DNA of 64,000 bases from Verrucomicrobiaceae bacterium (GTDB lineage: Bacteria; Verrucomicrobiota; Verrucomicrobiia; Verrucomicrobiales; Verrucomicrobiaceae): contig CANGYJ010000010.1 in the NCBI GenBank assembly GCA_947458455.1, positions 53,832 through 117,831 of the forward strand, written 5' to 3'. The stretch's first letter is position 1. Every line of letters begins with the position of its first letter. Positions 1 to 64,000 of this stretch are shown one piece after another. A program made the position numbers and the translations under genes. Below the pieces are notes generated by a model. It did not search any database, was not told where the DNA came from, and saw only the letters and a list, made by a program, of their open reading frames with translations.

Positions 1-1
1 C

Positions 2-418
2 AGCGATGTCGCCAAAGGCCAGTTCACCGCCGGCCAGGAAGTCTATTTCCGCGAAGGCCACTGCGTCACCTGCCATCAGCCGAACGGCGCCGGCCTCGAT
101 CCCGCCTTCCCCAGCATCGTGAAGAGCTCCTGGGTCACCGACGACAAGGAGCGCCTCATCAAGATTGTGATGTACGGCCTCATGGGCCCCATCAAGGTCG
201 GCGGCAAGGAATACAACGGCCAGGTCCCCATGACCCCGTTCGCCGGCATGCTCAAGGACGAGGAAATTGCCAACGTCCTCACCTTCGTCCGCAACCACTT
301 CGGCAACAAAGCCGACCCCGTCACCCCCGCTGAAGTCAAAGCCATCCGCGACGCCAACAAAGGCCGCATGATGCTCTTCACGACGGATGAGATCCTCAAG
401 GCGCATCCGATGCAGTGA
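2..418 (+). CDS. c-type cytochrome domain protein, C-terminal part (5' end lies outside the window)
   Basis: The frame is open from the window edge to TGA 416-418. It has a CxxCH haem motif (CVTCH, nt 62-76) and the tail FVRNHFGNKADPVTPAEVKAIRDANKGRMMLFTTDEILKAHPMQ. Confidence 0.8.
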   Translation, partial: SDVAKGQFTAGQEVYFREGHCVTCHQPNGAGLDPAFPSIVKSSWVTDDKERLIKIVMYGLMGPIKVGGKEYNGQVPMTPFAGMLKDEEIANVLTFVRNHFGNKADPVTPAEVKAIRDANKGRMMLFTTDEILKAHPMQ

Positions 419-630
419 TGGCGCCCCCGGTTTGCGTGTCGGTCGATTCACTCGTTTGGTTCATCGGACGCGGTTCCTGCTTCAGGTTGGGTTCCGTGTC
501 CGATTTGCGTGCGTTGCCGCCACCGATGAGATGTGATTCCATGGAAACAAGCAGACCTCGTCGAGGCGCTTAGGGTTAAGGGCGTAGTTCTCGCCCTCAA
601 TCAACGCAGCCATCAAATGCAGGTTTGGGC

Positions 631-3600
631 TCAAATCGGCCGCCTGTGCCAGACGGCTTTTTGGTAGCGAAAGGCCGGCTTGATCGAGATGTCCCTGAAG
701 GGCTCCTGATACAGGACACTGGCCGAGGAGCTCATCGGGGGCACTAGCCACATCCATTTGCCATACGGTTCGCGACCCGCTTTCTGCTCATTGCGGCAGA
801 ATTCGAGAAACTCGTGCCCCACGGTGTGATGGTCCGAAATCTTGACACCGTCCCTATCGAAGGAATGCAGCACGGCCTCGTTGAGGAAGATCATGGCCTT
901 GTCTCTCCAAAGGGTGCGGTCCTGTGAAATGTCCAGTCCCATCTCTTCCGCCACAGCGGGCAGGAGATTGTAGCGGTTGGTATCGGTGAAGTTACGCGCC
1001 GCGATCTCCGTGTCGAGATACCAGCCGTTGAAAGGAGCGAGCCGATAGTGAACCCCACCCGCATCCAACATCATATCGCTAACAGCAGGAATACAATGCC
1101 AGCGCAGCCCCATGTCAGCTACCCAGGGATGCTGAGGGTGCGTGATCAGCGTCTCATGGCGGCAATCGGCGGGTAGTTCAAAGAGCTTTGGCTTCTCGCC
1201 AGGAAGCTCAAGGACCAGTGGCAGGAGGTCGAAATGGGTGCCGCGCGGCTCCCAGCCGAGCTTAGCAATTCTTTGCGTCAGTTCGTTTTGGGCGGGGTCG
1301 CCGATCTGCTTGCCGGAGCGCAATCTCGTGCCCGCATAGCGCAGGAGTTGGGGATTCCAAATACGCGGCCCGGGTCTTTCGGGTCCATCGGGGGCAAAAA
1401 TGCTGATCGCTGGACGCAGATCACCGCCATTGAATGCGAAGCGAAGGTGATCGAAAATCGCCTCCGCTATTTCCGCTGCGGTAGTGAGGTGCCGGCAGTC
1501 TCGCAGGTGCAACCCCTTCCAGTAAAGACGTCCCACACAGCGTTCAGCATTGCGCCAGGCGATGCGGGCGGCGAAAGCGAGTTCATCCGCGGTCTGCCGC
1601 CAGGTGCCGGTGGATGCGATCACGTCTTTCACCTCGCGGATACGCTCAGCCGCGTCGGAGCCCGGGAGTGATTCTTGAAAGTATTGAGCCAGGAAAAGGG
1701 ATGCCTCCTCCTCCGCCGGCAACTTGCTCTTCACGAGCGCGGCCATGTTTGCCGGGCAGGCTGCCGAAAAGCCAGGGATGCGCCAACTGCCAGGCTTTGG
1801 CACCGCCCCCTCCCCGCGCTGCGGGTGCAAAAAACTCTCCGCGATGGCCTGAATGCCTTCCAAGCCTTTGCAGACGCTGAGTATGTCCCGATTGAAATCC
1901 TCAGGGCCGCAAATGATCGCTTCGCACGGACCCAGTTGGCTGAGCGATTGTTTCCAGAACTCGAGGGAAGGCCGGCCCGCCTTGGAAGTCATGGTCTCTT
2001 CCAACTGAATGCGATGCTGACGGGCTTCTTCGCGCAGTTCTGCGAGATAGGGGGCACCCACCTCCTCCCGGTATACATAACACACCACGATCGGGCGGCT
2101 GCCCGCGAGGGCACGCACTGCGGCGATCGCTGTAGTCACGCCAATGCCGGCAACGATGTAGACCAGACTCCGCAGATCGTCAGCACGCGGGCAGATCGTG
2201 CCCTGAGGCGGGGAGACCCGCACGAGCGATCCTTGAGGAGAATGGGAAATCCAATTGGAAAGCAGGCCACCTTCCTCGATCTTGACGCCCAGCTCATATT
2301 TTGCAGGCCCGAAGGCGGTCAGTGTGTAGGGGCGCCCCACCCATCTTTCATCCAGGAGCGCTTCGACCCGCACATGTTGGCCAGGCAGGGCCACGGGGAG
2401 CACGCCGCCGACTGCCGGCACTAGACACGCGCGCACCGTGCCCGCACATAAGGCCTCCGTTTCGAGGTGACACAACAGGGACTCCACCTCTCCCAGCATG
2501 AGTGGCAAGCGCGAGCGACACCCCCCGCACACAGTGCCTGCGCCCGTTCTGCGCATGAGCTCTTCCACCGTCTCCACCCCCTGGGCGGCGAGGCGCAAGC
2601 GGGTGACCGTGGCATTCGTGCAGGCACAGACAACCTCCGAACCGCCAAGGGCACGCTCAGATGCCGCCTCGGCCATCCAAATGCCATTCGAACGCAGCGC
2701 GGCAATCTGCCAGTTTTCCAAACTCCCCCCACGCAGCAGCACCGCCATCGCTTCAGGCAGACCGGGCCAGTCATGACGTGCCCTCAAGCCTGCGACACGG
2801 CTGTCACCTTTCGACAGCAGCAGCGAGGCGCTTCCATCCGGGGTATTGACGAGTTCCCTCGCGCCACCGGCCTCGAGAGTGCCCACCTCCACCATTTGGT
2901 TGTGTGAGAAATAGCGGACACGGACACGGCGGCCGCCGGCTTGCGAGTAGTCGGTGACAATGCAGCTCTGCCCATCTGCCTCGCCGAGAAACCGGTAGGC
3001 GGTTCCCAGCCGGGGCATGTCATGCACGAAGGAGAGCGCCTTGAGCACCGTGCCCACTTCCGGCCCAGCTTGTTGGCCGACCTGCAGCACCTCCCCAGGG
3101 ATTTCCAGCAATTCGGCCGCTGTCGCAGCCACCGCGTTATAGCGGCGCGGTGCATGACTGGTCGCCTCGGTTTCGCCAAAAATGATTCCGGGTCCGAGAG
3201 TCTCGTGAGGAACAGGGCAGCCGGGAGGCAAAAGGTTGATCTGGCCGGAGAGAACGAAAAAGGCGGTGGAGCCTGTTTCTCCCGCGCAGTAAACCGCGTC
3301 GCCTTCGGAAAACTGTCGCGATGTCGGCGCGCCGGAACCTCCCGTGCCTGTCACGGCAGCCAGCTCTGCAGAAAGCGCTCGGAGTTTTTCGAGGGATTGG
3401 ACACGTCCGGCCTCATCAAAACGAGCCGCAGCCTCTGCATCGGATGAAATCAGTTCGCTGAAGACCTCGGCGACGATGAATGCCACTCTTCCCTTGGTCA
3501 GCGCGATGACCGTCGCATTGGCAAAGCGGCGGCCTGTTCGAAAACTTTGCTCTCCGAGAAAAGTTCCCGGTTCCGTCACCACCCGGACGTGCGCCACGTG

Positions 3601-3828
3601 GGCGCTCGAATCCTGCGTAAAGATGCCAAACCTCCCGTGCATCACCATAAATACGCCGGAAGGCTTCATTCCCTCATGGATGAGCACTTGCCCCTCGCTG
3701 AACTCCTGAACAGAGGCACCTTCGGCCAGTTCCGACCATTTATCCGCCGGTATACCGCGAAAAACCTCCGCCAGACGGGCCTCGATAGCACGGCGTTCAC
3801 TGGAAGGGAGGGTTGCCTGGCAAGTCAT
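631..3828 (-). CDS. nos: multidomain nitric-oxide synthase: 2x cNMP-binding, BFD-like [2Fe-2S], FNR-like FAD/NAD(P) reductase, NOS oxygenase
   Basis: Uninterrupted 1065-aa ORF. The C-terminal ~360 aa match bacterial NOS oxygenase: haem-thiolate loop WRNAERCVGRLYW (Cys764), PFNGWYLDTEIAARN and WLVPPMSSS. The BFD-like cluster is aa 401-437 (CAC...CGGC). Reductase motifs are RPYTLT (aa 499) and VYIVAGIGVTT (aa 556). The two CAP-type cNMP motifs are FLGEQSF..RRFANATVIA (aa ~90-110) and IFGETEA..PRRYNAVAAT (aa ~216-236). Confidence 0.93.
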   Translation of the reverse strand: MTCQATLPSSERRAIEARLAEVFRGIPADKWSELAEGASVQEFSEGQVLIHEGMKPSGVFMVMHGRFGIFTQDSSAHVAHVRVVTEPGTFLGEQSFRTGRRFANATVIALTKGRVAFIVAEVFSELISSDAEAAARFDEAGRVQSLEKLRALSAELAAVTGTGGSGAPTSRQFSEGDAVYCAGETGSTAFFVLSGQINLLPPGCPVPHETLGPGIIFGETEATSHAPRRYNAVAATAAELLEIPGEVLQVGQQAGPEVGTVLKALSFVHDMPRLGTAYRFLGEADGQSCIVTDYSQAGGRRVRVRYFSHNQMVEVGTLEAGGARELVNTPDGSASLLLSKGDSRVAGLRARHDWPGLPEAMAVLLRGGSLENWQIAALRSNGIWMAEAASERALGGSEVVCACTNATVTRLRLAAQGVETVEELMRRTGAGTVCGGCRSRLPLMLGEVESLLCHLETEALCAGTVRACLVPAVGGVLPVALPGQHVRVEALLDERWVGRPYTLTAFGPAKYELGVKIEEGGLLSNWISHSPQGSLVRVSPPQGTICPRADDLRSLVYIVAGIGVTTAIAAVRALAGSRPIVVCYVYREEVGAPYLAELREEARQHRIQLEETMTSKAGRPSLEFWKQSLSQLGPCEAIICGPEDFNRDILSVCKGLEGIQAIAESFLHPQRGEGAVPKPGSWRIPGFSAACPANMAALVKSKLPAEEEASLFLAQYFQESLPGSDAAERIREVKDVIASTGTWRQTADELAFAARIAWRNAERCVGRLYWKGLHLRDCRHLTTAAEIAEAIFDHLRFAFNGGDLRPAISIFAPDGPERPGPRIWNPQLLRYAGTRLRSGKQIGDPAQNELTQRIAKLGWEPRGTHFDLLPLVLELPGEKPKLFELPADCRHETLITHPQHPWVADMGLRWHCIPAVSDMMLDAGGVHYRLAPFNGWYLDTEIAARNFTDTNRYNLLPAVAEEMGLDISQDRTLWRDKAMIFLNEAVLHSFDRDGVKISDHHTVGHEFLEFCRNEQKAGREPYGKWMWLVPPMSSSASVLYQEPFRDISIKPAFRYQKAVWHRRPI

Positions 3829-4008
3829 GACAGCGGCTGATCAAGGAGTGGGGACACATCCAGCTAAGACCTTGGGGGAAGCCTCTGCCAAACCCTGAAA
3901 CGCGGTTACCCCAAAATCGCCCCGGCACGCATCACCCGCACGCCCTCCGAAACTGCTCCGAGGGATTCGTCGCCCCAAAACAAGCGCCTTATCAAGTCCT
4001 TCGCCTTG

Positions 4009-4150
4009 CTCACCTTCGTCCCCAACCACTTCGAAAACAAAGCCAACTCCCGTCAACCCCGCCGAATTCAAAGCCATCCGGGACACCAACAAAGGCCGCA
4101 TGATGCTCTTCACGACGGACCAGATCCTCGAGACGCATCCGATGAAATAG
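4009..4150 (+). pseudogene. decayed copy of the 3' end of a cytochrome c gene (paralogous to nt 278-418)
   Basis: This stretch aligns base-for-base with 278-418 at roughly 85-90% identity by hand count. A 1-nt insertion near 4050 breaks the frame. After the shift it reads KAIRDTNKGRMMLFTTDQILETHPMK*. No upstream part of the gene is present. Confidence 0.75.
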
Positions 4151-4152
4151 CC

Positions 4153-4192
4153 GGGCCATTCCTGCCCCGTCCGTGGGGCCAGGAATGGCCCC
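4153..4192. repeat. 40-nt palindromic (REP-like) element, copy 1
   Basis: Sequence GGGCCATTCCTGCCCC-GTCCGT-GGGGCCAGGAATGGCCCC lies directly after the relic stop codon. A near-identical copy is at 57435-57475. Confidence 0.7.
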
Positions 4193-4195
4193 TTT

Positions 4196-4745
4196 ACGGT
4201 GTCTTCGCGAAGGGCATAGGGTCAGAAGAAAGTGGAACAGGTTTTCAAACCTGTTCTTGGTTCTTCGTTCCCGGTTCGTCGTTCGGGGTTCGCTTCGCGG
4301 CTTCGCAGCAGCCTGCTCTGAAGTTCAATGTTGAACGTTCAATGTTCCTTCCGCCCGCTCTGAGCCGGCCTACGGAACACGCAGAAGACACGGAAGAGTT
4401 CAGACGTGAGAAGTCAGAATTTCAGCCTTCGCGGTCATTCGTTGCCATTCCGGCTTCCATTCGCGTTGAAGCCATGCTCCACAGGCACACCGCAAAGCTT
4501 GAAAGGTCGCAGAGTCGAAAGCGAAGGGCTTAGTATTCCTTCGTCCTCATGCTCTTACTAGAACTCGTCCTCGATCCGTCGGCCTACGGAACACACGGAA
4601 GACTCGGAAGCTCTCAGAGGTCAGAGCCGCAGTGGTCAGTGTGAAGTAGGCAGCGACTCCGCTCGCGGTTCAGGAAGCCTGTGGTCAGAGCGACAGAGTC
4701 TCAGTGATCAGAAAGAAAGTGGAACAGGATTGCATCCTATTCGCT
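4196..4745. repeat. repeat-rich non-coding spacer
   Basis: Dispersed direct repeats: CAGAAGAAAGTGGAACAGG (4223-4241) versus CAGAAAGAAAGTGGAACAGG (4709-4728), and GGCCTACGGAACAC (4367-4380 and 4581-4594), each followed by CGGAAG-rich sequence. Perfect palindrome GAACAGGTTT/AAACCTGTTC at 4235-4256. TTCAATGTTGAACGTTCAATGTT at ~4323-4346. No credible ORF. Confidence 0.6.
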
Positions 4746-4755
4746 GGGCGCTCCC

Positions 4756-5115
4756 TCACGAGATCGCGGTCATCTCGCCGTGGAAGGTGCCTTGGCGGCA
4801 CTTGAGGCAGGGTTCGTTTTCGAGTTCATCGGTGGGCTTGAGCCGGAGCTTCCGGCAGCCTGAGCAGCGCAGGGAGTCGTGCTCGGGATCGCGGTGTGTC
4901 TGACGACCGCAGTTCAGGCAGAGAAAGTGGGATTCGTGGCCCGCGTGGGCTTCAACGAAGGCGTGCAGCTCCTCCTGCGAGACAAAGGGACGATGGAACT
5001 CGATCTCAAAACTCTCCGCTCAGACATCGTGCTCGGAGCCGCGCAGGTAGGGCTTTCCATCGCTCCAGCTTTCGATGCGAAAGTGTGAGCAGGTGAATTC
5101 CGTGAGGGCGGCCAT
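4756..5115 (-). pseudogene. small Cys-rich (zinc-ribbon-like) ORF interrupted by one in-frame TGA
   Basis: A 120-codon frame runs from ATG 5115 to TGA 4756-4758, with an internal TGA at codon 32 (nt 5020-5022). The downstream part has no ATG/GTG/TTG start but encodes CLNC, CSGC and CLKC pairs. Confidence 0.4.
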
Positions 5116-5475
5116 GATAAGATAGGCAGAAGAATGGGGGCAGCAGAATGGCGAATGGAATGCCGCTGTTCGAAAGGCAGGATCGATCAAGTCTCACGCC
5201 AAGGCGCAACGTTCGCAAAGGTTCCCAGAGGCTTTCAGGACTTTGCGCCTTGGCGTGAGATCCTTCTAGGCCTCAGACGACAAACCTCTCCCCATCCACG
5301 CAGGCTCTTCCCAGCGCCGCGAGGGATTCGAGGATTTCGTGGAGGGCGGCGGGGTTGGTGGAGGTGAAGTGTTTGGCTAGCTCGGCGGCGGTGACAGGGG
5401 CTCCGGCGGCGTGGAGGGCGGCTTCGGGGGTGGCGGGGAGGGTGGACGTGCGGGAATGACGAATGCGGTGGGGAC

Positions 5476-5530
5476 GTAGTACGAGTCTTTCAACTCGTGG
5501 CGAGGACACGGACTGGAAAGTCCGTGCTAC
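5476..5530. repeat. structured double-hairpin repeat (REP-like)
   Basis: Hairpin 1 is ACGAGT-CTTTCA-ACTCGT (5481-5498). Hairpin 2 is CACGGACT-GGAA-AGTCCGTG (5507-5526). Both are enclosed by GTAGTAC/GTGCTAC. Confidence 0.5.
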
Positions 5531-5649
5531 GGGAGCGGAGTATGGGGGCGGTGGGGGGAAGTGGTCAAGTAGTGGTCAAAGGGGCTGAAATCCCGGAGCG
5601 GTGATCGAGCCTCAAGGCCTCAACAGCCAATCAACTGGCTGCTGCGCAC

Positions 5650-8448
5650 TCAATGTGCCTGGAGCCAGTTCGTGCCGGTGCCTGCTTCAACTTCAGCTTG
5701 GACGCCGTGGGGGAGGTGGATGGCATTCTTCATGGCATCGAGGATGATGGTGCGGGCTTGATCGGCCTCGCTGGCGGGCATTTCGAAGAGGAGTTCGTCA
5801 TGTACCTGGAGGAGCATGCGGGTTTGTAGGCCGGCTTTCGTGAGGGCGGTATCGACGTGGATCATGGCGAGCTTGATCATATCGGCAGCGGTGCCCTGGA
5901 TGGGCGTGTTCATGGCGACTCGCTCGGCCTGGCCTCGGATGGTGGCGTTGGCGCTGGTGATGTCGCGGATGCTGCGGCGGCGTTTGGTGAGGGTCTCGAC
6001 GTAGCCGTGCGTTCTGGCTCGGGCGACGATCTGGTCCATGAAGGCTTTGATGCCGGGGAACTGCTGGAAGTAGTTTTCGATGATGGTGGCGGCTTCGGCG
6101 CGTGGAATGCCGAGACGCTGGCTGAGGCCGAAGGCGCTGATGCCATAGATGATGCCGAAATTGACCATCTTCGCGGTGCGGCGCATCTCGGGGAGGACGC
6201 CGTCAAGGGGCACGCCATAGACGCGAGCGGCGGTGGCTTGGTGAATGTCGTGGCCTTGGGCGAAGGCTTCGATCATGGCGGTATCGCCGCTGAGGGCGGC
6301 CATGACGCGGAGTTCGATCTGTGAGTAGTCGGCGCTCATCAAGATCCAACCTTCCTCGCCGGGGACGAAGGCTTTGCGGATCTCGCGGCCGAGATCGCTG
6401 CGGATGGGGATGTTTTGCAGGTTCGGATTGCTGCTGGCCATGCGGCCGGTGGCGGCCATGAGCTGATGGAAGGTGGTGTGAACGCGTCCGGTGACCTTTG
6501 AAACGGCGTGCGGCAGCGCTTCGACGTAGGTGCTATTGAGTTTGGTAACCTCGCGGTAGTCGAGGATGTCCTGAATGATGGGATGCAGGCCCATGAGAGA
6601 CTGCAACACTTGCTCGTTGGTCTGATACTGGCCGGTGGCGGTCTTCTTGGGCTTGTCGGTGAGCTTGAGGCGGTCAAAGAGCACCTCGCCGAGCTGTTTG
6701 GGGCTGTTGAGATTGAAGGGGCCGCCGGCATTCTCCTGTATGCGCTTTTGCAGTTCTTGCGCCTTCTTTTCGAGTTCGATGCCGTATTCGCGCAGCGCCT
6801 GCACATCGATCTTCACGCCGACGTTTTCCATCTTCGTGAGCACAGGCAAAAGGGGCGATTCGATGGACTCGAAGACGTAGTGCTGCTCCTTCAACTCAGG
6901 GCGCATCTTGGCAGCGAGCTGCCAGGTCACGTCGGCATCCTCGGCGGCGTAGTCGGCCACCTTCCGCGCATCCTGCGCGGCGACATCGGCCATGGTGGCC
7001 TGGCTGAAGAGATCGTCCTTTTCGGTGCCGATGAGCGCGGTGATGGGCACGGGCGTGTAGCGCAGGTAGGTCTCCGAGAGGTAATCCATGCCGTGGCGCT
7101 GATCGGGGTCGATGAGCGAGTGCGCGAGCATGGTATCGAAGAACGGCCCGCGAACCTCGATGCCATGGGCAAGGAGCACGCTGAGGTCGAACTTGAGGTT
7201 GTGGCCGATTTTCTCCGCGCCCTCGCGAGTGAACAGAGCGCGGAATTCTTCGAGCACGGCCTTCGCGGCGGCTTTTTCGCGTGGGAAGTGCACGAACCAG
7301 CCTTCATGCGCTTTCCATGAGAAGGCGATGCCGACGATCTGCGTGTCGCGTGGATCGAGTCCGGTCGTTTCGAGGTCGAAGCAGTAGCTGGGTTGCTCAG
7401 CGAGCCGTTTGAGGAGATTTTGGCGTTCCTCGGCGGTTTGTACGAGGTGATACTCGTGCGGCGTATCGGCGATGGTGGTGAGTTTGGCCTCCAGCGGCTT
7501 CGTGACCTCCTCCATGGCGAAAAGCTCGCCCGTGGGAGCTTCGGCGGTCGTTTTGCGGCCGCGACCGGCCTTGAAGTCATCACCAAAGAGACGACGACCG
7601 AGAGCGTTGAACTCGAACTCGGTGAGGAAGGCCTTCAGCGCTTCGTCGTCGTGCGGTTTGACGACGAGATCGGCGAGCCCCATCTCGAATGGCATGTCGG
7701 TGAAGATGGTGGCAAGCTTCTTGGAGAGGATGGCATCGCCGCGGCTGGCTTCGAGCTTCTCCTTCTGCTTGCCTTTGAGCTGGTCGAGATTGGCGAGGAG
7801 ATTTTCCACGCTGCCGAACTGCTGGATGAGCGCGGTGGCGGTCTTTTCGCCGAAGCCTTTGACACCAGGGATGTTATCGACGGCATCCCCCATGAGCCCG
7901 AGGATGTCGATGACCTGCGAAGGGCGCTCGATGCCCCAGCGCTCGCAGATTTCTTTCACGCCGAGGATTTCGGTATCGGCGCCCTGGCGGCCGGGCTTGT
8001 AGATTTTGACGTGTTCGGTGACGAGCTGGCCGAAATCCTTGTCCGGCGTGACCATGAAGGTTTCGAGGCCGGCTTTGTCCGCCCTGGCAGCCATGATGCC
8101 GATGATGTCGTCCGCCTCGTAGCCATCGCGGATGAGCAGGGGCACGTTCATGGCCTGGAGGAGGCGTTTCACCTGCGGGATGGCCAAAGCAATGTCCTCG
8201 GGGATCTCCTCGCGCTGGGCTTTGTAGGCCGGGAACATCTCATGGCGCGGCGTGGGTGCGGAGGTGTCGATAGCAACGCCGAGATGGGTGGGCTTCTGGT
8301 TGTGGAGGATGTCCAGCAGCGTGTTCGCAAAGCCGTAGAGGGCGGAGGTGTTCACGCCATCGCTCGTGCGGATGGGGTTTTTGATGAAGGCGAAGTGGGC
8401 GCGGTAGATCAGCGCCATCGCGTCGAGAAGGAAAAGCCGGTCGGACAT
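5650..8448 (-). CDS. polA: DNA polymerase I
   Basis: 932-aa ORF with a 5'-3' exonuclease N-terminus (LFLLDAMALIYRAHFA), a 3'-5' exonuclease region, and family-A polymerase motifs DYSQIELRVMA and QVHDELLFE. Confidence 0.97.
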   Translation of the reverse strand: MSDRLFLLDAMALIYRAHFAFIKNPIRTSDGVNTSALYGFANTLLDILHNQKPTHLGVAIDTSAPTPRHEMFPAYKAQREEIPEDIALAIPQVKRLLQAMNVPLLIRDGYEADDIIGIMAARADKAGLETFMVTPDKDFGQLVTEHVKIYKPGRQGADTEILGVKEICERWGIERPSQVIDILGLMGDAVDNIPGVKGFGEKTATALIQQFGSVENLLANLDQLKGKQKEKLEASRGDAILSKKLATIFTDMPFEMGLADLVVKPHDDEALKAFLTEFEFNALGRRLFGDDFKAGRGRKTTAEAPTGELFAMEEVTKPLEAKLTTIADTPHEYHLVQTAEERQNLLKRLAEQPSYCFDLETTGLDPRDTQIVGIAFSWKAHEGWFVHFPREKAAAKAVLEEFRALFTREGAEKIGHNLKFDLSVLLAHGIEVRGPFFDTMLAHSLIDPDQRHGMDYLSETYLRYTPVPITALIGTEKDDLFSQATMADVAAQDARKVADYAAEDADVTWQLAAKMRPELKEQHYVFESIESPLLPVLTKMENVGVKIDVQALREYGIELEKKAQELQKRIQENAGGPFNLNSPKQLGEVLFDRLKLTDKPKKTATGQYQTNEQVLQSLMGLHPIIQDILDYREVTKLNSTYVEALPHAVSKVTGRVHTTFHQLMAATGRMASSNPNLQNIPIRSDLGREIRKAFVPGEEGWILMSADYSQIELRVMAALSGDTAMIEAFAQGHDIHQATAARVYGVPLDGVLPEMRRTAKMVNFGIIYGISAFGLSQRLGIPRAEAATIIENYFQQFPGIKAFMDQIVARARTHGYVETLTKRRRSIRDITSANATIRGQAERVAMNTPIQGTAADMIKLAMIHVDTALTKAGLQTRMLLQVHDELLFEMPASEADQARTIILDAMKNAIHLPHGVQAEVEAGTGTNWLQAH

Positions 8449-8647
8449 GTGCGAGAGCCTGTAAGCAGGCCGGGAGCTGGCGCAAACCGCATGGTGGAAG
8501 CCCGAAAACTCCCCTTCACTGCCGATCTGAATAGCCAGACTGGCTCCATTGAGAGCCCCAAACTGAAATTTTAGAAAAACATTGCGAAAACCATGAAGTT
8601 GATAGAATAATTAAAGTATCTGAAATATTAACCACTCCCGGTTTGCC

Positions 8648-9541
8648 ATGAAAAGACCCATTCTCGTCTCCGTCGCAGCATTTGCAGCCAGCGCCGCTCT
8701 TGCCTCTGCCCAGTATGGCCCGCCTCCAGCCGGCTACGGCACCATGGGAATGGCACCGCCCCTTACCTCTGCCCCGCCTCCGAGTGTACCTGCTTATCCA
8801 AATTCCATGCCTCCGCCGATGGTTAGCAGCGCGGTGACTCCTCCGCCTATGGGCTATACCGATCCCTACGCCGCCCCACCACCCCCAGGAGGCATGGCAT
8901 CGATGCCACCTCAGGGGACTTCCCCTTATGGAGCGCCGCCACCACCCCCTGGCACTTATGGTGGCCCTGCGGACATGGGTTACGGAGGCGCTGTGGCACC
9001 CGGCATTGTGAACTACAACTACCTTGAACTGACCTACCGCTATATCCAACCCAAGAGCAAAGGCTTGGATGGTGCCAATACCATCGGTGGCACCCTGAGC
9101 GTGGCGCTCTTTGAACCACTGTTCCTAAAATTCGGTGCTTTTTGGGGAAGTGGCAAAGGAGCTGGCACCGCAGGTGCAACCAACAGCGATTATGATTTTG
9201 CCGCAATCCAAGCCTCGGTGGGCTTCCACACACAATTGCTAGACCCGCGCCTACAATTCACAGGCGAAGCGGGTATGCAATACGCCAATCTGAAATCCAC
9301 TAACACGGCAGCCAGCTTCAGCGATGGATCCTTGTTTATCCGGCCAGCTCTGCGTTTTGCCCCCACCGACGCCATCGAAGTCCAGGCCGGGGTGACGGTC
9401 AGCAGCGCTGACAAATATGACAGCAAAGTGCTCGACCTGAGCGGCTACTTCCGCGTGATGCCCAAGGTCGATGTGGGTATCGGTGCTGACTTTGGCGATA
9501 GCACCCGCGGCTTCCGCGGCAATGTGCGCTTCCGCTGGTAA
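8648..9541 (+). CDS. outer-membrane beta-barrel protein with Pro-rich N-terminal linker
   Basis: Signal peptide MKRPILVSVAAFAASAALASA, then a Pro/Gly/Tyr-rich region, then alternating beta-strand-like sequence ending ...GNVRFRW (terminal aromatic residue). Confidence 0.65.
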   Translation: MKRPILVSVAAFAASAALASAQYGPPPAGYGTMGMAPPLTSAPPPSVPAYPNSMPPPMVSSAVTPPPMGYTDPYAAPPPPGGMASMPPQGTSPYGAPPPPPGTYGGPADMGYGGAVAPGIVNYNYLELTYRYIQPKSKGLDGANTIGGTLSVALFEPLFLKFGAFWGSGKGAGTAGATNSDYDFAAIQASVGFHTQLLDPRLQFTGEAGMQYANLKSTNTAASFSDGSLFIRPALRFAPTDAIEVQAGVTVSSADKYDSKVLDLSGYFRVMPKVDVGIGADFGDSTRGFRGNVRFRW

Positions 9542-9593
9542 CACAGCCAGTCCGCAACTCCAGTCTTTCAACCACGCCTCAACCGAGACCAAT

Positions 9594-9626
9594 AAAAAAG
9601 CCAGCCGGGAAACCGACTGGCTTTAT
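9594..9626. terminator. bidirectional intrinsic terminator between the OMP gene and acpP
   Basis: AAAAAA-GCCAGCCGG-GAAA-CCGACTGGC-TTTAT: a 9-bp stem with one mismatch. On the minus strand it is followed by TTTTTTATT. Confidence 0.65.
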
Positions 9627-9649
9627 GAGTGAAATTCAAATCGTAAGGA

Positions 9650-9889
9650 TTACTCAGCGTGGTCTTCGACGTAGCGAACGACATCGCCGACGGACTGAAG
9701 CTTCTCAGCTTCTTCATCGGGAACGTCGATGCCGAATTCTTCCTCAAACGCCATGACGAGCTCGACGGTGTCGAGGGAGTCAGCACCGAGGTCCTCGATG
9801 AACTTGGCTTCCTGGGTGACCTGTTCGGGATTCACGCCGAGCTGCTCAACGATGATGTCTTTAACCTTATCTTGGATGTTGTCTGCCAT
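9650..9889 (-). CDS. acpP: acyl carrier protein
   Basis: 79 aa with the phosphopantetheine attachment motif [12 protein letters not shown]. Confidence 0.96.
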
Positions 9890-9976
9890 GTGTTTAGGGG
9901 GTGGTAAGTGCGGCGGAGCTTTAGAGGTTGGATATGCTTTGGCAAGAGAAAAAATCGCGCCTTTTCAAGCCACGAT

Positions 9977-10723
9977 TCAGCCTTCGTCGTGGGACGTTTC
10001 CTGAGCGATTTGCGGAGAGGCCACCTCAGGCTCAGGTTCTGCCACTTTTTCGATCAGTTCGCCATTGAAGCGAGCAAGCAGCCTGGTGAGCACTTGGTCC
10101 GCGCCTCCATACATCAAATCATCGATGATAGCCTTCTTCTCGCGGCTCTCGCCCCCGGTCTTATACCAAGCGTAAGCCAGCCCCTGCTTGTCCCACTTGC
10201 GTTTATCCACGCGAAAGACATCCGCGAAGGCCACTTTCAAGCCGCCAGGCGTCACAAAATGATCTACCTCACCACGCAGGACGGTATTTTTGCGAAGCAT
10301 AACGATCACACCCACCGCGAGTGCCGCCGCGAGGCAGCCATAGCCAAAGTAAAACTGCTCTGCGATCTCCCGCTCCGTGTAGTGATGCGGCTCCTCTTTC
10401 CAGCCATTCGCGGCGGCGTAGGTCACCCACTTGGGCGGTTCGCCATCGGTGCCGGTGGGCATGCCTTTTGCCTGTTGCTCGGCGATCCATTGATCGAGCG
10501 TTCCCGCCTTTTTGGCCGAATCAAAGGTGGCCAAGAATTCGCTATTAAACCACTCCTTCTTTTTCGCAATCTCGACCTCCTTTGGGTAGCCGACACTGCC
10601 ATCGTAAAGGAAATAAGCGCCGAAAAAGGCAAACATGGCCGCCATCATGGCACGGCGTTTGAAATACCAGGGCGTGACGCGGCAGACGATGGAGGCGGAG
10701 GGATCGACGGGGGCTGGTTCCAT
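9977..10723 (-). CDS. hypothetical membrane protein
   Basis: 248-aa ORF with two hydrophobic segments (AMMAAMFAFFGAYFLY and FGYGCLAAALAVGVIVML). No recognisable motif. Confidence 0.6.
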   Translation of the reverse strand: MEPAPVDPSASIVCRVTPWYFKRRAMMAAMFAFFGAYFLYDGSVGYPKEVEIAKKKEWFNSEFLATFDSAKKAGTLDQWIAEQQAKGMPTGTDGEPPKWVTYAAANGWKEEPHHYTEREIAEQFYFGYGCLAAALAVGVIVMLRKNTVLRGEVDHFVTPGGLKVAFADVFRVDKRKWDKQGLAYAWYKTGGESREKKAIIDDLMYGGADQVLTRLLARFNGELIEKVAEPEPEVASPQIAQETSHDEG

Positions 10724-10866
10724 GTGTGCGATCCATGCGCCGCGCTCTAACGCTGCGCAACCAACGTTTTGCGTGAAGAAATTTGCTTCGTGATTGCAAC
10801 CGCAGTGGGCTTTTCATCGCAGAAAACACCGCTATCAGATTGGCGTCACAAACCAACCCAAAAACC

Positions 10867-11565
10867 ATGATCCACTTCGATCCCCTCTACCTCATCATCA
10901 TGCTCGGCACCACCGCGCTGGCCATGTGGGCCTCCTGGCGTGTCAAAGCAGCCTACAACCGCTACTCGCAGGTGCCCGCCATGTCCGGTCTCAGCGGCGC
11001 CCAGATCGCCCAGCGCATCCTCGACCTCAACAACATCCACGACGTCGAGGTCGTGCCAACCCACGGCTTGCTCAGCGATCACTACGATCCGCAGAATAAG
11101 AAGCTCGTGCTCTGCGAGGAGAACTTTTACGGCACCAATGTGGCAGCGCTGGGCGTGGCCGCTCATGAGGCCGGGCATGCCATCCAGCACAAGCAGCTCT
11201 ACGCTCCACTCCAGTGGCGCATGGCCGCCGTGGGCATCACCACCATGGCCGGGCAAGCCATCCCGTTCATCGGCTTCGGTCTCTTTTACCTCGCGCCCAA
11301 AATCGCCATCCCTGCCCTGGCGATCTGCTTTGGCATCGTGATGGTCTTCCAGCTCATCACTCTGCCGGTGGAATTTGATGCCACGGCCCGGGCCAAGCGC
11401 ATCCTAGCCCACACAGGAGCCGTGGCCCCCGGCCAGGAAACCGAATCCATGGGCAAGGTGCTCGATGCGGCTGCTCTGACCTACGTCGCGGCCTTCATCA
11501 GCTCCCTCGCCACCTTCCTTTACTACATCCTCCAGATGATGGGCGGGCGCCGGGACGAGGAATAA
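10867..11565 (+). CDS. membrane zinc metallopeptidase (YugP/Zn_peptidase_2-like)
   Basis: Start MIHFDPLYLIIMLGT, HEAGH zinc motif (AAHEAGHAIQH), and several TM segments. Confidence 0.85.
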   Translation: MIHFDPLYLIIMLGTTALAMWASWRVKAAYNRYSQVPAMSGLSGAQIAQRILDLNNIHDVEVVPTHGLLSDHYDPQNKKLVLCEENFYGTNVAALGVAAHEAGHAIQHKQLYAPLQWRMAAVGITTMAGQAIPFIGFGLFYLAPKIAIPALAICFGIVMVFQLITLPVEFDATARAKRILAHTGAVAPGQETESMGKVLDAAALTYVAAFISSLATFLYYILQMMGGRRDEE

Positions 11566-11610
11566 CAGCCCGCTCACAACATCGACTTCCGAAGCGGCGT
11601 ATGGCAAACC

Positions 11611-12672
11611 ATGCGCCGTTTCCTTTTCGCCCTCGTTTTGCCGCTCTCAGCCTTCGCGGAGGATCTTCCCAAGCTGCGAGGCCTCAGCCGGACCCATCTG
11701 CTTCAAATCGATGTTTCCGGTCAGGATGGCAAGAGTGCCGAAGAATGGCAAAAACGCCGCACGGAGGCTCTCGAAGGTTTCCAGGCCGTCGCCGGCCGTT
11801 TGCCGGGAAAAGAGCTGCGATGTGATCTGAAACCTGAAATTATCGAAGAAGTCGATTGTGGCTCGTATGTGCGGAGACTTGTCACTTACACCTCGCAGCC
11901 AGGTGGAAACGTTCCCGCCTACCTTTGCATCCCGAAAAAGGCACTCGCAGGTGAAAAAGCTCCAGCCGTGCTCTGCCTGCATCCCACGGAGAACAAGATC
12001 GGCTTCAAAGTCGTCGTCGGGCTCGGTGGCAAACCGCACCGGCAATACGCCGCCGAGCTTGCGGAACGTGGATTCGTCACGCTGGCCCCCAGCTACCCAT
12101 TGCTGGCGGACTACCAGCCCGATTTGAAAGCCTTGAACATGCCCAGCGGCACCATGAAGGCCATCTGGGATAACATCCGCGGACTCGACTACCTCGAAAC
12201 ACTGCCCTTCGTCGATACCTCATGCGGCTTCGCCGCCATCGGGCACTCGCTCGGCGGGCACAATTCGATCTACACCGCCAGCTTTGAGCCGCGCATCAAG
12301 GTGGTCGTTTCGAGCTGCGGCTTTGATTCGCTGCTCGATTACTACGGCGGAAATATCAAAGGCTACGTCCAGGAGCGCTACATGCTGAAGATGGCGGATT
12401 ACCTCGGTCATCCACAGGACGCACCATGGGACTATTACGAACTCATCGCCGCCCTCGCCCCGCGTCATGTCTTTGTGAATGCCCCGCTGAAGGATGCGAA
12501 CTTCCGCCACGACAGCGTGGACCGCATCGCCACCGCCGCCGAGCCAGTCTTCCGGCTCCACGGAGCGGGTGGGCACCTCATGGTGCGCCACCCGGATTCC
12601 GATCACGACTTCCCGGATGCGGAACGCTTCGAGGCCTACGACCTCATTGAGAAAGTCCTCCGAAGCCGCTGA
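11611..12672 (+). CDS. secreted alpha/beta hydrolase (dienelactone hydrolase / acetyl-esterase-like)
   Basis: Signal peptide MRRFLFALVLPLSAFA and nucleophile elbow GHSLGG. Confidence 0.8.
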   Translation: MRRFLFALVLPLSAFAEDLPKLRGLSRTHLLQIDVSGQDGKSAEEWQKRRTEALEGFQAVAGRLPGKELRCDLKPEIIEEVDCGSYVRRLVTYTSQPGGNVPAYLCIPKKALAGEKAPAVLCLHPTENKIGFKVVVGLGGKPHRQYAAELAERGFVTLAPSYPLLADYQPDLKALNMPSGTMKAIWDNIRGLDYLETLPFVDTSCGFAAIGHSLGGHNSIYTASFEPRIKVVVSSCGFDSLLDYYGGNIKGYVQERYMLKMADYLGHPQDAPWDYYELIAALAPRHVFVNAPLKDANFRHDSVDRIATAAEPVFRLHGAGGHLMVRHPDSDHDFPDAERFEAYDLIEKVLRSR

Positions 12673-12674
12673 GC

Positions 12675-13622
12675 TTACTCCTTCAGCTTCTTCACGAGAT
12701 ACTCCGTCGCTGTTTTCGCCACGCCTTCCACGCCGGGATAAAATAGCTCACAGGCCACGCCACTGGCTTTGCAGTGCTCTTGAAGCTTCACGCCGAAGTT
12801 TGCGGTATGGGTGGGGTCTTTCTCATCCTTGCCCATGTTTGGCACGGCATTGAAGCTCATGTAAATCGCCGGATCATCGCTGCTGGCGAGGGCGTAGGGC
12901 GAGTACTGGGCGATCCACGGCAGGATCTTCTCACGAGCAGCCAGGAAGGCATCAAAGGTCGGGCGTTCCTTGCCGACGAGGAACGCATGGCCGCCGTATT
13001 TGCTGTTTGGCGTCCATGCCTTCATCTGCTGCGGGTCCAGCGTCGTCTGTGCCCCCATCACCGCCGCACACCACAGCCTGGTGGACTCACGAGCAATCGG
13101 ATCGCTGCTCTTCGGATCGGCGAGATCAGGATGAAAGGCCAGCCACAGGCTGCTGCACGCGCCCGCACTGCCGCCGCTGGCGCCGATGCGAGCTTTGTCG
13201 ATGTTCCACTCGGCAGACTTGCTGCGCACCGTTTGCAAAGCCAGCGCCGCATCATGCAGCGGAGCCTTCACCGGCGGCACCACCTCCTGAGCCTGCGAGA
13301 TGTAGCGGTAATTGATCGAAACGACGCTGATGCCCTCTTTCAAATACGGTTCCACGGCGATCCCCGCCTTGTCCCCGCCCATCCAGCCACCGCCATGGAT
13401 AAAAAACAGCAACGGAGTCGGCTTGTCCGACTTCGCCTGCCAGAAATCGAGCACGTTCCGCTCATGCGGACCATACTTCAGGTTCGCCACCGTTGGCGCA
13501 GGGTTCTTCGGATAGACTTTTTTCGCCTGAGCCTTCTTGGCCGGAGCCTCGGCTTTCTTGACGGGAGCTTGCGCCAACAGAGAAAGGCTGGCGAGCAGTA
13601 GAACAGAGAGTGTGAGTTTCAT
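12675..13622 (-). CDS. secreted alpha/beta hydrolase, carboxylesterase type
   Basis: Start MKLTLSVLLLASLSLLAQA (ATG 13622), oxyanion motif FFIHGGGWMGGDK and elbow GGSAGA. Confidence 0.85.
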   Translation of the reverse strand: MKLTLSVLLLASLSLLAQAPVKKAEAPAKKAQAKKVYPKNPAPTVANLKYGPHERNVLDFWQAKSDKPTPLLFFIHGGGWMGGDKAGIAVEPYLKEGISVVSINYRYISQAQEVVPPVKAPLHDAALALQTVRSKSAEWNIDKARIGASGGSAGACSSLWLAFHPDLADPKSSDPIARESTRLWCAAVMGAQTTLDPQQMKAWTPNSKYGGHAFLVGKERPTFDAFLAAREKILPWIAQYSPYALASSDDPAIYMSFNAVPNMGKDEKDPTHTANFGVKLQEHCKASGVACELFYPGVEGVAKTATEYLVKKLKE

Positions 13623-13926
13623 GGTGGAAACTTGAAACGCACAGACCCACATCTTTCTGGCACAGACGCCCGCCGTCCCGGCCCAAATCCAAGAGCATCT
13701 GGTCAAGGCGAGCCAAAGTAGGAAACGACTCCTGAATCATGAGGCGTCACATTCGAAAAGTCACGCAGTCCCTCCCACCAGCTCCTGCTCGCATTCAGAC
13801 TTCAGCAAAGCAGCCTATTTCGTCCGTTTCGAGACGTAAGACCTGACGAAGTTGAAGAGAAGGTCAAAAACACCTTGCGCACCCGTTGTGCCGTGCTCCT
13901 ATCCGCCCCTCCGAAAATTCGGAAAT

Positions 13927-13999
13927 GGCTCGGTAGCTCAGTCGGTAGAGCAGGGGATTGAAAATCCCCGTGTCGGCGGTTCGATTCCGTCCCGAGCCA
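13927..13999 (+). tRNA. tRNA-Phe (anticodon GAA)
   Basis: GGCTCGGTAGCTCAGTCGGTAGAGCAGGGGATTGAAAATCCCCGTGTCGGCGGTTCGATTCCGTCCCGAGCCA folds as a cloverleaf: 7-bp acceptor stem, T-loop GGTTCGATTCC, anticodon loop TTGAAAA. Confidence 0.97.
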
Positions 14000-14066
14000 C
14001 CTCTGGAACCTTTGATTTTACGAGGATCCAGCGGTTTTAAGGCATTTTGCAGTCTCAATAAGGAAT

Positions 14067-14123
14067 TGCCAGTTTAGGCAACAAAATGCCAGTTTTTGCC
14101 CCTTAACTGTCCCCTAACTGGCA
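14067..14123. repeat. short direct/inverted repeats 3' of tRNA-Phe
   Basis: TGCCAGTTT occurs at 14067-14075 and 14087-14095 (20-nt spacing), and inverted as AACTGGCA at 14116-14123. Confidence 0.4.
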
Positions 14124-15022
14124 ACAACTCGCGGCCCATTGCGGAGATTTTCCGGGAGCCAGAACCCATTCCAGCACTGCCCCGGCCTCGCCGGGTTCCT
14201 GTCCGTTGCCAAATAGGTGGGCAGTTGAGCGCCTGCCCACTGAATAGCCCTCCCTATTTGCTCCACATTTCGTTCGCTCAGGGGCGGCGTGCCGGGGCGT
14301 GTGCAGGCTTCCAGGCAAAGGCTCGTGTCGGACTCTCCGCATGGATCAACTGCCGCCGTCGTGATCTTCCCGGCCATGAGACGTTCCTCCTCCGCCCTCC
14401 CCCCCCGCCGCCCCGGCATCGTCGTCAGTTCGTGCCAGCGCTTGCCTCAGAGTTTAAATCCTCCTCCTCCGACTCCCCACACTTAGATCGCCCGGAGCGG
14501 AGGAATCCGGCGCTAGCAGATGAAAGATTGTAGCATCGAGGCGGGGTTGTGTGCCATCGGCAAAGACGGTCCGCAGGTGTTCCAACTGAATCTTGACTTT
14601 CGGCTCCTTCCCTTCACTGCCGCCGTCCTGCAAGGCCTTGTAATCGAAATCCTCGAAGGCTTCAAAGCCGTGCTCGCAGAGCTCTAGGCGGTCGCCGGTC
14701 CCTTGTGCTTGGCGTTGTTCTTTGCCTTTGACGGATCATGGCTGCCGGTGTGGTGGATGCTCAAACCTTCGCCGCCAGCGCTGGCAGGCCGCGCTCGGTT
14801 TTTTCGAGCAGGCCTTGGGCGTCCTCGTAGTCTTGCACCAGTTCCGTGAGTTCGCGGAAATACTCCTCCTGCCCGGCGTCTAGGTCACGCGTGGCAAGGC
14901 GAATGCAGAGCGTGCTGGCCGCCTCAATAGCAGAGCCAAATACCTGCCGCAGACGCCACGAGAAGCACAAGCGTCCGCAGCGAGAAGTGCTCTAGCGAAT
15001 GCTCGGGTGAGGTGATCACCGG

Positions 15023-15229
15023 CTATTCCTTTGATTGCTGGGTGGCGTTGAGTTGCTGGCCGGGTGCATCGGCATCGTGGTAGCCATTCTTTGCCGGCGC
15101 GGGACTGGCCCGCAGGCCCGGAGTGACACTTTCGTCCCAGATGGCGATATCGGTGGTGATTTCGACATGGGTCACGACAGCGGCGGCCTTTTTCTCAGCC
15201 CGAGTGAGTTCGTCTGGGGTGGTTTTCAT
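15023..15229 (-). CDS. small hypothetical protein, translationally coupled to dodecin
   Basis: Starts MKTTPDELTRAEKK. Its ATG overlaps the dodecin stop codon (ATGA at 15226-15229). Confidence 0.5.
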   Translation of the reverse strand: MKTTPDELTRAEKKAAAVVTHVEITTDIAIWDESVTPGLRASPAPAKNGYHDADAPGQQLNATQQSKE

Positions 15230-15480
15230 GCGTCCTCCACGTTGAAGCCGACTTTGAGTGTGACCTGCCAATGATCGACCTTGCCTTTATCGATCGTGCC
15301 ACGTGTTTCGATGACCTGAAACCATTTCAAGTTCTTCACAGTCTTGTGAGCACGCTTGATGGCTTTTTCGACAGCGTCTTCGACGCTGGACTTTGAAGTG
15401 CCGGTAAGCTCGACGAGCTTATAGACGTGGTCCTTGGCTTTGGTTTCGGGCGGCGAGTCAGTCTTGGGTTTGCGGGGCAT
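15226..15480 (-). CDS. dodecin-family flavin-binding protein
   Basis: HVYKLVELTGTSKSSVEDAVEKAIKRAHKTVKNLKWFQVIETRGTIDKGKVDHWQVTLKVGFNVED fits the dodecin pattern. Start taken as MPRK (ATG 15480). Confidence 0.85.
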   Translation of the reverse strand: MPRKPKTDSPPETKAKDHVYKLVELTGTSKSSVEDAVEKAIKRAHKTVKNLKWFQVIETRGTIDKGKVDHWQVTLKVGFNVEDA

Positions 15481-15540
15481 AGGATGGTGGAAGTGAAGGT
15501 TCAAGAAGCAGCGGATCATCACCAGCACGCTCCATGGCCG

Positions 15541-15554
15541 CCATGGGGTGAAGA
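15541..15554 (-). promoter_or_regulatory. ACCCCATGG box, site 1 (upstream of dodecin)
   Basis: Minus-sense sequence is TCTTCACCCCATGG followed by CGGCC, 60 nt upstream of ATG 15480. Confidence 0.45.
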
Positions 15555-15555
15555 C

Positions 15556-15837
15556 CTACTCCTCGGCCTCCTCGAAGGCGGCGTGCAGACCAGGCTGGGC
15601 GAGATGGCCTTCAGCACCGCCGGGATCCGATTCCAAAGACCAGTAGGCCGCGCCCAGAGGGCCGCGCACGCAGGGCGGGACATGATCCTCACCGTAGATG
15701 TGGTTCAGGCCTAAGCGCAAACCAAAGGAAATGGGCGCGTGTTCCCCGGCCAGCGTGACGAGATTGCACACGCACATGGGCGCATCATGCAGTTGGCACG
15801 GCATGGAGCATTTTGAGCATGGATGGAGAGAGTGCAT
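15556..15837 (-). CDS. hypothetical Cys-rich protein
   Basis: 93-aa ORF between the DUF2934 and dodecin genes on the same strand, with GC-rich third codon positions. No recognised motif. Confidence 0.35.
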   Translation of the reverse strand: MHSLHPCSKCSMPCQLHDAPMCVCNLVTLAGEHAPISFGLRLGLNHIYGEDHVPPCVRGPLGAAYWSLESDPGGAEGHLAQPGLHAAFEEAEE

Positions 15838-15861
15838 GGCAGCGATCCCGTGTGTGATCTC

Positions 15862-16155
15862 TCAGGTATGGGCGAGGCCTTGCTCGGCACGGAGGGCTGC
15901 CTCAGCGGCGAGCCAGTGATCCACGTCGTGTCCATGGGCAGCACCATGGTTCTCATACAAGAGGTAGGCACGGAGGGCCACGGCTTCGGCGGAGGGAATA
16001 AAGGCGTGAGCGGAAGGCGAGGCATGCACGCTCTTCCCGTTGGAGGCTTTTCCGTTGGCAGGCTTTCCGTTGGAGAGCTTCGAGGCGTTACTGGGTGTTG
16101 CGAGATTTTGTTTCATAGGAGGCCGATCATCCCGAGCCACCTGCGTTTTAGCCAT
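15862..16155 (-). CDS. DUF2934-family protein
   Basis: The C-terminus AEAVALRAYLLYENHGAAHGHDVDHWLAAEAALRAEQ fits the DUF2934 pattern. Start is either ATG 16155 (inside the palindromic box) or in-frame ATG 16116. Confidence 0.7.
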   Translation of the reverse strand: MAKTQVARDDRPPMKQNLATPSNASKLSNGKPANGKASNGKSVHASPSAHAFIPSAEAVALRAYLLYENHGAAHGHDVDHWLAAEAALRAEQGLAHT

Positions 16156-16173
16156 GGGGTTTTTACCCCATGG
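16152..16173. promoter_or_regulatory. ACCCCATGG box, site 2 (perfect inverted repeat in a divergent intergenic region)
   Basis: CCATGGGGT-TTTT-ACCCCATGG lies between the divergent DUF2934 gene and the kinase operon. Confidence 0.5.
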
Positions 16174-16222
16174 CCCGATGACGCGCTGTTTGGCATGCTG
16201 CCGGAAACATGTGCCATCCATC

Positions 16223-16936
16223 ATGAATGAACCGACCCCGCTGAGCCGCCTCGAAGGCCGTTATCTCAAGGCGCTGCGCCATCACATCACTGATGATGCG
16301 GGCACGGCGCGGAACCGCCACCTCGGGGATCATGCGGTGGCCATCGGCCTGGAGACGTTGGATTTCGCCCGCATTCACGATCAGGCGCTGGCGAAGCTGC
16401 TGCCCGCCGCAGGCACGCCCAAGGAGCGGGAGGCGATGACCAAGCAGGCAGGTGAGTTCTTCACAGAGGCGGTCATGCCGCTGGAGGAGACCCACCGCAT
16501 CGCGCTGGAGGCCAGCGCCCATTTGATGGAGATCATCGAGACGCTCGGCAGGCGCACCGAGGAGCTGGCGAGCTCCAAACGCGAGCTTGAGCGGGAGACG
16601 AGCGACCGCGAGGCCTCCGAGGCAGCCTTGAAGAACAGCCACATCGCGTTTGATGCGCTGTTGCGTGAATCGCGGGTGCTGGAGGCGCAATTGAAGGGCA
16701 TGGCGCATCAAATCCTGCTCACAAACGAGCAGGAGAAGCACCTTGTCAGCAAGCAATTGCGCGACGAGATCGCCCAGACGCTGCTGGGGCTGCATGTCCG
16801 GCTGCTGGCACTCAAACAGGAGGTGACCGACAACCACGCCTCCATCACGCAGGAAATCGCCGCCACGCAGCAACTGGTGGAGGAGTCCGTGCAAACCATC
16901 CAACGCTTTGCCCTGGAACTAGTCCCCCCGTCATGA
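16223..16936 (+). CDS. truncated histidine-kinase paralogue (N-terminal helical domain plus DHp only, no phospho-acceptor His, no ATPase domain)
   Basis: Collinear with the first ~240 aa of the next gene. Its H-box reads EQEKHLVSKQLRDEIAQ, versus EEERKIISRELHDVIAQ in the kinase. It ends at the end of the DHp domain, and its stop overlaps the next ATG (ATGA at 16933-16936). Confidence 0.8.
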   Translation: MNEPTPLSRLEGRYLKALRHHITDDAGTARNRHLGDHAVAIGLETLDFARIHDQALAKLLPAAGTPKEREAMTKQAGEFFTEAVMPLEETHRIALEASAHLMEIIETLGRRTEELASSKRELERETSDREASEAALKNSHIAFDALLRESRVLEAQLKGMAHQILLTNEQEKHLVSKQLRDEIAQTLLGLHVRLLALKQEVTDNHASITQEIAATQQLVEESVQTIQRFALELVPPS

Positions 16937-18114
16937 AAGCTAAACTGCAAACCCTCGCCCGCAGCTATCGCGCCGCCCTCCAGCGTCATGTGCGCGGCGC
17001 GAAACACGCGAATCTTCAAACCGCGCGAAAACTCGGCCACCTGGCTGTGAGCGTTGGTCTTGAAACGCTTGACCTCGCCCGCATGCACGAGGAAGCCATG
17101 ACCGCGCTCATCCTGCCGGAGAACACGAAGCACAGCCGTGTGGGAGTGATCGGCCATGCGGGCGTTTTTTTTGCGGAGGCCCTTACTCCGATTGAAGAGA
17201 CCCACCGTGGTGCCCGCGAGGCGAACGTGCATCTGAAAGTCATCATCGAGACGCTCACACAGCGCACCGTGGAGCTGGCCGCATCCAACGAAGATCTCAA
17301 ACGCGAGATCGACCGCCGTCGCAGCGTGGAGGAATCTCTCCGCACCAGCGAGCAGACCTCCAGCCAGCTCCTGGAAAAATCCCGCCGCATGCAGGAGGAG
17401 TTGCGGCTGCTCTCCCGCCGCATGCTCTCCGCCCAGGAGGAGGAGCGCAAGATCATCAGCCGCGAGCTGCACGATGTCATCGCGCAGATGCTCACCGGCA
17501 TCAATGTGCGGCTCTCCTCGCTCAAGACGAAGTCCACCACCAGCACGCGGGAACTGCAAAAGAAGATCGAGGTCACCCAGCGCCTCGTGGAGAAGTCCGT
17601 GGACATCATCCACCGCTTCGCGCGTGATCTGAGGCCTGCTGTGCTGGATGATCTCGGCCTCATTCCGGCCATGCGCTCCTACTTGAAGCTCTTCACAGAG
17701 CAGACCGGCATTCGCACGTCCTTCACGGCCTTCGCCGAGGTCGAAAAGCTCAATGGAGCGAGCCGCACGGCTCTTTACCGCATCGCCCAGGAGGCGCTCA
17801 CGAATGTTTCGCGTCATGCGAAGGCCAGCGTGGTGAAAGTGAGCATCCGCCTCCGTCAGAATCGCATCTGCATGGAGATCCAGGACGATGGACGCGGCTT
17901 TCTGGTGGAGGACGCCGCCGCCATCCAGCACAGCAAGCGTCTCGGCCTGCTCGGCATGCGGGAGCGGGCTGAGATGGTCGGCGGCACCTTTTGTGTCGAT
18001 TCCGCGCCTGGAAAGCCCACCACCGTGCACATCGAGATTCCCAAGGATCAAAGCCGCGCCCGCAAAAAGGCTTCAGCAGGCCAGAAGAAACCCGCTCCCA
18101 TGACCTGCCCATGA
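16933..18114 (+). CDS. cytoplasmic sensor histidine kinase (HisKA_3/NarL-type), RsbU_N-like N-terminal domain
   Basis: H-box SRELHDVIAQ. HATPase boxes are EALTNVSRHA, QDDGRGF and GLLGMRERAEMVGG. No TM segment. N-terminal helical domain YRAALQRHV...LGHLAVSVGLETLDLARMHEEA. Confidence 0.9.
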   Translation: MKAKLQTLARSYRAALQRHVRGAKHANLQTARKLGHLAVSVGLETLDLARMHEEAMTALILPENTKHSRVGVIGHAGVFFAEALTPIEETHRGAREANVHLKVIIETLTQRTVELAASNEDLKREIDRRRSVEESLRTSEQTSSQLLEKSRRMQEELRLLSRRMLSAQEEERKIISRELHDVIAQMLTGINVRLSSLKTKSTTSTRELQKKIEVTQRLVEKSVDIIHRFARDLRPAVLDDLGLIPAMRSYLKLFTEQTGIRTSFTAFAEVEKLNGASRTALYRIAQEALTNVSRHAKASVVKVSIRLRQNRICMEIQDDGRGFLVEDAAAIQHSKRLGLLGMRERAEMVGGTFCVDSAPGKPTTVHIEIPKDQSRARKKASAGQKKPAPMTCP

Positions 18115-18791
18115 AAAACATCACCGTGCTCATCGCCGAGGATCACACCATCGTTCGCGAAGGCCTGCTCATGCTGTTGAAGCGTGAAGAGGGCATCGAA
18201 GTCATCGCCCAGGCCGAAGATGGACGCGAGGCCGTGAAACTCGCCGCGAAGCTCCAGCCCGACGTCATCGTCATGGACATCGCCATGCCACATCTCAATG
18301 GCATCGAGGCCACACGGCAGATCCTGCAGGAACGCCCGGAGGCGAAAGTGATCATTCTCTCCGCCCACAGCGATGACGCCTATGTGGAGGCCGTCATGGC
18401 GCTCGGTGCCTTCGGCTATCTCATCAAGCAAATCGCCAGCCAGGTGCTGCCGGAGGCCATCCGCCGTGTGCATCAGGGCAAAAAATGCCTCAGCCCTACC
18501 ATCGCCGAACGTCGCAAGCATCACCGCCAGCGTGCGCATGATCGCGGCGAGCTGCGCACCAGCAAAGACGCTCCCGTTTTAACCTCACGGGAGGTGGAAG
18601 TACTCCAACTTATTGCTGAAGGCCGTGCGAACAAAGAAAGCGCCCAGGAGCTGCACATCAGTGTGAAAACCATCGAAAAGCATCGCCAGAGCCTCATGGA
18701 CAAGCTCAACATCCACGACACCGCCGGGCTCACGCGTCATGCCATCGCCACCGGCATCATCGAGAGCAGCGTGCAGATCACGATTGTATGA
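18111..18791 (+). CDS. response regulator, NarL/FixJ family (REC plus LuxR-type HTH)
   Basis: MKNITVLIAEDHTIVREGL...DVIVMDIAMP. HTH is LTSREVEVLQLIAEGRANKESAQELHISVKTIEKHR. Its ATG overlaps the kinase stop (ATGA). Confidence 0.93.
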   Translation: MKNITVLIAEDHTIVREGLLMLLKREEGIEVIAQAEDGREAVKLAAKLQPDVIVMDIAMPHLNGIEATRQILQERPEAKVIILSAHSDDAYVEAVMALGAFGYLIKQIASQVLPEAIRRVHQGKKCLSPTIAERRKHHRQRAHDRGELRTSKDAPVLTSREVEVLQLIAEGRANKESAQELHISVKTIEKHRQSLMDKLNIHDTAGLTRHAIATGIIESSVQITIV

Positions 18792-18799
18792 AGCTTTTT

Positions 18800-18817
18800 G
18801 GGGTGATCACCCCATGG
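18800..18817 (+). promoter_or_regulatory. ACCCCATGG box, site 3
   Basis: GGGGTGATCACCCCATGG (perfect palindrome GGGGTGA/TCACCCC), 38 nt upstream of ATG 18856. Confidence 0.5.
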
Positions 18818-18855
18818 CGGCGTTTGCAAAGTGCGGCGAGCATGTGCGCCTCACC

Positions 18856-19158
18856 ATGAAACTCACCACCACTGCCTTCCTCGCTCTCACCACGCTATTC
18901 CTCGCCCATTGCAACAAGGAGAAAGCCGCCATTGATGCTCAAGCCCACGCTAGCAAAGAAGTCATCAATGACGAAAAGCGTGCCGTGAATGCCGCCGCCG
19001 AAAACGCCACCAAGCAGGCCGATCTCAACGCCGCCGTGGACAAGGCCAACATCGAGGCGAACAAGGAAATCACTCAGGCCCAGCTCGATGCCGACAAGAA
19101 AACGGCTGATGCCGAAGCTGCCGCCACCAAGGCCAAGATTGATGCCGCCGCGAAGTAA
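18856..19158 (+). CDS. lipoprotein with Ala/Lys/Asp-rich helical (LEA/apolipoprotein-like) repeats
   Basis: Lipobox LFLAHC after MKLTTTAFLALTT, followed by low-complexity AAxxAxKxA repeats. Confidence 0.7.
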   Translation: MKLTTTAFLALTTLFLAHCNKEKAAIDAQAHASKEVINDEKRAVNAAAENATKQADLNAAVDKANIEANKEITQAQLDADKKTADAEAAATKAKIDAAAK

Positions 19159-19176
19159 TCCCCCGCTTTCACGCCC

Positions 19177-19320
19177 ATGAATATAGTCCTCATTCTTCTC
19201 ATTGTGCTGCTACTTGGCGGTGGCGGCTATGGCTTCCGCTCTGGCAATCACTACCTCGGCGGCGCCGCCTCGCTCATCGTCATCATTCTCGTTGTTCTGC
19301 TGCTCATGGGACGCATCTGA
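19177..19320 (+). CDS. DUF3309-like small membrane protein (47 aa)
   Basis: MNIVLILLIVLLLGGGGYGFRSGNHYLGGAASLIVIILVVLLLMGRI: two hydrophobic helices with a Gly-rich loop and an ...LLLMGRI ending. Below the size cutoff of the ORF track. Confidence 0.6.
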   Translation: MNIVLILLIVLLLGGGGYGFRSGNHYLGGAASLIVIILVVLLLMGRI

Positions 19321-19347
19321 TGCAGCATCGGGTAACCAGCGGATCCC

Positions 19348-20203
19348 TTGAATCGCCTCCTGTCACTCCTGCGTGAGACGTTCCGCCAATGGGATGCCCA
19401 TCATGTGCCGAAGATGGGCGCGGCGCTGTCCTTCTACACCATCTTCTCACTCGCGCCGCTCGCCGTCCTGGTGCTTTCACTCGTCAGCATGGTGGTGGAG
19501 CGCCGTGCGGCGCGGGCGGAGATCGTCGGTCAGTTCAGAAACTTCGTCGGCCATGAGGGAGCCGAAGTGATGGAGATGATTTTGCCCCAAACCGCCGCGG
19601 AGAGCGCAGGCGAACTTCGCACGCTGATTGGCTTTGGTGTGCTGCTCATCGGTGCCTCCGGCGTGTTTGGTGAGCTACAGGACTCCTTGAACCAAATCTG
19701 GTGTGTTTCCTCGAGGCGTCACCCGGTCTTCATCTTGGTGAAGGAGCGTGTCTTCTCCTTCGCCATGGTTTTCGTCATGGGCTTCCTCATGCTCGTGTCG
19801 TTTTTTGTTTTCCGCCGCCGTCGCCGCAGCAGGTGGCTGGCTGCATACTCGCTTCCCCGGCCTGGACGCCTCATGGGATTTTAGCAATGCGGTGATCTCC
19901 GTGGTGGTGACCACGCTACTGTTTGCACTGATCTATCGCATGGTGCCAGACGTTCGCATTCCTTGGCGGGATGTCTGGCTGGGGGCGATGATCGCCGCCG
20001 TGCTCTTTGAAGCGGGGAAGTTCCTGCTCGGCTTCTACTATGGGCGCAGCGCCATCGCCTCCAGCTATGGCGCGGCGGGTTCGCTGATCATCATTTTGGT
20101 CTGGGTGTTTTATTCGGCTCAGATCCTCTTCTTCGGCGCGGCCTTCACGCGGGTGTATGCGCTGCGTTTCGGTTCGCACCGCACGGAGGAGGAAGTGGTC
20201 TGA
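19348..20203 (+). pseudogene. YihY/BrkB-family membrane protein, frameshifted in a T6 run
   Basis: The N-terminal part (frame of 19348) reads GAALSFYTIFSLAPL.... The C-terminal part (frame of 19748) reads AAVAAAGGWL...YGAAGSLIIILVWVFYSAQILFFGAAF. The two join if one T of TTTTTT (19801-19806) is removed. Confidence 0.7.
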
Positions 20204-20206
20204 CCT

Positions 20207-20383
20207 GGACTGCGGCAGCCTGCTGCCGCTTTCCGGTAGGCAGCCTGCTGCCTCCGAACGTCCCAGAGAATCGTCACGTTTGCCGCTCCAGCATGGGCGG
20301 GAGCCGATGGTGTTAAAGAATGCCTGTCGGACAAATCGCCAGCAGGCTGGCTTAGCAAAAGCGGCAGCAGGCTGCCGCAGTCC
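20207..20383. mobile_element. MITE-like palindromic element, copy A (177 bp)
   Basis: Terminal inverted repeats are GGACTGCGGCAGCCTGCTGCCGCT and AGCGGCAGCAGGCTGCCGCAGTCC. Inner repeats are AGGCAGCCTGCTGCC and GCCAGCAGGCTGGCT. No coding capacity. Confidence 0.6.
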
Positions 20384-20531
20384 ATGCCTATTTCACCGCG
20401 TCATGCTTCAGCGTTTCTTCAATCATCACTCGGATCGCGTGCAGATGCTCATCCGCCTGGCGAGCATAATGCAGCAGGCCGATCGTCGCTCCGAGCAGGC
20501 CTAAAGTCAGCAGTGCCAGCACCACGGTCAG

Positions 20532-20771
20532 CTAAGTGAGATAGTGCGTCAGCTTGGCGAGGTGCAGATGGATCAGCGCCTGCTCCTTGATGATGCTAAG
20601 GGATAGAATTGCACTCTTGGCTGCGGTCTTGGCCAGTTGAGGCCCAGGTGCCTGCGCCGTGTTCGCCGCCTCTTTGTAGATCTCCAGTAGCAACTCATCG
20701 GTGCTCAATGACAGATCATTCGCGATGGCGTCCGCACATTGCTCATCGGTCATTTCTTTTTCTTCAGTCAT
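20532..20771 (-). CDS. hypothetical small protein (frame continues past an amber codon)
   Basis: 79-aa ORF starting MTEEKEMTDEQ. The same frame stays open for 47 more codons after TAG 20532-20534 and encodes a TM helix. Confidence 0.4.
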   Translation of the reverse strand: MTEEKEMTDEQCADAIANDLSLSTDELLLEIYKEAANTAQAPGPQLAKTAAKSAILSLSIIKEQALIHLHLAKLTHYLT

Positions 20772-20812
20772 GGTAGAGCGTCCATGGGCTGGTTGTGGAG
20801 CATCCGCAAGGC

Positions 20813-20828
20813 GGGTTTCACCCCATGG
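20813..20828 (+). promoter_or_regulatory. ACCCCATGG box, site 4 (abutting MITE copy B)
   Basis: GGGTTTCACCCCATGG, identical to site 5. Its last bases overlap the start of MITE B. Confidence 0.4.
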
Positions 20829-21002
20829 ACTGCGGCAGCCTGCTGCCGCTATTGGGAGGCAGCCTGCTGCCGTCGAACGTCCCAGCGGCTTGTCACACTG
20901 TGCCGCTCACGCGTGGGCGAGAGCTGCTGAAGAAAAGAAAACTTATCGACCTTTGTGCCAGCAGGCTGGCTTGAAAAAAGCGGCAGCAGGCTGCCGCAGT
21001 CC
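20827..21002. mobile_element. MITE-like palindromic element, copy B (176 bp)
   Basis: Same terminal and internal inverted repeats as copy A, with a diverged centre. It lies between box 4 and the ATPase start codon. Confidence 0.6.
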
Positions 21003-21016
21003 ATGTTTATCACCCT

Positions 21017-23698
21017 ATGGAATCCCCACCTCCTGCGGCATGGCACGCCATCACCGCCGAGGAGGCCGCACACACGCTCGGCGTCACGGTGGCAACGGGA
21101 CTCAGCAAGGCCGAGGTCAAGCGGAGGCAAGCGGAAAGTGGGCCGAACAAAGTCAGCGCAAGGCGTGGCACACCGGCGTGGTTGAAGTTTCTCCAGCAGT
21201 TCCATCAACCGCTTGTTTATGTCATGCTCGTCGCGGTGGGCGCGACGTCGTTTCTCGGCGAGTGGGTGGATGCGGGCGTGATCGGGGCCATCGTGGTCGT
21301 GAATGCCATTGTCGGCTTTTTGCAGGAAACGAAGGCGGAAACAGCCATCGAAGCGCTGGCCAAAATGGTCGTCACCGAGGCGACGGTGCGGCGTGAGGGC
21401 AAAAAAGAGCGTGTACCGTCCGAATCGCTCGTGCCGGGTGAAGTGGTGCTTTTGCAGTCTGGCGACCGCGTGCCAGCGGAAATGCGTTTGATCGAGATTC
21501 GCAGCCTTCAGGTCGATGAATCGGCTCTCACAGGCGAATCCCTGCCAGTGGCCAAACAGCTCGATGTTTTGCCTGAAGGCACCGAACTGGCAGATCGCAC
21601 GAATTTGGCCTTTGCTGGCACTTTCATCACCAGTGGGCAGGCGGAGGGCGTCGTCTGCCTCATCGGCGACCAAACCGAGACGGGCCGCATCGCAGGCCTC
21701 ATCGCAGGCGCGGTGGAGATGTCCACACCGCTGACGAAACAGATCGCCCGCTTCAGCCAAATGGTGCTGTGGGTCATTCTGGGCCTCGCGGCGCTGACGT
21801 TTGCCGTGGGCGTGATGCGTGGCGAAAAACCAGCCAACATGTTCATGGCCGCCGTCGCTTTGGCCGTTGGTGCCATTCCAGAGGGCTTGCCAGCCGCGGT
21901 GACCATCGTTTTAGCAATCGACGTGTCACGCATGGCACGGCGGCAGGCCATTATCCGCAAGTTGCCTGCCGTGGAGACGCTCGGCAGCACCACGGTCATC
22001 TGCTCCGACAAAACCGGCACGCTCACGGAGAACCAAATGACCGTGCGGGAAGTCTTCGCGGGTGGCAGGCTCTTCACCGTCACCGGCAGCGGCTATGAAC
22101 CGAAGGGCGAGCTCTTGCTCGATGGCACTGCCGTGAAGCCGGAGGAGCATGCCGCGCTGGCGGAATGCCTCCGCGCTGGCCTGTTGTGCAATGATAGCCA
22201 GATCGTGCTCAAAGAAGGTCGCCATGCTGTGCAGGGCGATCCCACGGAGGCCGCGCTCATCGTCGCTGCTGAAAAAATGGGTCTCAAACACACGGCCACT
22301 CATCGCGAATCTCCCCGCGTGGACATGATCCCCTTTGAGTCGGAAAACATGTTCCGCGCCACGCTTCACGAAGATGAAGACGAGCGTGTCATTTACCAAG
22401 TGGGTGCGCTGGAGCGCCTGCTGGAGCGTTGCACCGACGTGCTCGGCGATGACTGCCAAACCACCCCTCTCGACAAAGCCGCTGTGCTCCGCAGCGCCGA
22501 TGCCATGGCCTCCCACGGCCTGCGTGTGTTGGCGATGGTGCGCAGGCAGGTGGACAAAGCCCACGACAACCTCGAAATCGAACACGTCGCCAAAGATCTG
22601 ACCTTCCTCGGCCTCCAGGGCATGATCGACCCGCCACGAGCCGCCGCCGTGGCCTCCGTCGCGAATTTCGCCCAAGCAGGCATCGCGGTGAAAATGATCA
22701 CGAGGGGTCATCTCATCACGGCGCGGGCGATTGCCACGCAGATCGGCCTGAAGGGCGTTGAAGCGCTCACTGGCAGCGATTTGGAAAAAATCGCCGACGC
22801 TGAGCTGCCGGAAATCGCCGAGCGCACCACCGTCTTTGCTCGTGTGGCACCGGAGCAGAAGTTGCGGCTCGTCAAAGCGCTGCAAGCACGCGGCCACATC
22901 GTCGCGATGACTGGCGACGGCGTGAATGATGCACCAGCGCTGAAGCAGGCCGATATCGGCGTCGCCATGGGCATCAGCGGAACGGATGTGGCCAAAGGCG
23001 CTGCCGCCATGATCCTCACCGACGACAACTTTGCGAGCATCGAGGCCGCCGTGGAGGAAGGACGCGGCGTGTATGACAACCTCACCAAATTCATCGTGTG
23101 GATCATCCCCACGAACCTCGGTGAATCGCTCATGCTGCTCTGCGCCATCATGCTGGGCTTGCCGCTGCCGCTCGTGCCGCTACAACTGCTGTGGATCAAT
23201 CTCACCGACACCGTGCTCGGCCTCTCGCTCGCCTTTGAGCCGAAGGAAGGCGACGTGATGAACCGTCCGCCGCGTCCCACGCAGCAGCCGCTGCTGCCCT
23301 GGCCGCTCATTCTGCGTTCCGGGCTCGTATCCTCCATCATGCTCGCCGTTGGGCTGGGCGTCTTTCTGTGGGAGCTGCGCATGGAAAACGCCGGCCTGGC
23401 CTCCGCCCGAACCGCTGTGGTGAATGTGATCGTGCTGGTGCAGGTCTTTTATCTCTTCAACTGCCGCGCTTTGAAGCACAGTGCACTGTCCGCCGGCCTA
23501 TTCAAGAACCGCTGGGTCGTCGCAGGAGCACTGACGATGCTGACCGCCCAGGTGCTCTTCACGCATAGCGCCCTGCTGAACCAACTCTTCCACAGCGCAC
23601 CCATCTCTGCCGGATCCTGGATCCGAGTCACCGCCGCCGCCGTCATCGTCTTCATCGTCGTCGAGATGGAGAAGTGGCTGCGGTTTCGGCGTGCGTGA
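21017..23698 (+). CDS. cation-transporting P-type ATPase (type II-like)
   Basis: 893 aa with LTGES, ICSDKTGTLT, TGDGVNDAPALKQADIGVAMG, a cation-ATPase N-terminal domain and about 10 TM segments. Confidence 0.93.
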   Translation: MESPPPAAWHAITAEEAAHTLGVTVATGLSKAEVKRRQAESGPNKVSARRGTPAWLKFLQQFHQPLVYVMLVAVGATSFLGEWVDAGVIGAIVVVNAIVGFLQETKAETAIEALAKMVVTEATVRREGKKERVPSESLVPGEVVLLQSGDRVPAEMRLIEIRSLQVDESALTGESLPVAKQLDVLPEGTELADRTNLAFAGTFITSGQAEGVVCLIGDQTETGRIAGLIAGAVEMSTPLTKQIARFSQMVLWVILGLAALTFAVGVMRGEKPANMFMAAVALAVGAIPEGLPAAVTIVLAIDVSRMARRQAIIRKLPAVETLGSTTVICSDKTGTLTENQMTVREVFAGGRLFTVTGSGYEPKGELLLDGTAVKPEEHAALAECLRAGLLCNDSQIVLKEGRHAVQGDPTEAALIVAAEKMGLKHTATHRESPRVDMIPFESENMFRATLHEDEDERVIYQVGALERLLERCTDVLGDDCQTTPLDKAAVLRSADAMASHGLRVLAMVRRQVDKAHDNLEIEHVAKDLTFLGLQGMIDPPRAAAVASVANFAQAGIAVKMITRGHLITARAIATQIGLKGVEALTGSDLEKIADAELPEIAERTTVFARVAPEQKLRLVKALQARGHIVAMTGDGVNDAPALKQADIGVAMGISGTDVAKGAAAMILTDDNFASIEAAVEEGRGVYDNLTKFIVWIIPTNLGESLMLLCAIMLGLPLPLVPLQLLWINLTDTVLGLSLAFEPKEGDVMNRPPRPTQQPLLPWPLILRSGLVSSIMLAVGLGVFLWELRMENAGLASARTAVVNVIVLVQVFYLFNCRALKHSALSAGLFKNRWVVAGALTMLTAQVLFTHSALLNQLFHSAPISAGSWIRVTAAAVIVFIVVEMEKWLRFRRA

Positions 23699-23707
23699 CA
23701 TGGACAT

Positions 23708-23732
23708 GGACTGCGGCAGCCTACTGCCGTCG
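23708..23732. repeat. solo/truncated MITE terminus, copy C
   Basis: GGACTGCGGCAGCCTACTGCCGTCG lies 10 nt after the ATPase stop. No partner arm is seen. Confidence 0.5.
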
Positions 23733-23919
23733 CCCAAGGGCTAATTTTCGAGAGAACTGCAATCCAATTACTCACCAACTCCCTCGCCATCACGGCTTCG
23801 AGTCGGAGCGCGAATGCCCTCGCCCGCCTTCATGGTGGCGACCCGTGGTCGCCATCGCAAGGCCGACAACGCGTCGGCACTCCATGCTCATTTGCCGAGC
23901 AAGAAGGCTCAATCGACGA

Positions 23920-26421
23920 TCACGGCAGCGTCACCTGCACGCGACCAAAGCACCTCGGAATCGCGGCGGTATCGTAGGGTTCCTCGTAGATCACGCGTTC
24001 CCAAGTGGCGTCGATCGAGATGACGGTCGGTAGGTCGGTCAGCGGCACCCAGGAGGCGGGATTGGCCAGCTCGCCGGATTTCTGCGGCGTGTAGATTAGG
24101 CCGCTATTCTTCCGCCGCAGGAACTCGAAGCGGAAGATGCTGGCACCGCCATTCGGCTGCGCGGTGATGCCTGGCAGGCCGCGGCTGCCACCGGGCGGCA
24201 TCGTCGCGGAATCCGACCCGCTGAGGTTCATGTTGAAGGCGTATTTGAGCAGGTTCTTCACGCCGTCTTGATATGGCGTGGCATCTAGCGCCGCATTCGG
24301 GCCGGTGAGACCGGCCGTGGTCATGGCGGCATCAAACACCTGGGCAGGAGTCAAGACGGCAGGAAGCGTGAAAGTGTAAGCCGCGCCAGCCAACATGGCG
24401 CTATTGTCCGCCTGATTGCCGCCCACCCCGGTGGCGTTGCTGGCCTCGCTGAGAGCTCCAATCACCACCGTGTCGCCCGACACGGCCACGGAGTTGCCGA
24501 AGTTATCACCCGCCCCGGTGTTGCTGGCTTTCAGGTAGGCCTGCTGCGTCCAGGTAATGCCGCTGCGGGTGAATACATAGGCGGCACCAGAATTGTTTGC
24601 GCTTTCGTTCGCCTGATTGCCGCCCACCCCGGTGGCGTTGCTGTCTTCGCTGGAAGCTCCAATGACCACCGTGTCGCCCAACACGGCAACGGAGCCGCCG
24701 AAGACGTCCCCCGCCCCGGTGTTGCTGGCTTTCAGGTAGGCCTGCTGTGTCCAAGTGCCGCCGCTGCGGGTGAAGACGTAGGCTGCGCCGGCGGTGGTGG
24801 CGCTGTTGTCCGCCTGATCGCCGTTCAGGCCGGTGGCGTTGCTGTCCTCCTCGACTGCCCCAATGACTACCGTGTCGCCCGACACGGCCACGGACCCGCC
24901 GAAAAAGTCCCCCACCCCGGTGTTGCTGGCTTTCAGGTAGGCCTGCTGCGTCCAAGTGCTGCCGCTGCGGTTGAACACATAGGCTGCGCCGGCATTGCTA
25001 GCACTGTTGTCCGCCTGATTGCCGTTCACCCCGGTAGCGTTGTCCTCTCCCCCTGCCCCGATGACCACCGTGTCGCCCGACACGGCCACGGAGGAGCCGA
25101 AGCCATCCTCCGCATCGGTGTTGCTGGCTTTGAGGTAGGCCTGCTGCGTCCAGGTGCTGCCGCTGCGGGTGAACACATAAGCTGCGCCGGCCTGGCTGGC
25201 GCTGTTGTCCGCCTGATTGCCGTCTACCCCGGTGGCGTTGCTAGCCTCGAGGTAAGCCCCGATGACCGCCGTGTCGCCTGACACAGCGACGGAGTAGCCG
25301 AACCAGTCCTCCGCCCCGGGGTTGCTGGCTTTTAGGTAGGCCTGCTGCGTCCAGGTACTGCCGCTGCGGGTGAACACATAGGCGGCACCGGAATTGTTTG
25401 CGCTTTCGTTCGCCTGATTGCCGTTCACTCCGGTAGCGTTGCTGTCCTCGCCGGAGGCTCCGATGACCAACGTGTCACCCGACACGGCCAAGGAGAAGCC
25501 GAAGCGGTCAGACACCCCGGGGTTGCTGGCTTTCAGGTAGGCCTGCTGGGTCCAGGCGCCGCCGCTGCGGGTGAAGATGTAAACTGCGCCGGAACTGATG
25601 GCGCTGTTGTTCGCCTGATTGCCGTTCACCCCGCTGGCGTTGCTGGACTCGCCGGAAGCCCCGATGATCACCGTATCGCCCGACACGGCCACCGAGCTGC
25701 CAAAGTTATCAAATACATCCGTGTTGCTCGCTTTCAGGTAGGCCTGCTGGGCGATGGGGTCGATGGTGATGGGATATTGGGCGGCGCTGTCGTCGTAGCG
25801 GACGGCGAAACCTTCCGCCGTGGCCTCGAAGTGGGTGGGGATAGTCTTGCCTGTGGCGTCCCAGGCTTTGAGGCCGGAGTAGGTGAGCTGGCCGCCGAAC
25901 CGGATGCTCTGGGGAGAGACGCTCGGCTTGAGATTGCCCCGGACGCGGAGGCGGATCTCCGCTGGAGCGCTGAGCGTCCAGCCTTGCTCCAAGCCGCGCT
26001 GGTCATTGACGAACCATTCGGTGATCGCCGGGGTGAGCTGGCGGCTGAGGCGGTTGGCCGTAGCTTCGAGTGGCATTCGAAGTCGCACGTCGCCAGAACT
26101 TCGAGTGCCACTCGAAGCTACTTCCAAACCCCAGGTCCATGCACCGTCCTCCGGCTGGGCGGTGAAGCCTTTGTCGTCGAAGGTCATTTGCCAGCCTTGG
26201 CCGGGATTCCGCGCCACATGGCTGCCATCCTCTTGTTTGAAGAACTGATGGCGGCCCGCCTCATACGCGGCGCGGATGCTGCTCCAGTCGGACTTGGCGA
26301 GCCCCTCGGGAACCTGGTCTGGGGAAGTAAGCTGCTGAGGCTTCGAAGCGGGCAGCGTCGCAGCGCGGGCAGAAAGCGTGCAGGCGAAGGAAACGAGAAT
26401 GAGACCGAGAATGGCTTTCAT
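23920..26421 (-). CDS. secreted repeat protein (FG-GAP-like beta-propeller repeats)
   Basis: 833 aa with a signal peptide and seven tandem ~67-aa units of the form QQAYLKASNxxxxDxFGxSVAVSGDTVVIGAxxExSNATGVxGNQADNSAxxAGAAYVFTRSGxTWT. Confidence 0.85.
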   Translation of the reverse strand: MKAILGLILVSFACTLSARAATLPASKPQQLTSPDQVPEGLAKSDWSSIRAAYEAGRHQFFKQEDGSHVARNPGQGWQMTFDDKGFTAQPEDGAWTWGLEVASSGTRSSGDVRLRMPLEATANRLSRQLTPAITEWFVNDQRGLEQGWTLSAPAEIRLRVRGNLKPSVSPQSIRFGGQLTYSGLKAWDATGKTIPTHFEATAEGFAVRYDDSAAQYPITIDPIAQQAYLKASNTDVFDNFGSSVAVSGDTVIIGASGESSNASGVNGNQANNSAISSGAVYIFTRSGGAWTQQAYLKASNPGVSDRFGFSLAVSGDTLVIGASGEDSNATGVNGNQANESANNSGAAYVFTRSGSTWTQQAYLKASNPGAEDWFGYSVAVSGDTAVIGAYLEASNATGVDGNQADNSASQAGAAYVFTRSGSTWTQQAYLKASNTDAEDGFGSSVAVSGDTVVIGAGGEDNATGVNGNQADNSASNAGAAYVFNRSGSTWTQQAYLKASNTGVGDFFGGSVAVSGDTVVIGAVEEDSNATGLNGDQADNSATTAGAAYVFTRSGGTWTQQAYLKASNTGAGDVFGGSVAVLGDTVVIGASSEDSNATGVGGNQANESANNSGAAYVFTRSGITWTQQAYLKASNTGAGDNFGNSVAVSGDTVVIGALSEASNATGVGGNQADNSAMLAGAAYTFTLPAVLTPAQVFDAAMTTAGLTGPNAALDATPYQDGVKNLLKYAFNMNLSGSDSATMPPGGSRGLPGITAQPNGGASIFRFEFLRRKNSGLIYTPQKSGELANPASWVPLTDLPTVISIDATWERVIYEEPYDTAAIPRCFGRVQVTLP
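24367..25749 (-). repeat. coding tandem repeat, ~201-bp period x7
   Basis: This is the DNA-level periodicity of the 67-aa units inside CDS 23920-26421. Confidence 0.8.
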
Positions 26422-26557
26422 TGCGGCATCTTAAGCATCGCCACATAATGACAACCTACGATTTAGTTTGATAACCCTTCAGATCGGTGGCCGAAACATG
26501 AGAGGACTCAGAGATTCAAGCTGGCTTTGAGAAGGCGCCACAATCCAAATAGTGGTA

Positions 26558-26573
26558 GGGTTTCACCCCATGG
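26558..26573 (+). promoter_or_regulatory. ACCCCATGG box, site 5
   Basis: GGGTTTCACCCCATGG followed by CGGG, 33 nt upstream of ATG 26607. Confidence 0.45.
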
Positions 26574-26606
26574 CGGGAAATGGGACGATGTGCTCCAGTG
26601 CGGCAC

Positions 26607-27035
26607 ATGCACACACACATCGGTCTCTGGATTGATCATCGCCGCGCGGTGATCGTTTTTCCCTCCAAACTCAGCGAGGAAGCCACCATCATCCTCTCCC
26701 AGGCGGAGCGGCATCAGCGACGTGCGGAAGGCGCCCTGCCCACCGAGGCCTTCGAGGCCCAACGCGTGCAGGCAGATGATGTGCAGGACCGCAAATTCGA
26801 GCATCAGATCCAGGGCTTTTATGATGAAGTCATCGCTGCGGTCAATGGCGCGGCGGCGTTGTTTGTGTTTGGACCCGGTGAAGCGAAAGGCGAGCTGGTG
26901 AAGCGTCTCGCCCATGAAAAGCCCACCACACGCAGCGTGAACGTGGAAACGGCCGATAAGATGACCGACCGGCAGATCGCCGCGAAGGTGCGTGAGCATT
27001 TCCAAAGCGACACGCCGGTGATCGTGCTGCGCTGA
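26607..27035 (+). CDS. host-attachment-protein / aeRF1-like small protein
   Basis: MHTHIGLWIDHRRAVIVF...LFVFGPGEAKGELVKRL...DKMTDRQIAAKV resembles the eRF1-domain-3/host-attachment fold pattern. An alternative start is ATG 26580. Confidence 0.6.
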   Translation: MHTHIGLWIDHRRAVIVFPSKLSEEATIILSQAERHQRRAEGALPTEAFEAQRVQADDVQDRKFEHQIQGFYDEVIAAVNGAAALFVFGPGEAKGELVKRLAHEKPTTRSVNVETADKMTDRQIAAKVREHFQSDTPVIVLR

Positions 27036-27037
27036 TT

Positions 27038-27055
27038 GGGGTGATGACCCCATGG
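27038..27055 (+). promoter_or_regulatory. ACCCCATGG box, site 6 (upstream of dps)
   Basis: GGGGTGATGACCCCATGG followed by CG, 34 nt upstream of dps ATG 27090. Confidence 0.5.
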
Positions 27056-27093
27056 CGTCAAAGTGCGACCAGCGCCTATCGCTCGGGCGATGA
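27052..27093 (+). promoter_or_regulatory. candidate 13-codon upstream ORF overlapping the dps start
   Basis: The ATG inside box 6 opens MASKCDQRLSLGR. Its TGA overlaps the dps ATG (ATGA at 27090-27093). Confidence 0.3.
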
Positions 27094-27584
27094 AAAACAA
27101 ACTCACCCACACGCGAAACAGTCTGCCGGAAAAAATACGCCTCGAAATGGCCTCTCTGCTTCAGGACCGGCTGGCGGACTCCATCGACCTGATGATGCAG
27201 GCCAAACAGGCCCATTGGAATGTGAAGGGGCCGAACTTCATCGCCCTGCACGAGCTTTTCGACAAGGTGTACACCGAGACCGGCGAGCACGTGGACCTCA
27301 TGGCGGAGCGGATCGTGCAACTCGGTGGCGTGGCGCGAGGCACGGTGCGTGTCGCGGCGGAAAAATCCACGCTGCCGGAATACTCCGTGGACATCTCCAG
27401 CGGTCGCAAACACGTCGCGGAGCTAGCCCACGCGATCGCCTTTTATGGCGAGCAAGTGCGCAAAGCCATCGAAACGGCCAACCAGCTCAAGGATGCCGAC
27501 ACGGCGGACATTTTCACCGAAGTATCCCGCAGTGCCGACAGCAGCCTGTGGATCGTCGAGGCGCATGAACAAGCCGAACATTGA
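27090..27584 (+). CDS. dps: DNA starvation/stationary-phase protection protein Dps
   Basis: Ferritin-like Dps motifs are present: QAKQAHWNVKGPNFIALHELFD and DLMAERIVQLGG. Confidence 0.95.
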   Translation: MKNKLTHTRNSLPEKIRLEMASLLQDRLADSIDLMMQAKQAHWNVKGPNFIALHELFDKVYTETGEHVDLMAERIVQLGGVARGTVRVAAEKSTLPEYSVDISSGRKHVAELAHAIAFYGEQVRKAIETANQLKDADTADIFTEVSRSADSSLWIVEAHEQAEH

Positions 27585-27591
27585 TCCCAAT

Positions 27592-28629
27592 ATGAAAGCA
27601 CTCGTTTACCACGGCCCCGGCTCGAAAAGCCTCCAGGACATGCCAAAGCCCGCCCTGCAGAATGCGACGGATGCCATCATTCGCATCACGAAGACCACCA
27701 TCTGCGGCACGGATCTGCACATCCTCAAAGGAGACGTGCCCAGCGTCACCGAAGGTCGCATCCTCGGCCACGAGGGCACCGGCGTCGTCGAAGAGATTGG
27801 CAGCAGCGTCACCCGCTTTCATGTGAGTGACCGCGTGATCATCTCCTGCATCACCGCCTGCGGAAAATGCGAATTTTGCCGCCGTGGCATGTGCTCTCAG
27901 TGCGAGCACGGCGGCTGGATTCTCGGCAACACCATTGACGGCACGCAGGCAGAGCATGTGCGCATCCCGTGGGCAGATACGAGCCTGCACCCCATCCCGG
28001 CGGACGCTGATGAGGAGGCCATGGTCATGCTCAGTGACATCCTGCCCACCGGCTATGAATGCGGCGTGCTGAATGGCTGCGTGAAGCCCGGCGACACCGT
28101 CGCCATCATCGGCGCGGGTCCCATCGGCCTCGCGGCGCTGCTCACGGCCCGTTTTTATGCACCGGCGGACATCATCATGATCGACCAGGATGAAAGCCGA
28201 CTCGACATCGCCAAAAAACTCGGTGCCACCATGCTCATCGACACCCGCGATGGCCGTGCGGTGGAGAAGGCCATGGCCATGACACTCGGCAAAGGCGTGG
28301 ACGTCGCCATTGAGGCCGTCGGCGTGCCGGAGACCTTTGAGCTGTGCCAGTCCATCATCGCCGCCGGAGGCCACATCGCCAATGTCGGCGTGCATGGTCA
28401 AAGCGTGCCGCTGCATCTGGAAACGCTGTGGTCGCGGAACATCACCATCACCACCCGCCTCGTGGATGCCGTGACGACGCCACTGCTGCTCAAAACCGTG
28501 ATCGCTGGCAAGCTGGAGCCGAAGCAGCTCATCACCCATCGTTTTGCCCTGCACGACGTGCTGGCAGCCTACGAGACCTTTGGCAACGCGGCCCGCGAGC
28601 GTGCGCTGAAGGTGATCCTCACTTGCTAG
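27592..28629 (+). CDS. zinc-dependent alcohol dehydrogenase (MDR family)
   Basis: GHEGTGVVEEIG, structural-zinc Cys cluster CGKCEFCRRGMCSQC, and Rossmann motif IIGAGPIGL. Confidence 0.92.
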   Translation: MKALVYHGPGSKSLQDMPKPALQNATDAIIRITKTTICGTDLHILKGDVPSVTEGRILGHEGTGVVEEIGSSVTRFHVSDRVIISCITACGKCEFCRRGMCSQCEHGGWILGNTIDGTQAEHVRIPWADTSLHPIPADADEEAMVMLSDILPTGYECGVLNGCVKPGDTVAIIGAGPIGLAALLTARFYAPADIIMIDQDESRLDIAKKLGATMLIDTRDGRAVEKAMAMTLGKGVDVAIEAVGVPETFELCQSIIAAGGHIANVGVHGQSVPLHLETLWSRNITITTRLVDAVTTPLLLKTVIAGKLEPKQLITHRFALHDVLAAYETFGNAARERALKVILTC

Positions 28630-28855
28630 ATCGCGAGGTAGAGCCCAGCGGCAACGAGTTGGCGAAGCAAAGTTATCCTCTCGCTCCGCGAGAGGACCAT
28701 GACGCATGGCAGGCTCGCAAGCTTTAGAACTCCCGTAACCGCGTGATTCGCGAGAGCCTAATGCTCATCTTGCGGAGCGAGATGGCCACTGTGCTGGCGC
28801 ACGTCCGCTGCCTTCATGTGATTGGAAGACTTCTCAACCTAGCTCGAATGAGTCT

Positions 28856-28873
28856 GGGGCATGCACCCCATGG
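28856..28873 (+). promoter_or_regulatory. ACCCCATGG box, site 7
   Basis: GGGGCATGCACCCCATGG, 33 nt upstream of ATG 28907. Confidence 0.45.
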
Positions 28874-28906
28874 TGAGGCATTCGTGACTGGGCGAGACTC
28901 ACGACC

Positions 28907-29320
28907 ATGAAATCTCACTCACCCCCTCCTTTCTTGCTCTTGGTCACCGCTTTCGCCGCTCTCGGCCTCGCCTCATGCGTCGTGCCGGGGAGTTACGACG
29001 ATGGCAGTTACGGGAGCCGCGGTCGCTCCTCCTACAGCAGCGGCGTCGGTATTTTCACCACCCTGCCTGTCGGCTACGCCGGAAACGCCTACTACCACGG
29101 CAACCGCTACTACTCCGGCGGTCGTTATGAAACCGGAGCCTTCAATTACCAGGGTCGTCGCTATGACAACCGCTACCAGCAAGGCAATGGCTCCTACCTC
29201 TACGGCGGTCAGCACCAGCACTACCCCGGCCATTCATCCTCCCACGGTCGCGGCTCACACGCCTCCTTGATGCCCGGCGCAGGTTTCCAACCCAGTTACT
29301 CCCCCTTCCGGCGGCCATGA
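28907..29320 (+). CDS. Gly/Tyr/Ser-rich lipoprotein
   Basis: Lipobox ALGLASC, followed by low-complexity G/Y/S/R-rich sequence. Confidence 0.6.
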   Translation: MKSHSPPPFLLLVTAFAALGLASCVVPGSYDDGSYGSRGRSSYSSGVGIFTTLPVGYAGNAYYHGNRYYSGGRYETGAFNYQGRRYDNRYQQGNGSYLYGGQHQHYPGHSSSHGRGSHASLMPGAGFQPSYSPFRRP

Positions 29321-29576
29321 ATCTGCTCACGCTGCTAAGGCGATTACCCCGCTTTGTTCCGCTCCGATCTCCGGTGTGCATGACGCCGGAGATCAAGCGC
29401 CCAGATTTCATCCCCCGCCCGGCCTCGAACTGTGATCGCTATGGTCATGTGATCGTGGCCGGTCCGCCGTGAGCCGGAAAAAACAAGGAAGGCGCAGTCT
29501 TGACCCACTTTTGCCGCAAAAATTGGAAGTGCATGGCCGTTGGCACAAACGTATCGCCCGCTGACACTTTCATACT

Positions 29577-32500
29577 ATGCTCAAAATGCTCTCCCTCGCA
29601 CTTCTGACACCCGCAGCCGCCTTCGCGGGTGTCGAGTTCAACAAGGACATCCGCCCCATCCTCGCGGACGCGTGCTTTCACTGCCACGGGCCTGATCCAG
29701 GCACGCGGAAGGCTGGGTTGAGGCTGGATACCGAAGCGGGCTTTTTCACGGCCAGGAAGGGCGAGGAGCCCACCGTGATCAAAGGCCAACCCGAGAAGAG
29801 CAGCCTCTACCAGCGCCTGCTTTCGACGGATGAAGACGAGATCATGCCGCCGCCGGAGTCGCACAAGGAGCTGAAGCCTGCGCAGATCGCCATGATCAAA
29901 ACATGGATCGAGCAAGGCGCTCCCTGGCAGCCGCATTGGAGCCTGATCCCTCCGCAAAAGCCCGCCGAGCCGACGGTGAAGGACAAAACCTGGGGGAAGA
30001 GTCCGGTGGATCGTTTTGTCTTATCAAAGCTCGAAGAAAAAAGCCTCACACCCGCCCCTGAAGCAGATGCGCACGCTCTCATTCGTCGTGTGAGCCTTGA
30101 TCTCACTGGTCTGCCGCCTTCGCCGGAGTTGGTGAATCGTTACGCCACCGCTGACAAGCTCACCGACGCGCAACTCAATGCGCTCGCCGATGAACTCATG
30201 AAGTCGCCGGCCTACGGCGAGCACCGCGCCCGCTACTGGCTGGATGCCGCGCGTTACGGTGACTCCCACGGCCTGCATTTCGACAAACCACGCGAGATGT
30301 GGCCCTACCGCGATTGGGTGGTGAATGCTTTCAATCGCAATCTGCCTTTCGATCAGTTCACCATCGAGCAGATCGCCGGTGATTTGCTGCCAAAGCCGAC
30401 GGAGGACCAGCTCGTGGCCACCGGCTTCCAACGTTGCAACATCACCACCAATGAAGGTGGAACCATTGATGAAGAAAACCTCGCCAACTATGCCGCAGAT
30501 CGCGTGCAAACCATGGGCTGGGTTTACATGGGGCTCACCACGAACTGCTCGCAGTGCCACGATCATAAGTTCGATCCCATCACGCAGCGTGACTACTACT
30601 CGATGGCTGCTTTCTTTCGCAATACGACGCAGAAGGCCAAAGACGGCAATGTGAAGGACGGCCTCGGCCCTGTCCTTGTGTTACCAGCGGAGAAAGACCG
30701 CCCGCGGTGGACGGCATTGCCCACTGAGATCGCTGCTTCACAAAAGCTGCAAAATGAAGCACGCACCGCCGCAGCGAAGCCTTTTGAGACATGGTTTGCC
30801 ACCGCCAAGCCTGCGGACCTAGCCGCTGACATTCCGACGAAGGGCATCATCGCCCACATCCCGCTGAATGAAGGCAAAGGCCAGGAAGTCGCGGCCACCT
30901 GTGGCGAGACAAAGACCGCGAAGACCTTCAAATCTGCGGGTGTCATCACCTGGAAACCGGATGGCAAACTCGGCCCGGCACCTGAGATCAAACCCGGCAG
31001 CAATTTTGACCTTGGCGATGTGGGGAATTTCGAGAAGGACAAGCCCTTCAGTTATGGCCTCTGGTTCCGCTCAGGCAATGTGACACAGAGCGGCAGCATC
31101 CTCGCCCGCATGGACGAGAAGAACGGCTTCCGTGGCTGGGACATCATGCAGTCGGCGAACAAAGTGAGTGTCCACATCATCAGCAAGTGGCCCAGCGACG
31201 CCTTGAAAGTGACCACCGCCAAACCGGCGCTTCGTGCCGGCGTCTGGCAACACCTCTTTGTGACCTATGACGGCAAAGGCAAAGTCGGCGGACTCCGCAT
31301 CTATGTGGATGGTGTGGACACGCCGGTGAAGACCGATGCAGCCTCGCTGAAGGGAAGCATTGTCACCAGCACACCGACCAAAATCGGCCAGCGCAGTTCC
31401 ACCCCCCTTCGTGAAGGCGGCGTTCAAGACATCCGGCTTTATGACCGCCAGCTCACTGCCACGGAAGTTCAGACGCTTGCCAAGGTGGTGCCGCTTCAGC
31501 AGTTCGTCGGAGCCAAAAAGATCCATCCCAAAAACCGCGAGGCACTTTTCGATCATTATCTCGCCACACGCGACAAGGCTTATCAGACCGCTTCAACTCA
31601 AACCAACAAGCTCACCGCTGAGAAGGAAGCCATCAAGGCACGCAGCCCCATCACCCACATCCAGGAAGAGAAGATGGACGCCAAACCCATGGCGAACATC
31701 CTCATGCGTGGAGCCTATGACAAAGTCGGCGAGCAGGTCGATGCTGCGGTGCCCGCCGCGCTCGGCAAACTCGCACCCGACGCTCCGAAGAACCGTCTTG
31801 GTCTCGCGCAGTGGCTTGTCGATGCCAAGAATCCGCTCACCGCACGCGTCACCGTGAACCGCTTCTGGCAGGAACTCTTCGGTGCCGGCATCGTGAAGAC
31901 CAGCGACGACTTCGGCATCATGGGCAGTGCTCCCACGCATCCTGAATTGCTCGACTGGCTCGCCGTCGAGTTCCGCGAAAGCGGCTGGGATGTGAAGCGC
32001 TTCCTCAAGATGCTCCTCACCTCTGCCACTTACCGTCAGGCCGCGCTCATCACGCCGGAGAAGATCGAAAAAGACCGCGACAACTCCCTCCTCAGCCGTG
32101 GCCCGCGTTTCCGCATGGATGCCGAGATGATCCGCGACTACGCCCTCGCCGCCAGCGACACGCTCTCACCTCGCATGGGAGGCCCTGGCACCATGCCGTA
32201 TCAGCCCGAAAACATCTGGGAAGTCGTCGGCCTCGGCACCGAGAAGTACAAGCAAGACAACGGCGAAAACCTCTACCGCCGCACGCTCTACAACTTCTGG
32301 AAGCGCATGTCCCCTTCCCCCAACATGGACATCTTCAACGCGCCCTCGCGTGAAGTCAGTTGCGTCCGCCGCGACCGCACCAACACCCCGTTGCAAGCGC
32401 TCGTCACCATGAACGACCCGCAGTTCATCGAAGCCGCCCGTAACCTCGCGCAGAAGGCCATCGCCTGCGGCTGCAACGATGACGCCAAAGCGCTCGCCTA

Positions 32501-32729
32501 CCTCGCCGAACGCGTGCTTTGCCGTCCGCTGAAAGCCAAAGAGCAGCCCATCCTCACCACTAGCCTCGCCGACCTCCGCAAGCACTACACCACCAGTGCC
32601 GCCGACACCGAAGCCCTCCTCAAAGTCGGCGAATCCACAGTCGATGGGAAGCTCCCCAAAGCCGAACTCGCGGCGTGGACGATGCTCACGAATCAGATGC
32701 TGAACCTGGATGAGGTGCTGAATAAGTAA
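29577..32729 (+). CDS. PSCyt1/DUF1549/DUF1553 (PSD) family protein with central LamG-like domain
   Basis: Signal peptide, CFHCHGPD haem motif, [17 protein letters not shown]...LTGLPPSP (DUF1549-like), [11 protein letters not shown] (DUF1553-like), and a central [10 protein letters not shown]... lectin-like segment. Confidence 0.9.
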
Positions 32730-32739
32730 TCCAACACTC

Positions 32740-33543
32740 ATGCCCTCCGACGCTCCATATCCCTTTCCGGGACTCAACCCCTACTTCGAGGCGGAGTGGT
32801 TTCAGGTGCATCCTTTGATGATCGCGTACGCGCTAGGCCAGATTCAAAGGCAGCTCCCCAAAGATCTCAGGGTGGTTATCGAGCAGGGCATGTCGATCTC
32901 AGCCAGACCACCCGAAGAAGACAAGCGAGCACGTCCAGATGTCTCCGTGTGGAAACTGCGTGAGGATACGCTGCTCGCCACCGCACCTCCAAACTTTGTG
33001 CCGCCTTTGACTCGGACGGTCACCTCGCCCAAGCCCAGGCATCTCGCCATCAGGCAAAGCAATGGCGATTTGATCACCGCTATCGAATTCCTCAGTCCCA
33101 CTAATAAACATTCCGGCGGTGCCATCGCCTACCTGCAAAAGAGGCAGAGCATCATCGGCATGGGGGTGAACCTCGTCGAGGTTGATCTGATCAGGAAATG
33201 GGGACTCGCGCTGGCCCAGTTCGAGACGGATGAGATGGCAGCATCCATCCGCCTGCCGGGTGTACTCATCCCCGCTCACTCGGTGAACGTTTTCCGAGCC
33301 GAAAACCCGCTTGAGCGTGAGATCTATCCCATCACCTACCAGCTTCCTCTTCCTGCCTGCAAGGTTCCACTTCGCCCAGATGATTCCGACATCTGGCTCG
33401 ACCTCCAAAAGCTTGCTGAGCAATGCCACACAGACTGCGCCTTCGATAAAACAACCGATTACACACGCCCACCCGAACCACCGCTCTCACCCGAAGATAC
33501 CACCTGGCTCGATGCCCACCTCAAAGCCAAAGGCTTCCACTAA
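32740..33543 (+). CDS. DUF4058 / Uma2-like putative PD-(D/E)xK nuclease-fold protein
   Basis: PDVSVW...AIEFLSPTNK...VNLVEVDL pattern. It sits between the DUF1553 and DUF1501 genes. Confidence 0.65.
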   Translation: MPSDAPYPFPGLNPYFEAEWFQVHPLMIAYALGQIQRQLPKDLRVVIEQGMSISARPPEEDKRARPDVSVWKLREDTLLATAPPNFVPPLTRTVTSPKPRHLAIRQSNGDLITAIEFLSPTNKHSGGAIAYLQKRQSIIGMGVNLVEVDLIRKWGLALAQFETDEMAASIRLPGVLIPAHSVNVFRAENPLEREIYPITYQLPLPACKVPLRPDDSDIWLDLQKLAEQCHTDCAFDKTTDYTRPPEPPLSPEDTTWLDAHLKAKGFH

Positions 33544-33553
33544 GACATCTCAC

Positions 33554-33583
33554 TTGAAACCTTGAAACCTTAAACTTTAAACC
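33554..33583 (+). repeat. TTGAAACC tandem motif just upstream of a start codon
   Basis: TTGAAACC TTGAAACC TTAAAC TTTAAACC, followed by a C-rich tract and ATG 33597. Confidence 0.5.
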
Positions 33584-33596
33584 TTCCCCGCCCCCC

Positions 33597-35045
33597 ATGA
33601 ACATCCTCCAAGAATGGAACACCTATCAAACTCGTCGTCAGCTCTTCGCTCGCGGTAAAAATGTGCTCGGTGGGGCGGCGCTGGCTTCGCTGTTTGGTGA
33701 GGCCTTGGCAAATGCATCGAATGCACATGCTCAAGGGCCGCAGTTCCCGCCGAAGGCCAAGCGGGTGATCTACCTGCACATGGTCGGTGGACCGGCGCAG
33801 ATGGATTTGTTCGACTACAAGCCGCAGATGCAGGCCTATTATGACAAAGACCTGCCGGAGAGCATTCGCAATGGCCAGCGACTCACCACGATGACCAGTG
33901 GGCAGGCGCGTTTCCCCATCGCTCCGTCGAAATTTGCTTTCAGTGCTGCGGGTCAGTGCGGCATGATGATGAACACGCAATTGCTGCCAAACCTCGCCAA
34001 GAATGCCGATGACATCTGCTGGATGCGTTCGCTGCATACGGAGGCCATCAATCACGAGCCGGCCATCTGCGCCATGCAGACGGGCAACCAGATCGGCGGG
34101 CGCCCCTGCCTCGGTTCCTGGGCTTCTTACGGCCTCGGCTCAATGAACTCGAACCTGCCCACCTTCGTCGTGCTCATCGCCACGCCGAGCAATCGCGAGC
34201 AGGAGCAGGCGATCTCCTCGCGCTTGTGGTCCAGTGGTTATTTGCCCGGCGAGCACGCGGGCGTGAGCTTCCGCAGCAAAGGCGACCCCATTCTCTACAT
34301 CAACAACCCGCCCGGCGTGCCCGATAGCGTGCGCAAGCGCACCATCGAAGGCCTGAACGCCCTCAACGAGATCAACTACCAAGAAGTTGGCGACCCCGAA
34401 ACGCACACGCGCATCCAGCAATACGAAATGGCCTTCCGCATGCAGGCCAGCGTGCCGGAACTCACCGACATCACCAAGGAGCCCGATCACATCTACAAAC
34501 TCTACGGCGAGGAAGCGAAAAAGCCCGGCAGCTTTGCCAACAGCGTGCTCATGGCCCGCCGACTCGCCGAACGCGGCGTGCGCTTCATCCAGATCTACCA
34601 CAACAACTGGGACCATCACTCCAACGTCGGCGGTCGCATGCCCAGCCAGTGCAAGGACGTCGATCAGCCCTGCCATGCCCTCATTCAGGATCTCAAACAA
34701 CGCGGCATGTTTGATGACACCCTCATCATCTGGGGCGGCGAATTTGGCCGCACCATCTACAGCCAAGGCGGTCTCACCAAAGAGAACTATGGCCGCGACC
34801 ACCACCCACGTTGCTTCAGCATGTGGATGGCCGGAGGTGGCATCCGCGGCGGCCAGATCTACGGCGAGACGGATGACTTCAGCTACAACATCGTCAAAGA
34901 CCCGCTACACATCAGCGACTTCCACGCCACCGTGCTCCACCAACTCGGCTTCCACGCAGACCGCTTCAGCTTCAAGACGCAGGGCCTTGACGGCAAGCTC
35001 ATCGGCGTAAACCCCGCGAAGGTGGTGAAGGCGCTGCTGGCATGA
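33597..35045 (+). CDS. DUF1501 (sulfatase-like) protein with Tat-type signal
   Basis: TRRQLFARGKNVLGGAALASLF, then conserved DUF1501-like blocks (LHTEAINHEP, WDHH, GRDHH). Confidence 0.9.
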   Translation: MNILQEWNTYQTRRQLFARGKNVLGGAALASLFGEALANASNAHAQGPQFPPKAKRVIYLHMVGGPAQMDLFDYKPQMQAYYDKDLPESIRNGQRLTTMTSGQARFPIAPSKFAFSAAGQCGMMMNTQLLPNLAKNADDICWMRSLHTEAINHEPAICAMQTGNQIGGRPCLGSWASYGLGSMNSNLPTFVVLIATPSNREQEQAISSRLWSSGYLPGEHAGVSFRSKGDPILYINNPPGVPDSVRKRTIEGLNALNEINYQEVGDPETHTRIQQYEMAFRMQASVPELTDITKEPDHIYKLYGEEAKKPGSFANSVLMARRLAERGVRFIQIYHNNWDHHSNVGGRMPSQCKDVDQPCHALIQDLKQRGMFDDTLIIWGGEFGRTIYSQGGLTKENYGRDHHPRCFSMWMAGGGIRGGQIYGETDDFSYNIVKDPLHISDFHATVLHQLGFHADRFSFKTQGLDGKLIGVNPAKVVKALLA

Positions 35046-35131
35046 TCTGACTCGCTGGCTAGTTTTTGAATTCCCTGTTTTGAAAAGCTTGGCGTAGGGT
35101 AGGGGCAACCACCCTTCCCTGCCCGCTGTTT

Positions 35132-38050
35132 ATGCCGCCGAAGCTCCATCTCCGCGCCAACTGGCACACGCTCGCGATGATCGCGATGCTGGCGGCGATG
35201 TGGTATGCGGCGGAGGCGCAGTCGAATGGGGCGGCGTATCTGCTGGCCTTGCTGGCGGGGCTTTTGACGCTGGTCTCGATGCTGCATGCGAGGGCGAATC
35301 TGCGTGGGCTGCGGCTGCGGGTGAGATCGGTGGGCACGGCAAAGGAGGGCGGGAGTGCTCGGGTGAGGCTGGAGGTGCGCCATGAGGGGCCGAAGGAAGC
35401 GTGCGGGGTGGAAATCCAGGTGGTGGATGGCGGGAGCAGTGTGTTTGTGGACCGACTGGAGGCGGGGCAATCCCGCGTGGTGGAGTTGCAGGCACCGTCG
35501 CTAGGCACGCTGCGATTTTTGGCGCGGAGTGTGTATCCGCTGGGCCTCTACAAGGTGGAGATGGTGGTGGAGACGAGAACCCCACGCCGGGTGCATGCGA
35601 GGGCGGCGGGCAGCCTGCCCTTGCCCGCTGCGCAGCCACTGGGGGCGGAGACGCGGCAGCAGGCGGCCTCCCGCATTGGCACGGTGGGCGCGGGACGCGG
35701 TGGGGATGATTTCGCGGGGACTCGGGAGTTTCAGCCGGGGGACTCTCCCCGGCATATCGACTGGCGGGCGGTGGCACGGGGCAGGCCTCTGGTGGTGAAG
35801 ACCTGGGCGAATGAAGCGAGTGAAGCGGTCGTGCTGGATTGGACGGCACTAGAGCTGCCGAGCGAGGCGAAAGCGGGTCAATTGGCCCGCTGGATGGAAA
35901 TCTGCGAGCGGGAGGAGCGGCTGTATGAGCTGCGTTTGCCCTTGAAGACGATCCCGGCAGGTCGCGGGGAGACTCATCACCGGCAGTGCCTGGATGCGTT
36001 GGCGGATTGGACCTCATCGCTGGACGCGGAGGCGGCAGGCAAAGGCCGAGCGGCGCTGCGGCAAGGCAGCGGAAAGGTGAGATCGAGTTTCGAGAGTTCC
36101 TCGCACCTTCCGAGAGGTCCGCTGGTGGCGCTGAGTGTGGCGCTGGTGGCGAGTTTTTTGCCATTGATCGAGGTGATCACTGTCCCGTGCCTCGTGCTGG
36201 CGTTGCTGTGTTTTGCCTGGCGGCTGGTGCTGAGGCGGGAGGCTCCGCCACTGGTGGTGCGGCTGCTGATGCTGGCGGCGGGGGTGGCGGCGGCCTGGAT
36301 CGGCTATGGCGGCCAGGCGAGCATGGAGGCGGGGATCGCCCTGCTGGCGGCCCTGGCGGGAGTCAAACTGCTGGAAAGCCGTGCTCCTCGTGAATTTCAG
36401 GTGCTGGCGCTGATCGGGTGGTTTCTGTGCCTGTGCGGCATTGTGATGGATAATTCCCTGCCACGGATGCTGTGGTGCCTGGGGGTATTTTTGCTGATTG
36501 CAGGATGCATGACACGCTTCCGCCTGAGCGTGCCGGGTGTCTGGCGTCCGGCCAAAACCACAGGCCTGATGTTTGCCCAGGCGCTGCCGCTGCTGGTGGT
36601 ACTATTCCTTGTGATGCCACGCGGGCTGCTGAATTTGCAGGCGACGTTTGGAGGTCGCTTCATGGAGAGCGGGATCGCCTCGGAACTGGCCCCCGGTAGC
36701 ATCACGAAGGTGGCGCTGCGGATGGAGCGTGCCTTCCGAGCGGAGTTTCCCGAGGGTGGCGTGCCGCCGAACGACCTGCGCTACTGGCGCTGCCTGACTT
36801 TGGCGGAATGTGATGGCCTGAGCTGGCGGCGCGGGGAGCGATTCGGCCTGAAGCAGAATCCAGTAAGGCCTGCCGCGGGCGAGGCGGTGCGGCAGGAGCT
36901 TCAAATCGAGCCCCATGGTCAGCGATGGCTGCCGGCGCTGGATGTGCCGCTTCTGGTGCTGAGCGGCGGGGCGGCACTGACGCCGGAGTTTGATGACACG
37001 CTCGTTTCTCCCTTCCCGATTCGAGGTGTGGCGAAGGTGGCGATGTTTTCGAGGCTCCAGCAGCGGCCTGCGGAGCCGCTGCCACCGCATCACCGCAGCA
37101 TTTACCTCGATCACCCGGAGAATCTGCCGTCGGAGGTTTTCAATCTGGCCGCCAGCTGGGAGGCCGCGGCGGAGCATGACCTGCAAATCGTGCAGCTCGG
37201 CATCCGGCACCTGCAAACGCATGGTTTTCAATACACGCTGACACCGGACGAGTATGGCTCCGGACCTGCAGGACTGAAGGATTTCCTGTTCCGAGGCAAA
37301 AACGGCTTTTGCGAGCATTTCGCGGCCAGTTTTGCCACGCTGATGCGCCTCGCGGGTGTGCCCTCGCGAGTGGTGATCGGCTTTCTCGGGGGTGAGTATA
37401 GCAACCGCACCGGGCAGATGATCGTCCGCCAGAGTGATGCGCATGCCTGGGTGGAGGTGTGGCTCCATGGCACGGGCTGGACTCGCGTGGACCCCACGGC
37501 GGCGCTGGCACCCGGCCGAGTGGGGACGGATATGCGGCAGTATCTTTCCAGTAGCGGGGCGGCGCTGGATCGCGAGCGGCTGGGCTGGTGGGGGCTGGTG
37601 ACGTATGAAACGCGGCTTTTTTGGGACCAGGTGAATTACGCCTGGCAGGACGCGGTGGTAGAATACAACGAGGAATTCCAACGCTCCTGGCTTGCCAGCC
37701 TGGGCTTGGAATCGGGCACCTGGTGGCATCTTTTGCTCCTCAGCCTAGGCGTTCTCATTTGGGGGCTCGTAGTGATCACTCTCTTTTTGAGGCGTCACGG
37801 CAGGGAGCGTGATCCATGGCGGTATGCCTGGACGCAGCTCTGCCAAAAACTCGCCCGTGCAGGTCACCCGCCCTGCCGCCCTGCGGAAGGGCCGCTGGGC
37901 TATGTGAGCCGTATTTCGCCAGAAAGCGGTCCGCTCATGGAGATGGCTCAAATGTACGCCAAGGGCCGTTACGGAGCTGCGAATAGCTCGGGTGACTCGC
38001 TGAATGCTTTTCGCTCAATGGCCAAAAAGTGGCGGCGAGATTCCCATTGA
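35132..38050 (+). CDS. DUF58-like domain fused to polytopic transglutaminase (TgpA-like)
   Basis: The N-terminal part has GDDFAGTREFQPGDSPRHIDWRA (DUF58-like). It is followed by about 6 TM helices and a transglutaminase core (GFCEHFAASFATLMRLAGVPSRVV...DAHAWVEVW). Confidence 0.85.
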   Translation: MPPKLHLRANWHTLAMIAMLAAMWYAAEAQSNGAAYLLALLAGLLTLVSMLHARANLRGLRLRVRSVGTAKEGGSARVRLEVRHEGPKEACGVEIQVVDGGSSVFVDRLEAGQSRVVELQAPSLGTLRFLARSVYPLGLYKVEMVVETRTPRRVHARAAGSLPLPAAQPLGAETRQQAASRIGTVGAGRGGDDFAGTREFQPGDSPRHIDWRAVARGRPLVVKTWANEASEAVVLDWTALELPSEAKAGQLARWMEICEREERLYELRLPLKTIPAGRGETHHRQCLDALADWTSSLDAEAAGKGRAALRQGSGKVRSSFESSSHLPRGPLVALSVALVASFLPLIEVITVPCLVLALLCFAWRLVLRREAPPLVVRLLMLAAGVAAAWIGYGGQASMEAGIALLAALAGVKLLESRAPREFQVLALIGWFLCLCGIVMDNSLPRMLWCLGVFLLIAGCMTRFRLSVPGVWRPAKTTGLMFAQALPLLVVLFLVMPRGLLNLQATFGGRFMESGIASELAPGSITKVALRMERAFRAEFPEGGVPPNDLRYWRCLTLAECDGLSWRRGERFGLKQNPVRPAAGEAVRQELQIEPHGQRWLPALDVPLLVLSGGAALTPEFDDTLVSPFPIRGVAKVAMFSRLQQRPAEPLPPHHRSIYLDHPENLPSEVFNLAASWEAAAEHDLQIVQLGIRHLQTHGFQYTLTPDEYGSGPAGLKDFLFRGKNGFCEHFAASFATLMRLAGVPSRVVIGFLGGEYSNRTGQMIVRQSDAHAWVEVWLHGTGWTRVDPTAALAPGRVGTDMRQYLSSSGAALDRERLGWWGLVTYETRLFWDQVNYAWQDAVVEYNEEFQRSWLASLGLESGTWWHLLLLSLGVLIWGLVVITLFLRRHGRERDPWRYAWTQLCQKLARAGHPPCRPAEGPLGYVSRISPESGPLMEMAQMYAKGRYGAANSSGDSLNAFRSMAKKWRRDSH

Positions 38051-38157
38051 CGCTGAACAACCTTTTCTGGTAAGTTTAGGGTGATTTTTTTCGCCAAGCC
38101 ACCAACCCCATGCCTGGCTGAAACGAAGAGCTTTCCAGGTTTCTTACTCTCACCACC

Positions 38158-41100
38158 ATGAAAAATCGTTTCGCCTCGCGTCACGTCTCCGGTTTCCTTG
38201 CTGCGGCCATCCTCGGCATGACCTCCCTACATGCCTCGACGGATAATTATTCCGCAGGCCCTGGCCAGACGCCCGGTGATGGCATGTGTGACATCTGGCA
38301 GGCCATTTATAATGCTTGGGGACTCTCGCCGACCGCTGACACGGACAGCGATGGCTGCAACAACCTCGTCGAATCCATTGCCGGCACCGATCCTCGCAAG
38401 CCGGGTGACTGCCTGAAAGTGGGCAACACCATCGTTTCTGCCTCCACGGTGACCTTCTACTTCGATTCCGAGGGTTGGAAAAAGTATCGCGTGAAGAGTG
38501 ACACCTCTCTCAATGGCTCCTTCAGCACACTGGTCACGCTCACGGGCATCAATGGCATCGCTCCCTCACCCGGCACCACGGAATATGTGCCTCCCGCTGA
38601 CAGCCTGCCCGGCACACCGCATTATATGACGGTGACTCGCAGCCCTGGAAGCATGCGTTTTTACAAGCTCGAAGTCTCCGATGTGGATGGTGATACCGAT
38701 GGCGTCTCAAGCTGGGCAGAAAACCGCACCGGACTGGACCCCGTGCTGGCGGACAGCGATGGCGATGGCACGAATGACGGCGTCGAGCTGAACGCCGAAG
38801 TGGCCGTGCCGGATGTGGTGAGCATCGTGAGCACCGCCACGCAGGCTTCAGAAGACGGCCCGCTGCCGGGCAGCTTCACCGTAAGCCGGACCCGCACACT
38901 GATCCCCTCCAGCGTGAACTTCACCCTCTCCGGCACGGCCTCGAATCCGGGAGATTTTGCCGCCTCCCCCTCCACCGGAGTGACCTTTGCCCCTGGGCAA
39001 AACAGCCGCCAGATCATGGTGAACCCCTCCCCAGATAGCAGCGTCGAGGGCAGTGAGTCCGTCACCGCCACCCTGGCCACCAGCAGCACGGGTGGTTACA
39101 GCCTCGATCCAGCAAAAACCTCCGCCACCGTCATCATCGCCAATTCCACCACGGCCACCGGCACAGGCCTGACGGCGCGGTATTATGACCACAGCAACGC
39201 GACCTATGCCCACGCGGCGAATTTCGGCGACGCAGCGAATTACCAAAACACACGGGCCGGCACGACACCAAACTTCACGGGCACGGCGGTTATCACGCCG
39301 ACGGGCGTGTCCCCCGCCCGACTGACGACGCTGCTGGCAGCGCTGACGCCGAACACCACGCAGGTGCGGCTCTCCTTCAATGGCGGAAATCTCAACACGA
39401 CGGTGTACAACAACCAGAACTTCCTCGTCACGGCAAAAAATTCGGCCACCTTCACCATCGCTTTGCCGCCGGGCGCGGGACTGCCGGCGAGCAGCTTCAG
39501 CACCTGCTTTTTCAGCATCCAGCCGATCCATCCGAGTCTGATCGAACGAGTGGAACCGGTGGTGAACAATGACTGGATCTACGGCACGCCGAACTCCACG
39601 ACGATTTCCCACATGAACTCGCCGGATAACTACTCCGAAACGTTCGAGACCTTTCTGCATCCAACGACAGCGGGGAATTATCGCTTCCAGCTCGATGCGG
39701 ATGACAAGGCTCGCGTGCTCATCGACCTCAATTTGAACGGCACCTTTGAGCTGCCTGGGGAGCAGGTGGTGGAGCACGGTTGGGATACAGCGGCCACGGG
39801 TTCGCCAGAGGATGGCACGGCAGATGATGAGGTCGTGGGCACCTTCAAAACCACTCCCGCAGGCACACCTTATGTGCTGGCGATACCTAGCAGGCCGGAG
39901 GAGCGCTATAGGATGCGTGTGGAGCATGTGGATGCGACGGGTGATGCCCGCTGCCGCCTCCAGTGGAATATTGATGGTGGAACCTTCGCCAACATCCCGC
40001 AGGCGAACCAGTTCACGCATACTCAGGCGATGAGCTGGAGCTACACCGCTGGAAACTTGGTGGTCACTCCAACAGGAGGGCATACCCGTCTGGTGGATGA
40101 AAATGTGAACCTCTCCTACTCTTCAGGGCCTCTTTTCCGCCCTGGTGCCACCTCAACCCATAATGGCACGCTGCGGATCACCGCGGTGAATGCCACGACC
40201 TTCACCGTGGCCATCCCACCGACGACGGTGACGCTGACTGGCGCGACGACGACCGCCGGTAGCGCCACGGTGGGCGTCTCCTCGGTCGCCGGATTGTATG
40301 TAGGGATGTCTGTCACGGGCACCGGGATTCCCGCCAATGCGCTTATCAACGCCATCGGCACGAACACGGTCACCCTAAGCGCAAATGCCACCTCCGCCGG
40401 CACCGCCAACCTGACCTGCCGCCTCGGTGGCATCCCTGTCTCCATCCCTGGAGCATCCACCACGGCGGGCAGTCAGACGGTGCTGGTGCCCTCTATCGTC
40501 GGTCTAGCAACGGGCATGTCGATCACGGGTCCGGGTTTGCCGACGAATGCCACCATTTCCGCCATCGGGCCCGGCATGATCCTGCTGAGTACGGCCACAG
40601 GCGTCACCACGCAGGCCAGCACCACGCTGACGGCCTTCCTGCACCCGACAAACAATGTAACGGGAAATGGTTTCGTGTTGAACAACACCGCCAGCACTAC
40701 AACCGGAGTATACAACCTCATTTATCCCAACACGACCTTCACCGGTTCTCCGGGACGCGTCGGCACCTTTGGTCACGTGACAGAGCAGAACAACGGCGTG
40801 TGGGGCCGCGGCACGCCGGATGAGGCGCTGATCAACCCGGATACCTTCTCTGTTCGCTGGAGCGGGCAGGTGCAGCCGCAGTTCACTGAGGAGTACACCT
40901 TCATCGTGCAGGCGGATGATGGCTGCACCTTGAAGCTCAACGGTCAGGTGCAGGAAATGAAAACACTGCCCGGCACGAGCAACGACGGCAGCACCTACCA
41001 CTACGACAGCACCACCGGCACCATTTTGGTAAACTATGTGAACGCCCGCATCAAGCCCGGCAGCTTTGTGGCTGGCGAGACGATCCGAATCGACCCCTCC

Positions 41101-44100
41101 AGTGGCAATCTCAACTTTGGCAGCGGCTGCACCTACACCTACGATGCGGCCACTGGCGTGGCGATAGTGACCTACACCAATCAGCCTACCGTCACGGCCA
41201 GCGGCTATGCAGCGGGACAAATCGTCGAGCTCGATCCCACCAGCGGCACGGCCAATACGCTGGCAAACCTGCGCTACACCATCCTCGCCAGCCCCGCGCC
41301 GACGGCGAACACCTTCGCGGTGGACTTTGGCATCAATGCCTTCGCCTCAGAGACCGCCGGGACGGCCACCATCAGTGTGACGGATAACCGTGACATCGTT
41401 GTCGCCTCCGTCTTCCCAGCAGGAAACGCTACCTACACTTATAACAGCACCGATGGGGTGACGGTGGTGGATTATGCGGCTGCGGGCCTTCCTGCGAACA
41501 CGCTCACCACCGGCATGCAGGTGGTGCTTGATCCGACCGGAGGCAATTTGACGAATGAAATCTACACCTACAAATCTATCATAGCCTATACGGCCACCAC
41601 CTTCACCGTGAGTTATGCCACGGGACTCGGCAATTCCACGAGCACCATGCTCTTCATGGCACCTTTTGTAACGAGCATCCCCGCCTCCCAAACGACCGCC
41701 ATGGCGCTGACGCACTACGCTGGCCGCCATGCCGCGAATAGTGTCGGCAACATCAACCTCGAAATCGTCAACAAACCGCTCAAAGAGTGGTCCTCCATGG
41801 GCAACGAGCGCTATGTGCGCCTCCCGGTCGTCGGCGGCACCCGCTACGACATCCAGCTCGACTATTATGAAAACACAGGCACTGCACGCGCCCAACTCTA
41901 CTGGATGAGTGCCAGCCAGCCGAAGCAGATCATTCCTACCGAGCGCCTCTACCCCAACAGCGTGCCACAGGCACCTCCGGTACACATCGCCGATATGACG
42001 GCGACAGCCCTCGTCGGCGGTCCGTTTAGCTACGCGGTACTCGGCAGCAATGGTGGCGCTGTCAGCGTCAGCGGCCTGCCTGCGGGTCTCAGCTATCTTA
42101 ACGGTTTCATTACCGGCACGGCAACAGCTGCGGGAGACTACCAAATCCTCATCAGCATCACCAATGCCGCTGGCACCAGCACCTCCGTGCTGAATCTGCA
42201 TGTCGAAGCCGCTGGCGGAAATGTGCTGCGTGAAGTGTGGACCGGCATCGCTGGCACCAGCATCTCCAGCATTCCGCTGAGCACGGCTCCCAGCAGCAGC
42301 AGCAATCTGAGCAGCCTCCAGGCCCCAGTGGACGCTTCGGATGATTTTGGTGCCCGCGTGCGTGGCTACATCACCGCGCCGACGACGGGCAATTACTACT
42401 TCTGGCTCAATGCGAGCGATTCGGCTGAATTCTGGCTCTCCAACGACGACGAGACGATCAACAGCTTCAAGCGTGCGACCGTCACCAGCGGCGTTTCGGC
42501 CAAATCCCCTTGGATGGCCCTTGAGCAGGGCAAACGCTACTATTTCGAGATCCTGCACAAGGCCGGAGTCGGCAGCGACAACCTCTCTCTCGGCTGGTCG
42601 AAGCCCGGTGAATCCACCGCCGCCGCCAGCGAAGTCGTTCCAGGTTATGTGATCACGAGTTATGCGCCACCAGCCCCTGGCAGCACTCCTGGCACGCTCT
42701 ACATTGCCACCATGCTCTCCCAGGGCGGTGCCATCACCAACGGTGTCGGCACAGCCACCATGCGCCTTTCGGAGGATGAAACCGTCGCTTATGTCACCTT
42801 TAACCACAACGGCCTCACCGGTCCGCTCACCGATTGGCACGTCCACAATGACCCCTTCCTCAACGCTCCCTCCGGCATCATTTTCGATGGCGTGGAGCCC
42901 GTCACCCCTGGGGACGGCTTAGTGACCAGTGGCCCGAATGCCGGTTCACATAAATGGACGATCCTTGGTGTCGGCGCTCTGACTGCTGCTGACATCCGCG
43001 AACTCATCAAACAGGGCAAATCCTACATCAACCTGCACACCACGGCCTACCCCAACGGCGAAATTCGCGGCAACTACACCCTCGCCAACGGTTCCCGCAC
43101 CTTCTCGCCTCCTCCTGCTCCGCCGACCTGGGCTGATGATAGCAACACGGATGCGGGCGCGGCACGCTTCCTCACCCAGGCCAGCTTTGGCCCCAACATC
43201 GCCGACATCGCCGCGCTGAAGGCTCTCACGCCCTCCAGCAGCTCCGGCCAGTATCCCGCCAGCCGTTACGAAGCTTGGATCGACGCCCAATTCACCCAGA
43301 TCGCCTCGCAGACCCTGCCCGAGGTCCTCCGCACCCGCCGTGCGGATGCTCAGGGTGGTTCGCAGCTCGATGAATACCTCTTCTTCAATGCCTGGTGGAG
43401 AAACTCCATCTCCAACACCGACCAGCTCCGCCAGCGCATCGCCTTTGCCCTGAGCGAAATCCATGTCATTTCCGGCCAGGGGCCTCTCGACAATCGCGGT
43501 GAGGCCATCGCCTTCTTCTACGATAAGCTCAATGAGGCCTCCTTTGGCAACTTCCGCGACATCCTCGAGACCACCACGCTCACGCCAGCGATGGGCCGCT
43601 ACCTCGACATGAAGAACAATGACAAGCCGGACATCACCGTCGGCCGCATCCCCAACGAAAACTACGCTCGTGAGATCAAGCAGCTCTTCTCCGTCGGCCT
43701 CTACCGCATGTGGCCGGACGGCACTCTGATGCTCACCTCCAAAGACACGCCCATCGACACCTACACCCAGCGTGAAATCGTCGGCTTTGCCCATGTCTTC
43801 ACCGGTTGGACGGACGGCTACACCGGTGCCTACCGCACTGGTTTGAATGCCCCTGCCAACTGGATGGGCCTCATGCGTGAGGTGCCTGCCCGCCACTACA
43901 CTGGGGCCAAGCGTGTGCTGAACAACGAAGTCTTCCCCGGCCTGCCCACCCTCGGCGGCCAGTTGCTCGATCCACTCGCCACGCACAACACCACCCACTT
44001 CAACCAGCCCGCCTACGAGCAACTCGCCGGTCAAGAACTCGAACTCTCCCACCAGCAGCTTTTTGACCACCCGAATACCGGCCCCTTCATCTGCCGCCAG

Positions 44101-45903
44101 CTCATCCAGCGCCTCGTCACCAGCCATCCTTCGCGTGATTACCTCTACCGCGTGGTGCAGAAGTTCAACAACCGTGGCGATGGCGTTCGTGGAGACATGC
44201 AGGCCGTCATCAAGGCCGTCCTCCTCGACTACGAGGCTCGCCATGCAGGCGAAATCACCAAACCCGCCTTTGGCAAGCAGCGTGAGCCTTTGATGCGTGT
44301 CGCCGCCGCAGGCCGCGCCTTCCGCCCTGGCACTTTCGCAGGCACCTACAGTCAGACCGGCACCCGCACCATCACCATCGACCTCACGCCCGCTGGTACA
44401 GCTCATAAGCTCGCCAATGGAAACAACGTCCTCTTGGAATTCACGCCCACCACCGGCGTCGCCCCATGGACCGGCACCTACGGCATCACCAGCGTGGACA
44501 CGGATACCTTCACCATCCAGGCCACGAACCACGCCACCGGCACCTACAGCATCCCGGCGAACTCCACCGTATGCACGGTCTCCATGGGCAATCACTGGCT
44601 CCAGAGCGGCAATCAGGTGTTCATGGACTTCACCAGTGGCCCAGCAAGTGGCACGGCCATCGACGATCTTGTCTATACCATCACCCACTCGGAAACAGCC
44701 AACAATGGAGACAATGGTAACACCTTCACCATACCTGTCGTCGGCACCTCGGCCACGGCCCGCACCGGAAATTGCATGATCCCACGCTTCAGGCCTGGCA
44801 GCATGACCATCGCCGCCTCTGGCCTCGCCGCGCCGAATGACCGCCGTGTCACCATGCGAACGGAAGAGGATCACCACCTCGCGGTCGACAATAAGGTGCA
44901 GCTTAATATCTATGGCATTCAGACTTTGCCTCAGCCCGCTGACCTCATCGTCACCGTGGATACCGTGGTCGATTTGAAGACCTACACTTTCCTCATTTCC
45001 AGCGCCATCAGTGGCTGGAACACCAGCCAAGGCAACAACAGCGTCTATCAGTTCCCACTGCTCTCTCAGCCCCTCACTCGCAGCGGCACCATCCAGTCTC
45101 GTTCCAGCACCTACCAACTCGGCAATACCGATGGCACACTCGAGCAGTCCCCCGTCAATCCAGACACCGTGTTCAACTACTTCTTGCCAGACTACAAATT
45201 CCCCGGCTCTCTCGCCTCCCAGGGCATCACCACCCCCGAGTTCCAGCTCACAGCGGAAACCACCACCGTCCGCCAGGCCAACTTCCTCTACGACGGCATC
45301 TTTAATCCCGGCACCACCAATGGCTGGAGCAGCTTTTCTTCCGGCAATAACGCGGTCAGCATGGACTACTCAAACTGGATCACAGGGAATGCCACCGCCA
45401 GCCTCGGCCTCGGTGCCGCCACGATCAATACCGTGCCTTGGACGCACAATCAGAACCTCACCACGCTCATCAATCACATGAGTGTGCTCCTTACCTCCGA
45501 TCAGCTCTCCACCAGCACCAAGAGCCGCATTCGGAACTTCGTCAGCCAGCCCATCGCCTCCATCACCACTGGCAATCCTTGCACGGTCAATACCAATGGC
45601 CCGCACGGCTATACCACTGGACAAAGCGTCTGCATTAGCGGCGTCGCTGGGGGCACCTTCTCTGCTTCGGTCAATAGCAACTCCACCGCCCGCGTTATCA
45701 CCGTGGTAGACGCAGACACCTTCACGATGACCGGCGTAAACTGCACCGTTGCCCCAAGTGCCGCGAATCTCACCAACGCCCATGCCTCTCAGGTCATCTA
45801 TGACCAAGGTAATGCCAATCCTAGCGCCTCCGAGCGCCGAGATCGCTTCCGTGCCATCCTGCACCTCATCCTCACCAGCCCAGACTTCACCATCCAGCGC
45901 TAA
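38158..45903 (+). CDS. giant secreted multidomain protein: TSP3-like Ca-binding repeats, Calx-beta, PA14-like domains, Ig-like, CHRD, DUF1800
   Basis: Uninterrupted 2581-aa ORF with a signal peptide. It contains DxDxDG repeats, a Calx-beta-like segment (EDGPLPGSFTVSRTR), PA14-like segments (GLTARYYD..., FSVRWSGQVQPQFTEEYTFIV..., VRGYITAPTTGNYYFWLNASD...) and CHRD-like sequence (HVHN...INLHTTAYPNGEIRGN). DUF1800-like blocks are AARFLTQASFGP, RIAFALSEIHVIS and PAMGRYLD. Confidence 0.9.
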   Translation: MKNRFASRHVSGFLAAAILGMTSLHASTDNYSAGPGQTPGDGMCDIWQAIYNAWGLSPTADTDSDGCNNLVESIAGTDPRKPGDCLKVGNTIVSASTVTFYFDSEGWKKYRVKSDTSLNGSFSTLVTLTGINGIAPSPGTTEYVPPADSLPGTPHYMTVTRSPGSMRFYKLEVSDVDGDTDGVSSWAENRTGLDPVLADSDGDGTNDGVELNAEVAVPDVVSIVSTATQASEDGPLPGSFTVSRTRTLIPSSVNFTLSGTASNPGDFAASPSTGVTFAPGQNSRQIMVNPSPDSSVEGSESVTATLATSSTGGYSLDPAKTSATVIIANSTTATGTGLTARYYDHSNATYAHAANFGDAANYQNTRAGTTPNFTGTAVITPTGVSPARLTTLLAALTPNTTQVRLSFNGGNLNTTVYNNQNFLVTAKNSATFTIALPPGAGLPASSFSTCFFSIQPIHPSLIERVEPVVNNDWIYGTPNSTTISHMNSPDNYSETFETFLHPTTAGNYRFQLDADDKARVLIDLNLNGTFELPGEQVVEHGWDTAATGSPEDGTADDEVVGTFKTTPAGTPYVLAIPSRPEERYRMRVEHVDATGDARCRLQWNIDGGTFANIPQANQFTHTQAMSWSYTAGNLVVTPTGGHTRLVDENVNLSYSSGPLFRPGATSTHNGTLRITAVNATTFTVAIPPTTVTLTGATTTAGSATVGVSSVAGLYVGMSVTGTGIPANALINAIGTNTVTLSANATSAGTANLTCRLGGIPVSIPGASTTAGSQTVLVPSIVGLATGMSITGPGLPTNATISAIGPGMILLSTATGVTTQASTTLTAFLHPTNNVTGNGFVLNNTASTTTGVYNLIYPNTTFTGSPGRVGTFGHVTEQNNGVWGRGTPDEALINPDTFSVRWSGQVQPQFTEEYTFIVQADDGCTLKLNGQVQEMKTLPGTSNDGSTYHYDSTTGTILVNYVNARIKPGSFVAGETIRIDPSSGNLNFGSGCTYTYDAATGVAIVTYTNQPTVTASGYAAGQIVELDPTSGTANTLANLRYTILASPAPTANTFAVDFGINAFASETAGTATISVTDNRDIVVASVFPAGNATYTYNSTDGVTVVDYAAAGLPANTLTTGMQVVLDPTGGNLTNEIYTYKSIIAYTATTFTVSYATGLGNSTSTMLFMAPFVTSIPASQTTAMALTHYAGRHAANSVGNINLEIVNKPLKEWSSMGNERYVRLPVVGGTRYDIQLDYYENTGTARAQLYWMSASQPKQIIPTERLYPNSVPQAPPVHIADMTATALVGGPFSYAVLGSNGGAVSVSGLPAGLSYLNGFITGTATAAGDYQILISITNAAGTSTSVLNLHVEAAGGNVLREVWTGIAGTSISSIPLSTAPSSSSNLSSLQAPVDASDDFGARVRGYITAPTTGNYYFWLNASDSAEFWLSNDDETINSFKRATVTSGVSAKSPWMALEQGKRYYFEILHKAGVGSDNLSLGWSKPGESTAAASEVVPGYVITSYAPPAPGSTPGTLYIATMLSQGGAITNGVGTATMRLSEDETVAYVTFNHNGLTGPLTDWHVHNDPFLNAPSGIIFDGVEPVTPGDGLVTSGPNAGSHKWTILGVGALTAADIRELIKQGKSYINLHTTAYPNGEIRGNYTLANGSRTFSPPPAPPTWADDSNTDAGAARFLTQASFGPNIADIAALKALTPSSSSGQYPASRYEAWIDAQFTQIASQTLPEVLRTRRADAQGGSQLDEYLFFNAWWRNSISNTDQLRQRIAFALSEIHVISGQGPLDNRGEAIAFFYDKLNEASFGNFRDILETTTLTPAMGRYLDMKNNDKPDITVGRIPNENYAREIKQLFSVGLYRMWPDGTLMLTSKDTPIDTYTQREIVGFAHVFTGWTDGYTGAYRTGLNAPANWMGLMREVPARHYTGAKRVLNNEVFPGLPTLGGQLLDPLATHNTTHFNQPAYEQLAGQELELSHQQLFDHPNTGPFICRQLIQRLVTSHPSRDYLYRVVQKFNNRGDGVRGDMQAVIKAVLLDYEARHAGEITKPAFGKQREPLMRVAAAGRAFRPGTFAGTYSQTGTRTITIDLTPAGTAHKLANGNNVLLEFTPTTGVAPWTGTYGITSVDTDTFTIQATNHATGTYSIPANSTVCTVSMGNHWLQSGNQVFMDFTSGPASGTAIDDLVYTITHSETANNGDNGNTFTIPVVGTSATARTGNCMIPRFRPGSMTIAASGLAAPNDRRVTMRTEEDHHLAVDNKVQLNIYGIQTLPQPADLIVTVDTVVDLKTYTFLISSAISGWNTSQGNNSVYQFPLLSQPLTRSGTIQSRSSTYQLGNTDGTLEQSPVNPDTVFNYFLPDYKFPGSLASQGITTPEFQLTAETTTVRQANFLYDGIFNPGTTNGWSSFSSGNNAVSMDYSNWITGNATASLGLGAATINTVPWTHNQNLTTLINHMSVLLTSDQLSTSTKSRIRNFVSQPIASITTGNPCTVNTNGPHGYTTGQSVCISGVAGGTFSASVNSNSTARVITVVDADTFTMTGVNCTVAPSAANLTNAHASQVIYDQGNANPSASERRDRFRAILHLILTSPDFTIQR

Positions 45904-45911
45904 TTCATCCC

Positions 45912-47534
45912 ATGAATACTCCCAACATCCTCACCCGTCGTAGTTTTCTCCGCCGAGCCGCCGTGCTCGGTAGCGCGGGTGCCTGCGCTGGCACCATTCG
46001 CGACTTCCGGCTCATGAATTCCCTCATGGCCGCGCAGAATCCAAATCCCAGCGGCCCCTACAAAGCCCTCGTCTGCGTCTTCCTCGGTGGTGGTAACGAT
46101 TCCAACAACTGGATCGTCCCCACCGATAACACCACCTACGGCGAATACGCCGCCGCCCGTGGGAACCTCGTTCTCCCGCAGAGTTCTCTCCTGCCCTTGC
46201 GGACCGGCCCTCTCGGCACCGATCCCGCTTACTCTTACCAAGGCCGCACCTACGGCTTCCACCCGGCTTGCCCTCAACTCCAAACCCTCTTTGGAGAAAA
46301 GAAGCTCGCCATCGTGCAGAACGTCGGAACCCTCGTCCGCCCCACCACCAAGGCGAACTACAACTCCGGCCTCGCCGCCTACCGTCCACCTCAACTTTTC
46401 TCCCACAGTGATCAGGTTACTCAGTGGCAGACCTCCATCCCCGATCAGCCTCCGACCACCGGCTGGGGCGGTCGCGTCGCAGACATCTACAACTCGGTCG
46501 CCAATCCCTCCGGCAAGATTTCCATGAACGTCTCCATCGCAGGAGCCAACACCCTCGAAATCGGCAATCTCGTCTCCCAATACCACGTCGCCACCACCGG
46601 AGCCGTCACCCTCAGTGGCGGAGCCATGATGAGCGGCAGCGGAGCACGCGTCAAAGCCATGAAAGACATCATGGCCCTCAGCAACTCCAACCTTCAGCGC
46701 CAAGCCTACGCCAGCGTACTCGACAGTGCGATCAAAGTCGGCGATCTCCTCAACAGCAACATCACCGCCAAGGCCGATCCTACCGACAGCCCCCTAGGAG
46801 GTTACACCAATCCTCTTCAGGTCACTGCCTTCAATGGCGGTCAAACCTTCAAATGGCAGACCGGACTTACCGGCCTCTACAACCCAGCTTTGACCGGCTT
46901 CACCGACGGCCTCGGCGGCTTCCCTAACACCTCGCTGGGCACTCAGCTCAAGATGGTCGCCCGCCTCATCGCCGCCAACGGCCCGACCGGTTTCGACATG
47001 AAACGCCAGATTTTCTACGTCACCGCTGGCGGCTGGGACACGCACACCGCTCAGGTGGATGGTCCAAACTTCACCAATCAGCCCACCAACACCGCCGGCA
47101 CCCACTACGGCCTTCTCCGCCAGGTCAGCGAAGCCATGTTCGCCTTTCAACGAGCCATGGAGCAGCTCGATGGAGGCAACCCCGCCAAGCCCTACTCCAC
47201 GGGCGTCACCGCCTTCACCGCCTCGGACTTCTCCCGCACCTTCCCCTCCAACAGCCAGGGCAGCGACCACGGCTGGGGTAGTCACCACATCATCGTTGGC
47301 GGCTCCGTCGATGGCGGCAAAATGTTCGGCAAGCTCCCTACCTTCGCTATCAACGGCCCCGACGACACCGGCACCGGCCGCTGGATCCCCGGCCTCTCCG
47401 TGGACGAACACACCGCCACCCTCGCCCAGTGGTATGGCCTCGACTCCAACGAAGTCACCGGCCTTCTCCCCAATCTCAGCCGCTTCAACACCTCCTTCGC
47501 CACCAAGTTTATCGGCTTCATGAAACCCGTGTGA
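45912..47534 (+). CDS. DUF1501 protein with Tat-type signal (partner of the DUF1800 gene)
   Basis: TRRSFLRRAAVLGSAGA signal and GSDHGWGSHH block. It starts 9 nt after the DUF1800 gene. Confidence 0.9.
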   Translation: MNTPNILTRRSFLRRAAVLGSAGACAGTIRDFRLMNSLMAAQNPNPSGPYKALVCVFLGGGNDSNNWIVPTDNTTYGEYAAARGNLVLPQSSLLPLRTGPLGTDPAYSYQGRTYGFHPACPQLQTLFGEKKLAIVQNVGTLVRPTTKANYNSGLAAYRPPQLFSHSDQVTQWQTSIPDQPPTTGWGGRVADIYNSVANPSGKISMNVSIAGANTLEIGNLVSQYHVATTGAVTLSGGAMMSGSGARVKAMKDIMALSNSNLQRQAYASVLDSAIKVGDLLNSNITAKADPTDSPLGGYTNPLQVTAFNGGQTFKWQTGLTGLYNPALTGFTDGLGGFPNTSLGTQLKMVARLIAANGPTGFDMKRQIFYVTAGGWDTHTAQVDGPNFTNQPTNTAGTHYGLLRQVSEAMFAFQRAMEQLDGGNPAKPYSTGVTAFTASDFSRTFPSNSQGSDHGWGSHHIIVGGSVDGGKMFGKLPTFAINGPDDTGTGRWIPGLSVDEHTATLAQWYGLDSNEVTGLLPNLSRFNTSFATKFIGFMKPV

Positions 47535-47700
47535 CCTGCGTCGGCCTAGCTTGGGGTTCAAAACCTCAACCATCAACCATCGGCTGCTCAACAAGCGAGT
47601 CATCCATGCTCGCGGCTCGCGTCACCACGAGACACATCGCTTGATGGACGATGCGCAAACATGCGAATGCCGAGTTCGAGTTTGAATCCAAGCCTCCACC

Positions 47701-48303
47701 ATGAAAAACTCCCTCTGGAAGCTGCTCCTGCTCTTCGGCCTCACCGCAGCCATCTACTGGTTCGCCCGCCCGTCAGCACCTGGCACCCCCGAAACGCCCG
47801 AAGCACCTCCCAGTGCCCCGCAGGCCGCTAAACCACCGCAAAAAGCCGCCACAGTCACCGCCCCCGCAGCGCCAGCACCCATCACCAGCCCCGCGCAGGT
47901 TCAGGCCGTCCTCACACCTGCACAGCCAGGCACCTTCAAGCGAATCGAAGCCCCGCCACCACCGCCAGTCAAAATCCCCGCTGGCTACCAAGACCCGCCC
48001 ACCGAAGCCGCCCCCGCACGTCTGGAAGGCGAAGAAATCGCTCTCAACCTCCGCAACTTCAGCCAGCGCTTCGGTGGAAATCCCGTCGGCACCAACGCCG
48101 AAATCACCAAGGCCCTCAACGGTGGCAACAACGCCGCTGCCAACTACCTCCCCTCTTCCCGCCGCATGAACGACGCTGGCGAACTCCTCGACACCTGGGG
48201 CACCCCCTACTTCTTCCACGCCAACTCCGCCACCGAGATGGAAATCCGCTCCGCCGGCCCCGACAAGATCCTCCACAACGCCGACGACATTGTCACGAAG
48301 TGA
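47701..48303 (+). CDS. membrane-anchored protein with T2SS GspG-like C-terminal domain (paralogue A)
   Basis: N-terminal TM segment, a Pro/Ala-rich linker, and C-terminus LLDTWGTPYFFHANSATEMEIRSAGPDKILHNADDI. Paralogous to 51317-51898. Confidence 0.7.
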   Translation: MKNSLWKLLLLFGLTAAIYWFARPSAPGTPETPEAPPSAPQAAKPPQKAATVTAPAAPAPITSPAQVQAVLTPAQPGTFKRIEAPPPPPVKIPAGYQDPPTEAAPARLEGEEIALNLRNFSQRFGGNPVGTNAEITKALNGGNNAAANYLPSSRRMNDAGELLDTWGTPYFFHANSATEMEIRSAGPDKILHNADDIVTK

Positions 48304-48330
48304 CATTCGTCATTCGTCATTCGTCATTCT
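48304..48330. repeat. heptamer tandem repeat (CATTCGT)x3 plus a partial unit
   Basis: CATTCGTCATTCGTCATTCGTCATTCT lies between and across the stops of two convergent genes. It encodes the ...MTNDE* tail of the minus-strand gene. Confidence 0.7.
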
Positions 48331-50004
48331 CTTCGCCAGCCCCTCATCCGTCAGCGTCTTCAAAAACGCCACCACACATCGTTTCTCCTCCGCCGTGAGC
48401 TTTAGGCCGCCATCCGGGTGCTTCGCGAGATTCGGGTCCAGCGTCTCCGTGCGTTGTACGCCCTCGCTGTAGTGATCCAACACGGCTTCCAGCGTCGCAA
48501 AACGGCCGTCGTGCATGTAAGGAGCCGTCAGAGCAATGTTTCGCAGGCTCGGCGTCGCAAAGGTGCCCTTATCGAGCGCCGCGCCCGTCACGCGATGCCT
48601 TCCCGTGTCTTCGCCAATCGCCAAGCCATTGTTCCGAAACGCATGGTCGCCGAAAAGCGCCCCGCCGTGGCAGTGGAAGCAATCCGCTCCCATCGTTCCC
48701 AGCCGCGGCTCACGCTCCATCATGAAAAGCTCAAAGCCACGCTGCTCATCCGCCGTGAGCTTCAACTCACCACGCTGCGACCGGTCAAACTTCGACTCAT
48801 GCGAGGTCAGCGTCAGCAAAAACGCCTCCAGCGCCAACCCCAGCCGCTCCGCCGTCACGCCCGGCGATCCAAAAGCCTCCGCAAAGTCCTTCTCCAGGTC
48901 CCGCAGCTTCAATACGACATTCTCCAGGCTCTCATCCATCTCGCGATGATCCACGATCGGCATCAGCGCCTGCTGCCGCAGACTCGCCACACGCCCATCC
49001 CAGAAAAACGACTCCTTCCACGCCAGATTGAAGAGCGGCATCGCATTCCGATCTCCCGTGCGACCCTCCATACCCACACTAAAGCGCCGCGCATCACTCA
49101 GCCCCTTCTTCGCATCATGGCAGGAAGCGCACGAGATCGTCCCATCGCGTGAAAGCCGTCCATCGCCGAATAGCCTCTTCCCAAGCTCCACGCGGCTTTT
49201 TGTCAAAATCACGTCTGCAGCCAGTTTCGGCTGCGGAAAGCCCTTCCCAATGCTCAGCGACAAGCTCTCGCTTGCAGCCATCTTCGACTCCGAAACCGCC
49301 TGAGCAGCCTCCACGGCCTTCAACACAAACGCCTGAGCCAAATTCGCCTTCAGCTTCAGTGCCAGCGCATCACCCTCACGCGCATGCGTCGCCGTGCCAT
49401 CCTTCGCAAAGCACACGCCCTTCAAAATCGACGCCACATCCATGCCTACACGCACCTCCGTGGTCCCACTCACCTTCACCCCCCCCTCCAACACGATCTC
49501 CGTGCGAAACGGCACACGTCCCAAATGATACGCGTAGCCGCTCATCTTGCCCGCTGCATCGCTCCACATGCCTTCCAGCGCCAAAAAGATGTAACCACCC
49601 TGCCAGCTCCAGTGCAGACCATTCACCCGAGGATTCAGCGCATGATCCGGCCCACGCGTCGCCGGATCACGACCATTCTCCACCTCATCCAGGCCCACAA
49701 AAAAACGCAGCGCCGCATACTCACCCTCCGGCACCTTTGAAAACACTGCCGCGTCCCGCTTCGTCGCCAGATTCATCCACGCCACCGATTCCGTCACCTC
49801 CACCCAGGTCCCATCCTTCTTCTTCAAAGCCACCCCGCTCACCAGATAACTCAGCCGCGTCACCGACCATGTCTCCCCCGCCGCATCCGTCATTTTCGAT
49901 TCATTCAGCCGCAGCCCTTCATGATCCATGACCAGCCGCAGCGCCGCCGCCTCGCACGAGGCCGCTGCTGCGAGTGTCAGAAGCATCCGAAGAAACCAGT
50001 TCAC
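48310..50004 (-). CDS. MbnP-like domain fused to di-haem cytochrome c peroxidase (MbnH/MauG-like)
   Basis: The N-terminal ~230 aa have an MbnP-like pattern (VTRLSYLVSGVAL..., NGLHWSWQGGYIFLALEG). The C-terminal half carries two CxxCH motifs (CASCHD, CFHCHG) and PSLRNIALTAPYMHDG. Confidence 0.85.
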   Translation of the reverse strand: MNWFLRMLLTLAAAASCEAAALRLVMDHEGLRLNESKMTDAAGETWSVTRLSYLVSGVALKKKDGTWVEVTESVAWMNLATKRDAAVFSKVPEGEYAALRFFVGLDEVENGRDPATRGPDHALNPRVNGLHWSWQGGYIFLALEGMWSDAAGKMSGYAYHLGRVPFRTEIVLEGGVKVSGTTEVRVGMDVASILKGVCFAKDGTATHAREGDALALKLKANLAQAFVLKAVEAAQAVSESKMAASESLSLSIGKGFPQPKLAADVILTKSRVELGKRLFGDGRLSRDGTISCASCHDAKKGLSDARRFSVGMEGRTGDRNAMPLFNLAWKESFFWDGRVASLRQQALMPIVDHREMDESLENVVLKLRDLEKDFAEAFGSPGVTAERLGLALEAFLLTLTSHESKFDRSQRGELKLTADEQRGFELFMMEREPRLGTMGADCFHCHGGALFGDHAFRNNGLAIGEDTGRHRVTGAALDKGTFATPSLRNIALTAPYMHDGRFATLEAVLDHYSEGVQRTETLDPNLAKHPDGGLKLTAEEKRCVVAFLKTLTDEGLAKRMTNDE

Positions 50005-50050
50005 ACACGCATGTTCCGCGCATTATCCTCTATTGTCTATTCCCATCCTC

Positions 50051-51304
50051 ATGCGCCTTCTATCCTTCCTCCTGATCTCCACGGCCCTCTTCGCAGATGT
50101 CGCCGTGCCGCCGCGCATGCTGGAGCCAGCCACCGCTGAGGAGGCTTGGAATGTCATCCGGCTCGCCGCCACGAATGTGGATCGGCTCATCCAAGAAAAA
50201 CGCCCGTTCGAAGTCACGCCGCAAATTTCCCTGCTCAGCCCCGCCTTGCGCACGCTCGCCCGCCAGACCGTCAAACCCGGCACCGAAGCCCTCGTCGAGA
50301 GACAAAGCACCCAGGCCTTCCAACTCGTCAATCTCATCGCCCAAAACAGCCTCTCCGAAAACATCGACGCCCTTCCGCCGGCCTTTGAAAAACTCCGCAC
50401 TGCGCTCGACGACATCGCCAGCGGCTTCGACCCAGCTGTCGTCAAAGCCGAGATCCACCACTGCCTCACCCACAGCGAGTGCCTTGGCAAACCCGGCGAC
50501 AACTGCCCGCAATGCCAGCAGCCACTCCTGCTGCGCCGCATTCCCTACAGCTTCGTCCACGCCCGATCTGAAAAGCCCACCATCCGCCTCAGCATCAGCC
50601 CCCAATCACCTGCCGAGGCCGGCAAAGAACTCACCCTCAGCGCCAAACTCGAAACCCTCGACGGCCAGCCCGTTCTCGAAAACCAGCTCTGGCTCATGCA
50701 CACGCAAAGCGTGCAGTTCCTCATCACCGGCCCACGCCTCGAAGACTTCCATCACCTCACCGCCAAGCCCGCTGCCACACCCGGCAGCTACACCGCCACC
50801 TTCACCCCTACCCTCAGCGGCGCCTACCGCGTCCGCGCCGGCCTCACGCCCGCCAGCACCGGCCTCCCTGAGTATCCCGCCGTCGATCTCCAGGTCGCGG
50901 GCAATGTCACCGGAGTCGCCCAGTCCTCCCCACCCGGCATGAGCAGTCAGATCGATGGCTTTCGCTTCAAGCTCAGCGTCGCCGGTGACAAAGGCCTGCT
51001 CCTGCGCAGCGGCCAGCTCCAGATGCTTCAGCTCACCGTCACAGACGCCGCCGGGCAGCCCGTCACCCGCGTGGAACCGTTCTTGCAAGCCTTCGCCCAT
51101 CTCCACGCCTTTTACGAAGGCTCCGAAACCCTTCTCCAGCTCCACCCCACCGGTGGCGACATCCTCCGCGACGACATTCACGGCGGCCCCACGCTCTCCT
51201 TCAAAATCCATTCCCCCCAGCCCGGCCCCCTCCGTCTCCACGCCCTCCTCCGAATCGACGGAAAACTCCTTCAAGTCCCCTTCACCCTCCAGGTCCGTCC
51301 TTGA
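50051..51304 (+). CDS. periplasmic protein with degenerate heavy-metal-binding (HMBD-like) motif and two Ig/FixH-like domains
   Basis: Signal peptide MRLLSFLLISTALFA. HHCLTHSECLGKPGDNCPQCQQPL resembles the CPMH...PGxCPxCGMxL motif. Later HLHAFYEGSETLLQLHP. Confidence 0.65.
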   Translation: MRLLSFLLISTALFADVAVPPRMLEPATAEEAWNVIRLAATNVDRLIQEKRPFEVTPQISLLSPALRTLARQTVKPGTEALVERQSTQAFQLVNLIAQNSLSENIDALPPAFEKLRTALDDIASGFDPAVVKAEIHHCLTHSECLGKPGDNCPQCQQPLLLRRIPYSFVHARSEKPTIRLSISPQSPAEAGKELTLSAKLETLDGQPVLENQLWLMHTQSVQFLITGPRLEDFHHLTAKPAATPGSYTATFTPTLSGAYRVRAGLTPASTGLPEYPAVDLQVAGNVTGVAQSSPPGMSSQIDGFRFKLSVAGDKGLLLRSGQLQMLQLTVTDAAGQPVTRVEPFLQAFAHLHAFYEGSETLLQLHPTGGDILRDDIHGGPTLSFKIHSPQPGPLRLHALLRIDGKLLQVPFTLQVRP

Positions 51305-51316
51305 ACCCGTCCCGCC

Positions 51317-51898
51317 ATGCGCCGCCCGAATTTCCTTCTCGTCCTCCTCGCGCTCGCCATCGCCGCCTCCATCGTTTTTTGGCCTTCGCGGCTCCCGGAA
51401 CCAAACAAAACCACCGCGCCCCCTGCTCCACCTCCCGCCGCCCAAGTCAGCGACCTCGGCAAGCCCGCCGACCTCTTCTACACCGCTCTTCAGCCCGGCC
51501 AGAAGCCTGAGATCGACGCCGCCAACCACCACAAAGCCAGTCAGCTCAACTCTCCCGGCCAATCCATCCAGGAAGACCTCCAGATCGTCGCTGAGTTCGT
51601 CGATCTGATCCACAAAGCGGGCCTCAATGCCTCCTTCGGCGACAATGCCGACATCACCGCCGCCCTCACCGGCACGCAATACGCCGGGCAAAAGGGCCAT
51701 CTCTTCCCCCGCCAGCACAACGCCCTCCGCGGCGGCCAGCTCGTCGATCGCTGGGGCACGCCCTTTTGGTTCCACGCCAACGGCCCCGGCCAGCTCGAAA
51801 TCCGCAGCGCCGGCCCGGACAAACAACTCTTCACCCCCGACGACATCTCCCACAACCCCAGCCCTCCCGGCCTCGGCGTCACCCCCGCCCAGCCCTGA
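51317..51898 (+). CDS. membrane-anchored protein with GspG-like C-terminal domain (paralogue B)
   Basis: LVDRWGTPFWFHANGPGQLEIRSAGPDKQLFTPDDI, with the same layout as 47701-48303. Confidence 0.7.
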   Translation: MRRPNFLLVLLALAIAASIVFWPSRLPEPNKTTAPPAPPPAAQVSDLGKPADLFYTALQPGQKPEIDAANHHKASQLNSPGQSIQEDLQIVAEFVDLIHKAGLNASFGDNADITAALTGTQYAGQKGHLFPRQHNALRGGQLVDRWGTPFWFHANGPGQLEIRSAGPDKQLFTPDDISHNPSPPGLGVTPAQP

Positions 51899-52195
51899 GT
51901 TCGTCGTTTGTAGTTCGGGCTTCAGCCCGTCCGGGGCCTTCCATTCGCGGCCTCAAGGCCGAACGACGATCTTTTTACCCTTCCCCATTCGCGACCGCTA
52001 TCATTCCCTGGCGGCATGCCTGAGATCAAAACCGCCTGTGGCAGACTTTCGCGACCGACCCTTCACCTTCGACCGCTAAAAGCTCACCGGCTCCAGCGAT
52101 CATCTGCCCATCACGGCCAAGATCACTGCGCTCTGACGCCGCCCCAGATTGCACCTTGCCTTGCACCTCTCTCCTTGCTAAAAAGCCTACCTGCC

Positions 52196-54083
<1,888 letters not shown>

Positions 54084-54088
54084 ACCCG

Positions 54089-54445
54089 ATGAAGGTTTAC
54101 GCCTACCAAGGCTGCTCCACCTGCCGCAAAGCCCTCACTTGGCTCAAAAGCCATGGCATCGAGGCTGAAGTGCTGCCCATCCGCGAGACGCCACCCAGCG
54201 TCTCCGAGCTTCGAGCCACTCTCCAGGCACGCGGAGGCGATCTCCGCGCCCTCTTCAACACCTCCGGCCTGGATTACCGAGCCATGGACATCAAATCCAA
54301 GCTCCCGTCCATATCAGTCGATGACGCCCTCACCTTGCTTTCCAAGCACGGCAATCTCGTGAAGCGTCCGCTCCTCGTCGATGCGAAGGCTGACATCCAC
54401 CTCGTCGGCTTCCAAGAAGCCGAATGGGCCAAAGTGCTCACTTAA
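54089..54445 (+). CDS. ArsC/Spx-family (YffB-like) protein
   Basis: MKVYAYQGCSTCRKALTWL..., 118 aa, with LVKRPLL near the C-terminus. Confidence 0.85.
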   Translation: MKVYAYQGCSTCRKALTWLKSHGIEAEVLPIRETPPSVSELRATLQARGGDLRALFNTSGLDYRAMDIKSKLPSISVDDALTLLSKHGNLVKRPLLVDAKADIHLVGFQEAEWAKVLT

Positions 54446-54587
54446 CGCAGCGATCTGGCGAAGCAAAGTTGCCATCTCGCTCCGCGAGATGAGCTGGGCG
54501 CGCGACCATCTCAACAGTTCATGAACGGCGAGCATTCCGCCTGCTCACGAAAACCTGTGCATGGTTTCCAGCCACGCCTCAGCGATC

Positions 54588-55592
54588 TCAAACAATCTCC
54601 ACGCTCACCTGCGTGGAGCTGTCCATCTCGCCGATGACTTTCGCACCGGGGCTGCTGGCGAGGGCTTTGTCCACCTGATCGGGGGACACGATGGCCACCC
54701 AGCCGAGACCCATGTTGAAGGTATCAATGGCGTCCGACTTATCGGCGTGACGCAGCACTTTCTGGACGACGTCGTTTTCCCAGAACGGAATGCTCAGCTT
54801 CGCTCCGAGGCCGCGCTTCAGGAACATGCGACCCAGGTTTTCCGGCAAGCCACCACCCGTGATATGCGCCATGGCCTTTGGCTTGATGCCAGCGGCCTTG
54901 AGTGCGGCGGGCTGCTCGTGATAAAGCAGCGTCGGGCTCAGCAGCAAGCGCATCTCGTCCTCGCTGAAGGTGAGGTTTTCCTTCTCGATGATGCGGCGCA
55001 CGAGGCTGAAGCCGTTCGCGTGGAAACCGGCGCTCTTCCAGCCGATGAGCACATCCCCGGCGGCGATGGTACCGGGATCGAGCAGGTCTTCTTTTTCGCA
55101 GGCACCGATGGCGAAGCCGCTGAGCTCGACCATGCCTTCGGGCACCATGCCGGGCATTTCAGCCGTCTCACCGCCCGCGAGGATGCAATTGCACGCCTCA
55201 AGGTATTCGGTCATGCCGGCGATGATGCGCGTGATCTGCGTCTTTTGGATCTTCGGAATGCCCACGTAGTCGAGGAACATGATCGGATCAGCCCCGGTGG
55301 TCAGCACGTCATTCACATTCATGGCGACGAGGTCTTTGCCAGCGGCTTCGAGCTGGTCGTGCTTGAGCAAAAGCTCGATCTTCGTGCCCACGCCATCGCA
55401 GCCGGTGAGGATCATAGGGTGCTTATAACCACTGAGGTCATAGGCGGCGGCGAAAAGGCCAAAAGGGTTCGCCAGCTTGCGATTCTTTTGAGTGCGCTTC
55501 ACCAGCACGCCGATGTCATCGACCAGCGAGGCTGCTTCGTGAATATCGACTCCGGCTTGTTTGTAGGTGTGGGCGGCGGCTGGGGAACTCAT
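54588..55592 (-). CDS. purM: phosphoribosylformylglycinamidine cyclo-ligase (AIR synthetase)
   Basis: YKQAGVDIHEA..., DGVGTKIELL, and the ...GGETAEMPG motif. Confidence 0.96.
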   Translation of the reverse strand: MSSPAAAHTYKQAGVDIHEAASLVDDIGVLVKRTQKNRKLANPFGLFAAAYDLSGYKHPMILTGCDGVGTKIELLLKHDQLEAAGKDLVAMNVNDVLTTGADPIMFLDYVGIPKIQKTQITRIIAGMTEYLEACNCILAGGETAEMPGMVPEGMVELSGFAIGACEKEDLLDPGTIAAGDVLIGWKSAGFHANGFSLVRRIIEKENLTFSEDEMRLLLSPTLLYHEQPAALKAAGIKPKAMAHITGGGLPENLGRMFLKRGLGAKLSIPFWENDVVQKVLRHADKSDAIDTFNMGLGWVAIVSPDQVDKALASSPGAKVIGEMDSSTQVSVEIV

Positions 55593-55687
55593 GGGGCGGG
55601 GCGTTTAGCCCGGAAGACGGGGTGACTCAATCAGAAACTCACCCGGCGCTTTTCCTTTCCCCTGCCCCGTGCCATGCTCCGCCCGCC

Positions 55688-56485
55688 ATGCCCTCCGCCC
55701 TCGCCATTTTTGCCCATCCTGACGACATCGAATTCGTTGCCGCCGGCACCCTCCTTCTGCTCAAAGAACGCGGCTGGGACATCCACTACGTCAATCTGTG
55801 CAGCGGCAATGGCGGCAGCGTCCAGATGGACGGCCCCACGACGGCCAAAAAACGCCTCGAAGAAGGTCGCGAGGCCGCCCGCATCCTCGGTGCCGCCTTT
55901 TATCCACCCATCTGCGATGATCTGGAGCTCACCTACGATGTCACCTACCTCCGCAAAGTGGCTGCCATCGTCCGCGAAGCGCAGCCCAGCATCGTGCTCA
56001 CCCATGCACCCTACGACTACATGGAGGACCACATGCAGGCCTCCCGGCTGGCGGTGACAGCGGCCTTTGCGCATGGCATCCCAAATTTCGTCACCGATCC
56101 CCAGCGCCCGCACTACTCGCACGATGTCACCGTGTATCACGCCATGCCCCACGGTCTCTGCGATCCGCTGCGGCAGAAGCTCCAGGCCAGCTCCTATGTG
56201 AACACCGCCTCTGTCCACGCCCAAAAACGCGAGTCATTGGCCGCTCACGAAAGCCAAAAGCACTGGCTCGATGTCTCCCAGGGCATGGATTCCTACCTCG
56301 TGAGCATGAATGAAGCCTCACGGGCGGTGGGAAAACTCTCCGGCCAGTTCGAATTCGCCGAAGGCTGGCGCCGCCACCTCCACCTCGGCTTCTCCGCCGC
56401 CGAAATCGACCCACTCAAGGACGCCCTTGGCGATCTCTGCCTCATCAACGACGCCTGCGAAGCGCAACTCGCCACTCCGCGCTAA
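55688..56485 (+). CDS. PIG-L/LmbE-family deacetylase
   Basis: ALAIFAHPDDIEFVAAGTLLL signature. Start taken as MPSALAIF. Confidence 0.85.
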   Translation: MPSALAIFAHPDDIEFVAAGTLLLLKERGWDIHYVNLCSGNGGSVQMDGPTTAKKRLEEGREAARILGAAFYPPICDDLELTYDVTYLRKVAAIVREAQPSIVLTHAPYDYMEDHMQASRLAVTAAFAHGIPNFVTDPQRPHYSHDVTVYHAMPHGLCDPLRQKLQASSYVNTASVHAQKRESLAAHESQKHWLDVSQGMDSYLVSMNEASRAVGKLSGQFEFAEGWRRHLHLGFSAAEIDPLKDALGDLCLINDACEAQLATPR

Positions 56486-56500
56486 GGAATCTTCACCAAC

Positions 56501-56528
56501 TTGAAACTTGAAACCTGAGGCTTGAACC
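56501..56528 (+). repeat. TTGAAAC tandem motif just upstream of a start codon
   Basis: TTGAAAC TTGAAAC CTGAGGC TTGAACC, followed by a C-rich tract and ATG 56546. Confidence 0.5.
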
Positions 56529-56545
56529 CCAACCATCCCGCCCGC

Positions 56546-57304
56546 ATGAAAAAACTCCTCGCCCTCCTCGCCGCAGCCCTTCCGCTCATCGCCGCCGCTC
56601 AGGAAAATCCGCCGCCAGTAGCCCCTCCCAGCGCCGAGCAGCTCGGAGATGCCAAGCTCTCCGAGGCCGATCAGCAGAAGCTCGGCAAAATCTTCCAAGA
56701 CGTGCAAGAGATGCGGAAGCAGAACCGCTACACCGATGCCGTCGCGAAGCTCGATGAAGCCGAAAAGATCTCGCCCAAGAACGGCCTCGTCTTCACCATG
56801 CGCGGGGACATCTACCTCGCCCCCCGCCGTCGTGATTTCGATCTCGCCAAGGAGCAGTTCCTCAAGGCCAAGGAACTCGATCCGCAAAACGCCGGCCCCG
56901 CCTTCAACCTCGCCGAGCTCGAATTCGCCCGTCACGATTTCCCCACCGCCGCCGCCGCCTTTCGCAAGCTCGTCACTGATTTCCCCAAGCTGCCGCAAGT
57001 CATCCGTCACCTCGGCATCTCACGCATCGTCATCTGCGAGGCCCGTCAGAAGAAATTCGACGAAGCTGAAAAGCTCATCAAAGAGCACTTCACCTTCATG
57101 GACGACACGCCCGCCTACTACATGAGCAATGCGGCCATCTCCTTTTCCAAGAAGGACGAAAAAATGGCCCAGGAGTGGATGCTCCGCGCCACCAGCATTT
57201 TCAAAGAGCACCAAATCGGACCCTACATTGATGCCTTCAAAGAAATGCGCTGGCTGCCCGATGTGGATTACCAAGCGCTCCCCGATCCCTCCGCTGGCAA
57301 GTAA
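56546..57304 (+). CDS. secreted TPR-repeat protein
   Basis: Signal peptide MKKLLALLAAALPLIAAAQ and TPR-like helical repeats. Confidence 0.8.
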   Translation: MKKLLALLAAALPLIAAAQENPPPVAPPSAEQLGDAKLSEADQQKLGKIFQDVQEMRKQNRYTDAVAKLDEAEKISPKNGLVFTMRGDIYLAPRRRDFDLAKEQFLKAKELDPQNAGPAFNLAELEFARHDFPTAAAAFRKLVTDFPKLPQVIRHLGISRIVICEARQKKFDEAEKLIKEHFTFMDDTPAYYMSNAAISFSKKDEKMAQEWMLRATSIFKEHQIGPYIDAFKEMRWLPDVDYQALPDPSAGK

Positions 57305-57307
57305 CTC

Positions 57308-60300
57308 GTGAACTGGCTCATCGCAGCGGACACCGGCGGCACCTTCACGGATTGCTACGCTCTCGACCCGCAAGGTCGCGAATCCCGCTGCAAAGTCCTC
57401 TCCACCGGCCATCTCCGTGCCACGCTAAGTAATCGGGGCATTCCTGCCCCGGCCGAAGGGGCCAGGAATGGCCCCGATACCACTTTCTGCCTCTCCGGCC
57501 TCCCGCCGCTCCCCAGCGGCCTTTTGCGCGGCTTTTCCATTCGCAGCCTCACGCATCCCGAATCACGCCAAATTGTCCAACACGACGAAAACGGCCACAT
57601 CACCCTCAATTCGCCTCCACCGGCCGAATGGCACGCGGCAGCACTCGTCGAGCTTTTCACAGGCGAAGAAGCTCCCGTGCTCGGCGCACGCATTTTGACC
57701 AACACACCGCCCGGAGTCGCCTTTCCGCCGATGCAGCTCCGCATCGCTACCACGCGGGCCACGAATGCCCTGCTCGAACGAAAAGGCAGCCGCATCGCCC
57801 TTTTCATCACCCAGGGCTTCGGAGACCTCCTCCACATCGGCGATCAACGCCGCGCCGATCTCTTCGCGCTGCGTCACGAGCCTCGTCCGACCTTTCACGA
57901 GCTTTCCTACGAGGTTCACGAGCGAATCAGCGTCGATGGCGAGGTGCTCACACCGCTCGATGAAGCTGCGGTGCGTGCTTCCGCGATCAGTGCCATCTCC
58001 AAAGGCATCACCACCGCCGTCATCTGCCTCATGCATGGTCACGCGCATCCCGCGCACGAGCTTCGCGTCGGTGAAGTCCTCCGCGAATGCGGCTTCACGC
58101 ATGTCGTGCTCTCGCATCAAACCGCTGCCTTCGCCAAACTGCTGCCGCGAGCCCAAAGCACCGTCGCCGATGCTTATCTGCATGGTCCGGTGCAGTCGTT
58201 TTTGAATGCCCTACGCAGCGTCTCGCCCGCCATGCAGGTCATGACCAGCGCGGGCGGCCTCAAAACCGCCGCAGACATCCGCCCGAAGGACATGCTGCTC
58301 AGCGGACCAGCCGGTGGTGCCATCGGCGCGGCCAATTTCGCTCGACGCCTCGGCTTTGATCAAATCATCACGCTCGACATGGGCGGCACCAGCACCGACG
58401 TGGCCCGCATCGCCGGTCGTCCCGGCTATCGCTTCACGCAGGAGGTCGCCGGCATGAAGCTCCTCGCGCCTTCCGTGCACATCGAAACCGTCGCCGCCGG
58501 TGGAGGCTCGATTTGCCGCAGGACGCATCACGGCCTCGCCGTCGGCCCCGAGAGCGCAGGCTCGCATCCCGGCCCCGCGTGCTACGGCAAAGGCGGCCCG
58601 CTCACCATCACCGATGTGAATTTGCTCCTCGGCCGCTTCGATCCCGCTCAAGCGCCCATTCCTCTCGATGTGAACGCTGCTCGTGAACGCCTCCGCGAGC
58701 TTCACGACGGCACTCAAAGCGAAGAAGAACTCCTCCACGCCCTGCTGCGACTCGCCGTCGAGCACATGACCGATGCCATCCGCCGCATCAGCATCGGCGA
58801 AGGCTACGATCCCGCCGGTCACGCCCTGCTCGCCTTTGGTGGCGCAGGCCCGCAGCACGCCTGCGCCGTCGCCGAGAGCCTCGGCATCCGCACCATCCTC
58901 GTGCCGCAGCATGCTGGCATCCTCAGCGCCGTCGGCCTCCAAGAGGCCATTCCCGAGCGCATCGAGGAAAAAGAATACCGCCTGCCGCTCTCGGCCTTTT
59001 TAGATCAGTCCGATCCGTCAGATCCGACCGATCCAAACACCACGCACATCGCTGAACTTCGCCTCCGCGGCCAGGACACGCCGCTTCAGGTCGAATACCA
59101 AAACGCCCACGACCTCCCGCGTCTCTACCACGAGGCCTACCAGCGCCTCTTCGGCTATCCACCGCCCGCGAATCGCGAGATCGAGCTGGTCTCCCTGAGA
59201 ACGATCACGCGTAGCGGAAAACGTGAGTTTTCCGCCGCTCCGCCCGCCGGAAGATTCACGTCTTCCTCGACGACCACCTCCCTTATCCAGGACGCCTTCT
59301 CCACTCTCGTCGTCGCTCCCGGCTGGTCCATCGAGCACCTTAATGATGTTGGCCACATCCTCCACCACTCCACCACTCCAACTCTCCACGCCTCCCTCTC
59401 CCGCGACCTCCTCCGCCACCGCTTCCACGCCATCGTGACGGACATGGGTGCCCTGCTCTGCCGCACCGCCATCTCCACGAACATCCGCGAACGCCTCGAC
59501 TTCTCCTGTGCGCTGCTTGATCCACACGGACGACTGCTTTCGAGCGCCCCGCACATCCCAGTGCATCTCGGAGCCCTCGGCGAATGCGTCCGCGCCGTCG
59601 CCAAAGCGATCACGATGGAACCCGGCGACACCATCATCACCAATCACCCGGCCTTCGGCGGCTCGCATTTGCCCGATGTCACGCTCATCACGCCGGTCTT
59701 CGATGGCACTCAACTCATCGGTTACATCGCCAATCGAGCCCACCATGCCGAGATTGGCGGCATCACGCCCGGGTCGATGCCTGCGCATGCCACGCGTTTG
59801 ATCGAAGAAGGCGTCGTCATCGCTCCACGACATCTCATTCGAGCCGGGAACTCCTGCTTCGATGAAATCAGCACCCTGCTGACGACCTCGCTGCATCCCA
59901 CGCGCAATCTCGCCGACAACCTCGCTGATCTGCACGCCCAACTCGCTGCCAATCTGCACGGCGCGGAGCGTTTGAAAGCCCTCGCAGGCGATTCGCTGCT
60001 CGAAAACATGCAAAGCATCCTCGACCGCAGCGCGGAGGTCATGCGAGCTCAAATCGAACGATTTGGCTCGAAGGCCACCGCCATCGAAAAACTCGACGAC
60101 GGTCATCAAATCGCCGTTTCGCTTGAAAAAACTGGGCGGGAATGCAATCCCGCCCTCCGCATCAACTTCACCGGCACCAGCGGCGTGCATCCGCGAAACC
60201 TGAACGCGACCACCGCCATCGTGCGCAGTGCCGTTTTGTATGTGATGCGCCTCTGGCTTCAAGAAGACCTGCCGCTCAACGAAGGCCTCATGGAGCCGCT

Positions 60301-60943
60301 GGAGATCGTTTTGCCCGTTTCGATGCTCAATCCAGCCTTCACCGGCGATGCAGCCAATGATCCCGCCGTCGTCGGCGGCAATGTCGAGGTCAGTCAGCGG
60401 CTCGTGGACACGCTGATCAAGGCGCTGGGCCTTCAGGCATGCAGCCAGGGCACGATGAACAACTTCCTCTTCGGCGGCGCCGGCTTCGGCTACTACGAAA
60501 CCATCGCCGGTGGCTCGGGAGCTGGCGATGGCCACGGCGGCGCTCATGCGCTGCACACGCACATGACGAACACCGCCATCACCGATCCCGAAATCCTCGA
60601 AAGCCGCTACCCCGTGCGTCTTCGCCAATTTGCGATCCGCCATGGCAGCGGCGGCGCAGGTCAATGGCGCGGTGGTGATGGTGTGGTGCGTGAGTTTGAG
60701 TTTTTGCAGCCGCTGACGGTCAGTTTGCTCACGCAGCATCGTGTGGAGGCTCCGTTTGGGATGCAGGAGGGACACGAAGGACAAAAAGGACGTCAGCGAC
60801 TGCTTCGCGATGGAACAGAAACTGAGCTCGAAGGCTGCACGAGCTTTGCCGTGCATGCCGGAGATCGGGTGATCCTCGAAACACCGGGCGGCGGTGGTTA
60901 CGGCAGGCAGCTGGGCACACGCTCGGGCACGGAGCGGTCGTAA
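57308..60943 (+). CDS. fused hydantoinase A/B family protein (5-oxoprolinase-like)
   Basis: 1211 aa. The N-terminal half is HyuA-like ([17 protein letters not shown]). The C-terminal half is HyuB-like ([18 protein letters not shown]). GTG start. Confidence 0.9.
57435..57475. repeat. 40-nt palindromic (REP-like) element, copy 2, inside a CDS
   Basis: GGGGCATTCCTGCCCC-GGCCGAA-GGGGCCAGGAATGGCCCC lies in frame within the oxoprolinase-like gene and encodes ..[13 protein letters not shown].. Confidence 0.7.
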
Positions 60944-61962
60944 TCGTCGCTGCTCAGGGCATCGAGAAAGTCGAGAATCGGCTCGTGATCTTCGGGGCGC
61001 AGATCGAGATGGCTCAAAAGCGGATCAAGCGGCGGCAGCGTGGCTTTATCACCTCCATCAAGAGTCTCGGCGGCATGATCCATGAGGTGGTCGTAGAACA
61101 GCATCACCTCTTCGAGCGTTCTTTGACTGCCATCATGCAGATAGGGCGCAGTGTGGCGCAGGTTGCGCAGCGTCGGCGTGCGTAAAGGCGGCCCGGAAAG
61201 CCCGATGGCATGGGGTTTGAAATCCGACAACATCGGCCCGCCATGGCAGAGCGCACATCCCGCCCGCTGAAAGGCCTCCATGCCGCGTTGCTGCGAAGCG
61301 CTCATTGCCGTGCGATCCCCGCGCATGAAGCGATCAAACGGCGTCTCCGGCGTGATCAACGTGCGCTCAAACGCTGCGATGGCATCCGCCACCTTCTCGA
61401 CGGTGATCTTGCCGCCAAACAGCCGCACATACTCCGGCACGCCGCGAAGCCGCTCGATCATCTGCGGCACCGCCTCGGCCTCGGAGCAGCCATCACCACG
61501 CATTTCTTCGCGAGACCGGATCGGAGCCAAAACCTGCGCTTCGAGGCTTTCGACTCGGTTGTCCCAAAACATCGGCGCTTTCGCCGGTTCATGCGGCTGA
61601 TCCAGGCGCAAGCCGTTGAAGGCCGCGTTCAGGATGGAAGGTGTGTTTCGCGTCAGCGTCACAGCCTCCATCGTTTCGAGTGGCTTTCGCTCCGGACCGA
61701 GGCCAATGGCCTGCACACCGAGCGGCGTGACTCGCCCATCCGCCCAGCCAAAACGCGGATGATGGCAGGTCGCACAGGCCACCCCCTGCGTGGCGGAAAG
61801 GATCGGATCAAAAAACAGCAGGCGGCCAAGCTTTACCTTCTCCGGCGTGTCCTGCGACAGTGCGGCGGACTTTGGCAGCGCACTCAACCGCGTGTCCGGC
61901 AGGCTCTCCCCGGCCACCACACTCGTGGCAGCCAAGGTGAAAACGAGCACGCAGATTCGCAT
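60898..61962 (-). CDS. di-haem cytochrome c peroxidase (CCP/MauG family)
   Basis: Signal peptide and two CxxCH motifs (CATCHH, CALCHG), plus PTLRNLRHTAPYLHDG. Its 3' end overlaps the convergent gene by 46 nt. Confidence 0.9.
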   Translation of the reverse strand: MRICVLVFTLAATSVVAGESLPDTRLSALPKSAALSQDTPEKVKLGRLLFFDPILSATQGVACATCHHPRFGWADGRVTPLGVQAIGLGPERKPLETMEAVTLTRNTPSILNAAFNGLRLDQPHEPAKAPMFWDNRVESLEAQVLAPIRSREEMRGDGCSEAEAVPQMIERLRGVPEYVRLFGGKITVEKVADAIAAFERTLITPETPFDRFMRGDRTAMSASQQRGMEAFQRAGCALCHGGPMLSDFKPHAIGLSGPPLRTPTLRNLRHTAPYLHDGSQRTLEEVMLFYDHLMDHAAETLDGGDKATLPPLDPLLSHLDLRPEDHEPILDFLDALSSDDYDRSVPERVPSCLP

Positions 61963-61967
61963 GCGGC

Positions 61968-63077
61968 TTAATACAGCTCCACCGGCGACCTCTTGCCGTC
62001 TTCGACGCTGAGGTTTTTCGCGGCTTCCTCGCCGAGGGTATCGACGCGGAGCTGCCAGATATCGCGGTTGATGGCAGCAAAGCGGTCGAGGTCGAACTTA
62101 TCGGGAGCCACGAGGCGTTTCTTGGTCCTCTCGATGCGCACGAGAGCATCGTGAAGCGCGGGTTCTTCGACGCCTTCGAGATGCTGGCGAGCGAGTTCTA
62201 CCATTTCGACGCGGTGACAGATCATGACGAGGTCGTTTCCAGCGCGGACGGCTTCCTGGATGGCCTGCTCGAAGGTCACCTCATTCAAAATAGCGCCCAT
62301 GTCGAGGTCGTCGGTCATGGCGAGGCCGTCGAAGGCGTATTGATGCCGGAGGAGCTTCGTGACGATGTTATGAGAAAGGCTCGCGGGCCAGCGACCACGG
62401 TCGGGATCGTAGGCGGTGTAGTTGCTGTGGCAGGTCATCACGCTGTCCAGCTCCGGCAGCAGCGCGGAGTAGGGTAGCAGTTCGCTCTTCTCCATCTCCT
62501 CGCGGCTCTTCGTGATGACGGGCAGGAATTCATGCGGATCACACTCGGCAGGACCGTAGCCCGGAAAGTGCTTGCCGCAGCTGAGGATGCCTTCTTTGCG
62601 CATCGCACGGTTGAAGAGCCCGGCGTTCGTGATGACCTGCTGCGGATCTTTGCCGTAGGTGCGGCCTTTGAGAGAATTGTCCGCCGCGTCGTCGTAGCTG
62701 ATGTCGAGCACGGGACAGAGATCGAGATTGAAGCCGAACTGCCGCAGCACCTGGCCGGTGAGTTTGCCGTGGCGTTTGATGAGCTCAGGATCACCTTTGT
62801 CGCGCAGCGATTGCGCATTCGGCGGCTCCTCGCCGATCAAACGCAGCCGTGAAACGCGTCCGCCTTCTTGGTCGATGGTAATAAATGGCTCGATGTCCGA
62901 GAGGTCGCGCAGGTCATCGATGAGTTTGCGGAGCTGAGCCGGACTTTGGATGTTCCGGCCGAACAAAATAAAGCCGCCGGGCTGGAGCTTTTTGAGGCGG
63001 GCGGCGGTTTCGGCGTCGAGTTCGGCGCCGGGGACGCCCATAAGAAGGAGCTGGCCGAGGAGGTTGGAGGAGGGCAT
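61968..63077 (-). CDS. nagZ: beta-N-acetylhexosaminidase (GH3)
   Basis: GGFILFGRNI, ITIDQEGGRVSRL and KHFPGYG motifs. Start taken as MPSSNLLGQLLLMGV. Confidence 0.9.
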   Translation of the reverse strand: MPSSNLLGQLLLMGVPGAELDAETAARLKKLQPGGFILFGRNIQSPAQLRKLIDDLRDLSDIEPFITIDQEGGRVSRLRLIGEEPPNAQSLRDKGDPELIKRHGKLTGQVLRQFGFNLDLCPVLDISYDDAADNSLKGRTYGKDPQQVITNAGLFNRAMRKEGILSCGKHFPGYGPAECDPHEFLPVITKSREEMEKSELLPYSALLPELDSVMTCHSNYTAYDPDRGRWPASLSHNIVTKLLRHQYAFDGLAMTDDLDMGAILNEVTFEQAIQEAVRAGNDLVMICHRVEMVELARQHLEGVEEPALHDALVRIERTKKRLVAPDKFDLDRFAAINRDIWQLRVDTLGEEAAKNLSVEDGKRSPVELY

Positions 63078-63278
63078 GACGGGTATTTGGGTGATTTTGG
63101 AGCCTATTTGGCGCAATTCGAAAGACTGTTCAGACGTATAGCAATGGGGCGAAATGCTGATTTTTCGGGCCGGAGGGGTGTCAAGGCTCGTTTTGCTAAA
63201 AGATTGATAAAAAACGAGAGGTTGAAGCTCTCAAACTTGCGACTCAGGGGTTCTTTTTGGAAAACAAGGCCACGCCGG

Positions 63279-63307
63279 TTGACGAGTGCGGCAAAAGTTT
63301 TTAATCT
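63279..63307 (+). promoter_or_regulatory. sigma70-like promoter candidate
   Basis: TTGACG (63279-63284), a 17-nt spacer, then TAATCT (63302-63307), in a 457-bp intergenic region of low GC. Confidence 0.3.
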
Positions 63308-63313
63308 ACTCAT

Positions 63314-63449
63314 GTCTTCGAGGGCAACCTCGGGACCACGTTTGCAGCTTTCCTCAGCTCCGCATTTCGTGCCAACGGTCCTCATTCGTTGTTGGTTGCT
63401 GGATCGCCATGGAACCCTCCGGTGGAAACACCGGAGGGTTCTTCGTTTC
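63314..63449 (+). ncRNA. candidate small RNA (~135 nt) antisense to the trpE-nagZ spacer
   Basis: Bounded by the promoter-like element and a strong hairpin terminator. The only ORF in it runs through the terminator and looks non-coding. Confidence 0.25.
63412..63449 (+). terminator. intrinsic terminator hairpin
   Basis: GAACCCTCCGGTG-GAAA-CACCGGAGGGTTC is a perfect 13-bp stem, followed by TTCGTTTC on the plus strand. No U-tract follows on the minus strand. Confidence 0.5.
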
Positions 63450-63534
63450 AAGAACTCAAGCTCACGAAGTCCAATGCAAAGCTCGTTGTGCATGACTCTG
63501 TGAATAGATTGTGAGTTGGTTGTGGATGACTCGA

Positions 63535-64000
63535 TCAACTCTCGCCGAGCTGCTTCGCCCACTCGATGGCTCGCAGCATGCCGGTGGCCTTGTTCACCGT
63601 CTCGCGATACTCATACGCCGGATCTGAATCGGCGACGACACCCGCGCCAGCCTGCACGAAGGCTTTGCCATCCTTCACCACGCAGGTGCGCAGCGCGATG
63701 CAGCTATCGAGATTCCCGTCGAAGCCGAAATAGCCAACCGCACCGGCATAGGCGCAGCGCTTGCTCTTCTCGCACTCATTGATGATTTCCATGGCGCGGA
63801 CCTTCGGTGAGCCGCTCACCGTTCCGGCGGGGAACGTGGCACGCATCACATCGTAAGCCGATTTGTCCGGTCGGAGGCGGCCATCGACGTTCGAGACGAT
63901 GTGCATGACGTGCGAGTAGCGCTCGATGACCATCAGATCGCTCACGCGCACGCTGCCATACTCGGCCACGCGGCCCACGTCGTTGCGAGCGAGATCGACG
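63535..64000 (-). CDS. trpE: anthranilate synthase component I, C-terminal part (5' end outside window)
   Basis: ...[16 protein letters not shown]..., [18 protein letters not shown] and [22 protein letters not shown]. The frame is open to the window edge. Confidence 0.95.

Follow-up and report, generated by a model that had tools for sequence, protein, structure and literature searches.

A Sorangium-type nitric oxide synthase with tandem cyclic-nucleotide-binding-type domains in uncultured Verrucomicrobiota and Planctomycetota

Introduction

Animal nitric oxide synthases (NOS), which are controlled by Ca2+/calmodulin, and syNOS from Synechococcus, which carries a C2 domain (PMC12922734), combine a NOS oxygenase domain with a C-terminal diflavin (FMN/FAD) reductase and a Ca2+ input. 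In two bacterial enzymes, scNOS from Sorangium cellulosum and SiliNOS from Silicibacter sp. TrichCH4B (PMC4436077), a [2Fe-2S] and FAD/NAD(P)H reductase is instead placed at the N-terminus and the oxygenase at the C-terminus. The Sorangium enzyme is described as an active NO synthase in passages of two papers that both cite Agapie 2009 (PMC4436077; PMC3701330). A group of scNOS-like proteins with EF-hands has been noted in Microcoleus and Crinalium (PMC3701330). The physiological inputs of bacterial NOS have been stated to be unknown (PMC4436077).

Here we describe a gene in a 64-kb stretch of freshwater Verrucomicrobiaceae DNA (the window, taken at its full length) whose product shares the N-terminal reductase and C-terminal oxygenase of scNOS and SiliNOS and, like them, is bacterial and has neither calmodulin nor a diflavin reductase. 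In front of the reductase it carries two cyclic-nucleotide-binding (CNB) domains; the published descriptions of scNOS and SiliNOS consulted here mention no such domains, and it is by these descriptions only that the two are set apart from the window protein. Two consecutive CNB folds with a long B/C helix are also found in PKG and in the R-subunit of PKA, where the output is a kinase, whereas here it is a redox enzyme. In PKG, CNB-C and CNB-D form an autoinhibitory module, and CNB-C is degenerate. Judged from its sequence, the window protein is a cNMP-domain variant of the Sorangium-type self-sufficient NOS that appears to be unstudied.

Results and discussion

Domain organization

The gene is complete (positions 631–3828, reverse strand, stop codon included; ORF list and Pfam) and encodes 1065 amino acids; all domain coordinates below are on the same strand. 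Pfam places two cNMP_binding stretches, Fer2_BFD, FAD_binding_6 and NO_synthase above threshold, which confirms four modules, i.e. two cNMP-type domains, a [2Fe-2S] domain, an FAD/NAD(P) module and a NOS oxygenase, in one protein. The original prediction had read these modules from one uninterrupted ORF, with two cNMP-binding barrels in the N-terminal 260 residues, a CxC...CxxC [2Fe-2S] module at aa 401–437, an FNR-like FAD/NAD(P) module and a complete oxygenase domain at aa ~705–1065 with Cys764 as haem ligand, in the reductase-first order of the Sorangium enzyme. On all of these points it was right, and its residue ranges were accurate. All cofactor motifs are invariant among 20 aligned homologues. 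By Pfam, the window protein contains no flavodoxin, calmodulin-binding, globin, NO-dioxygenase or C2 domain, and it has neither the C-terminal flavodoxin/FMN plus FAD_binding_1 domains nor the CaM-binding or C2/globin elements that define the animal/syNOS type. A full-length AF2 model was rejected as a guide to inter-domain geometry, which at a pTM of 0.36 is too uncertain to be taken as established.

The NOS oxygenase domain (aa 705–1065; 634–1716) was assigned by Pfam, phmmer and Foldseek to NOS structures. NO_synthase (PF02898) matches aa 707–1060 over profile positions 7–361 of 362 (E 6e-139; 463 bits vs a 22.7-bit cutoff), and in phmmer the E-value is 6e-100 for Geobacillus NOS (2flq), while B. 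subtilis NOS and the mammalian eNOS/iNOS reach ~1e-96. Bacterial and mammalian NOS of known structure can be aligned with the domain over its whole length, and it has their catalytic residues: alignment to 2flq and B. subtilis NOS identifies the haem thiolate Cys764, the substrate-binding Glu941 and the pterin-site residues Arg945, Trp1025 and Trp1027, none of which varies within the family. Animal NOS and syNOS have the same catalytic residues and would share the oxygenase chemistry, and the Val of the PAVS[DN]M motif (Val916 in PAVSDM) is also common to these enzymes, whereas Bacillus NOS has Ile at this position.

The [2Fe-2S] domain is BFD-like (aa 396–445; 2494–2643; Pfam and Foldseek). 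Fer2_BFD matches aa 399–441 (E 2.3e-9), the ligands Cys401, Cys403, Cys434 and Cys437 are invariant in the 20 homologues, and Foldseek superimposes the domain on Pseudomonas aeruginosa Bfd (6e6r) with a TM of 0.79. The domain has no nonsynonymous changes relative to L012, a relative that is 94% identical. It is followed by an FNR-type FAD/NAD(P)H module (aa 446–668; 1825–2493), recognized by FAD_binding_6 (aa 481–545; E 9.6e-5; 23.1 bits vs a 21.1-bit cutoff) and by the invariant motifs R499-P-Y-T502, G521-x-x-S524, A560-G-I-G-x-T565 (G561-I-G-V-T-T) and C640-G-P, which correspond to the RxY[ST], GxxS, GxGxxP and CGP motifs for FAD and NAD(P)H in the FNR superfamily. NAD_binding_1 stays below threshold in the window protein and scores in relatives. 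Partial NCBIfam matches are to the reductase modules of flavohaemoprotein, PaaE and MmoC, and the block-mean pLDDT of the AF2 model is mostly 80–94 in this module. An alignment-defined linker with the motif HPQRGEG...PGSWR.P.F (aa 669–704; 1717–1824) connects reductase and oxygenase. In and next to it, H668, R671, G672, G674, P679, W682, R683 and F687 are invariant, and the linker is probably flexible, because its predicted pLDDT is low.

Between the CNB domains and the [2Fe-2S] domain lies domain X (aa 261–395; 2644–3048), defined by conservation and a focused AF2 model with eight β strands and two helices. The original prediction recognized nothing at aa ~265–395. This stands in so far as neither Pfam nor NCBIfam has a match; the region is nevertheless a conserved, β-rich domain with the invariant motif C-I-V-T-D-Y...R-V-R-V-R, and it recurs in the EF-hand relatives among the NOS and in reductases that lack a NOS domain (see below). 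Block-mean pLDDT of the focused model is 86–95 over most of its length, with lower values for the ~20 residues at its start and around aa 316–325. Foldseek matches are 4emi, 4emj, 3ef6, 2yvj and AIF (E 0.008–0.4), and domain X is tentatively likened to the Reductase_C-type, ferredoxin-docking C-terminal domain of TodA/BphA4/AIF-type reductases. Whole-protein Foldseek was uninformative on domain X, NOS structures dominating the matches, and a profile search with X and the BFD domain against PDB sequences matched only Bfd (6e6s).

Cyclic-nucleotide-type domains

CNB domain 1 (aa 18–160; 3349–3777), delimited by Pfam cNMP_binding and by alignment to Plasmodium PKG CNB-C, consists of N-terminal helices, a β-barrel, a phosphate-binding cassette (PBC; aa 88–109, GTFLGEQSFRTGRRFANATVIA) and a long B/C helix. 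The β-barrel of CNB domain 2 (aa 161–260; 3049–3348) is the second cNMP_binding stretch; its PBC (aa 214–234, GIIFGETEATSHAPRRYNAVA) is part of a region that aligns with 'FGERALLYDEPRTAS' of PKG CNB-D and with the MloK1 CNBD. The two stretches give cNMP_binding (PF00027) an E-value of 1.2e-27 and 96.1 bits, vs a 27.5-bit cutoff, with the best stretch at aa 41–129. PDB sequence matches of the pair are PKG, MloK1 and the PKA R-subunit, the best being Plasmodium PKG CNB-C/D. In the AF2 model, CNB-1 has helices at 9–37, strands at 39–119 enclosing a helix at 93–97, and helices at 120–160, and CNB-2 has strands at 169–244 enclosing a helix at 219–224, and helices at 245–268, such that β-barrel, PBC helix and B/C helices are all present. 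Means of pLDDT over 10-residue blocks are mostly 72–87 in the CNB domains, with one block at 52 (for aa 11–140, 52–85 overall and 72–85 in most blocks).

Gly-Glu and the Arg of the PBC make some of the most important contacts with the ribose and the cyclic phosphate. Neither domain of the window protein has the complete motif, i.e. Gly-Glu together with Arg followed by [ST]-A. CNB-1 keeps G92-E93 and has Ala103, followed by N-A-T, at the position of the canonical phosphate-binding Arg, which is thus lacking as in PKG CNB-C. CNB-2 keeps G218-E219 and Pro-Arg (R228), which is followed by R-Y-N, not by [ST]-A-[ST], and reads PRRYNAVA where PRSATVRA is canonical. Among 41 sequences of the PVC clade, the CNB-1 position is Ala in 21 and Arg in 18, the Planctomycete-type half of the clade retaining F-R-N-A-T-V. 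An extra Arg100, variable elsewhere, is found in 39 of them. In CNB-2, Arg228 is present in all 41 and Gly218 is invariant, Ala at +2 after the Arg occurs in none, and Thr/Ser at +3 in eight. By comparison, the non-NOS reductases that carry the same N-terminal domains have the PBC Arg in 11 of 11 sequences and Ala at +2 in eight of these; canonical PBCs such as FGELALVRHEPRSATVRA are found both there and in deep-branching NOS members, and the Pfam score of the CNB pair is 143–169 bits in the former vs ~96 bits in the window protein. These motifs indicate that the ligand sites are degraded in the clade of the window protein. The original prediction held that NO output would respond directly to cAMP/cGMP. 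A sensor role of the CNB domains across the family is plausible; for the window copy, with Ala103 and the loss of [ST]-A-[ST], the claim is weakened and binding of cAMP or cGMP seems doubtful.

It is a serious possibility, if short of probable, that the CNB domains are blind to cyclic nucleotides here and bind another small molecule, or act as a constitutive scaffold or dimerization module for the reductase, leaving a self-sufficient NOS that does not respond to cAMP/cGMP. Relatives of these domains have taken such routes elsewhere, with haem as ligand in CooA, 2-oxoglutarate in NtcA and self-liganded CNB-homology domains in KCNH channels. The substitutions in both PBCs are as expected from this reading and the clade-specific Arg100 suggests a remodelled pocket; dN/dS relative to L012 is 0.08 in CNB-1 and 0.21 in CNB-2, and because purifying selection persists, the domains must do something. 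Against it, CNB-2 retains Gly-Glu and, throughout the clade, the PBC Arg, half of the clade keeps the Arg of CNB-1 in its F-R-N-A-T-V motif, and the ancestral cassette is clearly canonical. Members with canonical sites, from the deep branches, are better first targets for experiments, because the sites of the window copy are degraded.

Distribution and portability of the reductase cassette

The family with this architecture splits into no fewer than 43 clusters at 90% identity (~22 representatives at 50%) and occurs in ~70 species-level MAGs, mostly of freshwater Planctomycetota and Verrucomicrobiota, none of them cultured. The original prediction, which knew of no characterized cNMP-sensor NOS, was to be abandoned if the architecture proved both common and characterized. 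It does recur widely; no description of a cNMP-domain NOS fusion was found in the searchable literature.

The segment 2xCNB-X-BFD-FNR is also found as a stand-alone protein (P0136, P0171 and P0174); in other proteins its fusion partner is a fatty-acid desaturase (P0151) or a P450 (P0182). These proteins align to aa ~20–670 of the window protein, have no NOS domain, and carry canonical PBCs. They are named “ferredoxin-NADP reductase/CRP-like cAMP-binding protein” at JGI, and they, too, appear to be uncharacterized. In a reductase tree they interleave with the NOS-fused forms. As a whole, the segment forms a portable, putatively regulated reductase cassette.

In relatives without cNMP domains, the N-terminus consists of EF-hands or of nothing recognizable in the cases examined. 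In a sister NOS lineage, pairs of EF-hands occupy the corresponding place at the N-terminus (P0062, P0066, P0068, P0072–P0074 and P0161), and other forms are sensor-less (L078, of 755 aa, P0083, P0088 and P0090). The EF-hand proteins, cyanobacterial and other, e.g. RAM50077.1 (P0066) from Hapalosiphonaceae, correspond to the group noted for Microcoleus and Crinalium (PMC3701330) and have the X-BFD-FNR-NOS oxygenase core in common with the window protein at 45% identity in the oxygenase and ~29% in BFD plus FNR; they differ in having the EF-hand pair, putatively for Ca2+, in place of the tandem CNB domains, and in belonging to a separate reductase lineage. The type of sensor follows the lineage of the reductase in a rough tree. 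The portability of the cassette and the EF-hands of the sister NOS argue for a regulatory input module at this position.

Proposed mechanism

We lean, with moderate confidence, towards a self-sufficient, scNOS-type NOS in which electron delivery is gated by a regulatory input at the N-terminus, made up of the tandem CNB domains together with domain X. By analogy with scNOS, NAD(P)H would reduce the FAD of the FNR module, from which electrons would reach first the BFD-like [2Fe-2S] cluster and then the haem. The oxygenase domain, as a dimer, would use tetrahydropterin or tetrahydrofolate to convert L-arginine to NO and citrulline. The B/C helix of CNB-2 is predicted to run straight into domain X and the [2Fe-2S] domain, and a change in its conformation could gate the transfer, in a role functionally like that of Ca2+/calmodulin at the FMN domain of animal NOS. 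Animal NOS and syNOS would share with it the concept that a second messenger controls how reducing equivalents are supplied. The trigger of the ancestral cassette would be a cyclic nucleotide; since the sites have diverged, the Verrucomicrobia-type copy may bind a ligand on CNB-2 only, with altered specificity, or respond to another molecule.

More tentatively, the cassette may be a general, second-messenger-gated electron supply that bacteria add to various oxygen-activating enzymes such as NOS, P450s and desaturases. The NOS form would then be a cNMP-to-NO relay, the reverse of NO-to-cGMP signalling in animals, and the EF-hand NOS would be an independent bacterial equivalent of the Ca2+-controlled NOS of animals. 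The attachment of the cassette to P450s and desaturases and of EF-hands to the sister NOS suggests a design principle by which oxygenases are regulated via their electron supply. A built-in sensor module would provide a directly testable switch for NOS in widespread freshwater Planctomycetota and Verrucomicrobiota and, if the mechanism is true, the first FNR/[2Fe-2S] electron-transfer chain to be gated allosterically by a ligand. A possible use of the cassette in biocatalysis is as a switchable redox partner.

Gene neighborhood and integrity of the gene

Rather than being a source of signalling or defence, the NO could be made for one particular reaction in biosynthesis, for example nitration (cf. 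TxtD/TxtE in Streptomyces), or end up mainly as nitrate. Some bacterial NOS do act in biosynthesis, according to a passage citing Kers 2004 (PMC5673642), and the same cassette is attached to P450s. We nevertheless consider this improbable: at none of the loci inspected does the gene adjoin a P450, an NRPS or any further conserved partner, no toxin genes were found next to the NOS genes of Verrucomicrobia MAGs (PMC5673642), and Pfam shows neither a globin nor an NO-dioxygenase domain. Across the family loci inspected, no neighbour of any kind is conserved, be it a cyclase, H-NOX, pterin synthesis gene or toxin cluster, and neither an adenylate/guanylate cyclase (single-query tblastn) nor a second CNB gene (tblastn) was found in the 64-kb window. 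The missing cyclase and the lack of conserved neighbours count against the mechanism proposed above. A cyclase lies ~5 kb from the gene at one locus (L011) and is not recurrent. At another (L001), an Rrf2 regulator near the gene, outside the window, was considered as an NsrR-like NO sensor and dismissed as a generic Rrf2 protein, since CymR and IscR outscore NsrR.

We found nothing to suggest that the ORF results from an assembly error or a frameshift, or that it is a fusion pseudogene in decay, and these readings are refuted, because the identical 1065-aa sequence is present on 13 lake-metagenome contigs from independent assemblies or samples, full-length homologues exist at 48–94% identity, and dN/dS relative to L012 is 0.098 for the whole gene and 0.08–0.21 in the individual domains. 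Purifying selection acts on all domains.

The gene is the sole content of a ~3.7-kb segment flanked by two direct repeats on the forward strand, identified by repeat search and pairwise alignment. Copy A (275–428) is the intact 3´ end, ~50 codons and the stop, of a convergent gene for a 1385-aa ThuA/DUF7133/cytochrome-c protein, identified from the annotation of L001. Copy B (4006–4157), just upstream of the NOS start, is a relic that matches copy A at ~90% identity; it differs by a 1-nt indel and has a stop codon of its own. The same arrangement of repeats is found in L012, where copy B is more decayed.

Integrity of the gene and its modules

The NOS fusion gene (631..3828, minus strand) is a single unbroken ORF of 1065 aa, and the original prediction was correct in this respect as well as in its coordinates and motifs. 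Lake metagenomes assembled independently of one another yield the identical protein on 13 contigs. Comparison with the gene of its nearest relative, at locus L012 of a Verrucomicrobiota MAG (94% identical), gave a dN/dS (Nei-Gojobori) of 0.098 for the whole gene and 0.08-0.21 per domain. The ORF is therefore real and under selection, and a frameshift artefact is ruled out on the same grounds. All four predicted modules were recovered by Pfam. The cNMP_binding model hits two segments, for a score of 96 bits (E 1.2e-27; cutoff 27.5 bits). Fer2_BFD covers aa 399-441 (E 2.3e-9), FAD_binding_6 barely clears its cutoff over aa 481-545 (E 9.6e-5), and NO_synthase spans aa 707-1060 (E 6e-139). NCBIfam models gave partial matches only, to flavohaemoprotein, the PaaE and MmoC reductase modules, the BFD segment of NirB and CRP-type cNMP domains.

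A probable self-sufficient NOS

In a 20-sequence family alignment, the [2Fe-2S] ligands C401, C403, C434 and C437 are invariant, as are the FNR motifs (R499-P-Y-T502, G521/S524, A560-G-I-G/T565, C640-G-P), the linker motif H668/R671-G-x-G ... W682-R and the oxygenase residues C764, E941, R945, W1025 and W1027. Over its full length, the oxygenase domain can be aligned to Geobacillus NOS (2flq; E 6e-100), as well as to Bacillus subtilis NOS and mammalian eNOS/iNOS (E about 1e-96). Residue Val916 in the motif PAVSDM (codon at 1081-1083) is Ile in the aligned Bacillus and Geobacillus NOS and Val in animal NOS, where an Ile-to-Val switch at this haem-pocket position speeds NO release. This residue hints at a genuine NO-releasing enzyme.

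Two papers describe Sorangium cellulosum NOS (scNOS) as an active 2Fe-2S/FAD NOS (PMC4436077, PMC3701330). We classify the window protein as a variant of scNOS-type self-sufficient NOS carrying cyclic nucleotide-binding (CNB) domains, scNOS being compared through its published description. Self-sufficiency is very probable, and by analogy with scNOS electrons would pass from NAD(P)H through FAD and [2Fe-2S] to haem, and the cofactor would be H4B or H4F.

The CNB domains and their ligand

The N-terminal 260 aa had been predicted to bind cNMP, and in addition to the Pfam score their best PDB matches are the tandem CNB-C/CNB-D of Plasmodium PKG, which share the tandem arrangement of aa 1-260, and the MloK1 CNBD. 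Both CNB folds are complete in the AF2 model: N-terminal helices, beta-barrel, phosphate-binding cassette (PBC) helix and B/C helices are present in each, and the block means of pLDDT lie mostly at 72-87. We consider the domains functional because they are still under purifying selection.

Ligand-site residues were counted in aligned N-termini of 71 proteins that belong to the family or carry the cassette, the N-terminal block 2xCNB–X–BFD–FNR. In cassettes lacking NOS, the canonical Arg is present in 11/11 in both domains, followed in domain 2 by Ala at +2 (8/11) and Thr/Ser at +3 (11/11). Deep-branching NOS representatives have the domain 1 Arg in 19/19 and the domain 2 Arg in 14/19, with +2 Ala in 11/19 and +3 Thr/Ser in 17/19. 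Both groups are near-textbook, with FGEQALLPG..RRNASVRA in domain 1 and FGELAL....PR[STA]ATV.A in domain 2, and on this pattern the ancestral cassette module almost certainly did sense cNMP. In the PVC clade (the window protein and 40 relatives), the domain 1 Arg is found in 18/41 and replaced by Ala in 21/41, including A103 of the window protein; in domain 2, Arg is kept by all 41, +2 Ala by none (0/41) and +3 Thr/Ser by 8/41. The PDB alignment places A103 opposite the Arg of PKG "PRSAT" and R228 opposite that of "PRTAS". Arg100 (codon at 3529-3531), three residues before the canonical position, is present in 39/41 of the clade and varies in all the remaining cassette proteins. Within a remodelled domain 1 pocket, this substitution may either be compensatory or shift the specificity.

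As judged from these residues, the ligand pocket of the window protein is remodelled, and its ligand is not assignable from sequence. The proposal that NO production responds to cAMP or cGMP gains from the presence of CNB folds under selection and loses from A103 at the canonical Arg and PRRYNAVA at the PBC of domain 2; we find it rather doubtful that either nucleotide is the effector.

Domain X and a possible gate

The region of aa ~261-395 (X), thought to resemble nothing recognisable, is indeed without any match in a Pfam search. Its conservation is strong and includes the motif C-I-V-T-D-Y...R-V-R-V-R. In a focused model of aa 256-470 (mean pLDDT 80; most X blocks 86-95), X consists of eight beta strands plus two helices and precedes the BFD helices. 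By Foldseek, the BFD part resembles Bfd of P. aeruginosa (TM 0.79), and X has weak yet consistent matches (E 0.008-0.4) in TodA, BphA4, AIF and MerA, namely to their C-terminal domain, which docks ferredoxin or mediates dimerisation. Tentatively, the model thus qualifies the original view, and X may be a C-terminal domain of this type. X and the [2Fe-2S] domain follow immediately on the B/C helix of CNB-2 (aa 245-268). On the architecture and the PKA/PKG paradigm, ligand would move this helix and so gate electron delivery; we give an allosteric gate at the N-terminus an even chance.

Related architectures

A profile search returned three further classes beside the cNMP-domain NOS. The EF-hand NOS class (1044-1184 aa) has X-BFD-FNR-NOS in common, the alignment beginning at query residue ~255-340. 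In most members, an EF-hand pair occupies aa ~165-290 (P0062, P0066, P0068, P0072-P0074, P0161 and locus L076; P0066 is RAM50077.1 of a Hapalosiphonaceae cyanobacterium), and P0071, P0069 and P0076 have no recognisable domain at the N-terminal position. This lineage may represent a bacterial Ca2+-regulated NOS independent of calmodulin. A bare core class of about 690-790 aa begins at or near BFD (P0083, P0088, P0090 and L078, 755 aa). In the third class, the cassette occurs without NOS and the match is limited to aa ~20-670, either alone (P0136, P0171, P0174; about 680-850 aa) or joined to a fatty-acid desaturase (P0151, 1063 aa) or a cytochrome P450 (P0182, 1316 aa).

In a rough NJ tree of BFD+FNR, drawn without support values, bare-core, EF-hand and cNMP-bearing reductases fall into three distinct groups, the cNMP cassettes with and without NOS are interspersed among one another, and the PVC group of the window protein is a compact derived subclade. 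The grouping and interleaving therefore suggest that the sensor travels with the reductase and that the output domain is exchangeable. Sister NOS lineages carry different putative sensors at the same N-terminal position. Sensor-reductase linkage, exchangeable outputs and alternative sensors make up the strongest argument, an indirect one, that the N-terminus would be a regulatory input. The cassette looks like a portable, putative cNMP-gated reductase, apparently uncharacterised.

Distribution and novelty

A large protein collection holds at least 43 clusters (at 90% identity) that are 42-94% identical to the window protein. Every one of them has cNMP_binding and Fer2_BFD, and NO_synthase is missing only from a 694-aa fragment. 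When 1.84 billion representatives were searched exhaustively with a profile, about 22 full-length ones were obtained at the 50% identity level. In a scan of GTDB species genomes, about 70 of 77 loci bear a window-type gene; these are all MAGs with no cultured isolate among them, mainly freshwater Planctomycetota and Verrucomicrobiota, and a few are labelled Alphaproteobacteria, Gammaproteobacteria, Acidobacteriota or Actinomycetota. Automated annotation already labels family proteins "nitric-oxide synthase", and NOS genes without adjacent toxin genes were noted in freshwater Verrucomicrobia MAGs in 2017, the architecture being left undescribed (PMC5673642). In a literature search covering few subscription journals, CNB domains were not described for any NOS or FNR/[2Fe-2S] reductase. 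Within that literature a NOS with CNB domains is uncharacterised, as predicted, and the 70 or so loci show that the architecture is more than a one-off.

Genomic setting

Among loci from different clades, no neighbouring gene is conserved. Three loci have a phage-type integrase or an rve transposase gene directly upstream of the NOS gene (L006 161-1219, L007 1-999, L008 7239-7772), and one family protein, P0011, recurs in identical form with two different upstream contexts (L005 versus L006/L007), consistent with mobility. In the window, a direct repeat of ~150 nt with about 90% identity brackets the gene. Copy A (275-428) is the intact 3´ end of a convergent ThuA/DUF7133/cytochrome-c gene and copy B (4006-4157) a frameshifted remnant that carries a stop codon of its own; L012 is arranged in the same way, and its remnant is more decayed. 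This suggests that a ~3.7-kb segment may have inserted into the 3´ end of the ThuA/DUF7133/cytochrome-c gene, bringing in the NOS gene and supplying the interrupted gene with a replacement end, a reading that fits the patchy, cross-phylum distribution.

One query for a cyclase found none in the 64-kb window. An Rrf2-family regulator lies beyond the window start (L001 17661-18068), upstream of the cytochrome-c/ThuA gene and two genes from NOS; it scores as a generic Rrf2 protein, with CymR and IscR above NsrR, and so gives no ground for an NO-sensing link. The NOS–polA intergenic region contains repeated hairpin elements at 4234-4257 and 4722-4742 (GAAyAGG...CCTGTTC, then CACTTTCTT) and a 46-nt direct repeat (4366-4411 and 4580-4625, 83% identity), which may be small REP-like or terminator-like elements. 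Upstream of polA, also intergenic, is a 29-nt inverted repeat (5192-5260; 86% complementary, 11-nt spacer).

Follow-up and report, generated by a model that had tools for sequence, protein, structure and literature searches.

In Mycobacterium tuberculosis, the NarL-family regulator DosR (DevR) is encoded beside HisKA_3 kinases (DosS and DosT), and its operon is autoregulated. The input domains of DosS and DosT are haem-GAF domains, and the targets of DosR include the P-type ATPase CtpF. At hspX, whose −35 element is suboptimal, the centre of the DosR box is at −43.5, and the bound dimer touches region 4 of sigma-A and the alpha subunit (PMC13486717). Proximal Dev boxes lie 33–35 bp from the mapped transcription start, and DevR reads the bases G4G5G6 of each half-site, at 4.5–6.5 bp from the dyad (PMC3177182).

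The box analysed here, from a 64-kb stretch of Verrucomicrobiaceae DNA (the window), resembles this system in several respects. It too accompanies a NarL-family regulator gene next to that of a HisKA_3 kinase, in an operon that would likewise be autoregulated, and it is an inverted repeat of about 20 bp with G/C arms and an A/T centre, with the G and C runs at the same positions. If the conserved TAnnnT is the −10 element, the centre of the proximal site would also fall at −43.5, across a weak −35, and the site would end 33–35 bp before the start; the targets are survival and stress genes, and divergent gene pairs share sites. The arms differ, however (GGGGT-N4-ACCCCAT here, GGGACT-WW-AGTCCC in the Dev box), and there is a single box per promoter, with no tandem second box at any fixed offset, in contrast to the two or more of every DevR promoter. 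The input domain of the kinases here is RsbU_N-like, a domain search finding no GAF domain in the window's kinase, and the phylum is another one. The whole regulator scores 93 bits against DevR and 139 against VraR; DevR ranks only sixth among its structural relatives and does not appear in the matches when the DNA-binding domain is used alone. Considered as a possible member or orthologue of the DosR/DevR system, the locus thus differs in input domain, arm sequence and box number, and the parallel is one of architecture, not orthology. Most probably, the box itself is where a two-component response regulator docks.

Other systems share single features. In the lux box of LuxR and TraR, a GerE-type dimer occupies an 18–22-bp dyad over a poor −35 region, near −42.5. 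Such class-II promoters of the GerE family have in common with ours the dimer-type dyad across a poor −35 region, but the regulator here contains a phospho-receiver domain instead of an acyl-homoserine-lactone-binding domain, and the motif is unrelated. The EcfG/PhyR regulon of Alphaproteobacteria, the SigB regulon of Firmicutes and the RpoS regulon of Gammaproteobacteria have target genes alike in kind, although our promoters combine a dyad with a housekeeping-type −10 and not a sigma-specific −35/−10 pair. RsbU_N output modules of RsbRST stressosomes feed two-component kinases in Vibrio; here, an RsbU_N-like domain is present on a histidine kinase (a weak match) and the targets of the box include an RsbRD_N-domain protein, but genes for RsbR, RsbS and RsbT were not seen in the window cluster.

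The boxes of the window

The sequence-only reading had counted eight copies of the 9-mer ACCCCATGG, and exactly eight are present, at seven intergenic loci between 15.5 and 28.9 kb (at 15541 and 16152 on the minus strand and at 16165, 18809, 20820, 26565, 27047 and 28865 on the plus strand). Its low estimate of the chance expectation was borne out by shuffled sequences, which gave a mean of 0.47 copies and a maximum of 3, and no further copy exists in the 64 kb. As had been described, each copy is intergenic and points to a downstream gene; this was judged on the gene calls of an identical contig (L001). The features are given below, with +n positions counted from the A of the box ACCCC (A = +1).

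15226–15480, minus strand: dodecin gene, ATG at 15480 (+70)
15515–15520, minus strand: −10-like GATGAT of box 1, giving a leader of about 28 nt to the dodecin ATG
15541–15558, minus strand: box 1, TAGGTCTTC-ACCCCATGG, in the dodecin gene promoter, PWM score 27.2
16126–16131, minus strand: putative leftward −10 of box 2, GATGAT; DUF2934 ATG at 16116 (+45)
16152–16173, both strands: box 2, perfect 22-bp palindrome CCATGGGGT-TTTT-ACCCCATGG, PWM scores 24.8 and 26.5
16194–16199, plus strand: putative rightward −10 of box 2, CATGCT; operon ATG at 16223 (+59) or in-frame GTG at 16211
18800–18817, plus strand: box 3, GGGGTGATC-ACCCCATGG, with −10-like GAGCAT at 18838–18843
18856 (ATG, +48 from box 3), plus strand: LEA-like lipoprotein gene, followed by the DUF3309 and then the BrkB/YihY gene
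19177–19320, plus strand: DUF3309 gene, behind box 3
19414–20203, plus strand: BrkB/YihY gene, behind box 3
20203–20386: second copy of the MITE
20811–20828, plus strand: box 4, GCGGGTTTC-ACCCCATGG, belonging to the P-type ATPase gene, with the MITE in between
20824–21005: MITE-like insertion, about 180 bp long, its terminal inverted repeats being CATGGACTGCGGCAGCCTGCTGCCGC; it splits box 4 from the ATPase start
21017–23698, plus strand: P-type ATPase gene, target of box 4
26556–26573, plus strand: box 5, TAGGGTTTC-ACCCCATGG, PWM score 23.5
26594–26599, plus strand: −10 region of box 5, TCCAGT, non-consensus
26607 (ATG, +43 from box 5), plus strand: conserved 142-aa gene without a family match
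27038–27055, plus strand: box 6, GGGGTGATG-ACCCCATGG
27077–27082, plus strand: putative −10 of box 6, TATCGC, one base farther than usual
27090–27584, plus strand: dps, ATG at 27090 (+44 from box 6)
27565–28629, plus strand: Zn-dependent alcohol dehydrogenase gene, after dps
28856–28873, plus strand: box 7, GGGGCATGC-ACCCCATGG, with −10-like GAGACT at 28894–28899
28907–29320, plus strand: Gly/Tyr-rich lipoprotein gene, ATG at 28907 (+43 from box 7)

Box 2 is common to two divergent promoters, that of the DUF2934 gene leftward and that of the pseudo-kinase, kinase and regulator operon rightward. Boxes 4 and 5 have the 16-mer GGGTTTCACCCCATGG in common, in agreement with the sequence-only reading, and the spacing of 33–38 nt from box to start codon that it gave for five sites was recovered by measuring to the ATG (DUF2934 gene 35, LEA-like lipoprotein gene 38, 142-aa gene 33, dps 34 and Gly/Tyr-rich lipoprotein gene 33 nt). 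Its palindrome GGGGT-N4-ACCCC, on the other hand, is exact at three of the seven loci only. Three units of the neighbourhood lack a box: a 79-aa gene (20532–20771, minus strand), an FG-GAP gene and a 55-aa ORF.

The MITE that had been reported between box 4 and the ATPase gene is indeed there, with terminal inverted repeats of about 30 bp and a second copy nearby. It lies outside the regulatory system; at loci L006 and L008, which do not have it, the ATPase ATG is at +45 and +46 from the box. Genuine MITE copies so close by lend some colour to the idea that the box itself belongs to a generic dispersed repeat and is what remains of a REP- or MITE-like element, devoid of regulatory role, but this is the least credible of the readings considered. 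Conservation is limited to about 20 bp between unrelated flanks, the box is always oriented towards a gene, it keeps a fixed distance from the −10 hexamer and from start codons, and the remaining 51 kb of the window contain no copy at all. It is also retained before orthologous genes in lineages whose regulators are just 57–92% identical.

Promoter architecture across relatives

As the sequence-only reading had proposed, the box was sought at orthologous loci of relatives, and it was found before orthologous genes across Verrucomicrobiota. Invariant in these are ACCCCAT-n-G and the GG six and seven bases before the A. The core, GG-N5-ACCCCATnG, is an asymmetric dyad with no preference at position 8 and a degenerate left half, the full consensus being (g/t)(g/t)nGG(t/g)nWWC-ACCCCATnG. 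In box numbering, G−6 and G−5 of the left half are kept in 142 and 117 of 157 sites, respectively, and mirror C+2 and C+3 around the dyad. Of 450 strong sites, 182 (40%) score on both strands, and 52 palindromic boxes are flanked on either side by a −10 at the right distance. The stronger half-site is always the promoter-proximal one. The promoter-distal half is weak, which makes binding by a symmetric dimer less certain.

A −10-like TAnnnT is fixed at 20–21 bp past the box, both in 80 orthologous loci and in an unbiased metagenome sample. The pattern ACCCCAT-N23-A-N3-T has 194 matches, against 7–28 at adjacent offsets, and 164 against 8–36 at other offsets are obtained when ATGG is not required. 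In the metagenome scan, the sites of which were chosen by the box of the sequence-only reading, 43 sites have the hexamer A..T at +31 and 25 have it at +32, against 2–12 at other offsets. In 22 of 91 sites the start codon falls between +41 and +48, compared with 4.7% of random positions; start codons mostly lie 6–13 nt past the −10 hexamer, a pile-up suggesting that most of the mRNAs are leaderless or have very short leaders. With TAnnnT (+30 to +35) read as the −10 element at −12 to −7, as we do for these uncultured organisms, the box would extend from −54 to −33 and its dyad would be centred at about −43.5, over a weak −35; the transcription start is inferred accordingly from this assignment. 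A−11 and T−7 are each present in 63 of the 91 sites where selection did not demand them, and T−12 in 77 of 157. The −35 region is poor, with only T−35 and G−33 (116 of 157) kept, both of which are the last bases of the box.

This geometry bears on the suggestion, made in the sequence-only reading as an equal alternative, that the GGGGU and ACCCC arms form a conserved 5′-UTR stem-loop acting on mRNA stability or translation. Three window sites do fold better than their shuffles (z = −4.9, −2.9 and −1.7). Yet the other four of the seven do no better than shuffles (z of −0.2 or higher), no more than 39 of 157 non-redundant sites allow at least four of the five stem pairs, changes in the left arm are uncompensated, and Rfam gave no match here. 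A rigidly spaced −10 follows the box, with the ATG 6–13 nt farther on, so that the box should not be transcribed from these promoters; the stem-loop proposal, to which we attach very little credence, is not supported. The box is neither an RNA hairpin nor a dispersed repeat; it belongs to the promoter.

A promoter element of this kind might serve a dedicated alternative sigma factor, such as the ECF sigma factor of the regulon, as its −35-type element, rather than being a site for a transcription factor. General stress regulons are usually sigma-controlled (SigB, RpoS, EcfG), an ECF sigma gene stands directly behind the box in 18–19 genomes, and factors of this type often drive the genes that encode them. 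Nevertheless, this is a highly improbable reading. The gap from ACCCCAT to the hexamer, 22 bp (or 20 bp if measured from where the 9-mer ends), is too long for spacers of the sigma-70 family, which measure 16–19 bp; the −10 is of the housekeeping type TAnnnT and not of the CGT type of ECF promoters; no positions are conserved 16–17 bp upstream of the box; and the window cluster contains no sigma gene. G−6 and G−5 are conserved even in boxes without a divergent gene (for example boxes 3, 6 and 7), and this retention of the left half indicates a dimer that binds the dyad. Compared with the ECF promoter class (GGAAC-type −35 and CGT-type −10, 16–17 bp apart, no dyad), the promoters here have a spacer of 20–22 bp, a dyad and bidirectional use.

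Alternatively, the box could be the operator of a repressor, be it the NarL-type regulator or another protein, that covers the −35 and keeps the stress genes off until released. Repressors commonly act by occluding the −35, and at −54 to −33 the box takes in the only conserved −35 bases. We consider repression improbable all the same, since the core elements are weak, with only T−35/G−33 and A−11/T−7 kept, and the window hexamers GATGAT, CATGCT, GAGCAT and GAGACT amount to the weak cores that typify activator-dependent promoters. The −43.5 position is that of the activator DosR, and a strong half-site that is always promoter-proximal is as expected for contact with the polymerase.

The kinase and regulator operon

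The operon behind box 2 encodes three proteins:

16223–16936, plus strand: gene 'A', 237 aa, first gene of the operon
16933–18114, plus strand: soluble sensor histidine kinase, 393 aa, with RsbU_N-like N-terminus, HisKA_3 and HATPase_c
18111–18791, plus strand: NarL/FixJ-family response regulator, 226 aa, with receiver and GerE helix-turn-helix domains

The product of gene 'A' is 42% identical to the N-terminal half of the kinase, of which it is a paralogue, but lacks the ATPase domain and has an Arg in place of the phospho-accepting His; judged by its sequence, it is probably a pseudo-kinase or modulator. The kinase matches the Pfam families HisKA_3 (2.9e-13) and HATPase_c (4.9e-14), and its N-terminal domain resembles RsbU_N weakly (E = 0.0019, below the Pfam cut-off). 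The regulator, whose gene adjoins that of the HisKA_3 kinase and the boxes, matches Response_reg (5.7e-30) and GerE (1.1e-17). Its closest solved structures are VraR, DesR, NarL and DevR, and its DNA-binding domain is closer to those of EsrB/SsrB, LiaR and VraR than to that of DevR. Among orthologues of 56–100% overall identity, the recognition-helix region, IS[IV]KT[IV]EKHRQ.LMDKLNIHDTAGLTR, is nearly invariant. This matches the invariance of the box core, and we count it in favour of the regulator as the binder.

Distribution of the box and its likely binder

The 80 orthologous loci, from Verrucomicrobiaceae and Opitutaceae, yield 127 distinct ACCCCATGG sites; these loci were picked for carrying the regulator, and linkage to it is biased thereby. 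In the unbiased metagenome set, sites number 35 per 100 kb, compared with about 2 in shuffles, and a single contig has as many as 11. A high-scoring box precedes the kinase/regulator operon in 41 of the 65 loci with enough upstream sequence, in two families and at positions typical of the operon layout. The largest target cluster, a loose single-linkage group, consists of signalling genes (kinase, pseudo-kinase, regulator and receiver-only) with 82 sites, 26 of them unbiased; RsbU_N- and RsbRD_N-type domains are found among the proteins.

We therefore favour, with a probability of roughly 0.6, the reading that the box is the operator of the cluster's NarL/FixJ-type regulator, which is autoregulated and activates a phylum-wide stress regulon. 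The sequence-only reading had offered a regulon operator, possibly for this LuxR/NarL-type protein: the operator part is upheld by the conservation of the box, its rigid spacing to the −10, the linkage to the operon and the prominence of signalling genes among the targets, while we infer the identity of the binder, and activation over repression, from the features described. The adjacent soluble kinase would phosphorylate the regulator (18111–18791), a dimer of which would bind the box just upstream of the core promoter, overlapping it, and bring in RNA polymerase by way of sigma region 4 and the alpha subunit in a class-II-type manner, as DosR does. The regulator would also raise expression of its own operon, and a fully palindromic box such as that at 16152–16173 may serve two divergent promoters together.

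The same promoter architecture might instead be bound by another factor, a global stress regulator encoded elsewhere in the genome, the kinase/regulator operon being merely one of its targets. A regulator orthologue is present in 8 of 120 short metagenome loci selected by the box alone, a figure that can be read in favour of the cluster's regulator as well as against it; most boxes of the unbiased set do not adjoin a regulator gene and the sites are spread over many separate clusters; sequence alone does not name the binding protein, and among characterised proteins the DNA-binding domain of the regulator lacks a close relative with a similar motif. We hold this to be possible but unlikely, given the box before the regulator's own operon and the position of its gene family as the top target group of the unbiased set. 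Positive autoregulation is the usual pattern of two-component systems, and a G-rich inverted repeat with an A/T centre suits GerE-type dimers such as DevR. Apart from the ECF sigma factor, no other DNA-binding gene recurs at the orthologous loci.

Beyond the signalling genes, the targets of the presumed regulator are classic general-stress genes, among them those for Dps, OsmC, CsbD, BON/OsmY-like, PRC-barrel, dodecin, DUF2934, DUF3309, entericidin-like and DUF4142 proteins. This stress-protection gene set behind the box is conserved across the phylum Verrucomicrobiota and was previously undescribed. With an ECF sigma gene as a frequent target, the stress response may partly run via a second tier.

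The box and its distribution

The 9-mer ACCCCATGG is present eight times in the window, as the sequence-only reading had counted, every time within 15541-28873; dinucleotide-preserving shuffles of the window contain 0.47 copies on average and three at most. Allowing one mismatch adds matches at background level only. The palindrome GGGGT-N4-ACCCC, proposed as the form of the box, is exact at three loci, while at the remaining loci the left arm is degenerate, reading GGGTTTC, GGTCTTC or GGGGCATGC. The seven box loci all fall in intergenic DNA, facing a gene, and the spacing of 33–38 nt from box to ATG holds at the five sites for which it had been claimed. The earlier gene list is borne out by Pfam and by the gene calls of an ENA metagenome scaffold (L001) identical to the window:

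Genes of the box-bearing cluster (gene calls of L001 and Pfam)
15226-15480, minus strand: dodecin
15862-16116, minus strand: DUF2934 protein
16223-18791: operon of a 237-aa protein, a HisKA_3 kinase and a NarL/GerE response regulator
after 18856: LEA-like lipoprotein, DUF3309 protein and BrkB/YihY protein
21017-23698: P-type ATPase
26607-27035: 142-aa protein
27090-28629: Dps and alcohol dehydrogenase
28907-29320: Gly/Tyr-rich lipoprotein

A position matrix (PWM) scan and motif search of the other 51 kb of the window found no convincing box. The only two marginal PWM matches are at 8354 (plus strand), within polA, and at 63150 (minus strand); a copy of ACCCCATGC at 38105 has neither a left half nor a -10.

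Relatives of the response regulator were sought in one genome per species, yielding 80 loci with regulator identities of 57–92%. Nearly all are labelled Verrucomicrobiota (Verrucomicrobiaceae/Prosthecobacter and Opitutaceae); the few labelled as other taxa are possibly mis-binned contigs. In these regulator-bearing loci, 127 distinct ACCCCATGG sites were counted; most Verrucomicrobiaceae loci have several, whereas Opitutaceae have fewer. The box is thus an old conserved element rather than a peculiarity of the window's contig.

Promoter anatomy

Ninety-one non-redundant sites were aligned on the box, with its A as +1. Apart from the box, conservation is limited to one block, tAnnnT at +30 to +35; A+31 is found in 63 of the 91 sites, and so is T+35. 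The pattern ACCCCAT-N23-A-N3-T has 194 matches, against 7–28 at other offsets within 20–26. When +6 to +9 are left unconstrained, GG-N5-ACCCC-N25-A-N3-T has 164, against 8–36 at other offsets; in those 164, +6 to +9 read ATGG (66), ATCG (23), ATTG (17), ATAG (13) or other tetramers starting with AT. This tally and the alignments indicate that the true core is (g/t)(g/t)nGG(t/g)nWWC-ACCCCAT-n-G. G-6 (142 of 157 sites) and G-5 (117 of 157) are the mirror images of C+3 and C+2. In the window, A+31 and T+35 are found in five of the eight half-sites; in box 6 (27038-27055) the hexamer, TATCGC, is shifted one base downstream, and in box 5 (26556-26573) it is non-consensus.

Reading TAnnnT as the -10 (-12 to -7), the 9-mer covers -41 to -33, with T7 of the box on -35 and G9 on -33, the two key bases of a TTGACA-type -35, and the dyad centre is predicted at -43.5. 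A simple sigma-70 consensus scan of the window recovered none of the box promoters, as expected given their poor -35.

The same geometry was obtained from JGI metagenome contigs scanned for GGGGT-N4-ACCCCATGG with no gene used, in which at least 120 stretches matched. Among the 130 sites listed, the A..T signature lies at +31 in 43 and at +32 in 25, with 2–12 at other offsets, and a start codon is found at +40 to +52 in 44 of the 124 evaluable sites. With the PWM, which came from the first data set of orthologous loci, the density of sites is 35 per 100 kb for the listed contigs and about 2 per 100 kb for shuffled sequence. The sequence-only reading had allowed for a generic dispersed repeat; as the box keeps fixed distances from the -10 hexamer and the start codons, and conservation is confined to about 20 bp, that possibility is left with next to no probability. 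Up to 11 sites occur on a single contig among the matches listed, showing that box genes are grouped in islands, like those of the window.

Long ORFs start at +41 to +48 in 22 of the 91 sites, compared with 4.7% of random positions, and in 119 of 285 sites under a looser site definition. With the ATG 6–13 nt past the hexamer, leaderless or very-short-leader mRNAs are predicted; a minority of sites have an ATG near +104 and a leader of about 60 nt. Shine-Dalgarno sequences are missing from almost every gene of the window, so their absence is by itself no evidence for leaderless mRNAs, and it is the geometry that carries the argument. A TAnnnT-like hexamer 5–7 nt ahead of the ATG is also seen at several non-regulon genes, such as an FG-GAP gene (TAAGAT-gccgca-ATG); such positions include 26421 (minus strand), 11611 (plus strand) and 10723 (minus strand). 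From these sequences, leaderless mRNAs may be common in this organism.

The box can itself contain an ATG (ACCCC-ATG-G), as at 18814 of the window (10704 of L001). The public call of the LEA-like lipoprotein uses this ATG (114 aa) in place of the one at 18856 (+48; 100 aa), which may be a recurring start-codon error among regulon genes. The box is an aid to annotation: the in-box ATG is sometimes called as the start, with the true starts at +41 to +48.

Palindromic boxes with a well-spaced -10 on either side number 52, and in 27 of these ORFs start on both sides. Box 2 (16152-16173) is such a bidirectional case, with the DUF2934 gene to its left and the operon to its right. Bidirectional use, dyad symmetry even at unidirectional sites and a gap of 20–22 bp to a housekeeping-type -10 make it very unlikely that the box is part of an alternative-sigma promoter. 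A repressor operator is an unlikely reading as well, given that weak core elements and a conserved polymerase-proximal half-site both favour activation.

An operator and a 5'-UTR stem-loop had been held to fit equally well; the operator half of that proposal was right, whereas the RNA hairpin is unsupported. At least four of the five pairs can form in only 39 of 157 sites, four of the seven window sites fold like shuffled sequence, and the -10 comes only after the box, which makes a hairpin extremely improbable; Rfam at gathering thresholds reports tRNA-Phe alone in the window.

Three other readings were discarded. For a sigma-54 -24/-12 promoter, noted by eye as TGGC..TTGC after the box, the spacing is 1–2 bp off and variable. 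Against the box itself being a -10 followed by some 30 nt of leader, there is no conservation 16–17 bp upstream, and TAnnnT is tied to the box, not to the ATG. As a terminator of the upstream gene, the stem has no following T-run, and a terminator scan reported none of the boxes.

The regulator as candidate binder

In 41 of 65 loci the kinase/regulator operon is preceded by a strong box on the coding strand. Where this box lies with respect to the start of the regulator gene varies with the gene layout: -1945 in pseudo-kinase/kinase/regulator operons, about -1260 in kinase/regulator operons and -80 to -400 for a lone regulator gene. The dyad, the G/C arms around an A/T centre, this autoregulatory position and the adjacent NarL/GerE gene all point to the regulator as the candidate binder. 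Its helix-turn-helix region, IS[IV]KT[IV]EKHRQ.LMDKLNIHDTAGLTR, hardly varies among 89 orthologues of 56–100% overall identity, paralleling the invariant ACCCCAT core; a GIIESSVQVTI tail at the C-terminus marks the orthologues. A search for co-variation found recognition helix and box both nearly invariant, which is consistent with binding but does not discriminate. One Opitutales group (L059, L061, L071, L072, L074, L079 and L082) has a relaxed autoregulatory box, ACC[CGT][CT]ATCGC with a -10 of TTTAAT or TTCAAT, upstream of kinase/regulator genes; the recognition helix of its regulator is unaltered.

Binding of the box by a different transcription factor is improbable, yet constitutes the main residual doubt, as the regulator was found on just 8 of 120 short contigs among the metagenome matches listed. 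By our estimate this is far above expectation for one gene per several-Mb genome, although it is no proof.

The first gene of the operon (16223-16936) encodes a paralogue of the N-terminal 235 residues of the kinase (42% identity). The ATPase domain is missing and an Arg replaces the phospho-accepting His (LRDEIAQ, compared with LHDVIAQ in the kinase). Its product is a possible pseudo-kinase that would modulate the kinase, and the gene is kept at the operon head in Verrucomicrobiaceae.

As a mechanism, a NarL-family operator in a class-II-type position is already familiar; the architecture is of the DosR type and holds no new principle. In the hspX promoter, the centre of the DosR box lies at -43.5, the -35 is suboptimal, and the DosR dimer touches both the alpha subunit and region 4 of sigma-A (PMC13486717). 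Proximal Dev boxes end 33–35 bp from the mapped start, and DevR reads G4G5G6 of each 10-bp half, 4.5–6.5 bp from the dyad (PMC3177182). In the Verrucomicrobiota box, the runs of G and C occupy identical positions relative to the dyad, which shares the -43.5 placement over a weak -35 if TAnnnT is the -10. By analogy with this geometry, the phosphorylated regulator would effect class-II-type activation at box promoters. In contrast to DosR, there is a single box per promoter (a DevR-like tandem second box was sought and not found at any fixed offset), the arm sequence is unlike and the kinases have no GAF domain. The regulator is not orthologous to DosR: over the whole protein VraR, DesR and NarL outscore it, and the DNA-binding domain scores highest with EsrB/SsrB, LiaR and VraR.

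Genes behind the box and their genomic setting

ORFs behind at least 555 sites (orthologous and metagenome sets) were clustered and representatives annotated. The biggest cluster, a loose single-linkage grouping of signalling proteins, covers at least 82 sites, at least 26 of them from the metagenome set. It contains the pseudo-kinase, HisKA_3 kinases (including PAS-HisKA_3), NarL-type regulators of the same family and receiver-only proteins. The further targets are those of a general stress or dormancy regulon:

Further targets of the box
BON-domain (OsmY-like), DUF4142, CsbD, OsmC and Dps proteins
dodecin, DUF2934 and DUF3309 proteins
PRC-barrel, glycine-zipper, YkuD and RsbRD_N proteins
KaiC-like protein, acetate kinase and phosphoketolase (identified from their own sequences alone)
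ice-binding-like/NHL proteins and P-type ATPase

In 18–19 genomes the gene immediately behind a box encodes an ECF sigma factor (225–252 aa) and has its start codon, ATG, at +43 to +46. It is seen in L033, L034, L036, L040 and other Opitutaceae loci, often beside the regulator gene, while the window's cluster has none. This placement suggests a second regulatory tier.

Tentatively, with a probability of about 0.4, we propose a phylum-wide general stress response run by an autoregulated two-component system (a soluble RsbU_N-type HisKA_3 kinase, its His-less pseudo-kinase paralogue and the NarL-type regulator) rather than by an alternative sigma factor. It would act from one dyad at -43.5 of housekeeping-type promoters, often driving two divergent leaderless transcripts per dimer site, with the ECF factor as second tier.

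Verrucomicrobiota are plentiful in soil, fresh water and the gut; to our knowledge, almost nothing is known of their transcription control. Full-text searches of the literature found ACCCCATGG only within unrelated sequence strings (e.g., primers and barcodes), nothing joining Verrucomicrobia, leaderless mRNAs and transcription start sites, and no such stress regulator among the matches on Verrucomicrobia, general stress response and response regulator together. The box finding is real. Its regulon, motif and candidate master regulator, conserved throughout a phylum that has been little studied, appear not to have been described before. The box is a sequence-defined handle on this conserved stress or dormancy regulon, supplying a candidate master regulator, a target list and a predicted promoter design (-43.5 dyad, weak -35, leaderless mRNAs), and it can be used to read stress-regulon membership out of metagenomes.

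Two copies of a MITE-like element (about 180 bp; terminal inverted repeats CATGGACTGCGGCAGCCTGCTGCCGC) lie at 20203-20386 and 20824-21005. The latter separates box 4 (20811-20828) from the P-type ATPase start, displacing the box by 182 bp from its core promoter. The orthologous loci L006 and L008 are uninterrupted, with the ATPase ATG 45–46 nt past the A of the box; judging from this comparison, the MITE has probably uncoupled the ATPase promoter from box 4 in the window strain. The BrkB/YihY homologue consists of two adjacent ORFs in different frames (19414-19884 and 19901-20203), which match the Pfam model at 9-135 and 170-257. Another strain (L004) has the gene split likewise, so that either two genuine genes are present or both strains share a frameshift.

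A strongly negative GC skew (-0.13 to -0.34) extends over 40–54 kb and recurs (about -0.22) at 56–60 kb; this stretch (42000-60000) starts inside a 2581-aa ORF (38158-45903) and has no relation to the box. Just left of the stress cluster lies a tRNA-Phe gene (13927-14001). The metagenome contig L002 is identical to the window right of about 14000 and is unrelated to the left of it, where L002 (1-5900) carries a phage-type integrase. This arrangement looks like a strain-variable island at the tRNA.
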